Shown one piece after another: positions 1 through 35,872 of a stretch of 35,872 bases of DNA. How positions within the stretch are numbered: the stretch's first letter is position 1; each line of letters opens with the position of its first letter. Source of the stretch: a virus (lineage: Duplodnaviria > Caudoviricetes); the IMG/VR virus record IMGVR_UViG_3300024283_000074, positions 1-35,872 of that record, one strand, 5' to 3'. Under the pieces are notes generated by a model. The model was not told the DNA's origin. It saw only the letters and a program-made list of their open reading frames with translations, and searched no databases. A program made the position numbers and the translations under genes.

Positions 1-52
1 TCTCTCACGCCTCTTGTCTGGAACCAATAGTACGAACGGCTAAACTTTAGTA

Positions 53-712
53 CTATCCTGCGGTGGTACTAATCGTTTGGCTGTTGAGTTCGCGGCCAGA
101 CGGTTTGAGTTTTATCTCCCAACATCCTGTCATATACGCGCGTATTCTCGGGGTTGGATTTAATAGCATACCATCTACCATCGAAAAAGAATGCCCGCCG
201 CCTGAGATATAAAACCTGCCTTTCTTCGGCATGTCTTTTAAGAATTCTGCTATTGTTGTGGCTTTGCGCGGAAACGATCTGTAGAAATTTCCGTGTTTAC
301 CGCGAACTAATACGGGCTTCTTTCTTTTCTCGTAACGCGGCGGAAGAACGTACTCTTTTCCCCGCTTGAGTCTGACACTGAGAATTCTACCAGATTTAGC
401 AAGACCTTTTAGCATACGATGTATATCGATGCAAAACATTCCTGTTCTAGGTTTTCGCCCCGCCGCTTCACAGATAGCATGTGCTTCCGCATACGATGAA
501 TTTAAAACGTGAGCCAGAGCGAGGACTGTGCAATCGTCAGTTTCAAAAGGGTGAGAAACAGCTTGACTCTCGTATAGTTTTTCCATTTGTCTATCCGAGT
601 CGTTGCGTTCTTGCCCGCAGATGTTACAAATACCCTCCAAACAGTGATATGGGCATCGTTGTTTACTCGGGATTATCAGCAATTTCACTTCGCGGGCTCC
701 AAGTCTATCCAC
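53..712 (-). CDS. hypothetical phage protein
   Basis: 219-aa ORF with a DCTVLALAHVL..SYAEAH motif typical of phage hypotheticals; true start may be the Met at 586. Confidence 0.6.
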   Translation of the reverse strand: MDRLGAREVKLLIIPSKQRCPYHCLEGICNICGQERNDSDRQMEKLYESQAVSHPFETDDCTVLALAHVLNSSYAEAHAICEAAGRKPRTGMFCIDIHRMLKGLAKSGRILSVRLKRGKEYVLPPRYEKRKKPVLVRGKHGNFYRSFPRKATTIAEFLKDMPKKGRFYISGGGHSFSMVDGMLLNPTPRIRAYMTGCWEIKLKPSGRELNSQTISTTAG

Positions 713-960
713 TCAATAGGTTCAGACATATGAACCGTTCTCGGATCGATTGTTACGCCCGAGCCTGTGAAATAAAATCTAGAATCGCGCTCCAAGAGAA
801 AACAAAATCCTACCCATTTATCCAACGGTGCATCTGGGAGGAGAATGTCTTTAACCGTTTGCATAGGCAATTCCCGATTAGGTAGCGATTCGAGCAAGAT
901 AGTAATTGGTTTGAGGATGCGCTTGATTACTTCGTCTTGTTGTTTGTCTTGTACACTCAT
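685..960 (-). CDS. hypothetical protein
   Basis: ORF starting MSVQDKQQ; its ATG overlaps the TGA of the upstream 957..1451 gene (ATGA coupling). Confidence 0.55.
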   Translation of the reverse strand: MSVQDKQQDEVIKRILKPITILLESLPNRELPMQTVKDILLPDAPLDKWVGFCFLLERDSRFYFTGSGVTIDPRTVHMSEPIEWIDLEPAK

Positions 961-1451
961 GCTTTTCCTCCCGCCAGATGAATTATCTTTGGATCGCCTG
1001 CTTTGCCTGTGCCAGTGAACGCGAACAAAGGGCTCGACTGAATCTCTGCCCATGCTTCCTTATGCCGATTGGCATTTAGCACACGTTGCGCCACGCGCAC
1101 GGTTGTGCTTCCGCCGTGTCGTTCCAATAGCGCTATCACTTTATCCACGGTTATTCCGTCTGACCGTCGTACGGGCTCTGTGGGCCGTAGCGGTTGTTCC
1201 GAGTGCTGATCCCTCGGAAACGATACATGCCCGCAAAGGGGACAGACGTTGTACGGCCAAGTACCACTGAGAACTATCTTGAATGGCATGCCGCGAGTGC
1301 CAAGCCCTGTTTGATGGACAAAGCCAGCCGTGAGCAGTTCGCTTAGCGCCGCGCTGTACTCATCACGGTTGCGGAATGATGCGAGCAAACGCGACTTATA
1401 AATGGGTGCTTCGACTTGCAAAATACGAATCAATCTTTCTTTTGGTGTCAT
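957..1451 (-). CDS. hypothetical protein, possibly DNA-binding (two repeated units, CxxC)
   Basis: 164 aa; internal repeat TGLGTRGMPFKIVL / TGTGKAGDPKIIHL; CPLC motif. Confidence 0.6.
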   Translation of the reverse strand: MTPKERLIRILQVEAPIYKSRLLASFRNRDEYSAALSELLTAGFVHQTGLGTRGMPFKIVLSGTWPYNVCPLCGHVSFPRDQHSEQPLRPTEPVRRSDGITVDKVIALLERHGGSTTVRVAQRVLNANRHKEAWAEIQSSPLFAFTGTGKAGDPKIIHLAGGKA

Positions 1452-1564
1452 ATTGGATTATCCTCCAACCGAGAAGCCTATCACAAGTTCGAAGGCTTGT
1501 CAACAATTATTTGTCATCATGCAAGCATTTCTCGGTTTTGGTGACAGAATGGATCGAAGCACGA

Positions 1565-2866
1565 CTGATTATAAAGAGGTTATTGGCTCGATTCTGTCGC
1601 CACGATTCCCTTTCCTGAAAGACGAGAGACCTGATGACACTCAGGTAAAAATAGGGGTAAAACAAGGAGAAAAACATCAAAAGAGGTAATCTATTACTAT
1701 CTTCTATTTTTCTTCGCCTAGTTGTCCGAGTATATAGAGATTACGCACATTGTGAATCGAACGTAAAATTTCAAGTGTGTCATCAGGTCTCGCGTGTGTC
1801 AGGAAACAGCAAAAAGGCTGGCGGAATCGTGGTGTCACCAAAAAACGCACGTTGAAAACACGAGGCTTGCAAAACGTTAGTTAACATAACTCAAAATCGA
1901 GTCGAGTTACGGGCACATGATGACACGATATTTTATGACACGAAAACAAGTGTGTAAAATCTGGTTGTGCCAATTCGTTGGTGACAGCATTGGTGACACA
2001 ATTTTGAGGATCGTTTCGAAATTCGCGAATAGCGAAGATGGGGCGAAACAACACTACAGTCGTTGAGCACGATACAGAGACAGGTTGTAGTGAGCACAAC
2101 GTCTGTAGCTTTGCGGAGCCCGAGCGAAGCGTGCCGCGGCATCAGCGCGCGGACGGAAAGGACGCTGTAACGCGATCAGAGCATCGGTCATGACAGTTCT
2201 TTCAGTCATTTCTGTCACGACAGAACAAACTGTAACAACAAAACTCACAGTGTGAACTTACTTAACAGTGTTAAGCTCTGCAATCGATTGACAACAAAGC
2301 ACTTATAGATGACCATTAGTCACCAATGAACAAAGGTCACTCAATCAGGCGCGCTCTGAGCAACCGTTCACTTAACCTAAACGTCAACATTCATTTTCGC
2401 TTTTTCTTCGTATAATCGAATCCGTAAGGAATATACTGTTCTTTACGGATTGGCGAAAGCTCGATAAACCTTTTACAATCAATGGTTTGCAAGGAAAAGC
2501 TGCAACGATTTGGGTTTGCAACGATCCGGCGCGCGCGGTCCGCAAAGAACGCAATCGGCGAAATGCAAAAGGGCAAACATTGAAAACAAAGGACTTAATA
2601 CAATGGTAACGCAATTGCAAGGGGGTGGCGGGTGGGGCAAAGTTTCGACCCGGCGGCAGTGCTGGGTGCACACCGCCCCATACGGCTCGACGGTCCCGAC
2701 GACGTTAACGTGGTGTACCGTCAACAACTTACAGACGTTACGTGTAACAACAAGTACCCCCACCACCCATCCAAAAATATGACCCCGGGGTACTCCGCCA
2801 TGCGCACCAACCCCTAGCCCCACCTTCTTGTACTCGACGTCCATGTGGTTGAGATTAAAGACTTTA
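1565..2866 (+). repeat. degenerate ~18-bp direct repeats in the non-coding strand-switch region
   Basis: ctgattataaagaggtta (1565), ttgaaaacacgaggcttg (1852), ttgacaacaaagcactta (2288), ttgaaaacaaaggactta (2580), ttgagattaaagacttta (2849). Confidence 0.45.
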
Positions 2867-3077
2867 CGTCCGTTACAATAACGCTTTGAATGAAGTTAAA
2901 AATATTGGTGCCCCGCTTCCTTCGTTCCAAGGGAAGGCTGTAGTCTTCGTTTCGCTCTGCAGTAACTCCTCGCTCGCAGCATCGGCCAAGCCGCCCACCG
3001 ATTGGCAGAACACAGAGCGCGAGACATAAATCAGTTGTACGAGGCTGTGCTATCAGATAGAGCCTAAGTGAGGCGAT

Positions 3078-3269
3078 GTGCAAAACGTACAAGGTCGAAT
3101 CTTCCGCGACGTCGGCGATCCCTCGGACATGAGATTCTTCACGCACGAAGAATGCGTCGAACTGATACGTCGGGCAGATGAGTTAAAGCTAGAGGGTATT
3201 TGGGCCCAGTACTTCGACAGGCAAACACTCTATTCTATCGACAAACTTTTTAACGGACCTGTGAACTAA
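3078..3269 (+). CDS. hypothetical protein
   Basis: 63-aa ORF, GAGG upstream, first of a tightly packed + strand run. Confidence 0.45.
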   Translation: MQNVQGRIFRDVGDPSDMRFFTHEECVELIRRADELKLEGIWAQYFDRQTLYSIDKLFNGPVN

Positions 3270-3283
3270 GGTCAGGAGATTCG

Positions 3284-3556
3284 ATGTCCTCAACGATTAA
3301 CGGTTCCGCAGGCGCGGCAAACAACGGAGCGATAGTCTCCGCGATAATTTTAACCAACGGTCGCCCGAACGGTATTCAAACGAGCGATGTGGTAGCTAGC
3401 GGTAACTTCTCTTTGAAGGGTCTTCCCGCAGGAACGTACCAAGTCAAGATCGTGTTGAACAACGGAACTGTGGGGGACGAAACTGGAGCCGATGTTTCAA
3501 ACGTTCTGAATAACCCGATTGTGATTGCAGACGGAAGCACAACGTACAGCATTTAG
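3284..3556 (+). CDS. hypothetical protein (small beta-rich, carboxypeptidase-regulatory-like segment)
   Basis: AGGAG SD; GNFSLKGLPAGTYQVKI motif. Confidence 0.65.
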   Translation: MSSTINGSAGAANNGAIVSAIILTNGRPNGIQTSDVVASGNFSLKGLPAGTYQVKIVLNNGTVGDETGADVSNVLNNPIVIADGSTTYSI

Positions 3557-3573
3557 TTTTACGAGGTAAGTCA

Positions 3574-3729
3574 ATGGACAATCTGGTTTGGGCAGAACAA
3601 GAGATTCGCGATTTGAAAGAACGCGTTGAGAACTTAGAGCGCGCGGTAAGATACGCCGCCCCTGAAAGCGACGAAATCACCGAACGTATCTTAGAAGAAT
3701 TTGAAGTACGAAAGCATCGACGTAAATGA
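3574..3729 (+). CDS. small coiled-coil hypothetical protein (51 aa, not in ORF track)
   Basis: GAGGT SD; MDNLVWAEQEIRDLKERVENLERAV...; ATGA overlap with next gene. Confidence 0.6.
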   Translation: MDNLVWAEQEIRDLKERVENLERAVRYAAPESDEITERILEEFEVRKHRRK

Positions 3730-3917
3730 GCAAGAAGAACATCGTTAATAAGAAAGAGAACGGAAAGAAAGTCGAACTGACTTTCGAAGTATCCGACGGC
3801 AGCCACATGACGTACGAATACAGTGGTTCGAGCGCAAGAGCGATCCGTCGTGGCACCGACCCGGCAAACCTGTCCGGCGGCAAGTTGATTCTTTGGGAAA
3901 AGAAAAAGAAGGATTGA
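3726..3917 (+). CDS. hypothetical protein
   Basis: 63-aa ORF coupled to neighbours. Confidence 0.55.
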   Translation: MSKKNIVNKKENGKKVELTFEVSDGSHMTYEYSGSSARAIRRGTDPANLSGGKLILWEKKKKD

Positions 3918-3925
3918 GGAACACT

Positions 3926-4222
3926 ATGGCATATGCCGATGAAAGAAAAAAGAAAATCGAATCCACCGGCGTAGAGGGTGTCAAATCCGCTGGCAAGAGT
4001 AACGCTGAAGATTCGACTTTGCGCAAAGGTAATCTTCCAAAGAGCGAAGCCGTAAGAACTGTCGACGTCAACCAAAACAAGAACGCCGCACAAGAAGCTG
4101 CTTTGAAGCAAAACATTTCCTTGACGTCCGACGGGACTAAAATCCTCAACGTCATCCCGAATTCTGGCAAGGCGGTCTTGACGCATGATAAGGGTGGCGA
4201 GGACGCGACAGGACACGAGTAA
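3926..4222 (+). CDS. hypothetical protein
   Basis: GAGGA SD before ATG at 3926 (MAYADERKKK); TAATG overlap with next gene. Confidence 0.6.
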   Translation: MAYADERKKKIESTGVEGVKSAGKSNAEDSTLRKGNLPKSEAVRTVDVNQNKNAAQEAALKQNISLTSDGTKILNVIPNSGKAVLTHDKGGEDATGHE

Positions 4223-4422
4223 TGTCTTGGATGAGCGTCGACGCAGCTTCATTTTCCAACAAGGTGAAGACAGCCGTCAACACCGATACCATCGCTCGAA
4301 TCAAGTCTAGAAATGGTGGCGGCTCAACGTTGGTATTTACGAACGGGACAGAGTTAGATGTCCGCGATGATTACGAAGAACTGGTTCACGTTCTATTAAC
4401 GGCAGCCGAGAAAAGCAAATGA
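4222..4422 (+). CDS. hypothetical protein
   Basis: 66-aa ORF, translationally coupled on both sides. Confidence 0.6.
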   Translation: MSWMSVDAASFSNKVKTAVNTDTIARIKSRNGGGSTLVFTNGTELDVRDDYEELVHVLLTAAEKSK

Positions 4423-4619
4423 CTTATGAAATTACAAACGTCGACTTGATTATCAACCAAGGCGGGCATGCAAAGCCCGGGTTGGGATCGCAACGCCATC
4501 TCCCAATCTTCAAAACTGAGGATGGAGAAGAGTGGGTCAGTTTGAACGGACAGACACTCACAAAGGTTTCGAATTTGGATTTAAGCAATAGCAGGCGAGA
4601 GAAAGTCACAAGGGGATAA
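4419..4619 (+). CDS. hypothetical protein
   Basis: 66-aa ORF, ATGA overlap. Confidence 0.55.
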   Translation: MTYEITNVDLIINQGGHAKPGLGSQRHLPIFKTEDGEEWVSLNGQTLTKVSNLDLSNSRREKVTRG

Positions 4620-4623
4620 AACA

Positions 4624-4761
4624 ATGTTCACCACAATCATGGTTGTAATCTTTTTCGCACTCGGGTTCGGCGCGGGCCGTATTCACAACGTCAAGAACTT
4701 TGAAGCGCGCGTTGCCGAGGAAGTCGCAAAGGGTTTCGATAAGGTAAAAACCAAGCTCTAA
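4624..4761 (+). CDS. small membrane protein (45 aa, not in ORF track)
   Basis: AGGGG SD; MFTTIMVVIFFALGFGAG hydrophobic N-terminus. Confidence 0.55.
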   Translation: MFTTIMVVIFFALGFGAGRIHNVKNFEARVAEEVAKGFDKVKTKL

Positions 4762-4779
4762 AGTATTTTAAAATAAAGC

Positions 4780-4808
4780 TTGACAAATTTTCGATTTTGT
4801 GCAAGAAT
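4780..4808 (+). promoter_or_regulatory. sigma70-type promoter upstream of the RNA-gene array
   Basis: TTGACA-17 bp-AAGAAT with TG extension and AT-rich upstream tract. Confidence 0.55.
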
Positions 4809-4944
4809 GATTTCGAACTTAAAGGAAGAGGCTAGAGTATCCGAATGTTAGAGGGGCGTCACGTCGGATAAGGTACGCCTCGTCAGTCCGTCTGTGCTTG
4901 CACTTGTGGCTGATAACTATACAAGCCCCTCCTAGAATTTCAAT

Positions 4945-5021
4945 GGTGCTTGGACGCAGATAGCGAGCGCGTCGGCTGTGAACCGATTGTCTAGTGGGCG
5001 CAATACCCATCTAGCACCCCA
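4945..5021 (+). tRNA. tRNA-His(GTG)
   Basis: G-1, anticodon arm gtcgg-ctGTGaa-ccgat, C73, encoded CCA; atypical T-loop cgcaata. Confidence 0.8.
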
Positions 5022-5031
5022 AATTTAGTGC

Positions 5032-5060
5032 TTGACAAAAGTTCGAAAGTGTAGTAAGGT
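5032..5060 (+). promoter_or_regulatory. sigma70-type promoter
   Basis: TTGACA-17 bp-TAAGGT. Confidence 0.55.
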
Positions 5061-5354
5061 GGTTTCACTTAGGCGGTACTAAAAAGTTTTGGATGACGTT
5101 CTTGGCAACAAGACGTTCGACTGAGGGGCTAACGCAAGGATGTAGGTCTATCGCCACCCGTCCAAATAAGTTTTCCGGATACACCCTAGTGGGAAACCGG
5201 CGTGGGTCACCACGATAGCGACCAAAGTTTGAGTTAGGCGCGGTAAGCCGGGGATGCCCGGTTTGGGAGACATCCCTTAATACCCCGCCTTTAAATTTGA
5301 GTTGGGTAGTACAGAGGAGTGGAAAGGGCACTGGAAACGTCCTAGAGTTTCAGT

Positions 5355-5443
5355 CGAGGTGTAGGTCCGTAACTTGGTAGCGGTCTGGTTTTGGAAACCA
5401 GTGCGGCAACGCCTTGGAGGTTCAAATCCTTCCATCTCGACCA
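5355..5443 (+). tRNA. tRNA-Pro(TGG) with long variable arm
   Basis: acceptor cgaggtg/catctcg, A73-CCA, ctggt-ttTGGaa-accag, variable stem gcg-gcaa-cgc. Confidence 0.85.
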
Positions 5444-5484
5444 TTTTATAATTTGAGCACGTTCCGCCTAATTAACGGAACTCG

Positions 5485-5529
5485 GGTTGGGGATGCCTCT
5501 AACATCCCCAGCCGCTCTTTAGAGGAGAG
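5485..5529 (+). promoter_or_regulatory. kissing-loop leader 1 (SD-sequestering)
   Basis: hairpin loops cctctaa (5496) and ttagagg (5519) are reverse complements; ATG at 5532. Confidence 0.8.
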
Positions 5530-5531
5530 AC

Positions 5532-6185
5532 ATGTTACCCGTAGGATACAAGTTCAAAGTTGTGAGCGAAGCTAAACTGGCGCAAGCAAGAATAGCCGCT
5601 GATTTAGGAAGAGTAGCTAACACTGTTCTTTCTCTTGAGAGACGTAGAAAATATAACGAGTCTCCGAACTATTGTAAAGAATGTAAAGCGCCTATTTTGG
5701 TTCACGCAGGCGCCACAGGTAGTCAATTTGCTTGGATAAAAAAGAAAAAATTTTGTGGTCATTCTTGTGGTGCTAAGTATCAGAATCGTGTTTTAGGTTA
5801 TCCGCACCGAGTGCCTAAAATACGAGTTTGTACGTCTTGTGGTGTGAAGTACACGAGTCCGTATAAACGAACAGTTCGTTGTTCCGATTGTAGGCATCTG
5901 CCGATAGTTTCTATTCTTTCGTCAAGAAAGAAATCGGAATGCAGAATACAAGAAGTAAGATTACACGCTAGAAAAGAACTATTTAAGGCATCAGATCGTA
6001 AGTGTAAGGTTTGTGGTTATAGCATACGCGTTGATTGCTGTCACATAAAACCGATAAAAGAGTTTCCGAGCAACGCTTTATTATCTGAGATTAACGCACA
6101 AAGCAATCTTGTGGCTCTGTGTCCTAATCATCACGTTGAATTAGATTTAGGAATTTTGATTTTAGATCGGGTTGTAGTTCCGTAA
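5532..6185 (+). CDS. HNH endonuclease with N-terminal zinc-binding modules
   Basis: multiple CxxC; CKVCG..CCHIKP...NLVALCPNHH HNH motif. Confidence 0.85.
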   Translation: MLPVGYKFKVVSEAKLAQARIAADLGRVANTVLSLERRRKYNESPNYCKECKAPILVHAGATGSQFAWIKKKKFCGHSCGAKYQNRVLGYPHRVPKIRVCTSCGVKYTSPYKRTVRCSDCRHLPIVSILSSRKKSECRIQEVRLHARKELFKASDRKCKVCGYSIRVDCCHIKPIKEFPSNALLSEINAQSNLVALCPNHHVELDLGILILDRVVVP

Positions 6186-6255
6186 TCTGGCAGCGGTCTC
6201 GGTTCGGAACCGAGTGTCTACGACCTTCGAGGTTCGAATCCTCGCAGCCCGACCA
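6168..6255 (+). tRNA. tRNA-Pro(CGG) with long variable arm
   Basis: cgggttg/cagcccg, ctcgg-ttCGGaa-ccgag, GTTCGAATC T-arm, CCA. Confidence 0.85.
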
Positions 6256-6272
6256 AGTTTTCTGCCCGTCGC

Positions 6273-6345
6273 TGGAGTGTAGGCAAGCTGGTAATCCGCT
6301 GCACTGTTAATGCAGACATCGCAGGTTCGACTCCTGCCGCTCCAG
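6273..6345 (+). tRNA. tRNA-Asn(GTT)
   Basis: ctgca-ctGTTaa-tgcag; canonical T-arm; G73; CCA not encoded. Confidence 0.85.
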
Positions 6346-6368
6346 CGATTGGCAGAAAGATTTTCAAC

Positions 6369-6443
6369 AGAGATAGGGTCAGTTGGTAACGACGCGCCCT
6401 TGTCACGGGCGAAGTGCCAGTTCGATTCTGGTTATCTCTGCCA
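6369..6443 (+). tRNA. tRNA-Asp(GTC)
   Basis: agagata/tatctct, cgccc-ttGTCac-gggcg, G73-CCA. Confidence 0.85.
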
Positions 6444-6692
6444 AGATATTCCACGGGAGTTTTCTCGGGCTGTTTCGACGGTTCGAGAAAAATCCTACAC
6501 CGAGGCGTGAAGCCACCGTGGAAGAGATGTTGTACAACAAGAGCCTCAACAATCTCGGGTCGCTCCCAATGATTGGCGTCGTCGACTGGTAAGGCGCATA
6601 CGGCTCCGGCGATAAAAGATCGCCCCAGCACCTTATTCCGCCTACGCGCGGTGGCCGGGGTGCGCTGATTAAATACCGGCCCGGATTTCTAT

Positions 6693-6777
6693 TCCCGAGT
6701 GGAGGAATGCATACTTACCGAGTTTAGACCTCGGCGCTCGAAAGAGATTGTGGGTCCAAGTCCCACCTCGGGAACCA
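6693..6777 (+). tRNA. tRNA-Leu(TAG)
   Basis: ccgag-ttTAGac-ctcgg, long variable arm, A73-CCA. Confidence 0.85.
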
Positions 6778-6792
6778 AATTTTGGAGGAAGC

Positions 6793-6912
6793 ATGAAGTA
6801 CCTAAGCTTTCCAGTAAAGTTAATCCCAGTCGTTTTGATTGGAGCGGTTGCAGTGCTCATCGGCGTGCGATGGGAAGATATTCGAGAGCAAGCAACGTAC
6901 TTTTTATTTTAA
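6793..6912 (+). CDS. small membrane protein (39 aa, not in ORF track)
   Basis: GGAGG SD; MKYLSFPVKLIPVVLIGAVAVLIGVRW... Confidence 0.55.
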   Translation: MKYLSFPVKLIPVVLIGAVAVLIGVRWEDIREQATYFLF

Positions 6913-6918
6913 GAATTT

Positions 6919-6993
6919 GGTTCTATCGTCTAAAAGGATAGGATGGTGCCTTCTAAGCACCGAATCTCGGTTCGATTCCGAGTGGAACCCCCA
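6919..6993 (+). tRNA. tRNA-Arg(TCT)
   Basis: ggtgc-ctTCTaa-gcacc, canonical T-arm, CCA. Confidence 0.9.
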
Positions 6994-7072
6994 ATATTGC
7001 TGGCGTAGGCGCGCTCCTCTAGACCTCATGAATCGAAGGGGCCAGCAACCAATTTAATTTTGTACGTACATC

Positions 7073-7119
7073 GGTTGGGAGTGCCGCAATCACTCCCACC
7101 CACTCTATTGCGGAGGGTG
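7073..7119 (+). promoter_or_regulatory. kissing-loop leader 2
   Basis: loops ccgcaat (7084) / attgcgg (7107); ATG at 7122. Confidence 0.8.
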
Positions 7120-7121
7120 AA

Positions 7122-7580
7122 ATGGTTTGTCGAAAGTGTGGTAAAGAAGGCGAGTTTCATAAACGCCCAAACGGGAAGTTTTATTATCACTGTAAAAAGT
7201 GTCAAAACGCTTATGTTCGTTCGCACTATAATGCAAACAAGAAGCAATATTTAGACAGGAACAAAAGATACAAAAAGGATTCACAAACTCGTTTGGTTCA
7301 ATACCTGAGAGAGCATCCTTGTGTTGATTGTGGTGAGAGTGACCCGGTAGTCTTGGATTTCGACCACGTGATAGGTAAGAAGAGAACAGAAGTCAGCGTG
7401 ATGGCAAGGTCTTCTTATCAGTGGCATATCATACTAAAAGAAATTGCCAAGTGCGTTATTCGGTGCGCTAATTGTCACCGCCGTAAGACCTACGGGCACA
7501 TGAAAAAGTATCAAAGGGCTGTTGGTCCAGCAGATAAGACGGCGGTCTACGAAACCGCAAACCACGGCGCACATCCGTGA
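7122..7580 (+). CDS. HNH endonuclease
   Basis: CVDCGESDPVVLDFDHV...EIAKCVIRCANCHR motif; N-terminal CxxC pair. Confidence 0.85.
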   Translation: MVCRKCGKEGEFHKRPNGKFYYHCKKCQNAYVRSHYNANKKQYLDRNKRYKKDSQTRLVQYLREHPCVDCGESDPVVLDFDHVIGKKRTEVSVMARSSYQWHIILKEIAKCVIRCANCHRRKTYGHMKKYQRAVGPADKTAVYETANHGAHP

Positions 7581-7590
7581 CGGCCTTCCA
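7516..7590 (+). tRNA. tRNA-Arg(ACG)
   Basis: gcggt-ctACGaa-accgc, CCA; atypical T-loop cgcacat; overlaps the HNH 3' end. Confidence 0.75.
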
Positions 7591-7597
7591 AAATTTT

Positions 7598-7674
7598 GAC
7601 CCCGTGGCGCAAATGGATAGCGCAGCCGTTTCCTAAACGGCGGGTTGTGTGTTCGAATCACACCGAGGTCACCA
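7598..7674 (+). tRNA. tRNA-Arg(CCT)
   Basis: gccgt-ttCCTaa-acggc, canonical D/T arms, CCA. Confidence 0.9.
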
Positions 7675-7754
7675 AGTTTCCCCGAGGGGTGGGACACGTC
7701 CCCGAAGGCTATGAGGCACACGTTTGTTCCGTGCTGAGGGTGAATAAATTTAAT

Positions 7755-7838
7755 CCGCTGCTGGCTGGAATTGGCAGACGCGTTCGGCTCAAACCCGAAT
7801 CCGAAAGGGTGTAGGTTCGAATCCTACGCGGCGGACCA
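7755..7838 (+). tRNA. tRNA-Leu(CAA)
   Basis: ttcgg-ctCAAac-ccgaa, variable arm, A73-CCA. Confidence 0.9.
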
Positions 7839-7988
7839 AGTTTGATGCGGCCCGCAAGGGCTACATGGTCTGTCTTAGCAGGCCGCGCTGATTGCCACCG
7901 CTGGCTCAGAACTTAAACGTACAACTAAGAATTGAGCGTTTGTTACTGATAGTAAGTTGCGACGAGGGTGGACGCATCAAAATATTTC

Positions 7989-8062
7989 GCACGAGTCGGC
8001 AAACGGTAAGCTAGGTGTCTGCAAAACATCAACCGCTGGTTCGACTCCAGCCTCGTGCTCCA
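7989..8062 (+). tRNA. tRNA-Cys(GCA)
   Basis: ggtgt-ctGCAaa-acatc, U73-CCA. Confidence 0.9.
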
Positions 8063-8156
8063 AGTTCGTGAAAGTGGCAAAGAACCCCCGAAGGGCGTCC
8101 GACGATTCAATTAGAGAATCGCAACGGAATTTAAAAGCGCCCGACACGAAGAAGTT

Positions 8157-8452
8157 TGGTAGCGTAGACGAACGCGTGTACGAAAAGGTGCAAGTCGAAA
8201 GATTTGTACATATCGTACCCGAGGAAATTCAGGCCACGCCTCAACACAGAATTGTGGAAGTTGCAAGACGAGTAATCGTACAAGTAAGCCTCGGTAGTCG
8301 AAAGACTCATTGGAGCCGAGTAACTCTTTTCTGGTGTAACTTTAAATAGGACCCGAGTGCTTGTTGAGCACGATGAGGGTCGGGTTAAAGGCTCAGAGGA
8401 ATGTTCGCCCCGCGCGTAAGCGTATGACAAAAGTCTGATTATAGCGTTGCCA
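8157..8452 (+). ncRNA. rnpB: RNase P RNA (compact, phage-encoded)
   Basis: P1 ggtagcg/cgttgcc; GAGGAAATTCAGGC (8221) pairs with GTCTGATT of ACAAAAGTCTGATTAT (P4 with bulged U); AGAGGAATG at J18/2; AAATAGG; P2 cgaac/gttcg. Confidence 0.8.
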
Positions 8453-8460
8453 TTAATTTT

Positions 8461-8536
8461 CGTCTGCGATTTCGAGGGGCAGAATACTTCTCTCTTAAAG
8501 AAGCTGGTCTCGGTTCGAGCCCGAGGCGGACGACCA
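8461..8536 (+). tRNA. tRNA-Lys(CTT)
   Basis: cttct-ctCTTaa-agaag, A73-CCA. Confidence 0.8.
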
Positions 8537-8542
8537 AGTTTT

Positions 8543-8618
8543 GGGTTTGTAGCTCAATTGGCAGAGCACCTATCTTTTAAATAGGGGCGTGTAGGATCGT
8601 TGCCTACCGGACCCACCA
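8543..8618 (+). tRNA. tRNA-Lys(TTT)
   Basis: cctat-ctTTTaa-atagg, CCA; atypical T-loop atcgttg. Confidence 0.85.
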
Positions 8619-8621
8619 ATC

Positions 8622-8803
8622 TTACGGAGATGTTGGTTCGAGTCCAACACGGTTTCTTCGGAGGCCGTTCGTCGAATGGTAAGACACCGTTAAAACCGGA
8701 GATGTGAGTTCGAGTCTCACAAAAGCAATGTCGGAGCGATCCGAGGCGCGAGTCAGCCGTGTATACGGCGCGTCGCTTATGGTGCAATGGTAGCACGCCG
8801 TAA
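8622..8803 (+). ncRNA. tandem circularly permuted tRNA-like RNA (Y RNA/YrlA-like topology)
   Basis: two modules in the order T-arm, closed acceptor stem, D-arm; ends ttacgg/ccgtaa are complementary; no CCA. Confidence 0.6.
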
Positions 8804-8814
8804 CAATTTTCTGT

Positions 8815-8891
8815 AGAAGGCTAGCTCAATTGGTCAGAGCGGCTGCCTTACAAGCAGTAGGTTCACGGTTCGAGTCCGTGGCTTTCTACCA
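8815..8891 (+). tRNA. tRNA-Val(TAC)
   Basis: gctgc-ctTACaa-gcagt, canonical arms, CCA. Confidence 0.9.
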
Positions 8892-8897
8892 AATTTT

Positions 8898-9098
8898 ATG
8901 GGAAGAATAATACAACGCAAGATGTCTGGCTACATTCTGGATTTACCAGAACGACTAAAGTTGTTCGTCACCGACGGACGTACTGGGCAACGAATCGAGA
9001 TCAAAGACGATTTGGATTTCTGGATGCGAACAAGGTTCTCTTATTTCACCGAGGTTTTTGAAAAGCAAGGCTTGGACGGTTTTAAAAGTTTCGAATAA
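8898..9098 (+). CDS. hypothetical protein
   Basis: 66-aa ORF filling a gap between RNA genes; start uncertain. Confidence 0.45.
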   Translation: MGRIIQRKMSGYILDLPERLKLFVTDGRTGQRIEIKDDLDFWMRTRFSYFTEVFEKQGLDGFKSFE

Positions 9099-9118
9099 AC
9101 GAGTTTAACAGGTGACTT

Positions 9119-9355
9119 ATGACGTGGCAGGACGCACTCCTGATTCTCGAAGCAGTCATCTTGTTCTTGATTTATCTCGACGATCACGCGATGCGTCAGA
9201 TGGCAAAAGAAAGTTTGCTCATCAGTCGAGAGAGTTTAGAGGCACAGAAACAATATCTTGATCTAAGACGGAAATGGTACGAAAGCCGTTTGAAGAAGAA
9301 GGACAATGACAAGGCAGCAGTGGGATTTAGCTCTAGCGATAGCACGAACGGTTAG
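9119..9355 (+). CDS. membrane-anchored coiled-coil hypothetical protein
   Basis: AGGTG SD; hydrophobic N-terminus. Confidence 0.55.
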   Translation: MTWQDALLILEAVILFLIYLDDHAMRQMAKESLLISRESLEAQKQYLDLRRKWYESRLKKKDNDKAAVGFSSSDSTNG

Positions 9356-9413
9356 TGGTATGCTGAGCGCAACTGCTTCTCTCATCATTCTTTGGAAAGT
9401 GTTTCATCATTAA
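9306..9413 (+). CDS. small hydrophobic protein (35 aa, not in ORF track)
   Basis: AAGGA SD; MTRQQWDLALAIARTVSGMLSATASLIILWKVFHH. Confidence 0.4.
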   Translation: MTRQQWDLALAIARTVSGMLSATASLIILWKVFHH

Positions 9414-9480
9414 GTTTACTCGCGGACGCTGTGCTCGTAAGACACAGAAGGATGTACGATGAAGTCGTCCGCAAAATTTC

Positions 9481-9575
9481 ATTGGTCAGCATCGGTATGC
9501 AGCGGGCTCTTATAAAGCCCGGATTGACTCCTGATTAGAGTTGCCGATAGCGTTCGACTCGCTAGGCCAATACCA
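9481..9575 (+). tRNA. non-canonical tRNA-Ile(TAT) with long variable arm and reduced D-arm
   Basis: attggtc/ggccaat, gggct-ctTATaa-agccc, ~25-nt variable region, T-arm tagcg-ttcgact-cgcta, A73-CCA. Confidence 0.7.
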
Positions 9576-9579
9576 GTTT

Positions 9580-9662
9580 GGGCTTGTGGCGAAACAGGCA
9601 AACGCGGCGCACTTAAAACGCGCTCCGAAAGGTTATCGGTTCGATTCCGATCTTGCCCACCA
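9580..9662 (+). tRNA. tRNA-Leu(TAA)
   Basis: gcgca-ctTAAaa-cgcgc, variable arm, CCA. Confidence 0.85.
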
Positions 9663-9668
9663 AGTTAC

Positions 9669-9742
9669 GGCGTTGTAGTCTAATGGCAGAACACTTGGTT
9701 CTCAACCAAGTAGTCCGGGTCCGATCCCCGGCGACGTCACCA
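9669..9742 (+). tRNA. tRNA-Glu(CTC)
   Basis: cttgg-ttCTCaa-ccaag, CCA. Confidence 0.85.
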
Positions 9743-9779
9743 AGTTTTGAAGTAGATGTATAGTTGTAGGAGGGTTATA

Positions 9780-10085
9780 ATGAATGTTGTATCAGCAGTT
9801 GCAAATCTCGTAAAAGAACGAGATTATTATCGCGATTTAGTAAGTGAAGCCCAAGATGTGATTAGGCAACTTACAGAAGGCCCCGGGAACATCGAGTACA
9901 TCCATCCGATGGATTTAGCCAATGTCCTTAACGACATGACTATCACGGGCGCGAATGTAATTAAAGACGATGGATATACCGCATCGGGAAAAGATATAGA
10001 AATAATCGAAGCCGTCGGCAGCAAAAAGAAATACAGGCAGTCGATTATGATGCCGAGAACAAAGATCAAAGCCGAAGTCATCTAA
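9780..10085 (+). CDS. hypothetical protein
   Basis: AGGAGG SD before ATG at 9780; stop codon lies inside tRNA-Glu(TTC). Confidence 0.6.
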   Translation: MNVVSAVANLVKERDYYRDLVSEAQDVIRQLTEGPGNIEYIHPMDLANVLNDMTITGANVIKDDGYTASGKDIEIIEAVGSKKKYRQSIMMPRTKIKAEVI

Positions 10086-10144
10086 AGGCAGGATACGAGA
10101 CTTTCAATCTCGCGGCGAGGGGTCAGTACCCTCCTTCGGTACCA
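10071..10144 (+). tRNA. tRNA-Glu(TTC)
   Basis: cgaga-ctTTCaa-tctcg, CCA; atypical T-loop gtcagta. Confidence 0.8.
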
Positions 10145-10154
10145 AATTTTCAAT

Positions 10155-10230
10155 GGGGTTTTAGCTCATTCAGGAGAGCGCAGGTTTTGCAAATCTGAGG
10201 CGGTCGGGGCAGAGCCGACAAGCTCCACCA
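10155..10230 (+). tRNA. tRNA-Ala(TGC)
   Basis: G3:U70 pair, caggt-ttTGCaa-atctg, CCA; atypical T-loop ggcagag. Confidence 0.85.
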
Positions 10231-10289
10231 AATTTAAAGGAGATGTTATGACAGTTACAATTCATTAGATAACCTAGGAGGTTACTAAG

Positions 10290-10640
10290 ATGAGTAAGTC
10301 ATACCGTCGCCCGTACGCATCTATAACGGGCAACCGCAGTGCGAAGCAAGATAAGATTCTCGCGCATCGCGGTGAACGTCGCGCACAAAATTACGCACTC
10401 CGTGTTTGTCAAGATTGGGAAGAACTCTTTCTTCCACACAAACGTGAGTGCAATTGGAATAATGTTTATTCGTGGAGTCGAGACGGAAAACAACGTCTCC
10501 AAACTCGTAGCCAACAGTACAACAATCCGTTTGCCTATACAGCGTACTGTGATTGGTATTCTTCAAAAGAAATAATCGAGCGTTGGGAAGAAAGTAAACA
10601 GCGCGAAGATGAATGGTTGAAAGAAATTTCGAGAAAATAG
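10290..10640 (+). CDS. hypothetical phage protein
   Basis: AGGAGG SD; MSKSYRRP...KQDKILAHR basic protein. Confidence 0.7.
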   Translation: MSKSYRRPYASITGNRSAKQDKILAHRGERRAQNYALRVCQDWEELFLPHKRECNWNNVYSWSRDGKQRLQTRSQQYNNPFAYTAYCDWYSSKEIIERWEESKQREDEWLKEISRK

Positions 10641-10647
10641 TTTCTGT

Positions 10648-10721
10648 ACTCCGATGATGTAATGGTAGCATGGATGCCTGATTAGCGTTTCGTAAAGGTT
10701 CAAGTCCTTTTTGGAGTACCA
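10648..10721 (+). tRNA. tRNA-Ile(GAT)
   Basis: gatgc-ctGATta-gcgtt, canonical T-arm, CCA. Confidence 0.85.
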
Positions 10722-10807
10722 AGTTCGAACACAGTCGACACAACCGTCGTACGGCGTGCCTGTGCTAACATGTTGAAAGCGTCGATAACACATGTATAAT
10801 TTTCTAT

Positions 10808-10880
10808 AGCGGGTAGCTCTAGTGAGTAGGTCGCTCTCATAAAGCCACCGAGTCGGGCGCAAATCCCGGACCCGCAACCA
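10808..10880 (+). tRNA. tRNA-Met(CAT), initiator-like and divergent
   Basis: ctCATaa loop, 1:72 mismatch, acccgcaACCA end; weak D and anticodon stems. Confidence 0.6.
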
Positions 10881-10904
10881 CCTTAATCCTCAAAAAGAGG
10901 GACG

Positions 10905-11162
10905 ATGTTTGAAAAACAAATAGTCGTTGAGTTGTCGCATGAAGATCGTAAATTAATTCACGAGTTCAGGAGAACACTGATGGCATTCGCAGACTCAGTA
11001 GCAAAGCTTCAAGCAGACGTGGCGAAGTTGATTGCCGAGAACGGCCCGGGCGCAGTGGCAGCGGCAGTCGCAGCCAAGGACGCAGCGGACGCAGCAGCAG
11101 TTGACGCAGTAGACGCACAAGTTGTAGCAGCGTTAGTTCCTCCGGCAGCACCGGCGGCGTAA
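10905..11162 (+). CDS. Ala-rich hypothetical protein
   Basis: GAGGG SD; 85 aa. Confidence 0.6.
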   Translation: MFEKQIVVELSHEDRKLIHEFRRTLMAFADSVAKLQADVAKLIAENGPGAVAAAVAAKDAADAAAVDAVDAQVVAALVPPAAPAA

Positions 11163-11173
11163 TAAGTTTCAAA

Positions 11174-11249
11174 GAGGTATTGGTGTTTAATGGTAGCATG
11201 CTTCTCTTCCAAAGAAGCGGAATGGGTTCAAATCCCATACACCTCTCCA
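11174..11249 (+). tRNA. tRNA-Gly(TCC)
   Basis: cttct-ctTCCaa-agaag, U73-CCA. Confidence 0.85.
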
Positions 11250-11255
11250 TTCTGA

Positions 11256-11331
11256 GCGATGTTCGAATAATGGTAGTTCGGTGGCTTGCCAAGTCACAGG
11301 CGAGGGTTCGAGTTTCCCTCACGTCGCTCCA
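11256..11331 (+). tRNA. tRNA-Gly(GCC)
   Basis: gtggc-ttGCCaa-gtcac, U73-CCA; enlarged T-loop. Confidence 0.85.
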
Positions 11332-11431
11332 AGTTTCTAGAAAAGTCGGCACAGACTCTCCATAGGAGAGCGAAGTGAAAGTCCGAATCGTTTGTGCGGG
11401 GTAACGAAAACCTCACGCATAAAATTTCAGA

Positions 11432-11505
11432 GCCTTACTCGTCTAGTGGCAAGACGACGAGCTTGTACCTCGTAGACTTCGGTTCGATTCCGGGGTTTGG
11501 CTCCA
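11432..11505 (+). tRNA. tRNA-Thr(TGT)
   Basis: acgag-ctTGTac-ctcgt, CCA. Confidence 0.85.
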
Positions 11506-11524
11506 AAAGGTTTAGTAAGACTCT

Positions 11525-11716
11525 ATGCCAAACGACAAGGACGAAAAACAAACGCCGTATTCGTTGGCGAAGAAACATCGCGACATGACAGGGATAACAA
11601 ACCCCAAAGTATTATTGAAGTCCGATACGCAACGCATAGATAAGAACGTGTACGATCCGTTCGATAAAAATTATTCACACCGGGTAGACGCACCAGAGCC
11701 GGTGAAAACAACTTAG
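11525..11716 (+). CDS. hypothetical protein
   Basis: 63-aa ORF between tRNAs; PYSLA motif shared with 20160 and 20732 proteins. Confidence 0.5.
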   Translation: MPNDKDEKQTPYSLAKKHRDMTGITNPKVLLKSDTQRIDKNVYDPFDKNYSHRVDAPEPVKTT

Positions 11717-11790
11717 CCGGGAGCGCCCGATGGCAGGGCAACACTTTCGTAAAGTGTACTCCGTTGGTTCAATTCCAACTTCTGGCTCCA
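11716..11790 (+). tRNA. tRNA-Thr(CGT)
   Basis: gccggga/ttctggc, acact-ttCGTaa-agtgt, CCA. Confidence 0.85.
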
Positions 11791-11791
11791 A

Positions 11792-11866
11792 GCTTCGATG
11801 ATGTAGTCGATAGCATACGTCCTTGGTAAGGATGGCGCGGTGGTTTGATCCCACCTCGAAGCTCCA
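11792..11866 (+). tRNA. tRNA-Thr(GGT)
   Basis: cgtcc-ttGGTaa-ggatg, CCA. Confidence 0.85.
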
Positions 11867-11872
11867 ATTTAT

Positions 11873-11962
11873 GGATGAGCGGCGCAGTGGGAGTGGCGCG
11901 GCGGGCTGTAACCCCGTTGGTCCTTGCGACCGTAGAGAGTTCGAATCCCTCATCATCCACCA
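11873..11962 (+). tRNA. tRNA-Tyr(GTA)
   Basis: gcggg-ctGTAac-cccgt, long variable arm, A73-CCA. Confidence 0.85.
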
Positions 11963-12050
11963 ATTTCAACTCTGAACAAGGGGTTCCTGAAGTTAGGGAA
12001 GCAGAGATAATTTAACGAGCGCGCCTTGCCAACGCTCGCGGAGATGTACG

Positions 12051-12809
12051 ATGAAAGTTCTTCGCGCAGTCACGCTAGCAGCGTGTTTGGTTTTTGCAAG
12101 TTCGGCTCAAGCAGTTAACAAGAATCACGAGAGAGCCCAAAAAGCTACGATGGTTCTTTACGGGCACTCTGACGAACGCCACATGACTATCCCGTTGTGT
12201 ACAGCGTTCGTTTACGAGAAGTCGACTGACGGTTATTTTCTTTTGACCGCCGGTCATTGCTTTGACGAGAACCCGGCAGACGCAACGTACTACGTCGCGG
12301 ATCAAGTTATCGAGGACCCGCAAGTAGAAGACTTGCAGCCAGTCGAAGTGCTGAGACACGTCGATGACGGCAAGATGGACGCGGCGGAACTTCATTTCAA
12401 GACTAAGAAAGTCTACGAGGTTCTTGAGTTAGACAACAAGCCGACTAAGATCGACGACAAAGTTTTTTACGTAGGCTACCCCGAAATGTTGACGCAAGTC
12501 GTTTACGTCGGTCGAGTGTCTAGTGGTCCTATCAAAGTAGCAGGACACGTCGGAAGAGCAGAGTGCGACATTTGTAAAGGTCGAATCTTGATTCAAGACG
12601 GCGGTGGTCCCGGAGCCTCTGGCTCGGCTGTTATTAGCGAGAAGACAGGCAAGGTTATCGGCATTCTCGAAGGTCACGTTTTCGAAAATGGTGTCGTGGT
12701 TGTTCCCACCCCGTTGCTTAATGTGTACCTGAGTCAACAGCCAAAGAAAGAATCATCGAGTAAAGATTTTTTAGCGCGCCCGTCCGGAGAAACCCGATGG
12801 CAGGATTAA
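12051..12809 (+). CDS. secreted trypsin-like (S1) serine protease
   Basis: signal peptide MKVLRAVTLAACLVFASSAQA; catalytic motifs LTAGHC, D, GPGASGS. Confidence 0.85.
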   Translation: MKVLRAVTLAACLVFASSAQAVNKNHERAQKATMVLYGHSDERHMTIPLCTAFVYEKSTDGYFLLTAGHCFDENPADATYYVADQVIEDPQVEDLQPVEVLRHVDDGKMDAAELHFKTKKVYEVLELDNKPTKIDDKVFYVGYPEMLTQVVYVGRVSSGPIKVAGHVGRAECDICKGRILIQDGGGPGASGSAVISEKTGKVIGILEGHVFENGVVVVPTPLLNVYLSQQPKKESSSKDFLARPSGETRWQD

Positions 12810-12898
12810 TTTTAGTAGCCTTGCTTTTCGGATTGATGTTCTCCTTCGGCTTTTTGTTCGGACTGGGATTTCAACTAGCAAAGAAAGTGATTAAGTAA
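12797..12898 (+). CDS. small membrane protein (33 aa, not in ORF track)
   Basis: GGAG SD; MAGLILVALLFGLMFSFGFLFGLGFQLAKKVIK. Confidence 0.45.
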   Translation: MAGLILVALLFGLMFSFGFLFGLGFQLAKKVIK

Positions 12899-12914
12899 GT
12901 TTGTACGTACAATT

Positions 12915-12964
12915 AGTTGGGGAGTGCCCTTAACACTCCCCGACTTGCTCTTTAAGGGAGGGCA
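12915..12964 (+). promoter_or_regulatory. kissing-loop leader 3
   Basis: loops cccttaa (12927) / ttaaggg (12952); ATG at 12969. Confidence 0.8.
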
Positions 12965-12968
12965 CTAT

Positions 12969-13367
12969 ATGGGTAGTGATAGATGGAAACGAAAACACGC
13001 AGAAGAAATGCGAAAGTATCGTAGGGATTACTACTACAGAAATAAAGAAGAACACTATCAACGAAACCGTAAGCAAGCATCTAAAATTCGTTCTTTTATC
13101 AAGTCTGTAAAGAAAGCATCGAAGTGTGTGGTGTGTGGTGAAAAAGACATTAGATGTTTGGATTTTCATCACAAGAACCCCAAAATTAAAGAAAAGGCTA
13201 TCAGTCAAGTTTTTCGTGTAGGGTGGTCGTTAAGCCACCTCGAAAAAGAAATTGCCAAATGTGTAATACTTTGTTCGAACTGTCATCGTAAAAAGCACAT
13301 CTGTAAAGTGTGCAACCGATTCAAAAACAACCACAGCAGTAGATGTAGATTTTATTTAGGTCGTTAA
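12969..13367 (+). CDS. HNH endonuclease (related to 7122..7580)
   Basis: CVVCGEKDIRCLDFHH...EIAKCVILCSNCHR; start moved to the ATG after GGAGG. Confidence 0.85.
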   Translation: MGSDRWKRKHAEEMRKYRRDYYYRNKEEHYQRNRKQASKIRSFIKSVKKASKCVVCGEKDIRCLDFHHKNPKIKEKAISQVFRVGWSLSHLEKEIAKCVILCSNCHRKKHICKVCNRFKNNHSSRCRFYLGR

Positions 13368-13431
13368 GATAGTGGCAATCTGCTCGCCTCCAAATCGAGC
13401 AACGGGTGTCCGATTCACTCACGGCCTGCCA
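13358..13431 (+). tRNA. tRNA-Trp(CCA)
   Basis: aggtcgt/acggcct, ctCCAaa loop, G73-CCA. Confidence 0.85.
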
Positions 13432-13449
13432 ATTTTTAAGTGAGTCCAC

Positions 13450-13683
13450 ATGAACTGGAACACAGCGTTTGTTTACGGTTGGCTTGCAATTCTTCTTATA
13501 CTCGGCGGCTACGAAGGCTACGCTTTGTATCGCGGCAACGGCTATCAGCCGCCATTGACTCAAGTCGTTTGCAGATATGTTCCTTGGTGGATCACGCTGC
13601 CGTTCATCGGTTGGTTGTTCTACCATTTCGCTCGCCGATATGCCGACGCGGCGTACATCGCGCATTTGAAGACAGGCAAGTAG
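13450..13683 (+). CDS. membrane protein
   Basis: 77 aa, two hydrophobic segments. Confidence 0.6.
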   Translation: MNWNTAFVYGWLAILLILGGYEGYALYRGNGYQPPLTQVVCRYVPWWITLPFIGWLFYHFARRYADAAYIAHLKTGK

Positions 13684-13701
13684 AAAGATAGGAAGGTACA
13701 C

Positions 13702-14016
13702 ATGTTGGGTTTCGTATTCTCAGTGGCACTCGCGGCAGCCGTGGCAACGAATTATCTTGACTGGCACAAGACCGACGAGTTGATTCACAAGAACGGATTA
13801 GCTGGTGAAAAGAATCCGATCATGAGATTCTTTTTCTCGAAGTCGAAGTGGGCCGCATTGGCTTACAAGGCTTGGCCAATCGGTTTGCTCGGGTTCGCGT
13901 GGGCTCATTATCAGAACGGCGAATACGTGAATGAGACCACGTGGGCGTATGTTTGGATCGCAGGCGCGCTGCTTAGCGCTGCCGCAGGTCTTTACGGATT
14001 TTTGAAGTCGAAGTAA
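13702..14016 (+). CDS. membrane protein
   Basis: three hydrophobic segments, D..T...GEKNPIMR motif; GGAAGG SD. Confidence 0.65.
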   Translation: MLGFVFSVALAAAVATNYLDWHKTDELIHKNGLAGEKNPIMRFFFSKSKWAALAYKAWPIGLLGFAWAHYQNGEYVNETTWAYVWIAGALLSAAAGLYGFLKSK

Positions 14017-14020
14017 TTAT

Positions 14021-14110
14021 GGATGGTTGACGGAACGGCAACGTACGGTCCTGCTAAGACTGAGTCAACCTTAATTGGTTGTTTGTGTTCGAATCACAAA
14101 CCATCCGCCA
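14021..14110 (+). tRNA. tRNA-Ser(GCT)
   Basis: cggtc-ctGCTaa-gactg, long variable arm, G73-CCA. Confidence 0.85.
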
Positions 14111-14118
14111 AAGTTTAT

Positions 14119-14206
14119 GGAACGCAGTGCTCGATGGTGGGCAACTAGTCTTGAAAACTAGACTAACCTGAAAGGGTTAACTGTTCGACTCAGTTGTGTT
14201 CCTCCA
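14119..14206 (+). tRNA. tRNA-Ser(TGA)
   Basis: ctagt-ctTGAaa-actag, long variable arm, CCA. Confidence 0.8.
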
Positions 14207-14207
14207 G

Positions 14208-14281
14208 CCTTGTTTGGTGTAGAGGTCGCACCCTTGTTTGAAACACAAGTGGACACCGCTCGATTCGGTGAGCAAGGACCA
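14208..14281 (+). tRNA. tRNA-Phe(GAA)
   Basis: cttgt-ttGAAac-acaag, A73-CCA. Confidence 0.8.
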
Positions 14282-14291
14282 AATTTTCTGT

Positions 14292-14366
14292 TGGACGCTA
14301 ATGTAATCGGTAGCATAACTGACTTTGAATCAGTTCGTGAAGGTTCGAATCCTTCGCATCCAACCA
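14292..14366 (+). tRNA. tRNA-Gln(TTG)
   Basis: actga-ctTTGaa-tcagt, canonical T-arm, CCA. Confidence 0.9.
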
Positions 14367-14466
14367 ATCTTCGAGTCGTCGGTCAGGTACTTAGAAAGAA
14401 AATCGCGATAGCACTTTCTAAGGAAAAGGACCCCTTCGCCCTAGTGGGGACGACTTTTATTTCTGT

Positions 14467-14541
14467 TCGGATGTCATCCAATCGGTAGGATGCGACTCTC
14501 TGAAAGTCGTCATGAACGTTCGACTCGTTCCGCCCGAACCA
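14467..14541 (+). tRNA. tRNA-Gln(CTG)
   Basis: cgact-ctCTGaa-agtcg, CCA. Confidence 0.9.
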
Positions 14542-14598
14542 AGTTTTAGAAGTTGTAAAAAGTTTACCGCAGTTTATGCGGTATGAGGATAAACTAAC

Positions 14599-15009
14599 AT
14601 GCCAGCAACAAATGGGGCTCTTTTGGCCCAGTATCAAAGTTACGCCGCATCCACGCCCGTGGTAGCATCTGCGTTTACAGATAATACGTCTCAGGCTGAT
14701 CTTCTTCAGATTGCTAATGACGATGGCACAGCGATTTTAGCTGCCGTCGATTACACAGGCACTGTTCAGTTTAATGCTTCGGGTCTAACTGCTTCTCTCG
14801 GAAGTGGCGGGACTGGAAAGTATACTCTGAATCGCCAAGTCATTGGTCAATTCAGAACTAACCCCGGCACCACAATTACTACCGTAGCGCAAGCCTTCGC
14901 AGCAGCCTTCCCGACTAATCCCCAAAATCAAGACATTATTCAAATCGTCCAGCAAGGTGCGAACGTCGCTTACTACGTGGATAGTCTAGGTGTTTCTCAC
15001 GGATCGTAA
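14599..15009 (+). CDS. hypothetical, probable virion protein
   Basis: GAGGA SD; Ala/Thr/Gln-rich, internal repeat DLLQIAND / DIIQIVQQ. Confidence 0.65.
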   Translation: MPATNGALLAQYQSYAASTPVVASAFTDNTSQADLLQIANDDGTAILAAVDYTGTVQFNASGLTASLGSGGTGKYTLNRQVIGQFRTNPGTTITTVAQAFAAAFPTNPQNQDIIQIVQQGANVAYYVDSLGVSHGS

Positions 15010-15134
15010 AGATTAAGATAGCTGCACGGAGGCTCCTATGTGGAGCAGGCTTTGCGCTGTTTGTAAATTACCTCTTCGAAAGAAGACGGGAGAAGTTTTA
15101 GTTTGTCCACGTTGTTCGTGGATTTGGAGATAAT

Positions 15135-15515
15135 GTGGCAATCGCAACAGTGAACGTGTCGTCACCCGCAAACGAAATCATCTATAGCAGCAGTGCTATG
15201 GGATCAACTGTGGAAGGAATCAAAGCCTCCTCAGCAAAAGTTTTTTCAATCATCGTTGACAACTCGTTGAACAACGCAGCAACGTACGTTAAGTTGTGGA
15301 ACGTTGCCAGCGGTTCAGTTGTAGTCGGAACGACGGCTCCGGATGAAATAATCTATGTACCAGCGAGCGCAATTATTACGCACGTTCTCTATACAGGCGC
15401 TTCGCAAGGCAAGACTTTCGGAACCGCATTGAGTGCGGCGGCAGTAACTACGGGCGGAACGTCGGGCACAACAGCACCATCGAGTGCTACGGTTGTAACT
15501 GTCAATTTCGTCTAA
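15135..15515 (+). CDS. probable virion structural protein
   Basis: GGAG SD, GTG start; Ser/Thr/Ala/Val-rich beta-type sequence. Confidence 0.7.
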   Translation: MAIATVNVSSPANEIIYSSSAMGSTVEGIKASSAKVFSIIVDNSLNNAATYVKLWNVASGSVVVGTTAPDEIIYVPASAIITHVLYTGASQGKTFGTALSAAAVTTGGTSGTTAPSSATVVTVNFV

Positions 15516-15592
15516 GAGTTTTTAAAAAGTTTTTGAAGTCACAGATTGTGATTTCAAGCAATAGATATCCCTCGGGGTTGCTCCCGGGGCTA

Positions 15593-15642
15593 GACTTGGA
15601 GGGTGCCTATTACACCCTCCTTGTCGTTCTTAATAGGAGAAT
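15593..15642 (+). promoter_or_regulatory. kissing-loop leader 4
   Basis: loops cctatta (15606) / taatagg (15631); ATG at 15647. Confidence 0.8.
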
Positions 15643-15646
15643 AAAA

Positions 15647-16276
15647 ATGAGAAGCGGATTATGTTCGTTTTGCAAAAATGTTTTAACTTTAGAAAACTCT
15701 AAGCCATCTGTTTTTAAAAAGAGAGCCGGATATTGCCGTTCGTGTGCCCGAATAAAAAGAGGTCCCGGCAGATGTCATGCATGCAAAGAGATTTTTTCTG
15801 AGAGCAACAGCAACCCATCGACACTAAAAATCGGCAGAGGCAAATGTAGGATTTGTGAAAATCTAGAATATCAAAAAGTAGCCGAAAAAGTAAAAGAAAG
15901 AGCCGAAAAATGGGCGGCTAAAAATTCTGTTAAACACAAACAGTTTTGTCGAAGTTGGTATAGAAAAAAGAAATACGGAATAACGAGAGAAGAGTTTGAA
16001 GCTCAGTTTAATCTACAGCGAGGGCTTTGTTCTATTTGTAAAGAGCCTATGATTACCAGCGGAAAACCTCGCGGTAAAAGAGTTTGCCAAGACCACAATC
16101 ACGAGACAGGTAAACTGAGAGATTTATTGTGCTCTAGTTGTAATCTGCTGTTAGGAAACTCTTACGAAAATGAAAAGATTCTCGTAAATGCGATTTTGTA
16201 TTTACGAAAACACGCAGACGGTAGCTCGATCCAAACTGTCTGTGATGGCGTACAGAATATTTCTGTCGCGTCATAA
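15647..16276 (+). CDS. endonuclease VII-family (HNH-like) homing endonuclease
   Basis: KYGIT...QRGLCSIC...QDHNHETGKLRDLLCSSCNLLLG; two N-terminal CxxC..CxxC repeats. Confidence 0.85.
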   Translation: MRSGLCSFCKNVLTLENSKPSVFKKRAGYCRSCARIKRGPGRCHACKEIFSESNSNPSTLKIGRGKCRICENLEYQKVAEKVKERAEKWAAKNSVKHKQFCRSWYRKKKYGITREEFEAQFNLQRGLCSICKEPMITSGKPRGKRVCQDHNHETGKLRDLLCSSCNLLLGNSYENEKILVNAILYLRKHADGSSIQTVCDGVQNISVAS

Positions 16277-16334
16277 AAAGCGGTATTCGATTTAGTTAAT
16301 CCGAGTCGTCTATCGTAAACATAAGGAGTAGTAC

Positions 16335-16970
16335 ATGTCTTTTCCAATTCAGGATTGGGGCGCTAATGGCGGTTTCCCGTCGACTGTAGGTGGTACCGGA
16401 ACTTCGGTCAAATATTTTGGCCGTAACGCAGCATTCGCAGCAGGCGCAACGTGGACCTCACCGGCCACCCCGTCTTCAACGAACGCAAGCGGTTTGATGG
16501 TTGTTCCCGGCGATTTGAAATTGAACGGTCAGGTGCTTGAAGTTGTGGCATCGGGCGCGTTCTTCCCGTCTTCGGCAATCAGTTCGTCTGAAACCGTGAC
16601 GGTTGCTTTGTATGCCGTAACTGGTACAATTACCAGCCCGACGTACACACAGCTTGCATCTACTGGCGCATTCGCACCGGGCGTTGACGGCTTGTGGTAC
16701 AACTTCACGATCAGAGCAAACATGCAAGGCAACAACGACAGCGGCATCGTCGGCGGTAACTACAGCGCGGTTGTTAACAACACCGTTGCGAACAGCACCC
16801 CGAAGGCGCTCGACAACTCGTTGACTGGCATCAGCTTTGGCCAGAACGGCGTTGTGAACGGCGTTCCGGGCGCACTTGGTGGTCCGTTTGGTTTGGTTGT
16901 AGGCGTGACCTTCAGCCAGAGCGACGCAGCCAACAAGGCTAAGCTCTACGAATTCAGCATCAGCGCTTAA
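16335..16970 (+). CDS. probable virion structural protein
   Basis: AAGGAG SD; Gly/Ser/Thr-rich; followed by a terminator. Confidence 0.7.
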   Translation: MSFPIQDWGANGGFPSTVGGTGTSVKYFGRNAAFAAGATWTSPATPSSTNASGLMVVPGDLKLNGQVLEVVASGAFFPSSAISSSETVTVALYAVTGTITSPTYTQLASTGAFAPGVDGLWYNFTIRANMQGNNDSGIVGGNYSAVVNNTVANSTPKALDNSLTGISFGQNGVVNGVPGALGGPFGLVVGVTFSQSDAANKAKLYEFSISA

Positions 16971-16987
16971 TTCGATCACATAATCAC

Positions 16988-17016
16988 GGGGGTCGAAAGG
17001 CCCCCTCAATTTTCTC
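16988..17016 (+). terminator. probable intrinsic terminator
   Basis: gggggtc-gaaa-ggccccc hairpin followed by an imperfect U-rich tract. Confidence 0.5.
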
Positions 17017-17121
17017 TCGGCGAGTGAGCGCGATATAGAAGCAGCTACTCCCAGAGAAGCCCGTGTGTAATCCACGACCTGTCTGATCGTTATAGTCGAT
17101 GACAAAAATTTTAAGGATACC

Positions 17122-17439
17122 ATGTTCGACCCAGCCAGTTTGACATTGGGTCAGGTTTCATCAGCGATCAGAGATTTTGCAATCGTAGGGTTTCTTGTTG
17201 GCGGCGCGTGGAAAGCGCGCGGTATATTCGAAGCCGGTAAGAAGTTCTTTGAGCGTTTGACGACATTTATGGATACGGTAGAGAGTGATAGTGCTTACAT
17301 TCGACAAGGAATGCACACGCTCCTAACGAATCATTTGACTCATATGGAATCAGATTTGAAAAATATAGCTCGTCATCAAGTACGTGCTACCTCATTTGAG
17401 CAAGATACGTACACGACTGAGGATTCATCGGAGATTTAA
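17122..17439 (+). CDS. membrane-anchored hypothetical protein
   Basis: AAGGA SD; one hydrophobic segment then helical region. Confidence 0.65.
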   Translation: MFDPASLTLGQVSSAIRDFAIVGFLVGGAWKARGIFEAGKKFFERLTTFMDTVESDSAYIRQGMHTLLTNHLTHMESDLKNIARHQVRATSFEQDTYTTEDSSEI

Positions 17440-17440
17440 A

Positions 17441-17629
17441 GTGCCCGCAGAATCAAAAGCACAGCAACAGGTTATGGCGATTGCACTCCATCACCCCGAG
17501 AAACTGCATAAAGAGAATCGCGGGTTGCTGAGCATGAACCACAAGCAGTTGCACGAGTTTGCATCAACGCCGCGACACAATCTCCCTTCGTATGCACACG
17601 CGCGAAAGGCTCGTAGAGACAATGGCTAA
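17441..17629 (+). CDS. small basic protein (DUF3008-like N-terminus)
   Basis: GGAG SD, GTG start; PAESKAQQ..MAIALH...LHEFAST motif. Confidence 0.65.
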   Translation: MPAESKAQQQVMAIALHHPEKLHKENRGLLSMNHKQLHEFASTPRHNLPSYAHARKARRDNG

Positions 17630-18152
17630 TCTTGTAAAGATAGAAAGATGGGGCTTGTTGTTTGTTGGCGGCAAAGATACCAACGGTCAGCCAAAGTCTT
17701 GTTTTAATTGCCCACACATGATGGCAAAACAAGAAACGTGCGCGTATATAGGTCCCGAAGTAATACTGAAACATTTGACAGTCGACGGGCAACTGTACAC
17801 ACCGGTTTGTGGGTATCAGATTGGCGGTCTTCCAACCGTAACCGATAAGCCTACGTACATGGGTAAAGACCCCGACGAACTAGGGCTCGAATGGGCAAAA
17901 GGCACAGGAACGAACTGTGGCGGCTACGCCAATGGCGCACCGTGCGAACGTTTTGTTCCCACAGAAGGTAATGACGGAACTTGCGCCATTATGACTGACG
18001 ACGATAATAAAGTTGATTGGGACGATTGTTGCGCAGCACACAAAGGTTCATCAATGGACTGGAAAGAAGCACAACAAAGAATACAAGCCGAAGGCTCTCA
18101 AGAATCGGAAGAATTTGGAGCAGCTTATAAGTGGCGTAAGAGGGAAAAGTAA
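17622..18152 (+). CDS. Cys-rich hypothetical protein
   Basis: starts MANLVKIERW; two Cys clusters (CFNC..C..C; C..C..C..CC), possible metal binding. Confidence 0.65.
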   Translation: MANLVKIERWGLLFVGGKDTNGQPKSCFNCPHMMAKQETCAYIGPEVILKHLTVDGQLYTPVCGYQIGGLPTVTDKPTYMGKDPDELGLEWAKGTGTNCGGYANGAPCERFVPTEGNDGTCAIMTDDDNKVDWDDCCAAHKGSSMDWKEAQQRIQAEGSQESEEFGAAYKWRKREK

Positions 18153-18153
18153 A

Positions 18154-18765
18154 ATGGCACACAAACTAGTAGCCCTCCTAATCCGTCATGGTACGACAAA
18201 TCTTAACGACCAAAACAAGTTTAGGGGCCCCGCCGATCCCGATTTGGATGATAAAGGTAAAGAACAAGCCGAAGAAATCGGTAAGCAATTGAAAGGACGT
18301 TCGTTCAGCGGAGTTTTCACAAGCAGCAAAAAACGCTCAAAGCAAACAGCAGATATCGCACTCGGCGGGAAGAAACACAAAGCCGTAAAGAATCTCGATC
18401 CTCTTAACGTTGGTGACTTTGCAGGGCAGCCGAAGAACGACGAGAACATGAAACAAATTGTTCACCATCAGGAGAATCCCGACGAAGTGATTCCGGGCGG
18501 TGAGAGTATCAATCAATTCAGAGCGCGCGTCAATCCAAAGATTAAGATGATTATTAGACGTGGCGAAGATAGCGGTAAACCAGCGGTAGCGTTCGTTCAC
18601 AGTTCTACGATTCATCAACTCGGACATTTGCTTCACGATGACCACAATCATGTGAAAGTGAAACCGGGAGGAATGGCCGGAGTATTCAAAGGACCATTCG
18701 GGTATTACGCCAAGGCTTTAACAAAAGAAAGCCACGACGAAAAAGATAAGCACATGGTGAGCTAA
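18154..18765 (+). CDS. histidine phosphatase (phosphoglycerate mutase family)
   Basis: LIRHG.T..N motif, S...RS.QTA, PGGES..F..RV, VHS. Confidence 0.9.
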   Translation: MAHKLVALLIRHGTTNLNDQNKFRGPADPDLDDKGKEQAEEIGKQLKGRSFSGVFTSSKKRSKQTADIALGGKKHKAVKNLDPLNVGDFAGQPKNDENMKQIVHHQENPDEVIPGGESINQFRARVNPKIKMIIRRGEDSGKPAVAFVHSSTIHQLGHLLHDDHNHVKVKPGGMAGVFKGPFGYYAKALTKESHDEKDKHMVS

Positions 18766-18992
18766 TGAAGCACAAATTTACAAAGACCGAAATCGAACAT
18801 TGTGATGATGGGTCAGCAATGATTCATCACGAACACGAAGACGGGTCGTCCCACGTTCGTCATGCCGTAGAAGACCTCGATGCCATTCATGATAGTCTCG
18901 AAGATTATCTACGCGACCACGAAGACGAGGAAGCCAAAGAGGAAGAAGTTCATCCCGGCCTTCACGATGAAATCGAAAAGGCAAAGGAATAA
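18765..18992 (+). CDS. His/acid-rich small protein
   Basis: TAATG coupling; paralog of the next gene. Confidence 0.7.
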   Translation: MKHKFTKTEIEHCDDGSAMIHHEHEDGSSHVRHAVEDLDAIHDSLEDYLRDHEDEEAKEEEVHPGLHDEIEKAKE

Positions 18993-18995
18993 GTC

Positions 18996-19262
18996 ATGGC
19001 AAAACACGGTTTCAAACACACAAAAATTACTCACCATAAAGATGGTAGCGCTACGATTCATCACGCGCACAAAGATGGTCCGCACAAGGACGTTCATCAC
19101 GCTGTTACGTCGCTAGATCACCTGCACGACAGCATGCAAGACCATTTGGGAACGCCGAACGAAGGTGAAATGGAAGCCGCTGCTGGTAATCACGGCATCC
19201 CGACAGAGCACGCACAACCGGCAGGCATTCCGATGCCAGCGGCACAAGGACAAGCGGCGTAA
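18996..19262 (+). CDS. His-rich small protein
   Basis: AAGGA SD; aligns with 18765..18992 (DGSA.IHH.H.DG...HAV..LD..HDS..D.L). Confidence 0.7.
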   Translation: MAKHGFKHTKITHHKDGSATIHHAHKDGPHKDVHHAVTSLDHLHDSMQDHLGTPNEGEMEAAAGNHGIPTEHAQPAGIPMPAAQGQAA

Positions 19263-19306
19263 TATAAATTATTTTTAAAATTCCTCGGGGTTGCTCCTGA
19301 GGCGCA

Positions 19307-19359
19307 GATTCGAGGGCGTGCCTAAACCACGCCCCGGGTCGCATTCTGTTTAGGAGAAT
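19307..19359 (+). promoter_or_regulatory. kissing-loop leader 5
   Basis: loops cctaaac (19321) / gtttagg (19348); ATG at 19363. Confidence 0.8.
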
Positions 19360-19362
19360 AAA

Positions 19363-19977
19363 ATGAAAACATGTTGTCATTGCAAGCAAGAACTGTCCTT
19401 AGATTCTTTTCAAAAGAATAGAGTCGCTCCCGACGGTTTACAATACCGCTGTAAGGATTGTACAAGGACGGCGCATAAAGAGTGCTATGCAAAACGTGGG
19501 CACTTGTGGCTTCCAGCAGCCGAACAATGGAAGAACAGGCCCGAGAACCGAGAGCGTAGAAACAAAACAACTCGCGAAAGAATGGCTAGACTTAAAGTAG
19601 AAAATCCAGAAAAGTACAAAGAAGATAGAAGGCGTTGGCAACTTTCTGCCAAGTACGATATAACGCCGGAGTTAAAACAGGCGTTGGTAGAAATCCAAGG
19701 AAGTATTTGCGCCATCTGTTTTGATCCCATAGATGCGATTAGCTGTGCAACAGATCACAGCCACGTAGGAAAGTATGTTAGGGGTATGTTGTGTAAACCC
19801 TGTAATTCTGCTTTAGGATTCTTTAAAGACAGCCCCGAAATTCTAAGAAGAGCAGCAGAGTATTTAGAAAAATCCAAAGACATAGAATTAGAGCCAACCG
19901 CTGAAGATTTTGAAATCGCAACAAATTTGTTGCAGGAGTATTTAGATGGCGAAAGTAAAAAACCCGTCTCTCTATAG
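19363..19977 (+). CDS. endonuclease VII-family homing endonuclease
   Basis: KTCCHCK..DGLQYRCKDC; QGSICAIC...DHSH...VRGMLCKPCNSALGFFKDSP. Confidence 0.88.
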   Translation: MKTCCHCKQELSLDSFQKNRVAPDGLQYRCKDCTRTAHKECYAKRGHLWLPAAEQWKNRPENRERRNKTTRERMARLKVENPEKYKEDRRRWQLSAKYDITPELKQALVEIQGSICAICFDPIDAISCATDHSHVGKYVRGMLCKPCNSALGFFKDSPEILRRAAEYLEKSKDIELEPTAEDFEIATNLLQEYLDGESKKPVSL

Positions 19978-20146
19978 AAGTTTGCATCAACTCAGAAAAG
20001 GAAATCTGCACAAGGCATTAGGTGTTGCTCAAGGGCAACAGATTCCTGAAGAGAAGGTTCAGGCGGCTCGCCACAGCACGAACGAGCACGTCCGAAAAAT
20101 GGCCGAGTTCGCGCATACGATGTCTAAGTGGAATCATAAAAAGTAA
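19946..20146 (+). CDS. small basic phage protein
   Basis: AGGAG SD; KGNLHKALGVAQGQQIP motif. Confidence 0.7.
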   Translation: MAKVKNPSLYRSLHQLRKGNLHKALGVAQGQQIPEEKVQAARHSTNEHVRKMAEFAHTMSKWNHKK

Positions 20147-20159
20147 AAGGTAAACCAAC

Positions 20160-20432
20160 ATGGCAGCAGACGGCGGAGTAGCAGCGGCATTAGCGAGTGC
20201 AAAAAAGACATTGAACAAAGTGTCTCACTCGAATATAGACACCGGCGGTCAACATGCGTGGACCCCTGCCAAAAAGCCAGCGGCAGCACCGGCAAAGACA
20301 GACCTTTCAAACGCGCCGTATTCGATGGCGCACAAGCCGGGTTTGTCAGGAGAAGCCGAGGACGCAGGCGCAGGCATTAAGCACAGAATGGAAACGGAAG
20401 AAGCAGCTAGAAAATCTCTGGATCAACAATAA
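20160..20432 (+). CDS. hypothetical protein
   Basis: AAGGT SD; Ala/Lys-rich; APYSMA motif. Confidence 0.65.
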   Translation: MAADGGVAAALASAKKTLNKVSHSNIDTGGQHAWTPAKKPAAAPAKTDLSNAPYSMAHKPGLSGEAEDAGAGIKHRMETEEAARKSLDQQ

Positions 20433-20729
20433 ATGTTTAAGTTTTTGAAGGACGCATTTTGCGATAACGGAACGCCGAGCAGCAGTCGTATTCTTACCGC
20501 TGTATCTACGATAACGGTGTTGGTTGGTTTTATTCACGTTTGTTTTCACAATCATCAATTACCCGATGGTGGTGCGAGCGCAGGAGCAGCAACACTTGCA
20601 ACAGCGGCTTACGCAGCCAATAGGGCTACAACGGCATGGCAAAATAGGAATCAGCCTAGTCAACCGAGTAAAGATGACGATGCTATCGCAGCCGCAGCAG
20701 ACGTACCCGTAGTTGTCAAAAAGAGTTAA
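20433..20729 (+). CDS. membrane protein, possible holin
   Basis: D.G.PSSSR followed by two hydrophobic segments. Confidence 0.55.
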   Translation: MFKFLKDAFCDNGTPSSSRILTAVSTITVLVGFIHVCFHNHQLPDGGASAGAATLATAAYAANRATTAWQNRNQPSQPSKDDDAIAAAADVPVVVKKS

Positions 20730-20731
20730 AC

Positions 20732-20932
20732 ATGCGAAACGATCCGGTTCAAGAAGTTTTGAAAGGCGCAAAGAACGTTTTGCAAAAAGGAAACAACTCG
20801 ACAGAGAATGTTGAGGGCAATCCGACGTTTTCTTTTTCACCACCAACAATAAAGAAGCCAAGCATACCGCAAGCCAAAGAGCCCAGAGAGGCTCCGTACA
20901 GTCTTGCGTACGATGCAAATAAACAGAAGTAA
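20732..20932 (+). CDS. hypothetical protein
   Basis: 66 aa; APYSLA motif; weakly similar to 20160..20432. Confidence 0.55.
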   Translation: MRNDPVQEVLKGAKNVLQKGNNSTENVEGNPTFSFSPPTIKKPSIPQAKEPREAPYSLAYDANKQK

Positions 20933-20967
20933 CTGGCCAGCAATATAATTGGCCGAGGAGAGTCCAA

Positions 20968-23292
20968 ATGGCTCTAACACAAGAAGAAAGAGAATCAAAT
21001 CGTCTTCGTCAAGCTGCTTTTAGAGCACGCAAGAAAGCAGAAAAAGATAGATTACAGGCATCACAACCTGCACCGCCTCCTGAAGACGCTATCCAAAAAT
21101 ACGGAAAAGAGCACGAGCTTAACTTGGCTTGGGCCACAGAGCAAGATGCTCTAGGTGTGTTTTATAGGGGCGAACAAATGCCCCACGTCGATCTTCTAGC
21201 GATATACGAAGGCATAGATATCCACGACAAAGAGTTGGACGACGAAGAAGAGCCAAAGAAAAAGAAATCGAAAAAGAAGAAAAAAAATTGGCCTAACCCG
21301 TCTTTTCAAAAAATAACCATAAAAGCCATATCGTACATCGAGGATCACGATTTAGGTGACGGCGTAAAGGTTTCTCTCGAAAGGCCGATAGAGCCAGACT
21401 GTATTGACAACTGTGACCACAAAGATTGTGGGCGAGAGTATCGTGGCGCTAAAGAAGTAGACGAGATAGTTTCGTTTCGTCGCTGGTTAGATTTGCGCGC
21501 GAAAGCTCGTTTAGACTTGTTTTGGCTAGGTCGTTTGTTAGGCTACGGCTTGTACCACATGTCCCACCAGTATGTCTGCAAGCAATTTGTGGCTAAGAAT
21601 TTTGAAGGGCTGTATTTTCCGGGTTATACGCTCGACGATTTCCATTCGGCAATGCGTAAACAGAAGCGCTATGCCAATCTTGGGGTAGATGTCGATACCC
21701 CGAGAGAGACGCGTGAAATGATGCTTTTGGAACCCAGAAGTTCCTACAAAAGCACGATAAACAGAATAGACGTTGTACAGTGGTTGATATCAGCGGCTGA
21801 TATTAGAATCATGTTCATCACGTCTACAAAAGATTTGGCCGAAGAATTTGCCACGGACGTAAAGAAAGCTCATTTTTATTTGGCTAGTGGCGCTCGTCCC
21901 AGTGCCTTCCAAATGCTTTTCCCGGAGTTTATTCTAACAGGCACAGACGGTTGGTCTGAGCAGCCTTTGGAATGTCCAGCGCGTATCCACCATCAGCCTC
22001 AGCCCAGTGTATGGGCGACGTCGATGCAGATTACGAGCACTGGAAAACACTGTGACATTTGTAAGTTTGATGATGCCGTCGACTTAAAAAATTCTGATAA
22101 TCCTGAAAAACGGGAAGCCTTAAAATTCAGGATTAACGCATACGAAGACGTGCGCGATCCTTGGGGATTTACAGATTCGTGTGGAACGAGATATTTTACA
22201 ACCGACTGGTACGGCACTCGTCAGTTGCCCCAAGACGAGGGCTCTAAGGACATCGCTCCTCTTTTGTATAGCTGCCGAAGTTCTTGGATTCTTAACAAAG
22301 AAGACCAGCAGCATTTTGATCGCGGTAATCTTACTGTTAAAGATATCATCCAACAAAAACGAGCCAAGTTAGTTCATCCGTACAAACTTACGTGGGAAGA
22401 ATTAGCTCGAACTTTGAAAAAGAAAGGCGAGCGCAGTTTTAAAAATCAGCAGCTTAATATAGCTACTGATCCCGCCGTAGACGACTTGTTCATCAGTCAG
22501 TTCGACGAAGATGGGCTAAGAGCGCACACGTACGACCGTTCTGCTGTTCCCCCGTTGATAGAAGTTATACAGTCATGGGACACAGCGTACGGAGACAAAA
22601 AGACGTCAGACTATTCAGTTGGTGCAACTCTGGGAATTTACAGAGACAAGTACGGTATGCCCGGAATAGTAGTCTTGGACGTTCTTTACGGAAAATGGAA
22701 GTCGTCCGAGTTGTCTTATCATTTCATGAAGTATTATGATAAGCACAAGCCGAATAGAGTATTCATTGAAGACACGAATGGAACAGACTCCTTTTTACAA
22801 TTGGTAAAAGCCAATTGCGTAAGAGTCAATTGCGATTTACCGTCCAAGTGGCGAGTCAGACCAATCAACGTTGAGCGCGGAGCTAAGAAAATTCGCGTTA
22901 TGGATTTGCAGTTTTTGTATTCGCAAGAGCGTTTGTGGTTCGTTAAGGGTTGGTGGATTGACGAGCTATATAAACAGTTCATTGACTATAAAGGCGGCAA
23001 GAGCACGGGATACAAAAAAGATGACATCGTTGACGCAATAAGTTTGGCGGTTACACATCTTCCGGCATCTGCTTTGGGGGTCAATCCTGACCCAAAAGAA
23101 GTCGAAAAAGAACACGAAGACATGCTAGCTAAAGAAGCAAGAAGCGCTTGGTACCAACGCATGCACGGCGGTCCTTCTCCAACAAAACCAAAAGAACCGA
23201 TTGTAATAGACACGCCTCCTCCGAGAGATTCTCGGCAAGAGTTAATGAAAAAACTGGTTGGCAAGATTTTGCCCGCCGGAATGCGAATCTAA
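20968..23292 (+). CDS. terminase large subunit
   Basis: deviant Walker A EPRSSYKST, TGKHCD..KFDD Walker B, GTRY..DWYG, RNase H-like SWDTAY....SDYSV, FIED, KDDIVDA; lies upstream of the portal. Confidence 0.85.
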   Translation: MALTQEERESNRLRQAAFRARKKAEKDRLQASQPAPPPEDAIQKYGKEHELNLAWATEQDALGVFYRGEQMPHVDLLAIYEGIDIHDKELDDEEEPKKKKSKKKKKNWPNPSFQKITIKAISYIEDHDLGDGVKVSLERPIEPDCIDNCDHKDCGREYRGAKEVDEIVSFRRWLDLRAKARLDLFWLGRLLGYGLYHMSHQYVCKQFVAKNFEGLYFPGYTLDDFHSAMRKQKRYANLGVDVDTPRETREMMLLEPRSSYKSTINRIDVVQWLISAADIRIMFITSTKDLAEEFATDVKKAHFYLASGARPSAFQMLFPEFILTGTDGWSEQPLECPARIHHQPQPSVWATSMQITSTGKHCDICKFDDAVDLKNSDNPEKREALKFRINAYEDVRDPWGFTDSCGTRYFTTDWYGTRQLPQDEGSKDIAPLLYSCRSSWILNKEDQQHFDRGNLTVKDIIQQKRAKLVHPYKLTWEELARTLKKKGERSFKNQQLNIATDPAVDDLFISQFDEDGLRAHTYDRSAVPPLIEVIQSWDTAYGDKKTSDYSVGATLGIYRDKYGMPGIVVLDVLYGKWKSSELSYHFMKYYDKHKPNRVFIEDTNGTDSFLQLVKANCVRVNCDLPSKWRVRPINVERGAKKIRVMDLQFLYSQERLWFVKGWWIDELYKQFIDYKGGKSTGYKKDDIVDAISLAVTHLPASALGVNPDPKEVEKEHEDMLAKEARSAWYQRMHGGPSPTKPKEPIVIDTPPPRDSRQELMKKLVGKILPAGMRI

Positions 23293-23309
23293 TTTTGTAC
23301 GTACAACCT

Positions 23310-23359
23310 GATTGGGGCGTGCCTGTAACACGCCTCAGTCTACTCTTTACAGGAGAGTG
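23310..23359 (+). promoter_or_regulatory. kissing-loop leader 6
   Basis: loops cctgtaa (23322) / ttacagg (23347); ATG at 23363. Confidence 0.8.
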
Positions 23360-23362
23360 AAA

Positions 23363-24097
23363 ATGTTTATTTATTTGATTACGAATTTGATTAACGGCAA
23401 ACGGTACATTGGGCAGACTAAACAAAGCCTGTCTGCTCGATGGAACATGCACGTATCTAAAAATCATTGCCGATATTTGTACAATGCGATTCAGAAACAC
23501 GGAAGAGAGAACTTCTCTATGGAAGTTCTGTTCGATGTTCCGACTAAAGAGTTGGCGAATGAGTTTGAGATAGAGTACATAAAACGTTATTGCACTTTGT
23601 TTCCTAACGGGTACAACATTCTTCCCGGTGGAGATGATAGACCGCCATTAACAGAAAAACAACGCCAAGCTATCTCTAAGTTACACAAAGGCAATAAGTA
23701 TCGTGTGGGGCATGTTCCTTCTGAAGAAACAAAAAGAAAACTGTCTTTAGCTAACACCGGTAAAAAGATGACACATGAACAAAGGCAAAAGCTGTCCGCT
23801 GCCATGAAAGGGAATAAAAATCCCAGCGGAAGACACGTGTCTGAAGAAACTCGACGCAAGATAGGTTCGGCGCACAAAGGCAAAATTCTTTCAAAAGAAA
23901 CAAAGCAACAACTTTCTATCGCACACAGCGGTAAAAAGGCAACAGAAGAGACTCGTGAGAATATGCGTTTAGCCCAACAAAAGAGACGGCTAAACGAATC
24001 TCCAGAAGATAGGAAACGAATGCCCTTATCTGAAGAGGTTAAACATAGGATGAAGTTGTCGCAAATGGCTAGAAGGTTAAGAGAGCGCAATGTCTGA
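23363..24097 (+). CDS. GIY-YIG homing endonuclease with NUMOD3-type repeats
   Basis: FIYLITNLINGKRYIGQT, R, E, NGYN; repeated SEETKRKLS.A..GK. Confidence 0.9.
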   Translation: MFIYLITNLINGKRYIGQTKQSLSARWNMHVSKNHCRYLYNAIQKHGRENFSMEVLFDVPTKELANEFEIEYIKRYCTLFPNGYNILPGGDDRPPLTEKQRQAISKLHKGNKYRVGHVPSEETKRKLSLANTGKKMTHEQRQKLSAAMKGNKNPSGRHVSEETRRKIGSAHKGKILSKETKQQLSIAHSGKKATEETRENMRLAQQKRRLNESPEDRKRMPLSEEVKHRMKLSQMARRLRERNV

Positions 24098-26204
24098 CCA
24101 AGATCAGAGAATTCAGCAAAAAATCCACGATCTCTATGTTACTCCTGCGAATGAGATTACAGAGGAAAATACACACGTAGATAAAGAAACCGACACCATC
24201 GCATTTAACGATTCTGCCGCCGTGAAACTGGTTATAGACGACACAACAGAAGCAGATTCGTATTTGAACCTCCAACAATGGAGTAGCGGGTGGACCCTCG
24301 CAGATTTATTGTATCAATCACCCGCGACACAAAGCGCCTTTGATGGCGGAAGTGTTGGAAGCTCATCGGTTCCTAAATTCATGGTGAGCAATCACATTTC
24401 ATCCATCGTTCCCAAAGTCATGGGAGGGTTGTTTTACGAGGACCCGCCATTCGATCTTCGTCCTCGCCCGTCTGTATCGCAAGATGTAGTTAGAGCCAAA
24501 GAAGCAATTTTTTCGGCTCAACTAGATCAGATGCACTTCGAAGAAGAAGTCGAACGTACTATGGAACAAGCTGCCCTTTTGGGCACTGGTATCATGAAGT
24601 ACGGTTTCGTCGAATTCGAAAAGAAGATGCGCCGTTACAAGCGCAAAGGCGAACGTAAGCCTATTGAGCAACCAGACGGAAGTGTCAAGATGGTTGACAC
24701 ACCCGAATCGGATGATTACGAAGCCGAAGAGTACACGAAGAAGATTTCGCATCCTTGGATTAAATTCTGCGATATTCGCACAGTGCTTGTAAATCCGGGT
24801 TGCCGCGTCGGCGACATTCGCCGCGCGGGCTGGGTTGTATATCGCGATTACGCAACGTACAGCGATCTTAACCGTCTACGTGGCGTAGAAGGCTACAACA
24901 TTCCTGAAGAGGATGTGCTCAGAGCAATCTTTGCGCAGAACCCGACATCGGGTCCAGACAATATTACGATGACGCTTCCGGAAGGCATGATGGGATATAT
25001 CCAACATGCTTTGCCACGCAGCTACAAGACTTCAGCCGATCCTAACCGTTCACCTATCGAGATTTTGGAACGTTGGGATGACGAGAAGGTTATTGTGATT
25101 CTGTCCTTCAACGGACACAATATTCTTGTTCGCAATGAAGCGAACCCGTACGGACACATTCCGTTCTATTCGTTCAATTGGCGAAACATTCCGGATTGTT
25201 TTTACGGACAAGGGCTTGGTCTTCTTATCGGAAGCGAGCAAATCGTTGAGCAAGGCGTAACAAACTTGGCTCTTGATTTGTTGGCGTACGGTTTGCAACC
25301 AACCGCCGTTCGTAAGAAAGGTTTTAACGCTCTTACCCAAGACGTCCGTTGGCGTCAAGGCGGAATTATCGACGTCGAAGAAGACGTCGACAAGGCATTT
25401 AAGTTTCTTCAGATGCCGCCGGTCCCGGGAGAAGCGTGGCAGTTCATTGCACAAGCTCAGTCATCGGGAGCGTCGACGTCAGGAGCGAACGAACAAGTTG
25501 TTCAAGGCGCAGGTGCCGCTGGTATTAAAACCACAGGCATGCGTTCGGGAACGGGCGCGGCAGCGGTTATTCAAGCTAACGCCAGCCGACTTGATGGTCC
25601 GACAGGACGATTCGTTCGTCAAGTGTTCAAGCCGTGGCTGTATCAGATGGATGAACTCAACAATCTATTGTTGCCAACGTCGGTCATTCGTGACTTACTC
25701 GGCGACGAGCTTGGTGAGCCATATCTAGTCGACCATATTGAATTCCGAGAAGCGAACATCGAATATGAAGTTCTCGCGGGCGCGCAGTTGGGCGCGAAGA
25801 AGGAAATGGCGCAAGCCCTTCCTATAATTATTCAACTTTTGAACAACCCCTCATTCACAGCAAATGCTAACGATGCAGGGTATCAATTTGATGCTGTTGC
25901 AATCTTTAAGGCGTTTGTGGATGCGGCGGGTTGGAAATTTAGTCAATCGTTCCTCCGCAAGATGACACCAGAAGAAGCACAGCGTCACCAAGCTAACTCG
26001 CCTGCAGCCTTACAGCAAGCACAGGCAGCCAGTGCCGCTCAAATGCAGAAAGCAAACTTCGAGCACGAACAACAAATAGAGAACCAGAAACAGTTGGGTA
26101 AGGCAGGAAATGAAGCGTTTCGTGCCGCCATCAATAAGGCTACACAGCCTGAATTGATAGGACAAAATACAACATCTGGGTTCGGTTCAACAACAGCTTT
26201 GTAA
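24090..26204 (+). CDS. portal protein
   Basis: 704 aa between terminase and scaffold/capsid; ALLGTGIMK, NPYGHIPF, FYGQGL motifs; Gln/Ala-rich tail. Confidence 0.85.
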   Translation: MSDQDQRIQQKIHDLYVTPANEITEENTHVDKETDTIAFNDSAAVKLVIDDTTEADSYLNLQQWSSGWTLADLLYQSPATQSAFDGGSVGSSSVPKFMVSNHISSIVPKVMGGLFYEDPPFDLRPRPSVSQDVVRAKEAIFSAQLDQMHFEEEVERTMEQAALLGTGIMKYGFVEFEKKMRRYKRKGERKPIEQPDGSVKMVDTPESDDYEAEEYTKKISHPWIKFCDIRTVLVNPGCRVGDIRRAGWVVYRDYATYSDLNRLRGVEGYNIPEEDVLRAIFAQNPTSGPDNITMTLPEGMMGYIQHALPRSYKTSADPNRSPIEILERWDDEKVIVILSFNGHNILVRNEANPYGHIPFYSFNWRNIPDCFYGQGLGLLIGSEQIVEQGVTNLALDLLAYGLQPTAVRKKGFNALTQDVRWRQGGIIDVEEDVDKAFKFLQMPPVPGEAWQFIAQAQSSGASTSGANEQVVQGAGAAGIKTTGMRSGTGAAAVIQANASRLDGPTGRFVRQVFKPWLYQMDELNNLLLPTSVIRDLLGDELGEPYLVDHIEFREANIEYEVLAGAQLGAKKEMAQALPIIIQLLNNPSFTANANDAGYQFDAVAIFKAFVDAAGWKFSQSFLRKMTPEEAQRHQANSPAALQQAQAASAAQMQKANFEHEQQIENQKQLGKAGNEAFRAAINKATQPELIGQNTTSGFGSTTAL

Positions 26205-26239
26205 AATACTTCCCGTGGGCTTATAATCCACGGCTTTAC

Positions 26240-26288
26240 TGATACAGGGGGAGCCTTATACTCCCCCAGATCACTCTTATAAGGAGAG
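26240..26288 (+). promoter_or_regulatory. kissing-loop leader 7
   Basis: loops ccttata (26254) / tataagg (26278); ATG at 26293. Confidence 0.8.
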
Positions 26289-26292
26289 ACAA

Positions 26293-26787
26293 ATGACAGA
26301 CGCAGAAAAGAAACATGCTTGGTATCTTGCACACGCAGAAGAAGTAAAAGAACGTTCGAGACTATGGGCACTGAATAACCCCGAGCGCATCAAAGAATTA
26401 AATCTCAAGAAAAGCAGAAAGTACGAACAGACGCACAAAAGGCACAGAGACCCCGAAAGAATCGCCAGAACTAAAGAGTGGATTAAAAAGCATCCTGACA
26501 GAGTTGCTGAAATTGCTCGCAAGCACAATTACGGTATTACGCCTGAAGAGTACAAAGAGAAAGTTAAAAAACAAAGGAATCGTTGTGCTCTGTGCGGCAA
26601 CAAAGAAACCCACAAAGACCATCGTTCAGGCAAGGTAAGAGTTTTATCGGTAGATCACGACCACAAAACCAACAAGTTAAGAGGTCTTCTTTGTGGCAAT
26701 TGCAATAGGGGTTTAGGTATGTTTAAAGACAGCATAGACCTTTTACTTAAAGCAATCAAATATTTGAAAAAGCATAAGAGGTCCTAA
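26293..26787 (+). CDS. endonuclease VII-family homing endonuclease
   Basis: YGITPEEY...QRNRCALC...LSVDHDHKTNKLRGLLCGNCNRGLGMFKDS. Confidence 0.9.
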   Translation: MTDAEKKHAWYLAHAEEVKERSRLWALNNPERIKELNLKKSRKYEQTHKRHRDPERIARTKEWIKKHPDRVAEIARKHNYGITPEEYKEKVKKQRNRCALCGNKETHKDHRSGKVRVLSVDHDHKTNKLRGLLCGNCNRGLGMFKDSIDLLLKAIKYLKKHKRS

Positions 26788-27236
26788 TGACTGAGAGACA
26801 AAAAGAAAAGCAAACAATTCTTTCACCAGATTTGTCACCCGCAAAGAAAGCACTGCTTTTGCAAGTAATTCTTTCACCCGGGTGGAAAGTGGTTGAGGAA
26901 ATCGCTAACGAAGCCTGTCTCAGGTTCACACAGGACATTATAAGATTAGACCCAGAATCAGAGGATTACGAGCGTGTAGCCCAAACAAGAACATTACGCG
27001 CTCGTAACGCCTCAGAGTTTAGTGATCTTCTTTTCAAGTCAATTGTCGTACACGCTAATTCAATACGACAGACGCAAGCGAAAGAAGATAGAGAAGTGGT
27101 TGAATCCGTAGGCGCAGCGTTCGGAATTCATCCAGCAAAGAAAGCGGACCCGAAGGCCGATCCGGCAGAAGCCATAAAGAAGACTTTTGGCATTCATCCG
27201 GCTCGTCCCAAGAAGTCTGAAAATAGTGTTAAGTAA
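26787..27236 (+). CDS. hypothetical protein (post-portal head-module gene)
   Basis: TAATG coupling; SPGWKVV motif; duplicated FGIHPA at the C-terminus. Confidence 0.7.
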   Translation: MTERQKEKQTILSPDLSPAKKALLLQVILSPGWKVVEEIANEACLRFTQDIIRLDPESEDYERVAQTRTLRARNASEFSDLLFKSIVVHANSIRQTQAKEDREVVESVGAAFGIHPAKKADPKADPAEAIKKTFGIHPARPKKSENSVK

Positions 27237-27283
27237 TTCCCTCCCGAGGGGAAGCAGTTGAATTAATCTTAAGGAACAATAAA

Positions 27284-28603
27284 ATGAGACTTACCGCAAA
27301 TGACATCAGCCTAACATGGCTTGAGTCCGCAACACTCGAAGATTTGAAATCCGCGATGAGAGCCGGTGGCGACGTATTGAACGCCGTCAACGCTTTGCTC
27401 GTCACACCCGAAGGCAAAACAATTGCCAGCGAGATGTTGAACGATCCGGATTACGTGCCGAAGTCCCGTCGTCAAGTGGACCCAGCCGAAGCCGCGCAGA
27501 TTGCAGAAGATGAGGCTAGAGCAGCCGCTGCCCTCGAAGCAGAGAAGAACGCTCAAGCGTCCGAACTAGGGGCCCCGATTACTCCCGAAGGTGAAGCGCC
27601 CGTCGTTCCCGTAGAAGAGCCGAAGAAAAAGATTGTATTAGATTATCAAGTGACCGACGAAAACGGTCAGCCTATCGGTCGTCCGACTCACATCGAGGGA
27701 TGGTCGTGGGAAGAAGTTTCCGAGAAGCAGAAGCAAGCGCACATTCACGCGGTTCGTTACGCAGAGCGCTTGAAGGCCAATCGCTCGAAGCAAGCAGTTG
27801 TGGCAGCCGATGCCGAAGTAAAGAACGCAGCCGTTAGGGCCGCAAAAGACAAGACCGCTCAACTTCTCGATGAAGCAGCAAAAGAACAAGACCCAGAGAA
27901 GAGAATTGAAGCAATTAAGAAAGTCGCCGAAGCCGAAGTAGCAGCACGAGAGGCCGAGGTAGACGCCCACCAGCAAGGCAAGAAAGTTGCCGAAGCTTGG
28001 ATGGAAGACCACAAAGAAGATTTCTTGCCGTGTCTCGCATCCTCAAACATCATGCGCGAGTATATGTCCGCTAATGGACTATCTATGTCGTATGAAAATC
28101 TTGAGAAGGCGTTTCAGGCAGTAAAACACCAGTTGCCTAAGGTTGAAAGGCAACAGGCAACTGAAGTGACAACATCTGCTGAGCCGTCGAATAATACTTC
28201 GGCATCAGCGTCCACACCCGCAGCCTCGGCCTCGGCGTCAATAACGCCAGCCGTTGTTCCGAGCAAGGAAACAGTTCAACCTACAGTACAGCCGTCAGCG
28301 GCACCGGCAACACCGGTGGTACCTCCCGCAGCGGAAACGGCCCCGAATCCTACGCCTGCAGTAGCGCAAAATGCGCAACAAACTGCCCGTAGGCCGGGAG
28401 TTAACGGTGGTTTGCAACCCGGCTCGATGTCTGCAGCACGACCGAGTGAAGCACCTAAGCCAACCATCGAACAAACTCGTTCAGTACTATTGAGAGAAAT
28501 CGCAAAGATGCCCCGTGATGAATATCGCAAAAAACTTCGTGACGCCAATTACGTCAAGAGGTTGGAAGCAGCGGGTATCCCAGTAGTCGGACAGCGCGGA
28601 TAA
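27284..28603 (+). CDS. probable capsid scaffolding protein
   Basis: immediately upstream of the capsid gene; Ala/Glu helical region, Pro/Ala/Thr low-complexity linker, C-terminal IAKMPRDEYRK helix. Confidence 0.7.
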   Translation: MRLTANDISLTWLESATLEDLKSAMRAGGDVLNAVNALLVTPEGKTIASEMLNDPDYVPKSRRQVDPAEAAQIAEDEARAAAALEAEKNAQASELGAPITPEGEAPVVPVEEPKKKIVLDYQVTDENGQPIGRPTHIEGWSWEEVSEKQKQAHIHAVRYAERLKANRSKQAVVAADAEVKNAAVRAAKDKTAQLLDEAAKEQDPEKRIEAIKKVAEAEVAAREAEVDAHQQGKKVAEAWMEDHKEDFLPCLASSNIMREYMSANGLSMSYENLEKAFQAVKHQLPKVERQQATEVTTSAEPSNNTSASASTPAASASASITPAVVPSKETVQPTVQPSAAPATPVVPPAAETAPNPTPAVAQNAQQTARRPGVNGGLQPGSMSAARPSEAPKPTIEQTRSVLLREIAKMPRDEYRKKLRDANYVKRLEAAGIPVVGQRG

Positions 28604-28641
28604 AACCGACGCTTTAATTTAAGAGGCAAAGGGTTGATCCC

Positions 28642-30320
28642 ATGAGTGGACCATCACCTTCAGCATCAAACGTATCAAACGTACTCACCGCGCAGGCGAT
28701 CTTGTTCGACAAAGAACTGATCCCGAACCTAAAGGGTGAGACAGATGCATTCGTGACCGTGGCAGAACGCCGCGTTCAGGGGTTGCATATGGGCATTAAC
28801 CGTCAGTTCTTCCAGTACAACACTCTAACGGGTGACACTGCACAAGCCGCTGACGGTAACGTTGGAGCACCGGAAGTTGTTTCGCAAATCACCGCACCGG
28901 CAACGGTCGGCGAATGGAATAACTATACAAACTTCAGCGCGTTCGCAATCGCTTCTAGCATTGACGAACTTGTTGGCAACAGCGCAGTCGAACTCGGCTA
29001 TCAAGCCGGTCAGTCGATCAGCGAGTTGTACAGCGCAGTTGCAGACAGCGCGTCAAGCGTTGACGGCAACGTAAACCAGAACGGGTTGCTTTCTTCTCCG
29101 TTCACGCTCGATCTCGCGACCGTTCGTGAAATGAAGCAGCAGCTTGTGTCGATTGACGTACTTCCTTGCAAAAAGGGGATGTACTACGGCGTCGTATCGC
29201 CTAACGTGCTTGGCGATATTTACAACGCAACGACTGTGAACAACAGCATCATCGACAACTGGAAGCACACGGAAAGTGGCCAGCGCAAGTTTGACGAAAT
29301 GGCCGGATCGGATCAGACAAAAGAAATCGTGCTTCCGGGTACGAACATTCTTTTCCGTCAGACCCCGTTCGTGACCAAGACGGCTAACTTCTCGGCTGGT
29401 AAGACCGCTTATAGAACTTACGTTTTCGGTAATTATTCTATGATCGGTGTGTGGCTCCAAGTTCAACATGGACTCATAGCAGCGTAATCTGCTAGTAGAT
29501 AATTTGCTCTGATTGACTTGAAACCTGAAACGGTAACAAGGCGGAAGCCGAAAGGCACCGTGAACGACTAAGCGAGCGAACACCCTTCGGGGTGATGCGA
29601 TAGTCTGCTCTTCATCGAATAAAAAGATGAAGAGGTTGGCAGAAATGACCAACCCCGCTTTTAAAAGCGAGTAACATACGGCCCGGAGACACAGATTTGG
29701 ATGAAGGCGATTGGAGAACCATCGGCGAGTAGGTGGTCTCGCGGCGAAATCCGCGATGAATAAATTTTAGGTGATTGACTTGAACCCTGAGATGGGAACA
29801 AGGCGCAAGCGAAAGCAGCGTGAGAGACTAAGTCCTGAAACACCCTTTGGGGTGATGCGATAGTCCGAACATACGAGAATAAAATCGTATGAAGCTAACA
29901 GAAATGATTAGCTCCATTGAAAAAATGAGTAACATATTGCGACTGCCGCGTCGTTACGGATGCTCCTCCGTCCTCATTCGATCCAACAGCAACAATCGGT
30001 GGATGGGCTTCATACCGCTTCCACCAGACAGTGACCTTGCCACCGGCAACGGGAACAAATACCCAGCGTCTACGCTGGATTGATAGTGTTCAATACGGAC
30101 TCCTAGCAGCGTAATCTGTTAGTAGAAAATTCTCTCTGATTAAGCTGAACCCTGAAATGGGAACAGACTGGAAGGAAGAAATTCCACCAGTAACGACTGA
30201 GCGAGAGAAAACCCCTCGGGGTTATGCGACAGTCTGCTCTTACAGGAAACGAAACTGTAAGAAGTCGACAGAAATGATCGACTCCGCGAAGGCGGTAACA
30301 AACGGCCTGCTATCCAGTAA
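28642..30320 (+). CDS. major capsid protein, spliced: join(28642..29463,29682..29722,29940..30090,30306..30320), 342 aa
   Basis: position after portal and scaffold; removing the three introns gives an open frame ...WLQV|PGDTDLDEGDWRTI|DCRVV...DPTATIGGWASYRF...WIDSV|PAIQ*. Confidence 0.85.
29464..29681 (+). ncRNA. group I intron 1 in capsid gene (218 nt, no ORF)
   Basis: P1 gttc-aacat-ggac puts a U.G pair at the 5' splice site; P7 elements gaacGACTAagc / gcgaTAGTCtg; terminal G. Confidence 0.88.
29723..29939 (+). ncRNA. group I intron 2 in capsid gene (217 nt, no ORF)
   Basis: P1 accatc/ggtggt with U.G at the splice site (splits ATC codon); gagaGACTAagt / gcgaTAGTCcg; terminal G. Confidence 0.88.
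30091..30305 (+). ncRNA. group I intron 3 in capsid gene (215 nt, no ORF)
   Basis: P1 gttc-aatac-ggac; aacGACTGagc / gcgaCAGTCtg (compensatory change relative to introns 1 and 2); terminal G. Confidence 0.88.
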
Positions 30321-30330
30321 CAAAAACTTC

Positions 30331-30359
30331 TTGACACGAACGATCATTCGTGTTAGGAT
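30331..30359 (+). promoter_or_regulatory. sigma70-type promoter with overlapping inverted repeat
   Basis: TTGACA-17 bp-TAGGAT; acacgaa-N6-ttcgtgt dyad spans the spacer. Confidence 0.6.
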
Positions 30360-30362
30360 TAA

Positions 30363-30416
30363 GATTGACGGGGTGTGCCATGAACACACCCCTCAATCAC
30401 ACTCTTTCATGGAGAG
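30363..30416 (+). promoter_or_regulatory. kissing-loop leader 8
   Basis: loops ccatgaa (30378) / ttcatgg (30406); ATG at 30420. Confidence 0.8.
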
Positions 30417-30419
30417 AAA

Positions 30420-31061
30420 ATGATAGTTTATCTAATCACTAATAAAAAGAACGGAAAAAGATACGTCGGTCAACACGCTGGTACGAATTTGGAATCATAC
30501 TGGCAAAGAAATGTTTGGTTGGCTGAAAACGGATATCAAGGAAAGAGATTGCTCTATCGAGCGATTCGCAAGCACGGCATCGACGGTTTCGATGTAAAAA
30601 CTCTTGTTATTGTTGGAACAAAACAAGAGATGGACTACTACGAAATAGAGTTAATAAAAATTTGGAACACCACCAATCCTGAAAAAGGCTATAACATAAC
30701 ATACGGTGGCGATGGTTCTTTGGGCGTTAGAATGAGCGAAGAGACTCGCGCCAAGATGTCTGAGTCCAGAACGGGTTTAGTAATGCCCGAAAGTCACCGT
30801 CGTAAACTATCGGAACGTAGCAAAGGTAACAAATACGCTCTTGGTCGTAAGATGACGAAAGAAAATTTCGATAAACTAATGGCGGCACACGTCGGAGCCA
30901 AGCGTAGCGAAGAATCTAAAAAACGCATGTCAGAAGCTCACACGGGAAAACCGTGGTCTGATAAACAAAGAGAAGCACGCCATATTCGTTGGCACACCAA
31001 TCGCAACATCGTAAATCCAAAATGTAAATTGTGCATGGAGCAATCAAATAATGTCACCTAA
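30420..31061 (+). CDS. GIY-YIG homing endonuclease with NUMOD3-type repeats
   Basis: IVYLITNKKNGKRYVGQ, KGYN..YGG, SEETRAKMS repeats, C-terminal H.RWH...CxxC. Confidence 0.9.
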   Translation: MIVYLITNKKNGKRYVGQHAGTNLESYWQRNVWLAENGYQGKRLLYRAIRKHGIDGFDVKTLVIVGTKQEMDYYEIELIKIWNTTNPEKGYNITYGGDGSLGVRMSEETRAKMSESRTGLVMPESHRRKLSERSKGNKYALGRKMTKENFDKLMAAHVGAKRSEESKKRMSEAHTGKPWSDKQREARHIRWHTNRNIVNPKCKLCMEQSNNVT

Positions 31062-31755
31062 CCCGTTCACCCTCGCCGAAGGTCAGCAACACGTTGATCT
31101 CCGCAACACACGCGCCCACGAAGGCGAAATCATCACCAGCCACCACGACGTCCCCACCACCACGGCGTCCATTCAAGAAATTCTCGCGGGAGGCACACCC
31201 GATTGGGTGAAACGTCCTCACGAGTGGAAGAACTATGCACGCGAATCATTCCTAAGAGAGAAAGAAATCTCCGATGAAATGGTCGAACGTTACCAAATGG
31301 AGGACCAAATTGAGTTAACAAACGCCAAGGCGCGCTTAGTTAATCCAATGTCCACCGATCAGTTTATGCACAAGTTGAGAACGAACTCAATTTGTCCCGT
31401 CAAGTGTTTCACGGTTTACAATGGCCTTCAAGGCACGGTTGGACTATGGTGCATCCCGCCCAAGGTTACGGGTCGCGCAAGGTACGTTTGTTACATTCGA
31501 GTTCCGTTCATGTACGAATGGAGCCTATTAAAGCTTGACAAGCACAATCTTCCCGCCGGTGAACTCAGAGGCTGGCGAACGGCAATCGTAGAATTAGTCA
31601 AGTGCGAAATCCTGACCGAATGGCAGGCACATCAAATTTTTGGGAATCCCTCGGGCAACCGATGCTTCCGACGTTATCGTGAATCCTTGTGGGAAATCCG
31701 CAACGGCAAGCGATACACGGCAGAAGAGTTGGCCGGTAAAGATACCCAAGCATAG
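31051..31755 (+). CDS. hypothetical protein
   Basis: GGAG SD; 234 aa; RGWRT motif. Confidence 0.7.
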   Translation: MSPNPFTLAEGQQHVDLRNTRAHEGEIITSHHDVPTTTASIQEILAGGTPDWVKRPHEWKNYARESFLREKEISDEMVERYQMEDQIELTNAKARLVNPMSTDQFMHKLRTNSICPVKCFTVYNGLQGTVGLWCIPPKVTGRARYVCYIRVPFMYEWSLLKLDKHNLPAGELRGWRTAIVELVKCEILTEWQAHQIFGNPSGNRCFRRYRESLWEIRNGKRYTAEELAGKDTQA

Positions 31756-31854
31756 CAGTAAGGTTGTAAAGGTTAGTCGACAAACCTTAATCGTGTTGAC
31801 ACAAATCACTGGGTAACGTACGCCATAAGGTACGCGTAGTTTAATAAGGAAAAT

Positions 31855-32538
31855 ATGAGCAACACAGGAAACAATCAGAAACCGAAGTCGGTGTTTGAAC
31901 AACTCGGAGAAGGTACGATTCCTTCTACGGAGCCTTTAGTTCAAGCACAGGCAGAAACATCAGCAATCGCAGCCAAACAAGCATCGGCAGCCGTAGTCGA
32001 CGCCGGTATGTTGGGCCAACTTCTTCAATACCTGATTTTGAAAGAAGGACGCGACGCACAAAAGGCGCAAGAAGACGAAGCTCGTCGCAAGACGATTCAA
32101 CGTCAACGCGACCGTAACGCAAAGGATCAGGACTCCAAAGTTCTGTTGAAGCAAGCCCGTTGCAAGCACCTTAAGGGTGGCAAGAAAGGGCCGAAGACAC
32201 AGAACAAGGATTACGCCGTTTATCAACACCGTTTCATCGCGTTCACCACGTACATCCGTTGCCGTATTTGCGGCATGAAGTGGTTCCCGAAGGACACCGT
32301 TGAATATCTTGTTCGCGAAGACAAGACCGGCAAAGAAAGAAAGATTTCAAATCACACAAAGATTGGATGGCGCGAAGCGGTTAACATGTGTGACGCTTCT
32401 ACCGATACGCAGTCGGCATCGGAATCCATCCCGAACGTGGCACCTAACGCAACTAACCTCGACGCGTACGGAGCGGAATTCAACAGCCGATTCGTCGACA
32501 AGGATAGCGGCGAAGTGGTCGAAGGCGTCACGATTTAA
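31855..32538 (+). CDS. hypothetical protein with coiled coil and C.H...CxxC motif
   Basis: AAGGA SD; 227 aa; followed by a terminator. Confidence 0.7.
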   Translation: MSNTGNNQKPKSVFEQLGEGTIPSTEPLVQAQAETSAIAAKQASAAVVDAGMLGQLLQYLILKEGRDAQKAQEDEARRKTIQRQRDRNAKDQDSKVLLKQARCKHLKGGKKGPKTQNKDYAVYQHRFIAFTTYIRCRICGMKWFPKDTVEYLVREDKTGKERKISNHTKIGWREAVNMCDASTDTQSASESIPNVAPNATNLDAYGAEFNSRFVDKDSGEVVEGVTI

Positions 32539-32561
32539 ACAAGCCAGTAGACAAGCGCAAC

Positions 32562-32592
32562 AGGGGGCGGCTACGGTCGCCCCTTTTTATTT
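32562..32592 (+). terminator. intrinsic terminator
   Basis: agggggcggc-tacg-gtcgccccct hairpin followed by ttttattt. Confidence 0.8.
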
Positions 32593-32734
32593 TCAGTTTC
32601 TAGTAGTTCAAGGCAGAATGCAGATTTCCCTCCTTCAATTGACAGAGAACGCATCCACACCCTTCTGTCACAATCATTTTCAAATTGCGGCCCCCTCTTT
32701 TGCTGCACAAGATTTTCAACAGGAATTTTAAGCT

Positions 32735-34063
32735 ATGGCTAATTCTATTTCAGGGCAAGCGCTAGCGGGCGCAACGATTACTCTCAGCGGTGTGGCTTCT
32801 GCCGTTACTACTGCGGGACCAACCGGCTTGTATAGTTTCACCGGGCTAGCTGCCGGTGCGTACGTAATCAAACCCACCAAACCGGGAATCAAGTTTACAC
32901 CGACATCGTCTAATCAAACTATTGTGGCGTCAGATATCACAGGCGTTAACTTTCTCGGTCAACCCGTAGGATCACAAGGCTCAACGTACACGATTCAAAA
33001 CATCGTCGACCGTGTTATGAGTTTCGCTGACATCGAGCCTGTTCTCAATGTGGGCGGTTTCTCGCAAGAGCCCGCGCTAACGATTGCAAACGATGTGTTC
33101 AATGAGATTTGCTCGGTCAACTTTCCTCACAAATGGAACTCGGCGCAGCTTCCTCTTTTTTATACGTGGTCTTGGCAGCAAGATTACGCTCTCGTGAATC
33201 CAGATAATAGTTCTGTGTACGCGTTCGAGTGGTTGGAAAAAGGCATAGCGATTGACATCAGCAGCACTCAGCAACCCAAGCCTTGGGTCCGCGTCGAGTG
33301 CGGCAGAGCTTTGCCCCAACGCACAGGAACGTACTTGGCGAATGGCGGCACAAACATCGGCGATCCGGGTTTCCTTGTTGCTTCGTATCCCAACAACGAA
33401 CTTTATTACGGCACATGGGGTCAGCCAAACATCAATAGCGCGTCTTGGGGTAACAACCCCAAAGCAGGGTCGGTTTACATCGGACCTTTGGCAACAACAG
33501 CTATGCCTGCAAACCCGATTTCTCAAATCATCGACTCGAACGGCAATTTGCTCGTGTTGACTGGTTTCGGAACCGAGGGCGTTAACGCACCGACGGCTCC
33601 GATTGGCGCAGTCCCGGGAACACAAATTACCGGTGCAACTCGCGGCGACGCGTCTACTACGGTGTGGACAGTTGTTGATCCAATAGGTATGGGCATTCGT
33701 ATTTTGAACGTCCCATCGCAAACGGGCGTTGTGTGGCAATTTACTATCAACGGTCAGATGGTTCCGCCTAAGTTTGTAACGTTGGATGATGTTTTGTCCC
33801 CGTTCCCGGATAAATACGAGCCGTTCTTTCGTGCCGGTTTTATCGCGCAATGCTATCGCTATTCTCCCGAAGCAAAGGTGCGCGCGAAGTTTAAGGATGA
33901 ATGGGCATTGTGGAAAGCTTCTTTGGTTCAAATGCGTGAGACTCAAGACCGCGAATTGGAAGAGTGGTCTTTCCTTCCTGATCGCACCGTTATGGGAAGT
34001 GGACGCAGCAGAAATCAGTTCAAGGGGGCCGCGTGGCCTTTTCAGTACCCTGTTGTGGGCTAA
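32735..34063 (+). CDS. virion protein, probable head-tail connector-type with N-terminal Ig-like domain
   Basis: N-terminal GLYSFTGLAAGAYVIKP module; remainder is homologous to 34724..35659. Confidence 0.65.
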   Translation: MANSISGQALAGATITLSGVASAVTTAGPTGLYSFTGLAAGAYVIKPTKPGIKFTPTSSNQTIVASDITGVNFLGQPVGSQGSTYTIQNIVDRVMSFADIEPVLNVGGFSQEPALTIANDVFNEICSVNFPHKWNSAQLPLFYTWSWQQDYALVNPDNSSVYAFEWLEKGIAIDISSTQQPKPWVRVECGRALPQRTGTYLANGGTNIGDPGFLVASYPNNELYYGTWGQPNINSASWGNNPKAGSVYIGPLATTAMPANPISQIIDSNGNLLVLTGFGTEGVNAPTAPIGAVPGTQITGATRGDASTTVWTVVDPIGMGIRILNVPSQTGVVWQFTINGQMVPPKFVTLDDVLSPFPDKYEPFFRAGFIAQCYRYSPEAKVRAKFKDEWALWKASLVQMRETQDRELEEWSFLPDRTVMGSGRSRNQFKGAAWPFQYPVVG

Positions 34064-34064
34064 T

Positions 34065-34721
34065 ATGACTGGAATAATTTATCACATAGTTCACAAGAAT
34101 ACTAATCGTGTTATCAAAGTAGGAAGTACCATTCGTTCTTTGAAAATTCGTTTCAGACAACCTGATTATAGAGATAGATATAAAAACTACTTCATCAAAG
34201 AAGTCAAAAGAATTGAAAGCAGTGACTTGGATTTGTATGATTCGCAGGATTCTTTCTGTCCATTTCTATGGCATTTGGCAGCCGCCGAGCATATGGAAAT
34301 GATTCGAATGGGCACGTATCGTATTGGCGCTTTGTCCAATCAGTTTTCTCCTCTTTGGCAGAAATACGTAGGATTTGATGCCGTCGAAGCATCGAAAGCT
34401 GCCGGAAGTTTAGGTGCCAAAACAACCGTTGAGAAAAAGTTGGGAATCCACTCCCCTGATTTTGATAGAGTAAGCGCCTCTCGCAAAGGTGGCTTAACTA
34501 ACGTTGAAACAGGACATTTAAAACGCATATCTTCAGCAGGCGGCAAAGCCTGTGGACCGATAGTGGGCAAGAGAAATGCAGAATCGGGTTGGATGAAAAA
34601 AGTTCAACAGATGGGTTTAGGAAAAGGCGGCAAGATTGGCGGTCCCAAAGGTATGCACACCCGCTGGCACATTAATCGCGGGTTGGTTTCTTCCGACTGC
34701 AAATACTGTAAGGCATCGTAA
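34065..34721 (+). CDS. divergent GIY-YIG-like endonuclease
   Basis: MTGIIYHIVHK....IKVGST....R; Gly/Lys repeats; C-terminal HTRWHINR...CKYC shared with 30420..31061. Confidence 0.6.
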   Translation: MTGIIYHIVHKNTNRVIKVGSTIRSLKIRFRQPDYRDRYKNYFIKEVKRIESSDLDLYDSQDSFCPFLWHLAAAEHMEMIRMGTYRIGALSNQFSPLWQKYVGFDAVEASKAAGSLGAKTTVEKKLGIHSPDFDRVSASRKGGLTNVETGHLKRISSAGGKACGPIVGKRNAESGWMKKVQQMGLGKGGKIGGPKGMHTRWHINRGLVSSDCKYCKAS

Positions 34722-34723
34722 AA

Positions 34724-35659
34724 ATGTACACACTGACACAATCAATTAATTGGGCCCAAACGTTCGTCGAGTACGCCCCCCTGAATGCAGGCTTCGGCCA
34801 AGAGCCTGCAGTATCAACTGCGACGATGATTCGTTCTACGTTCTTGACCCCACCGATTGCGTGGCCTTGGAACAGAGCAACGTTCACTTTGTCTTCTCCG
34901 ACGGTAAAAGGAACGCAAGATTACACCGTTTTGCTCTCCGCGATCCCCGACTTCGGGTTTCTTGAAAAGGTAGCTATTCTTGATTCGAACGGTAAGTATT
35001 GGGAAATCACAGACGTCTACAACAACAACCCAATTTCGCTTGCATCCGAACCTCAGCGTCCCGAGTCTGCTTGTATCTTTTTGATTTCGAGCACGCAAAT
35101 AACGCTCCGTTTTATGGGCGTCCCGAACGCGGCGTACACAGTGACTTTGATTTATCAAAAGAAGCCACAGATGTTTGGTCCGTTTTCAATTACTGCGGCG
35201 GCAAACGCAGCCGGTTCGAACACCGCGTACACAGGCACGTTTGACCCTCTTTCTTTTCCAACAGGGTCAGTTGCTCAAATCACAGGCTTCACGGCGCACA
35301 CAGTCAACAACGGTTCGTTCGTGGTGGTTTCTTGTACAGCAACAACGCTCACCGTTGCTAATAATGCAGGCGTCGCAGAAACAGCAGCAGCGTTCGTATC
35401 CAACTTCGATTGGGCACCAATCCCTGATTGGTATCAAGACGTATACAACAATTTGTTCCTGAGTGAGATGTTGGCAGTAAACGACGACGCACGCTCTCAA
35501 GTTTATAGACAGCGCGGCGTAGCGGCGTTTTTGAGTAAATCTGAAGGTTTGACAGAAACGCAGAAAAAAAGTTTCGTCCAGCAATGGCTTGCACGAAGTG
35601 TTGAGATGAACACAACAGCCATAATGGCGCAAATGGGTAATCAAGGCCGTGGAATTTAA
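34724..35659 (+). CDS. virion protein, probable head-tail adaptor
   Basis: WPWN...TVKGTQDY..., P+..AYTVTLIYQKKP, PIPDWY motifs typical of phage adaptor-like proteins. Confidence 0.7.
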   Translation: MYTLTQSINWAQTFVEYAPLNAGFGQEPAVSTATMIRSTFLTPPIAWPWNRATFTLSSPTVKGTQDYTVLLSAIPDFGFLEKVAILDSNGKYWEITDVYNNNPISLASEPQRPESACIFLISSTQITLRFMGVPNAAYTVTLIYQKKPQMFGPFSITAAANAAGSNTAYTGTFDPLSFPTGSVAQITGFTAHTVNNGSFVVVSCTATTLTVANNAGVAETAAAFVSNFDWAPIPDWYQDVYNNLFLSEMLAVNDDARSQVYRQRGVAAFLSKSEGLTETQKKSFVQQWLARSVEMNTTAIMAQMGNQGRGI

Positions 35660-35684
35660 TCAGTAGTGCATAATAGGTGTAACA

Positions 35685-35872
35685 ATGAGTAGTTTAAATG
35701 AAGCTTTGTCGAGTATTCAACGACACAAGCAGTTGTTAGAAGAGGAAGAAAGGCAAAAAACGACGGGCCCACAAGGTCCTAGAGGAGAAACAGGTCCACG
35801 AGGTGTTCCGGGCCCGAGCGGTCCACAAGGTCCGCAAGGCCCCGTAGGTGAAAAAGGAAACGTCGGACCACA
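35685..35872 (+). CDS. collagen triple-helix repeat protein (partial, runs off the window)
   Basis: AGGTG SD; [10 protein letters not shown]... then [35 protein letters not shown]. Confidence 0.75.

Follow-up and report, generated by a model that had tools for sequence, protein, structure and literature searches.

Eight nuclease genes lie on the + strand of the window (the whole stretch of 35,872 nucleotides that was analysed), each directly preceded by a leader with two hairpins whose loops are complementary to each other. Leader 1 (5461..5531) contains an upstream hairpin with the palindromic loop TAATTA (5469-5474), stem 1 from 5485, the loops CCTCTAA (5496) and TTAGAGG (5519, on stem 2) and the Shine-Dalgarno sequence (SD) GGAG, and heads a gene for a 217-aa HNH endonuclease (5532..6185; Pfam HNH_2, E 9e-6). 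Leader 2 (7061..7121; palindrome TGTACGTACA at 7061-7070, loops CCGCAAT at 7084 and ATTGCGG at 7107) precedes a 152-aa HNH endonuclease with tRNA genes around it (7122..7580; phrog_2255, E 4e-31), and leader 3 (12901..12968; palindrome TTGTACGTACAA, loops CCCTTAA at 12927 and TTAAGGG at 12952) a 132-aa HNH endonuclease (12969..13367; phrog_2255, E 9e-23). Two Endonuclease VII-type nucleases follow, one of 209 aa (15647..16276; PF02945, E 3e-17) behind leader 4 (15570..15646), which has an upstream hairpin with a non-palindromic loop and the loops CCTATTA (15606) and TAATAGG (15631), and one of 204 aa (19363..19977; PF02945, E 5e-20) behind leader 5 (19283..19362), with an upstream hairpin of the same type and the loops CCTAAAC (19321) and GTTTAGG (19348). 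Leader 6 (23295..23362; palindrome TTGTACGTACAA, loops CCTGTAA at 23322 and TTACAGG at 23347) sits directly 3' of the terminase gene and heads a 244-aa GIY-YIG + NUMOD3 nuclease (23363..24097; PF01541, PF07460) that overlaps the portal start, while leader 7 (26213..26292; upstream hairpin with palindromic loop TTATAA, loops CCTTATA at 26254 and TATAAGG at 26278) lies directly 3' of the portal gene, before a 164-aa Endonuclease VII-type nuclease (26293..26787; PF02945, E 5e-22). Leader 8 (30329..30419), 3' of the capsid gene region, has an upstream hairpin overlapping a sigma70-like TTGACA-17-TAGGAT motif (30331-30359) and the loops CCATGAA (30378) and TTCATGG (30406), and precedes a 213-aa GIY-YIG + NUMOD3 nuclease (30420..31061; PF01541, PF07460).

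Upon scanning the + strand of the window for any CC-N5 followed at 18-33 nt by its complement, we recovered the eight leaders and one extra match inside the 26293 ORF, and rechecking confirmed that all eight loop pairs are the exact reverse complements that the original prediction had reported. The strong and the short hairpin that it placed 0-3 nt apart measured 10-15 bp and 4-6 bp with linkers of 0-3 nt, and its three nuclease types were borne out by the Pfam families HNH_2, Endonuclease_7 and GIY-YIG+NUMOD3 and, for ORFs 7122 and 12969, which gave no Pfam nuclease match, by PHROG HNH families matching both. The SD is covered as had been proposed, with the GG of GGAG in loop 2 and the AG in stem 2, and its A has a predicted unpaired probability of 0.01-0.06 in the eight copies. 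One nuclease-like ORF (34065..34721, + strand) forms an internal exception: it is leaderless, starts 1 nt past the preceding stop and matched no Pfam or PHROG family; its start resembles those of the L040 and L470 ORFs, which cluster with GIY-YIG. Searches with Rfam 15 of the whole window at E<=5 and of 20 homologous loci at E<=10 gave no match on a leader that came near a gathering score. At one of these loci, L090, an 18.8-bit snoRNA match (gathering 70) lies just upstream of the leader. The int-alpA family (RF02996) had no match in five of five phage records of this clade at E<=1, nor in the window. The leader is hence absent from Rfam, a motif listed only in the supplement of a 224-motif survey (PMC5737381) falling outside this comparison.

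Across phages, the loop complementarity proved to be a natural covariation. Our collection comprises 205 distinct leaders with 74 loop sequences. Among viral pattern matches for which pairing was not imposed, 98 of 126 pair at all five free positions, compared with 0 of 121 for the same pattern in cellular genomes; 70 of 117 metagenome matches were complementary. Held-out covariance-model hits (n=57) included 35 that pair 7/7 and 11 that pair 6/6, and this concerted change in loop size fits the need of a true hairpin-hairpin kiss; 8-nt loops were complementary in none of five matches. In alignment rows selected for complementarity, each of the five free loop columns shows changes on both sides, with G.U in 1 of 460 cells, and both stems covary, stem 2 with C-G 69 and U-A 22. 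The CC...GG pairs were found in 21/21 matches where they were not imposed, non-CC loop variants retain a GAG-type SD inside the helix, and the register between SD and start codon is fixed (7-9 nt in 125/150). The sense strand is biased towards G.U over A.C, with 58 vs 8, in line with the suggestion of a conserved, portable RNA-level module common to unrelated nuclease folds. The stem-1 cap GTG/CAC and an A at loop position 6 (163/188) are conserved beyond pairing needs. No significant sign of selection for differing loops emerged among paralogues of one genome (1 of 161 pairs identical, 2.6 expected). Overall, the leaders make up an uncatalogued RNA family in which natural covariation is very strong.

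We found the leaders to be confined to the late arm, on the portal strand. The predicted association with nuclease genes held in other phages, where 38 of the 60 endonuclease VII genes on the portal strand carry a leader and 0 of the 42 on the opposite strand do. One architecture is common to HNH, endonuclease VII, GIY-YIG and PD-(D/E)XK genes, and near-identical leaders precede nucleases of different classes at the same site, although clustering of insertion sites chained several sites together, so that averages derived from it are weak evidence. That the leader stands only before nuclease genes was upheld for the window, where the eight are the sole covariance-model hits above 14 bits (all eight being in the model's training set), but not elsewhere: a few replication-initiator genes, a primase and a microvirus-like Rep are also headed by it. 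General use by microviruses was not seen, with leaders at only 2 of 65 Rep loci. As a cultured model we considered the Tunturiibacter phage Tunturi_3, which alone among annotated phages matched the portal over its full length (33.8%), and rejected it, since the leader is absent there; its two annotated nucleases are encoded on the strand opposite to the portal gene.

An upstream self-complementary element is a third part of the leader, overlooked in the first reading. Palindromes of at least 10 nt centred 5-22 nt 5' of stem 1 occur in 47 of 150 leaders vs 2.6 in shuffled sequences, and in 25 of 50 held-out leaders vs 0.9 in shuffles, with 0/46 among chance matches; in upstream hairpin loops, a 6-nt palindrome is found for 49 of 107 leaders vs 28 of 600 before other genes. 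Its sequence varies yet stays self-complementary (mismatches: G.U 18, A.C 5, other 21), while related copies inflate the counts (TAGCTA 20, TTGCAA 15, TAATTA 14, TACGTA 14). About two thirds of the leaders have a conserved self-complementary segment, and a perfect 6-nt palindrome is missing in 51/150, among them leaders 4, 5 and 8 of the window and the two copies from microviruses. Sigma70-like motifs precede 36 of 199 leaders vs 36 of 1071 other genes, and all 36 end 5' of stem 1, so that the twin hairpins would be transcribed; from these predicted promoters, about half of the transcripts would omit the upstream palindrome, and where the palindrome is embedded in a promoter, the transcript from that promoter is predicted to start 3' of it. 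Homodimer folding energies of whole leader windows were set aside as an uninformative test of dimerization, being barely above shuffles (median -8.7 vs -6.8; share below -5, 0.82 vs 0.87).

The arrangement of the two hairpins bears on whether the loops meet within one molecule. The stems abut in most leaders (linker 0-1 nt in 159/205), and fully paired kisses are described as stacked and bent by 28-48 degrees (PMC2602780). A rough rod model allowed an intact kiss in cis for 2 of 150 leaders at a total bend of 60 degrees and for 11 of 150 at 120. Since the linker spans only 0-1 nt and the loops have no bases to spare, a cis kiss between intact stems is sterically implausible in this model, and the part of the original prediction in which both stems and the kiss form together in one molecule probably does not hold. 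The kiss would then join two molecules, follow fraying of stem 1, or give way to an H-type pseudoknot in place of stem 2. Opening the foot of stem 1 takes a median of 9.0 kcal/mol vs -11.5 for loop stacking, making a cis kiss favourable in 116/150 before loop-closure entropy, and an H-type pseudoknot with stem 2 melted has a sterically possible span in 154-192 of 205. Hairpin 2 alone is weak, with a median of -3.3 kcal/mol. A fixed closed ring under a helical-phase constraint was set aside, because the loop-to-loop distance is too broad (13-23 nt), and a closing stem between sequence 5' of stem 1 and sequence 3' of stem 2, forming a three-way junction, was rejected, with -10.75 for the cognate duplex vs -11.07 for permuted ones (sd 0.14, n=150).

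The leader likely keeps the nucleases scarce, as judged from its sequence. In our main reading, to which we assign a probability of about 0.45, it limits translation of the late-arm nucleases and is predicted to close by the pairing of two copies of the same transcript. A lone transcript would leak some translation, as we infer from the weakness of stem 2 alone. At high copy number, two transcripts would pair through their upstream palindromes and each loop 1 would kiss the other's loop 2; all four GGAG bases would then be paired and initiation would stop, setting a ceiling on nuclease output in operons that are transcribed according to capsid and tRNA demand. In favour of this reading we count the covarying, size-matched loops, the tight linker, the upstream palindromes, the late-arm confinement and a retroviral precedent (MoMuLV, below); telling against it are the feasible H-type spans and the fraying energies, the leaders that lack a perfect palindrome, the palindromes 5' of a predicted transcript start, the homodimer energies close to those of shuffles and the paralogous loops, which do not significantly avoid identity. 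Put in its fullest form, which we advance more tentatively, this would be a protein-free 'mRNA quorum' switch, in which two messages pair by a 5' palindrome and reciprocal kisses and bury their ribosome-binding sites (RBSs), so that output falls as transcripts rise, and which would have been recruited by four nuclease folds, phage replication initiators and a microvirus-like Rep. A close rival, somewhat doubtful in our judgement, keeps everything in cis: an H-type pseudoknot, with loop 1 on NNNNNGG and stem 2 open, would alternate with hairpin 2, or the kiss would form after the stem-1 foot frays, and as each state hides part of GGAG, translation would be low at any concentration. Nascent RNA folds in cis first, and this scheme draws on the feasible H-type spans and the near energy-neutral fraying, makes a partner unnecessary and also covers leaders that lack the palindrome. 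However, it leaves the upstream self-complementary element unexplained and has no use, in its H-type form, for the matched loop sizes; moreover, a longer stem 1 is not accompanied by a longer presumptive loop L3 (rho -0.52, a value that partly reflects the division of a gap of fixed size).

Pairing between the loops might instead switch the nuclease on, by opening stem 2 or docking a phage late factor such that the nuclease appears only late. Toxin leaders with activating pseudoknots, such as that of timP, have been described (PMC11228461), the leaders occur only on the late arm, and the GTG/CAC cap and loop A6 are more conserved than pairing demands; nevertheless, we regard this as unlikely, given that the GG of GGAG is part of the kiss, that CC...GG recurs without being imposed and that even the non-CC variants hold their SD within the helix. 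It is still less probable that the leaders act as DNA-level repeats, be it an operator or a recombination or insertion signal, with the upstream palindrome a protein-binding dyad near a promoter. The enrichment of sigma70-like motifs and the near-identical leaders before different nuclease classes at one site would suit such repeats, whereas the excess of G.U over A.C on the sense strand in both leader and palindrome, the fixed register to SD and start codon, and palindromes alike in symmetry and not in sequence all argue for a function in RNA.

The leader family is linked to a single task, to stand before genes for proteins that cut or open DNA, and it suggests a way for phages to tolerate many homing nucleases in the operons that they transcribe most, a question that the T4 literature treats as open (PMC2988022). 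If the kiss is intermolecular, translation of an mRNA would respond to the concentration of that same mRNA with neither protein nor antisense RNA, and our literature search found no description of such sensing for a bacterial or phage RBS. The element is ~70 nt long, its natural loop variants provide ready-made specificity controls, and it could also find use as an orthogonal part with which to control dosage.

Among known systems, the T-even homing endonucleases I-TevI, I-TevII, I-TevIII, segB and Aeh1 mobE come closest in predicted purpose: as described in PMC2988022, they have RBS-sequestering hairpins, that is, a structure over the SD of a homing endonuclease within a long host-gene transcript. 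The SD is likewise paired in the phage leader, where stem 2 pairs the AG and covaries. The T-even element is, in that account, a single stable hairpin bypassed by a late promoter that omits sequence needed to form it; the phage leader, in contrast, is not one very stable hairpin but a weak hairpin 2 with two further conserved modules, in which another hairpin contributes the covarying loop-loop helix, the promoter-like motifs are found 5' of stem 1 and one architecture spans four nuclease classes. In its two equal-sized, fully Watson-Crick complementary and covarying hairpin loops, it also resembles a fully paired kissing complex. The loops of RNAI and RNAII are 7 nt long. ColE1 RNAI-RNAII and HIV TAR-TAR* share with the leader loops of 6 or 7 nt in which every base is Watson-Crick paired, as presented in PMC2602780, but they join two different RNAs, whereas the leader holds both loops itself and needs no antisense gene. 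A palindromic element combined with two complementary loops per protomer is described for HIV-1 DIS, MoMuLV PAL1/PAL2 and the head-to-tail loops of phi29 pRNA (PMC7357161), and the MoMuLV leader, with its 5' palindromes and reciprocal SL1-SL2' kisses, offers a precedent for the architecture; those retroviral dimers and the pRNA serve genome packaging, while the phage leader is ~70 nt on a bacterial-type RBS and its dimer is only predicted. Lastly, the timP toxin leader is similar in that the RBS region of a harmful gene can fold in alternative ways, a pseudoknot among them (PMC11228461), but according to that source the timP pseudoknot activates translation and is an sRNA target, whereas the loop-loop helix of the phage leader includes bases of the SD.

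Using a search with the fixed frame only, in which the five variable loop bases were left free, we found that all five positions paired in 98 of 126 pattern matches in viral contigs, the remainder being one match with one G.U and 27 with three or fewer positions paired. De-duplication left 87 viral elements with 36 different loops. The same pattern was fully paired in 0 of 121 matches in cellular genomes (8 of 64 parts of the collection scanned), while metagenomes yielded 5/5 pairing in 70 of 117 matches, 55 of these 70 being new. Upon freeing CC and GG as well, we obtained 7/7 pairing in 21 of 87 matches and 5 or 6 paired positions in none, and CC...GG was present in 21/21. The full collection comprised 205 distinct leaders, among which 74 loop sequences were represented. 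In the window itself, the eight loop pairs are exact complements located where the original prediction had placed them, and the eight genes behind them are indeed nucleases by Pfam or PHROG. The expected loop-loop covariation was likewise recovered, with all three helices covarying in a 92-row alignment, whose loop figures are not independent because the rows were picked for loop complementarity. A covariance model built without the loop-loop pairs and run on 60 fetched stretches returned 104 distinct matches, including 57 that the training set lacked; among these 57, 35 were 7/7, 11 were 6/6, 3 had one non-Watson-Crick pair, and 8 were misaligned by the model, of which by eye 7 were full complements and 1 was truncated. 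Three orphan leaders in other viral records have lost their nuclease ORF (L475 2880-2950, L441 3623-3684 and L443 10171-10243), two of them damaged and one intact; as a counter-case, one 5/6 leader precedes an intact ORF.

The leader is not exclusive to nuclease genes, since in other phages it also heads replication proteins. Counting leader ORFs of at least 40 aa, with cluster membership that can rest on shared DNA-binding domains, we scored 132 of 140 in the first set as nucleases (10 individually and 122 through BLAST clusters that contain annotated proteins), leaving 3 replication proteins and 5 ORFs without assignment; the 51 held-out ORFs comprised 46 nucleases, 3 replication proteins and 2 without assignment. 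Nuclease types include HNH, endonuclease VII, GIY-YIG and PD-(D/E)XK. Lambda-O-like or replisome-organiser genes carry the leader in stretches L064, L106, L522, L567 and L624, and a primase gene carries it in L250. In two related contigs, microvirus-like and 4.6-4.8 kb long, a 6/6 copy precedes the Rep gene (L626 801-835 and L628 801-833, both on the minus strand), while the leader was absent from 63 other Rep loci examined, a pattern suggestive of sporadic capture. L490 contains, at about 7760-7800 (minus strand), a second twin-hairpin element whose loops are CTCACT/AGTGAG; it precedes an ORF of 129 aa and unknown function, and the replication gene of this record has the leader. The GIY-YIG-like ORF at window 34065-34721 has no leader and starts 1 nt past the upstream stop; its relatives in L040 and L470 have leaders.

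Within each of 37 records, the 113 model matches lay on one strand only, and by table comparison this was the portal strand in 35/35 records where both were found. Leaders preceded 38 of 60 endonuclease VII genes on the portal strand versus 0 of 42 on the other, and 16 of 24 versus 0 of 3 GIY-YIG genes, counts in which three near-duplicate record pairs were left unmerged and true resolvases may be among the opposite-strand genes. Of the same-strand nuclease genes scored as leaderless, six or more carry leader variants lost by the model. Near-identical leaders, with the same promoter-like hairpin in front, precede GIY-YIG (L414 and window 30420), endonuclease VII (L080) and HNH genes (L413), and mean leader similarity was 0.546 at the same site with different class versus 0.505 at different sites with the same class, by a crude clustering. 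Hence, the leader seems to stay with its site while ORFs are swapped behind it. Sigma70-like TTGACA-17-TAnnnT motifs occur at window 30331-30359, 5032-5060 and 1503 (minus strand); in homologues of the window's eighth leader, the spacer of this motif is an inverted repeat, often with a central TTGCAA.

The window, from a tailed phage that is uncultured, constitutes its tRNA and morphogenesis arm: it has 28 tRNA genes along with genes for terminase, an SU10-type portal and the major head protein, all on the plus strand. Portal relatives of 60-82% identity occur in records of about 100 kb. As the sole annotated phage with a full-length portal match (33.8% identity) is Tunturi_3, described in PMC11924767 as an Acidobacteriota phage, the host is perhaps acidobacterial. 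Inside the tRNA cluster lies an RNase P RNA-like sequence (8156-8457; RF00010, 80.5 bits, E 5e-23, below the gathering score of 100), and adjacent Ile-TAT and Phe-AAA tRNA calls (9481-9662) are unusual and possibly degenerate. Small late-arm genes include a trypsin-like protease (12051-12809) and a histidine phosphatase (18154-18765). Three related inserts, each about 200 nt long, apparently split the major head gene (about 29460-30300), and a capsid-like reading picks up again in other frames; the inserts resemble group I introns, and an Rfam search of this region gave no match.

Just 5' of stem 1, many leaders carry a self-complementary element. Perfect palindromes of at least 10 nt, centred 5-22 nt 5' of stem 1, occurred in 47 of 150 leaders versus 2.6 in shuffles, and in 8 and 1 in the two intervals further up; held-out leaders had one in 25 of 50 versus 0.9 in shuffles, and chance pattern matches in 0 of 46. 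New palindromes in the held-out set include TTCACATGTGAA, AACGCGCGTT and TGTCCGGACA, the second lying 5' of the replication-gene leader of L522. Of the 37 places where the commonest palindromic 10-mers occur, a script put 31 next to a leader, and visual inspection 34. Other leaders have an upstream hairpin whose loop contains TAATTA, TTATAA, TCATGA, TTCGAA or TGATCA, and 6-nt palindromes occupied 49 of 107 upstream hairpin loops versus 28 of 600 before other genes. Self-pairing would be the simplest reading, because a plain hairpin can do without a self-complementary centre, and the sequence of a protein operator would be conserved; pairing between molecules is therefore favoured. A palindrome and loop layout like this one drives dimers of the MoMuLV leader, according to PMC7357161.

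At stem-1 positions free of finder constraint, G.U-type pairs outnumber A.C by 58 to 8, and the start codon lies 7-9 nt past loop 2 in 125 of 150 leaders; on this sequence evidence we judge that the leader is an RNA element, and action at the DNA level is highly improbable. Stems are joined by linkers of 0-1 nt in 159 of 205 leaders and of at most 3 nt in 197, and stem 1 spans 7 to 18 bp. In a rod model with 2.8 Å per pair, a 9 Å radius and 7 Å per nucleotide, an intact kiss in cis was feasible in 2 of 150 leaders at a total bend of 60 degrees and in 11 of 150 at 120 degrees. Fully paired kisses have all three helices stacked, and a TAR-aptamer complex is reported to bend by about 28-48 degrees (PMC2602780). 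While the complementary, covarying loops of the originally predicted twin-hairpin kiss held up, its formation within one molecule with both stems intact did not, by this model, and three ways for the loops to pair would remain: an H-type pseudoknot, a frayed stem-1 foot, or pairing between molecules.

We predict, with a probability of about 0.8, that the leader represses translation by occluding the SD. Non-CC loop variants occur, with a GAG-type SD still within the helix; that loop pairing would instead activate translation is unlikely. Occlusion through a dimer of two transcripts, favoured by the upstream palindromes, is our tentative choice at somewhat under even odds: loop 1 and loop 2 would pair between two molecules, so that repression would grow with transcript number, a control that would suit nucleases carried in capsid and tRNA operons, and replication initiators too. 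However, a third of leaders have no perfect palindrome, many palindrome copies are related, and a folding-energy test of leaders showed no signal. Switching within one molecule could also occlude the SD, as an H-type pseudoknot in place of stem 2 is feasible in 154-192 of 205 leaders, and fraying the stem-1 foot (about 5 bp) costs a median of 9.0 kcal/mol versus -11.5 for loop stacking; we regard such switching as a close second, somewhat less likely than the dimer. Occlusion by a dimer of two transcripts remains our working reading.

No Rfam family matches the leader, in line with its proposed novelty, and we found no description of it in open-access papers and bioRxiv, covered mostly as listings; the main text of a 224-motif survey mentions neither endonucleases nor kissing (PMC5737381), and the tables of a 2026 review of RNA assemblies hold no such leader (PMC12990946). 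The closest comparison is with T-even homing nucleases, for which PMC2988022 describes repression by one hairpin over the RBS, with a late promoter as the bypass: the leader is predicted to work alike, yet it fails their structural definition.

What the first reader, a model, noticed from the sequence alone, without database searches (positions are those of the whole stretch)
8157..8452. Phage-encoded compact RNase P RNA inside the tRNA array
Seen: catalytic-domain signatures in the right order (P1, P2, P3, GAGGAAAUUCAGGC pairing with GUCUGAUU around a bulged U, AAAUAGG, AGAGGAAUG, ACAAAAG) with compensatory changes relative to the usual GUCCGGG/CCCGGCUU P4. At about 296 nt it is short, and I cannot identify a normal specificity domain. 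No RnpA gene is in the window. Known: the specificity domain reads the tRNA D/T-loop elbow. Inference: a reduced specificity domain could suit the many tRNAs here with aberrant T-loops.
Basis: partly seen in the sequence, partly recalled or inferred. Interest (0 to 1): 0.75.

Follow-up and report, generated by a model that had tools for sequence, protein, structure and literature searches.

The report
Phage RNase P with elbow mimic
An uncultured phage carries, inside its tRNA gene array, its own gene for RNase P RNA (the ribozyme that trims new tRNAs), whose catalytic half is intact while the usual tRNA-gripping module is replaced by one T-loop with a base pair that is swapped in step across 40 related phage RNAs and is predicted to copy the corner of tRNA itself, so it likely grips tRNAs in a way not found described in the papers searched.

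Summary
Confirmed. Window 8157-8452 is a bacterial type-A-like RNase P RNA: RF00010, 80.5 bits, E 6e-25, below the cut-off of 100. It lies between tRNA-Cys and tRNA-Lys in a phage array of 28+ tRNAs. The catalytic domain is complete and covaries across relatives.

The specificity domain is rebuilt rather than lost. P7-P10 and P12 remain; CR-II, P13 and P14 are gone. One tRNA-like T-loop (UUSRA) follows P12. Its third base is complementary to the base after a conserved UAAG in 40 of 40 distinct RNAs with the module (30 G-C, 10 C-G), with up to nine separate swaps on a tree, like tRNA G19-C56.

No RnpA was found in the window or 21 phage records, so it likely borrows the host protein. The odd-T-loop idea is not supported: T-loops are as canonical here (72%) as beside double-T-loop phage RNase P RNAs (69%).

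Ten literature searches found no phage RNase P RNA; a single T-loop is modelled for archaeal type T. This scan noted phage RNase P RNAs before on at least 19 other genomes. Activity is untested.

The parts
8157..8452 (+). RNase P RNA gene, bacterial type-A-like, 296 nt; P1 8157-8166/8442-8452
   Evidence: RF00010 80.5 bits, E 5.9e-25; pair-by-pair check
8167..8221 (+). P2 5' strand (8167-8173, pairs with 8403-8409) and extended P3 (8175-8221) ending in a GAAA hairpin
8221..8234 (+). CR-I and P4 5' strand with bulged U8229; pairs with 8433-8440 (CR-V 8427-8441)
   Evidence: 8 of 8 pairs; P4 176 of 176 cells paired in 22 RNAs; bulged U in 39 of 39
8235..8246 (+). P5 5' strand (8235-8237 with 8334-8336) and P6 pseudoknot 5' strand (8242-8246 with L17 8362-8366)
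   Evidence: P6: 5 of 5 pairs change on both sides in 14 RNAs; complementary run 6.3 within RNAs versus 3.3 across RNAs
8247..8284 (+). S-domain base: P7 (8247-8251/8329-8333), P8 (8252-8266), P9 with GNRA loop and bulged A (8267-8281), P10 (8282-8284/8326-8328)
   Evidence: L9 is GNRA in 39 of 39
8285..8289 (+). Conserved UAAG followed by the covarying base C8289 (predicted counterpart of tRNA position 19; invariant G8288 a possible counterpart of position 18)
   Evidence: UAAG 37 of 39, UUAG 2 of 39; C8289 complementary to G8312
8290..8320 (+). Rebuilt tip: 5-bp stem (8290-8294/8316-8320), U8295, short P12 hairpin (8296-8307), single T-loop segment CAUUGGAG (8308-8315; pentaloop 8310-8314)
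   Evidence: stem 108 of 110 cells paired, 5 of 5 pairs change on both sides; xAUUSRAG in 37 of 39 while the P12 insert varies from 5 to 87 nt
8337..8390 (+). J5/15 (8337-8339), P15 (8340-8343/8387-8390), L15 with the GGU that pairs with tRNA RCCA (8383-8385), P16 (8350-8354/8377-8381), P17 (8357-8371)
   Evidence: P15 88 of 88 cells paired; GGU in 39 of 39 (30 by pattern, 9 read by eye in the printout)
8391..8441 (+). J15/2 without P18, CR-IV (8395-8403), small P19 hairpin (8412-8423, read from the sequence), CR-V
   Evidence: the trial P19 register was off by one pair
6168..14541 (+). tRNA gene array that contains the RNA: 28 ARAGORN tRNAs plus further Rfam tRNA hits; tRNA-Cys 7989-8062 and tRNA-Lys 8461-8536 flank it
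   Evidence: same Cys..Lys position in L002
20968..29487 (+). Phage head module (terminase large subunit 20968-23292, portal 24090-26204, major head protein 28642-29487), showing that the carrier is a tailed phage
   Evidence: PHROGs E 4.5e-47, 5.5e-19, 2.3e-06

Best explanation
This is a phage gene for a type-A-like RNase P RNA, conserved in a clade of about 100-110 kb tailed phages, that likely borrows the host's RnpA protein and likely cuts the 5' leaders of the roughly 30 tRNAs in the phage's own array; its single T-loop and a covarying C-G/G-C pair are predicted to build a tRNA-corner-like flat surface that would take the place of the usual double-T-loop clamp on the tRNA elbow. Shown: RNase P fold with covariation, intact catalytic motifs, phage context, no rnpA found, loss of CR-II/P13/P14, the conserved T-loop and the perfect covariation of C8289 with G8312. 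Inferred: expression, catalysis, use of host RnpA, that the covarying bases pair as a tertiary contact (about 0.9), and that this surface stacks on the substrate elbow (about 0.5).
For: Family: patterns that contained neither the T-loop nor the covarying base found 22 distinct non-redundant RNAs with the module. An independent set found afterwards by RF00010 or a P4-variant pattern gave 20 more RNAs; 17 keep the module and all 17 obey the pairing (13 G-C, 4 C-G), and L322 adds a further C-G: 40 of 40. The partner column is the unique best by mutual information (0.779, the maximum; next 0.659). A tree built without both columns needs 9 changes for 9 C-G RNAs (5 for 5). Two RNAs that lost the T-loop carry A at that place. 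In tRNA, T-loop position 3 pairs Watson-Crick with G19 and G18 intercalates; RNase P's own double T-loop has no Watson-Crick pairs (PMC4810234, PMC4919913, passages). Fold: 95.2% of 774 cells paired, 41 of 56 pairs change on both sides, 0 of 500 shuffles reach this, slid controls 35-40% (14 RNAs). Catalytic marks kept in 39 RNAs: bulged U 39, J5/15 YAA 39, L15 GGU 39. Context: RF00010 hits in 8 of 11 records at least 90% complete (6 of 9 picked by capsid alone), each with 25-33 tRNA hits; those without have 3, 11 and 20. RnpA in 0 of 21 records while 10 of 14 control genomes ring. 413 of 421 array tRNAs encode CCA. A C-domain can cleave with or without RnpA, and bacterial RnpA proteins are interchangeable (PMC4919922, passages).
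Against: No activity, structure or expression data. The score is below Rfam's cut-off, and only 3 of 13 clade hits pass it. P4 departs from consensus at the G next to the bulged U (U in the window), near the metal site. The host is unknown, so RnpA use is assumed. Some relatives lack the RNA (G024 complete, G015 92%), so it is dispensable for the clade. Three relatives keep the RNA but lost the T-loop (L284, L297, L298) and have mostly canonical tRNAs, so the module is not essential. G8288 could instead pair locally with C8324 (18 of 22, no two-sided change), which weakens the position-18 analogy. Many tree nodes are poorly supported, so nine swaps is an upper figure. Covariation shows a contact, not what the surface binds.
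Confidence: 0.7

Rival explanations
1. The RNA is an active RNase P, but the T-loop module is only a structural strut or a decoy for elbow-binding proteins; the enzyme works as a catalytic domain plus RnpA with little elbow reading.
For: Relatives without the T-loop exist (L284, L297, L298). 17 of 74 RNase P RNAs in viral contigs span 180 nt or less from P4 to P4, some with no S-domain (L035, L082, L107). C-domain alone can cleave (PMC4919922, passage).
Against: The module is kept at a fixed distance (stem of exactly 5 bp in 39 of 39) at the place of the CR-III T-loop, while P12 varies freely. A single T-loop is modelled to contact the tRNA T-loop in type T (PMC13462272, passages).
Confidence: 0.3
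2. The RNA mainly serves counter-defence or takeover: it replaces a host RNase P RNA that is degraded during infection, or soaks up host RnpA and so favours phage tRNA maturation. This can hold together with the best explanation; it concerns why the gene is kept.
For: Sequence far from cellular type A (below cut-off). RnpA absent from the phages, so phage and host RNAs would compete for it. Patchy presence in the clade.
Against: No direct evidence. Strict conservation of active-site marks argues against a pure protein sink. Presence tracks array size, which simple extra capacity also explains.
Confidence: 0.3
3. One reading: the S-domain was cut down so that the enzyme accepts the phage's tRNAs with aberrant T-loops.
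For: 7 of 27 window tRNAs have non-UUCRA T-loops; non-C56 tRNAs are 44 of 366 (12%) here versus 14 of 224 (6%) beside double-T-loop phage RNAs. Elbow-less mitochondrial tRNAs go with loss of the double T-loop (PMC4810234, passage).
Against: Overall canonical share is equal (72% versus 69%), and highest (98%) beside the most reduced RNAs. The domain keeps a strictly constrained T-loop module.
Confidence: 0.1
4. A decaying, non-functional copy picked up from a host genome, or host DNA in the assembly.
For: Score below the cut-off; S-domain loss.
Against: Compensatory changes throughout; present in four complete terminal-repeat phage genomes (G002, G007, G009 with the module; G025 with a double T-loop); no true match in 185,579 species genomes (6 of 6 hits spurious; that pattern covers only the AAA form of P4).
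Confidence: 0.02

Closest known systems
Bacterial type A RNase P RNA (Rfam RF00010; E. coli M1 RNA, T. maritima P RNA)
   Same: P1-P10, P12, P15-P17, P6 pseudoknot, P4 with bulged U, CR-I, CR-IV, CR-V, L15 GGU, GNRA L9.
   Different: Phage-encoded, inside a tRNA array; 296 nt versus 340-420 (PMC4919922); no CR-II, P13, P14 or P18; no interdigitated T-loops; one UUSRA T-loop with a Watson-Crick covarying partner; below gathering score.
Archaeal type T (Pyrobaculum) RNase P RNA
   Same: Reduced S-domain that lacks CR-II and is modelled with a single T-loop facing the tRNA T-loop (PMC13462272, abstract and passages).
   Different: Type T lacks P8/P9 and relies on Rpp29, Rpp30, Pop5 and L7Ae; its T-loop is UAAAA and no covarying partner pair is mentioned in the passages seen. 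This RNA is bacterial-type, keeps P8/P9, and scores best to RF00010.
Diverged CPR (Patescibacteria) RNase P RNAs (Lui et al. 2021, PMC8172020)
   Same: Sub-threshold RF00010 hits; often lack P13, P14, P18 (passages).
   Different: Cellular genes; some lack P12 and about two thirds lack the CCA-binding motif, whereas this RNA keeps P12 and GGU.
tRNA elbow (G19-C56 pair on the T-loop)
   Same: UUCRA-type pentaloop whose third base covaries Watson-Crick with a distant base that follows an invariant G.
   Different: Built inside a ribozyme; the partner lies 5 bp away along a stem, not in a D-loop; the position-18 contact is unproven.
Theta ribozymes of gut phages (PMC10879173; search listing and abstract start only)
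   Same: Phage ribozymes tied to tRNA genes.
   Different: Small HDV-like self-cleavers; that they cut tRNA 3' trailers in cis is recalled. Unrelated fold.

Membership tests
RNase P RNA (all types) | P4 helix with bulged U, CR-I and CR-V | tested here: met
RNase P RNA (all types) | CR-IV, P1-P3 and J5/15 core | tested here: met
RNase P RNA (all types) | Mg2+-dependent cleavage of pre-tRNA 5' leaders | not testable with these tools
   needs an in vitro assay
Bacterial type A RNase P RNA (RF00010) | Score at or above gathering threshold (100 bits) | tested here: not met
   80.5 bits, E 5.9e-25
Bacterial type A RNase P RNA (RF00010) | P6 pseudoknot, P16/P17, L15 GGU | tested here: met
Bacterial type A RNase P RNA (RF00010) | CR-II and CR-III as interdigitated T-loops | tested here: not met
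   one U in place of CR-II; a single T-loop
Bacterial type A RNase P RNA (RF00010) | P13, P14 and P18 | tested here: not met
   absent in the window; a P18-like insert in 5 of 30 parsed relatives
Bacterial type A RNase P RNA (RF00010) | Works with one RnpA protein | tested here: inconclusive
   no rnpA in 83 window ORFs or 21 phage records; use of the host protein is inferred
[quoted passage not shown] | CR-II lost, single T-loop | tested here: met
   comparator PMC13462272
[quoted passage not shown] | P8/P9 absent, S-domain a single stem | tested here: not met
   P8 and P9 each 110 of 110 cells paired
[quoted passage not shown] | Archaeal protein subunits | not tested
   no such family among 83 window ORFs; not searched in relatives
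T-loop motif / tRNA-elbow mimic | U-N-N-R-A pentaloop | tested here: met
   38 of 39; the other is AUCAU, with positions 1 and 5 both changed
T-loop motif / tRNA-elbow mimic | Watson-Crick partner for loop position 3 | tested here: met
   40 of 40 by covariation
T-loop motif / tRNA-elbow mimic | Purine intercalated between positions 4 and 5 | tested here: inconclusive
   G8288 invariant in 39 of 39 but may pair locally
T-loop motif / tRNA-elbow mimic | Three-dimensional fold and stacking on the substrate elbow | not testable with these tools
   needs probing or cryo-EM

The most novel reading that the evidence does not exclude
Probability: 0.45. Interest if true: 0.87.

Novelty: new variant of a known kind. 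Interest (0 to 1): 0.72.

Why it matters
RNase P RNA is treated as a cellular housekeeping gene and even as a completeness marker for genomes (PMC8172020). A phage clade that keeps its own copy under selection shows that viruses can carry the tRNA-maturing ribozyme itself, and most copies fall under the Rfam cut-off. The rebuilt specificity domain bears on an open question: whether RNAs can read the tRNA elbow other than by interdigitated T-loops. The natural G-C/C-G swap gives a ready rescue experiment, and the phage series (double T-loop, single T-loop, none) lets one test what the S-domain contributes.

Tried and rejected
Rfam at gathering score misses the RNA. One search found nothing because my gap was too long. 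One search had a gap one base too long: 31 hits, 0 real; 4 of 8 hits spurious; 3 of 29 spurious, 1 truncated; L180, L190 and L195 are identical to the window's RNA and were dropped, as were other duplicates and near-duplicates L177 and L181. L160/L166/L183 match the pattern but keep both T-loops and are not counted in the 40. mis-registered L167 (read T-C); with its UUAG register it is G-C. My first model with a canonical P11 (AG/CU) has no two-sided support and was downgraded. RF00010 genome search missed the RNA in G023 (found in L322), so 13 of 21 is a lower bound; L322 was moved out of the 'no RNase P' control. GTDB scan: 6 of 6 spurious. blastn against 50,697 GenBank phage records: no homolog of the window RNA; with L065 the best hits were a Salmonella record and two Acinetobacter-labelled records with partial matches, not followed up. 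No RNA holder listed among sequencing runs. No family covariance model was built, so distant members may be missed. TIGR03875 (recalled as the protein-only HARP family): 0 of 5 complete genomes. Capsid homologs gave no host name; host unknown. Promoter and terminator scans were at chance level. The ORFs overlapping the RNA have no Pfam match. The CCA at the 3' end of P1 (18 of 22) as a self-processing signal was considered; a receptor for the L9 GNRA loop is the simpler reading (recalled knowledge).

Full report
Observation. Rfam finds nothing there at gathering score, but an E-value scan aligns 8156-8457 to the whole bacterial class A model at 80.5 bits, E 5.9e-25. The stretch folds better than 200 of 200 shuffles (z -4.13). 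It sits between tRNA-Cys (7989-8062) and tRNA-Lys (8461-8536) in an array of 28 ARAGORN tRNAs. The window also encodes terminase, portal and major head protein, so the carrier is a tailed phage. No whole genome is held.

Anatomy. A pair-by-pair model gives P1-P10, P12, P15-P17 and the P6 pseudoknot with standard pairs only. P4 has 8 pairs around bulged U8229. L15 keeps the GGU that pairs with tRNA RCCA. P18, P13 and P14 are absent. The S-domain is 87 nt. After P10 comes UAAG-C, a 5-bp stem, one U, a short P12 hairpin, then CAUUGGAG and the stem's other strand. CR-II is thus reduced to one base.

Relatives. They range from RNAs with both T-loops, through this type, to forms with no S-domain; some are plainly host rnpB at provirus edges. 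A pattern built from P4, P8 and UAAG, without the T-loop or the base after UAAG, gave 9 viral and 29 metagenome loci. After dropping 3 spurious hits, 1 truncated, duplicates, copies identical to the window's RNA, two near-duplicates and the double-T-loop RNA L160, 22 distinct RNAs remained, the window included. All lie among tRNAs. On 14 of them, 95.2% of 774 cells are paired and 41 of 56 pairs change on both sides; no shuffle of 500 reaches this and slid controls give 35-40%. The same pattern found 6 stretches in 185,579 species genomes, all spurious; it covers only the AAA form of P4, so absence from cells is not proven.

The new feature. In the 22 RNAs the segment after P12 is xAUUSRAG although it was not in the query, and the P12 insert varies from 5 to 87 nt. 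UUSRA fits the T-loop pentaloop, usually with the tRNA sequence UUCRA. Its third base is complementary to the base after UAAG in 22 of 22 (17 G-C, 5 C-G); L167 needed its UUAG register. I then tested this on RNAs found later by RF00010 in capsid relatives and by a P4-variant pattern: of 20 further distinct RNAs, 17 keep the module and all 17 obey the rule (13 G-C, 4 C-G); 3 lack the T-loop, and 2 of those have A at the partner place. L322 adds a C-G. On the 39 aligned RNAs the partner column is the single best by mutual information, and a tree built without both columns needs 9 changes for the 9 C-G RNAs. Many nodes are weak, so nine is an upper figure, but several C-G RNAs have G-C sisters at 87-91% support in the 24-RNA tree. 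The stem between the two bases is 5 bp in all 39.

What it resembles. [quoted passage not shown] The phage module has one T-loop at the CR-III position and a Watson-Crick partner preceded by an invariant G, so I infer a tRNA-corner-like surface that could stack on the substrate elbow. The pair is well supported; the role of the invariant G is not, since it can also pair locally in 18 of 22; docking on tRNA is a prediction. A single-T-loop S-domain has a precedent in a 2026 model of archaeal type T RNase P, which however lacks P8/P9 and depends on archaeal proteins (PMC13462272, abstract and passages).

Protein partner and purpose. RnpA was not found in 83 window ORFs, the nearest virus record or 21 phage records, 11 of them at least 90% complete, with 10 of 14 controls positive. 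Bacterial RnpA proteins are interchangeable and the C-domain can cleave alone (PMC4919922, passages), so use of the host protein is likely. RF00010 hits 8 of 11 near-complete records (6 of 9 chosen by capsid alone); these have 25-33 tRNA hits, the others 3, 11 and 20, the last with its array at a contig end. This fits extra capacity for maturing a long tRNA transcript; counter-defence or competition for RnpA cannot be excluded. That relatives live without the RNA, or without the T-loop, shows that neither is essential.

Odd T-loops are real (7 of 27 in the window) but not special to this family: canonical UUCRA in 262 of 366 here, 155 of 224 beside double-T-loop phage RNAs and 89 of 91 beside the smallest RNAs; 324 of 434 versus 33 of 41 within the clade. 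tRNAs are not independent, groups were assigned by eye, and ARAGORN misses the oddest genes. I rate the idea at 0.1.

Literature. Ten full-text searches listed no paper on phage-encoded RNase P RNA. I read passages only: PMC8172020 (diverged CPR forms), PMC7162821 (huge phages; 0 mentions of RNase P in the main text), PMC6380272, PMC12636597, PMC4810234, PMC4919922, PMC11143913, PMC6582537, PMC13462272, PMC4919913 and PMC10690425 (0 mentions of RNase in the main text; six supplementary files searched without RF00010 or RF00011, three not searched, and these could list such hits). Subscription journals and bioRxiv supplements are not covered. No GenBank phage record matched the window RNA. This scan has noted phage RNase P RNAs on at least 19 other genomes, including close relatives; later checks marked some as partly fallen or in doubt without saying which part, so novelty in print should be rechecked. 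None of the notes shown mentions the covarying T-loop pair.

Verdict. A real, conserved, phage-encoded RNase P RNA; it works like type A but fails strict membership (score, CR-II, P13/P14/P18). New variant of a known kind, interest 0.72. The most novel reading, elbow-to-elbow docking, has probability about 0.45.

Noticed in passing
window 8620-8806: tRNA-like pieces in permuted order: a T-arm first, an acceptor-like stem closed by a UUCG loop, a D-arm/anticodon/T-arm unit, and a last D-arm whose 3' strand pairs back to the start. It may be a domain-swapped double tRNA mimic. Rfam tRNA 29.7 bits at 8664-8727; folding z only -1.44; partial matches in L158, L159.
   Followed up: partly
window 7841-7981: A 141-nt structured non-tRNA RNA between tRNA-Leu and tRNA-Cys, z -2.70, with homologs in L171 (85%) and L188 (75%) and no Rfam match.
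   Followed up: partly
window 8064-8150: A small stem-closed element just upstream of the RNase P RNA; no homolog by blastn among 22 relatives.
   Followed up: partly
L035, L082, L107 (about position 2000 or 300 of each locus); L017, L011: Viral RNase P RNAs spanning only 111-113 nt from P4 to P4, with no S-domain at all, and a 146-176 nt class with a stub.
   Followed up: partly
L285, L290, L293, L294, L296-L314: About half of the family has an altered P4 start (GGAAGU instead of GGAAAG) with a compensated partner strand; L291 has a C there, also compensated.
   Followed up: partly
window 8450-8452 and relatives: P1 ends in CCA in 18 of 22 family RNAs (RCCA in 17), as the neighbouring tRNAs do; may be the L9 receptor or a processing signal.
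   Followed up: no
window 9481-9662: ARAGORN calls tRNAs with rare anticodons UAU (Ile) and AAA (Phe); L002 has UAU, GCG and UCG at like places.
   Followed up: no
window 28642-29890: The major head protein ORF stops at 281 aa while homologs are about 341 aa, and several relatives show a gap at the same region, suggesting an intron or insertion after 29487.
   Followed up: no
window 6446-6690 and 9356-9480: Further folded non-tRNA stretches in the array with partial matches in L163 and L158.
   Followed up: no
window 5532-35659: Many homing-type endonuclease genes (HNH, endonuclease VII, GIY-YIG), three of them in or beside the tRNA array; also a trypsin-like protease (12051-12809) and a histidine phosphatase (18013-18765).
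   Followed up: no
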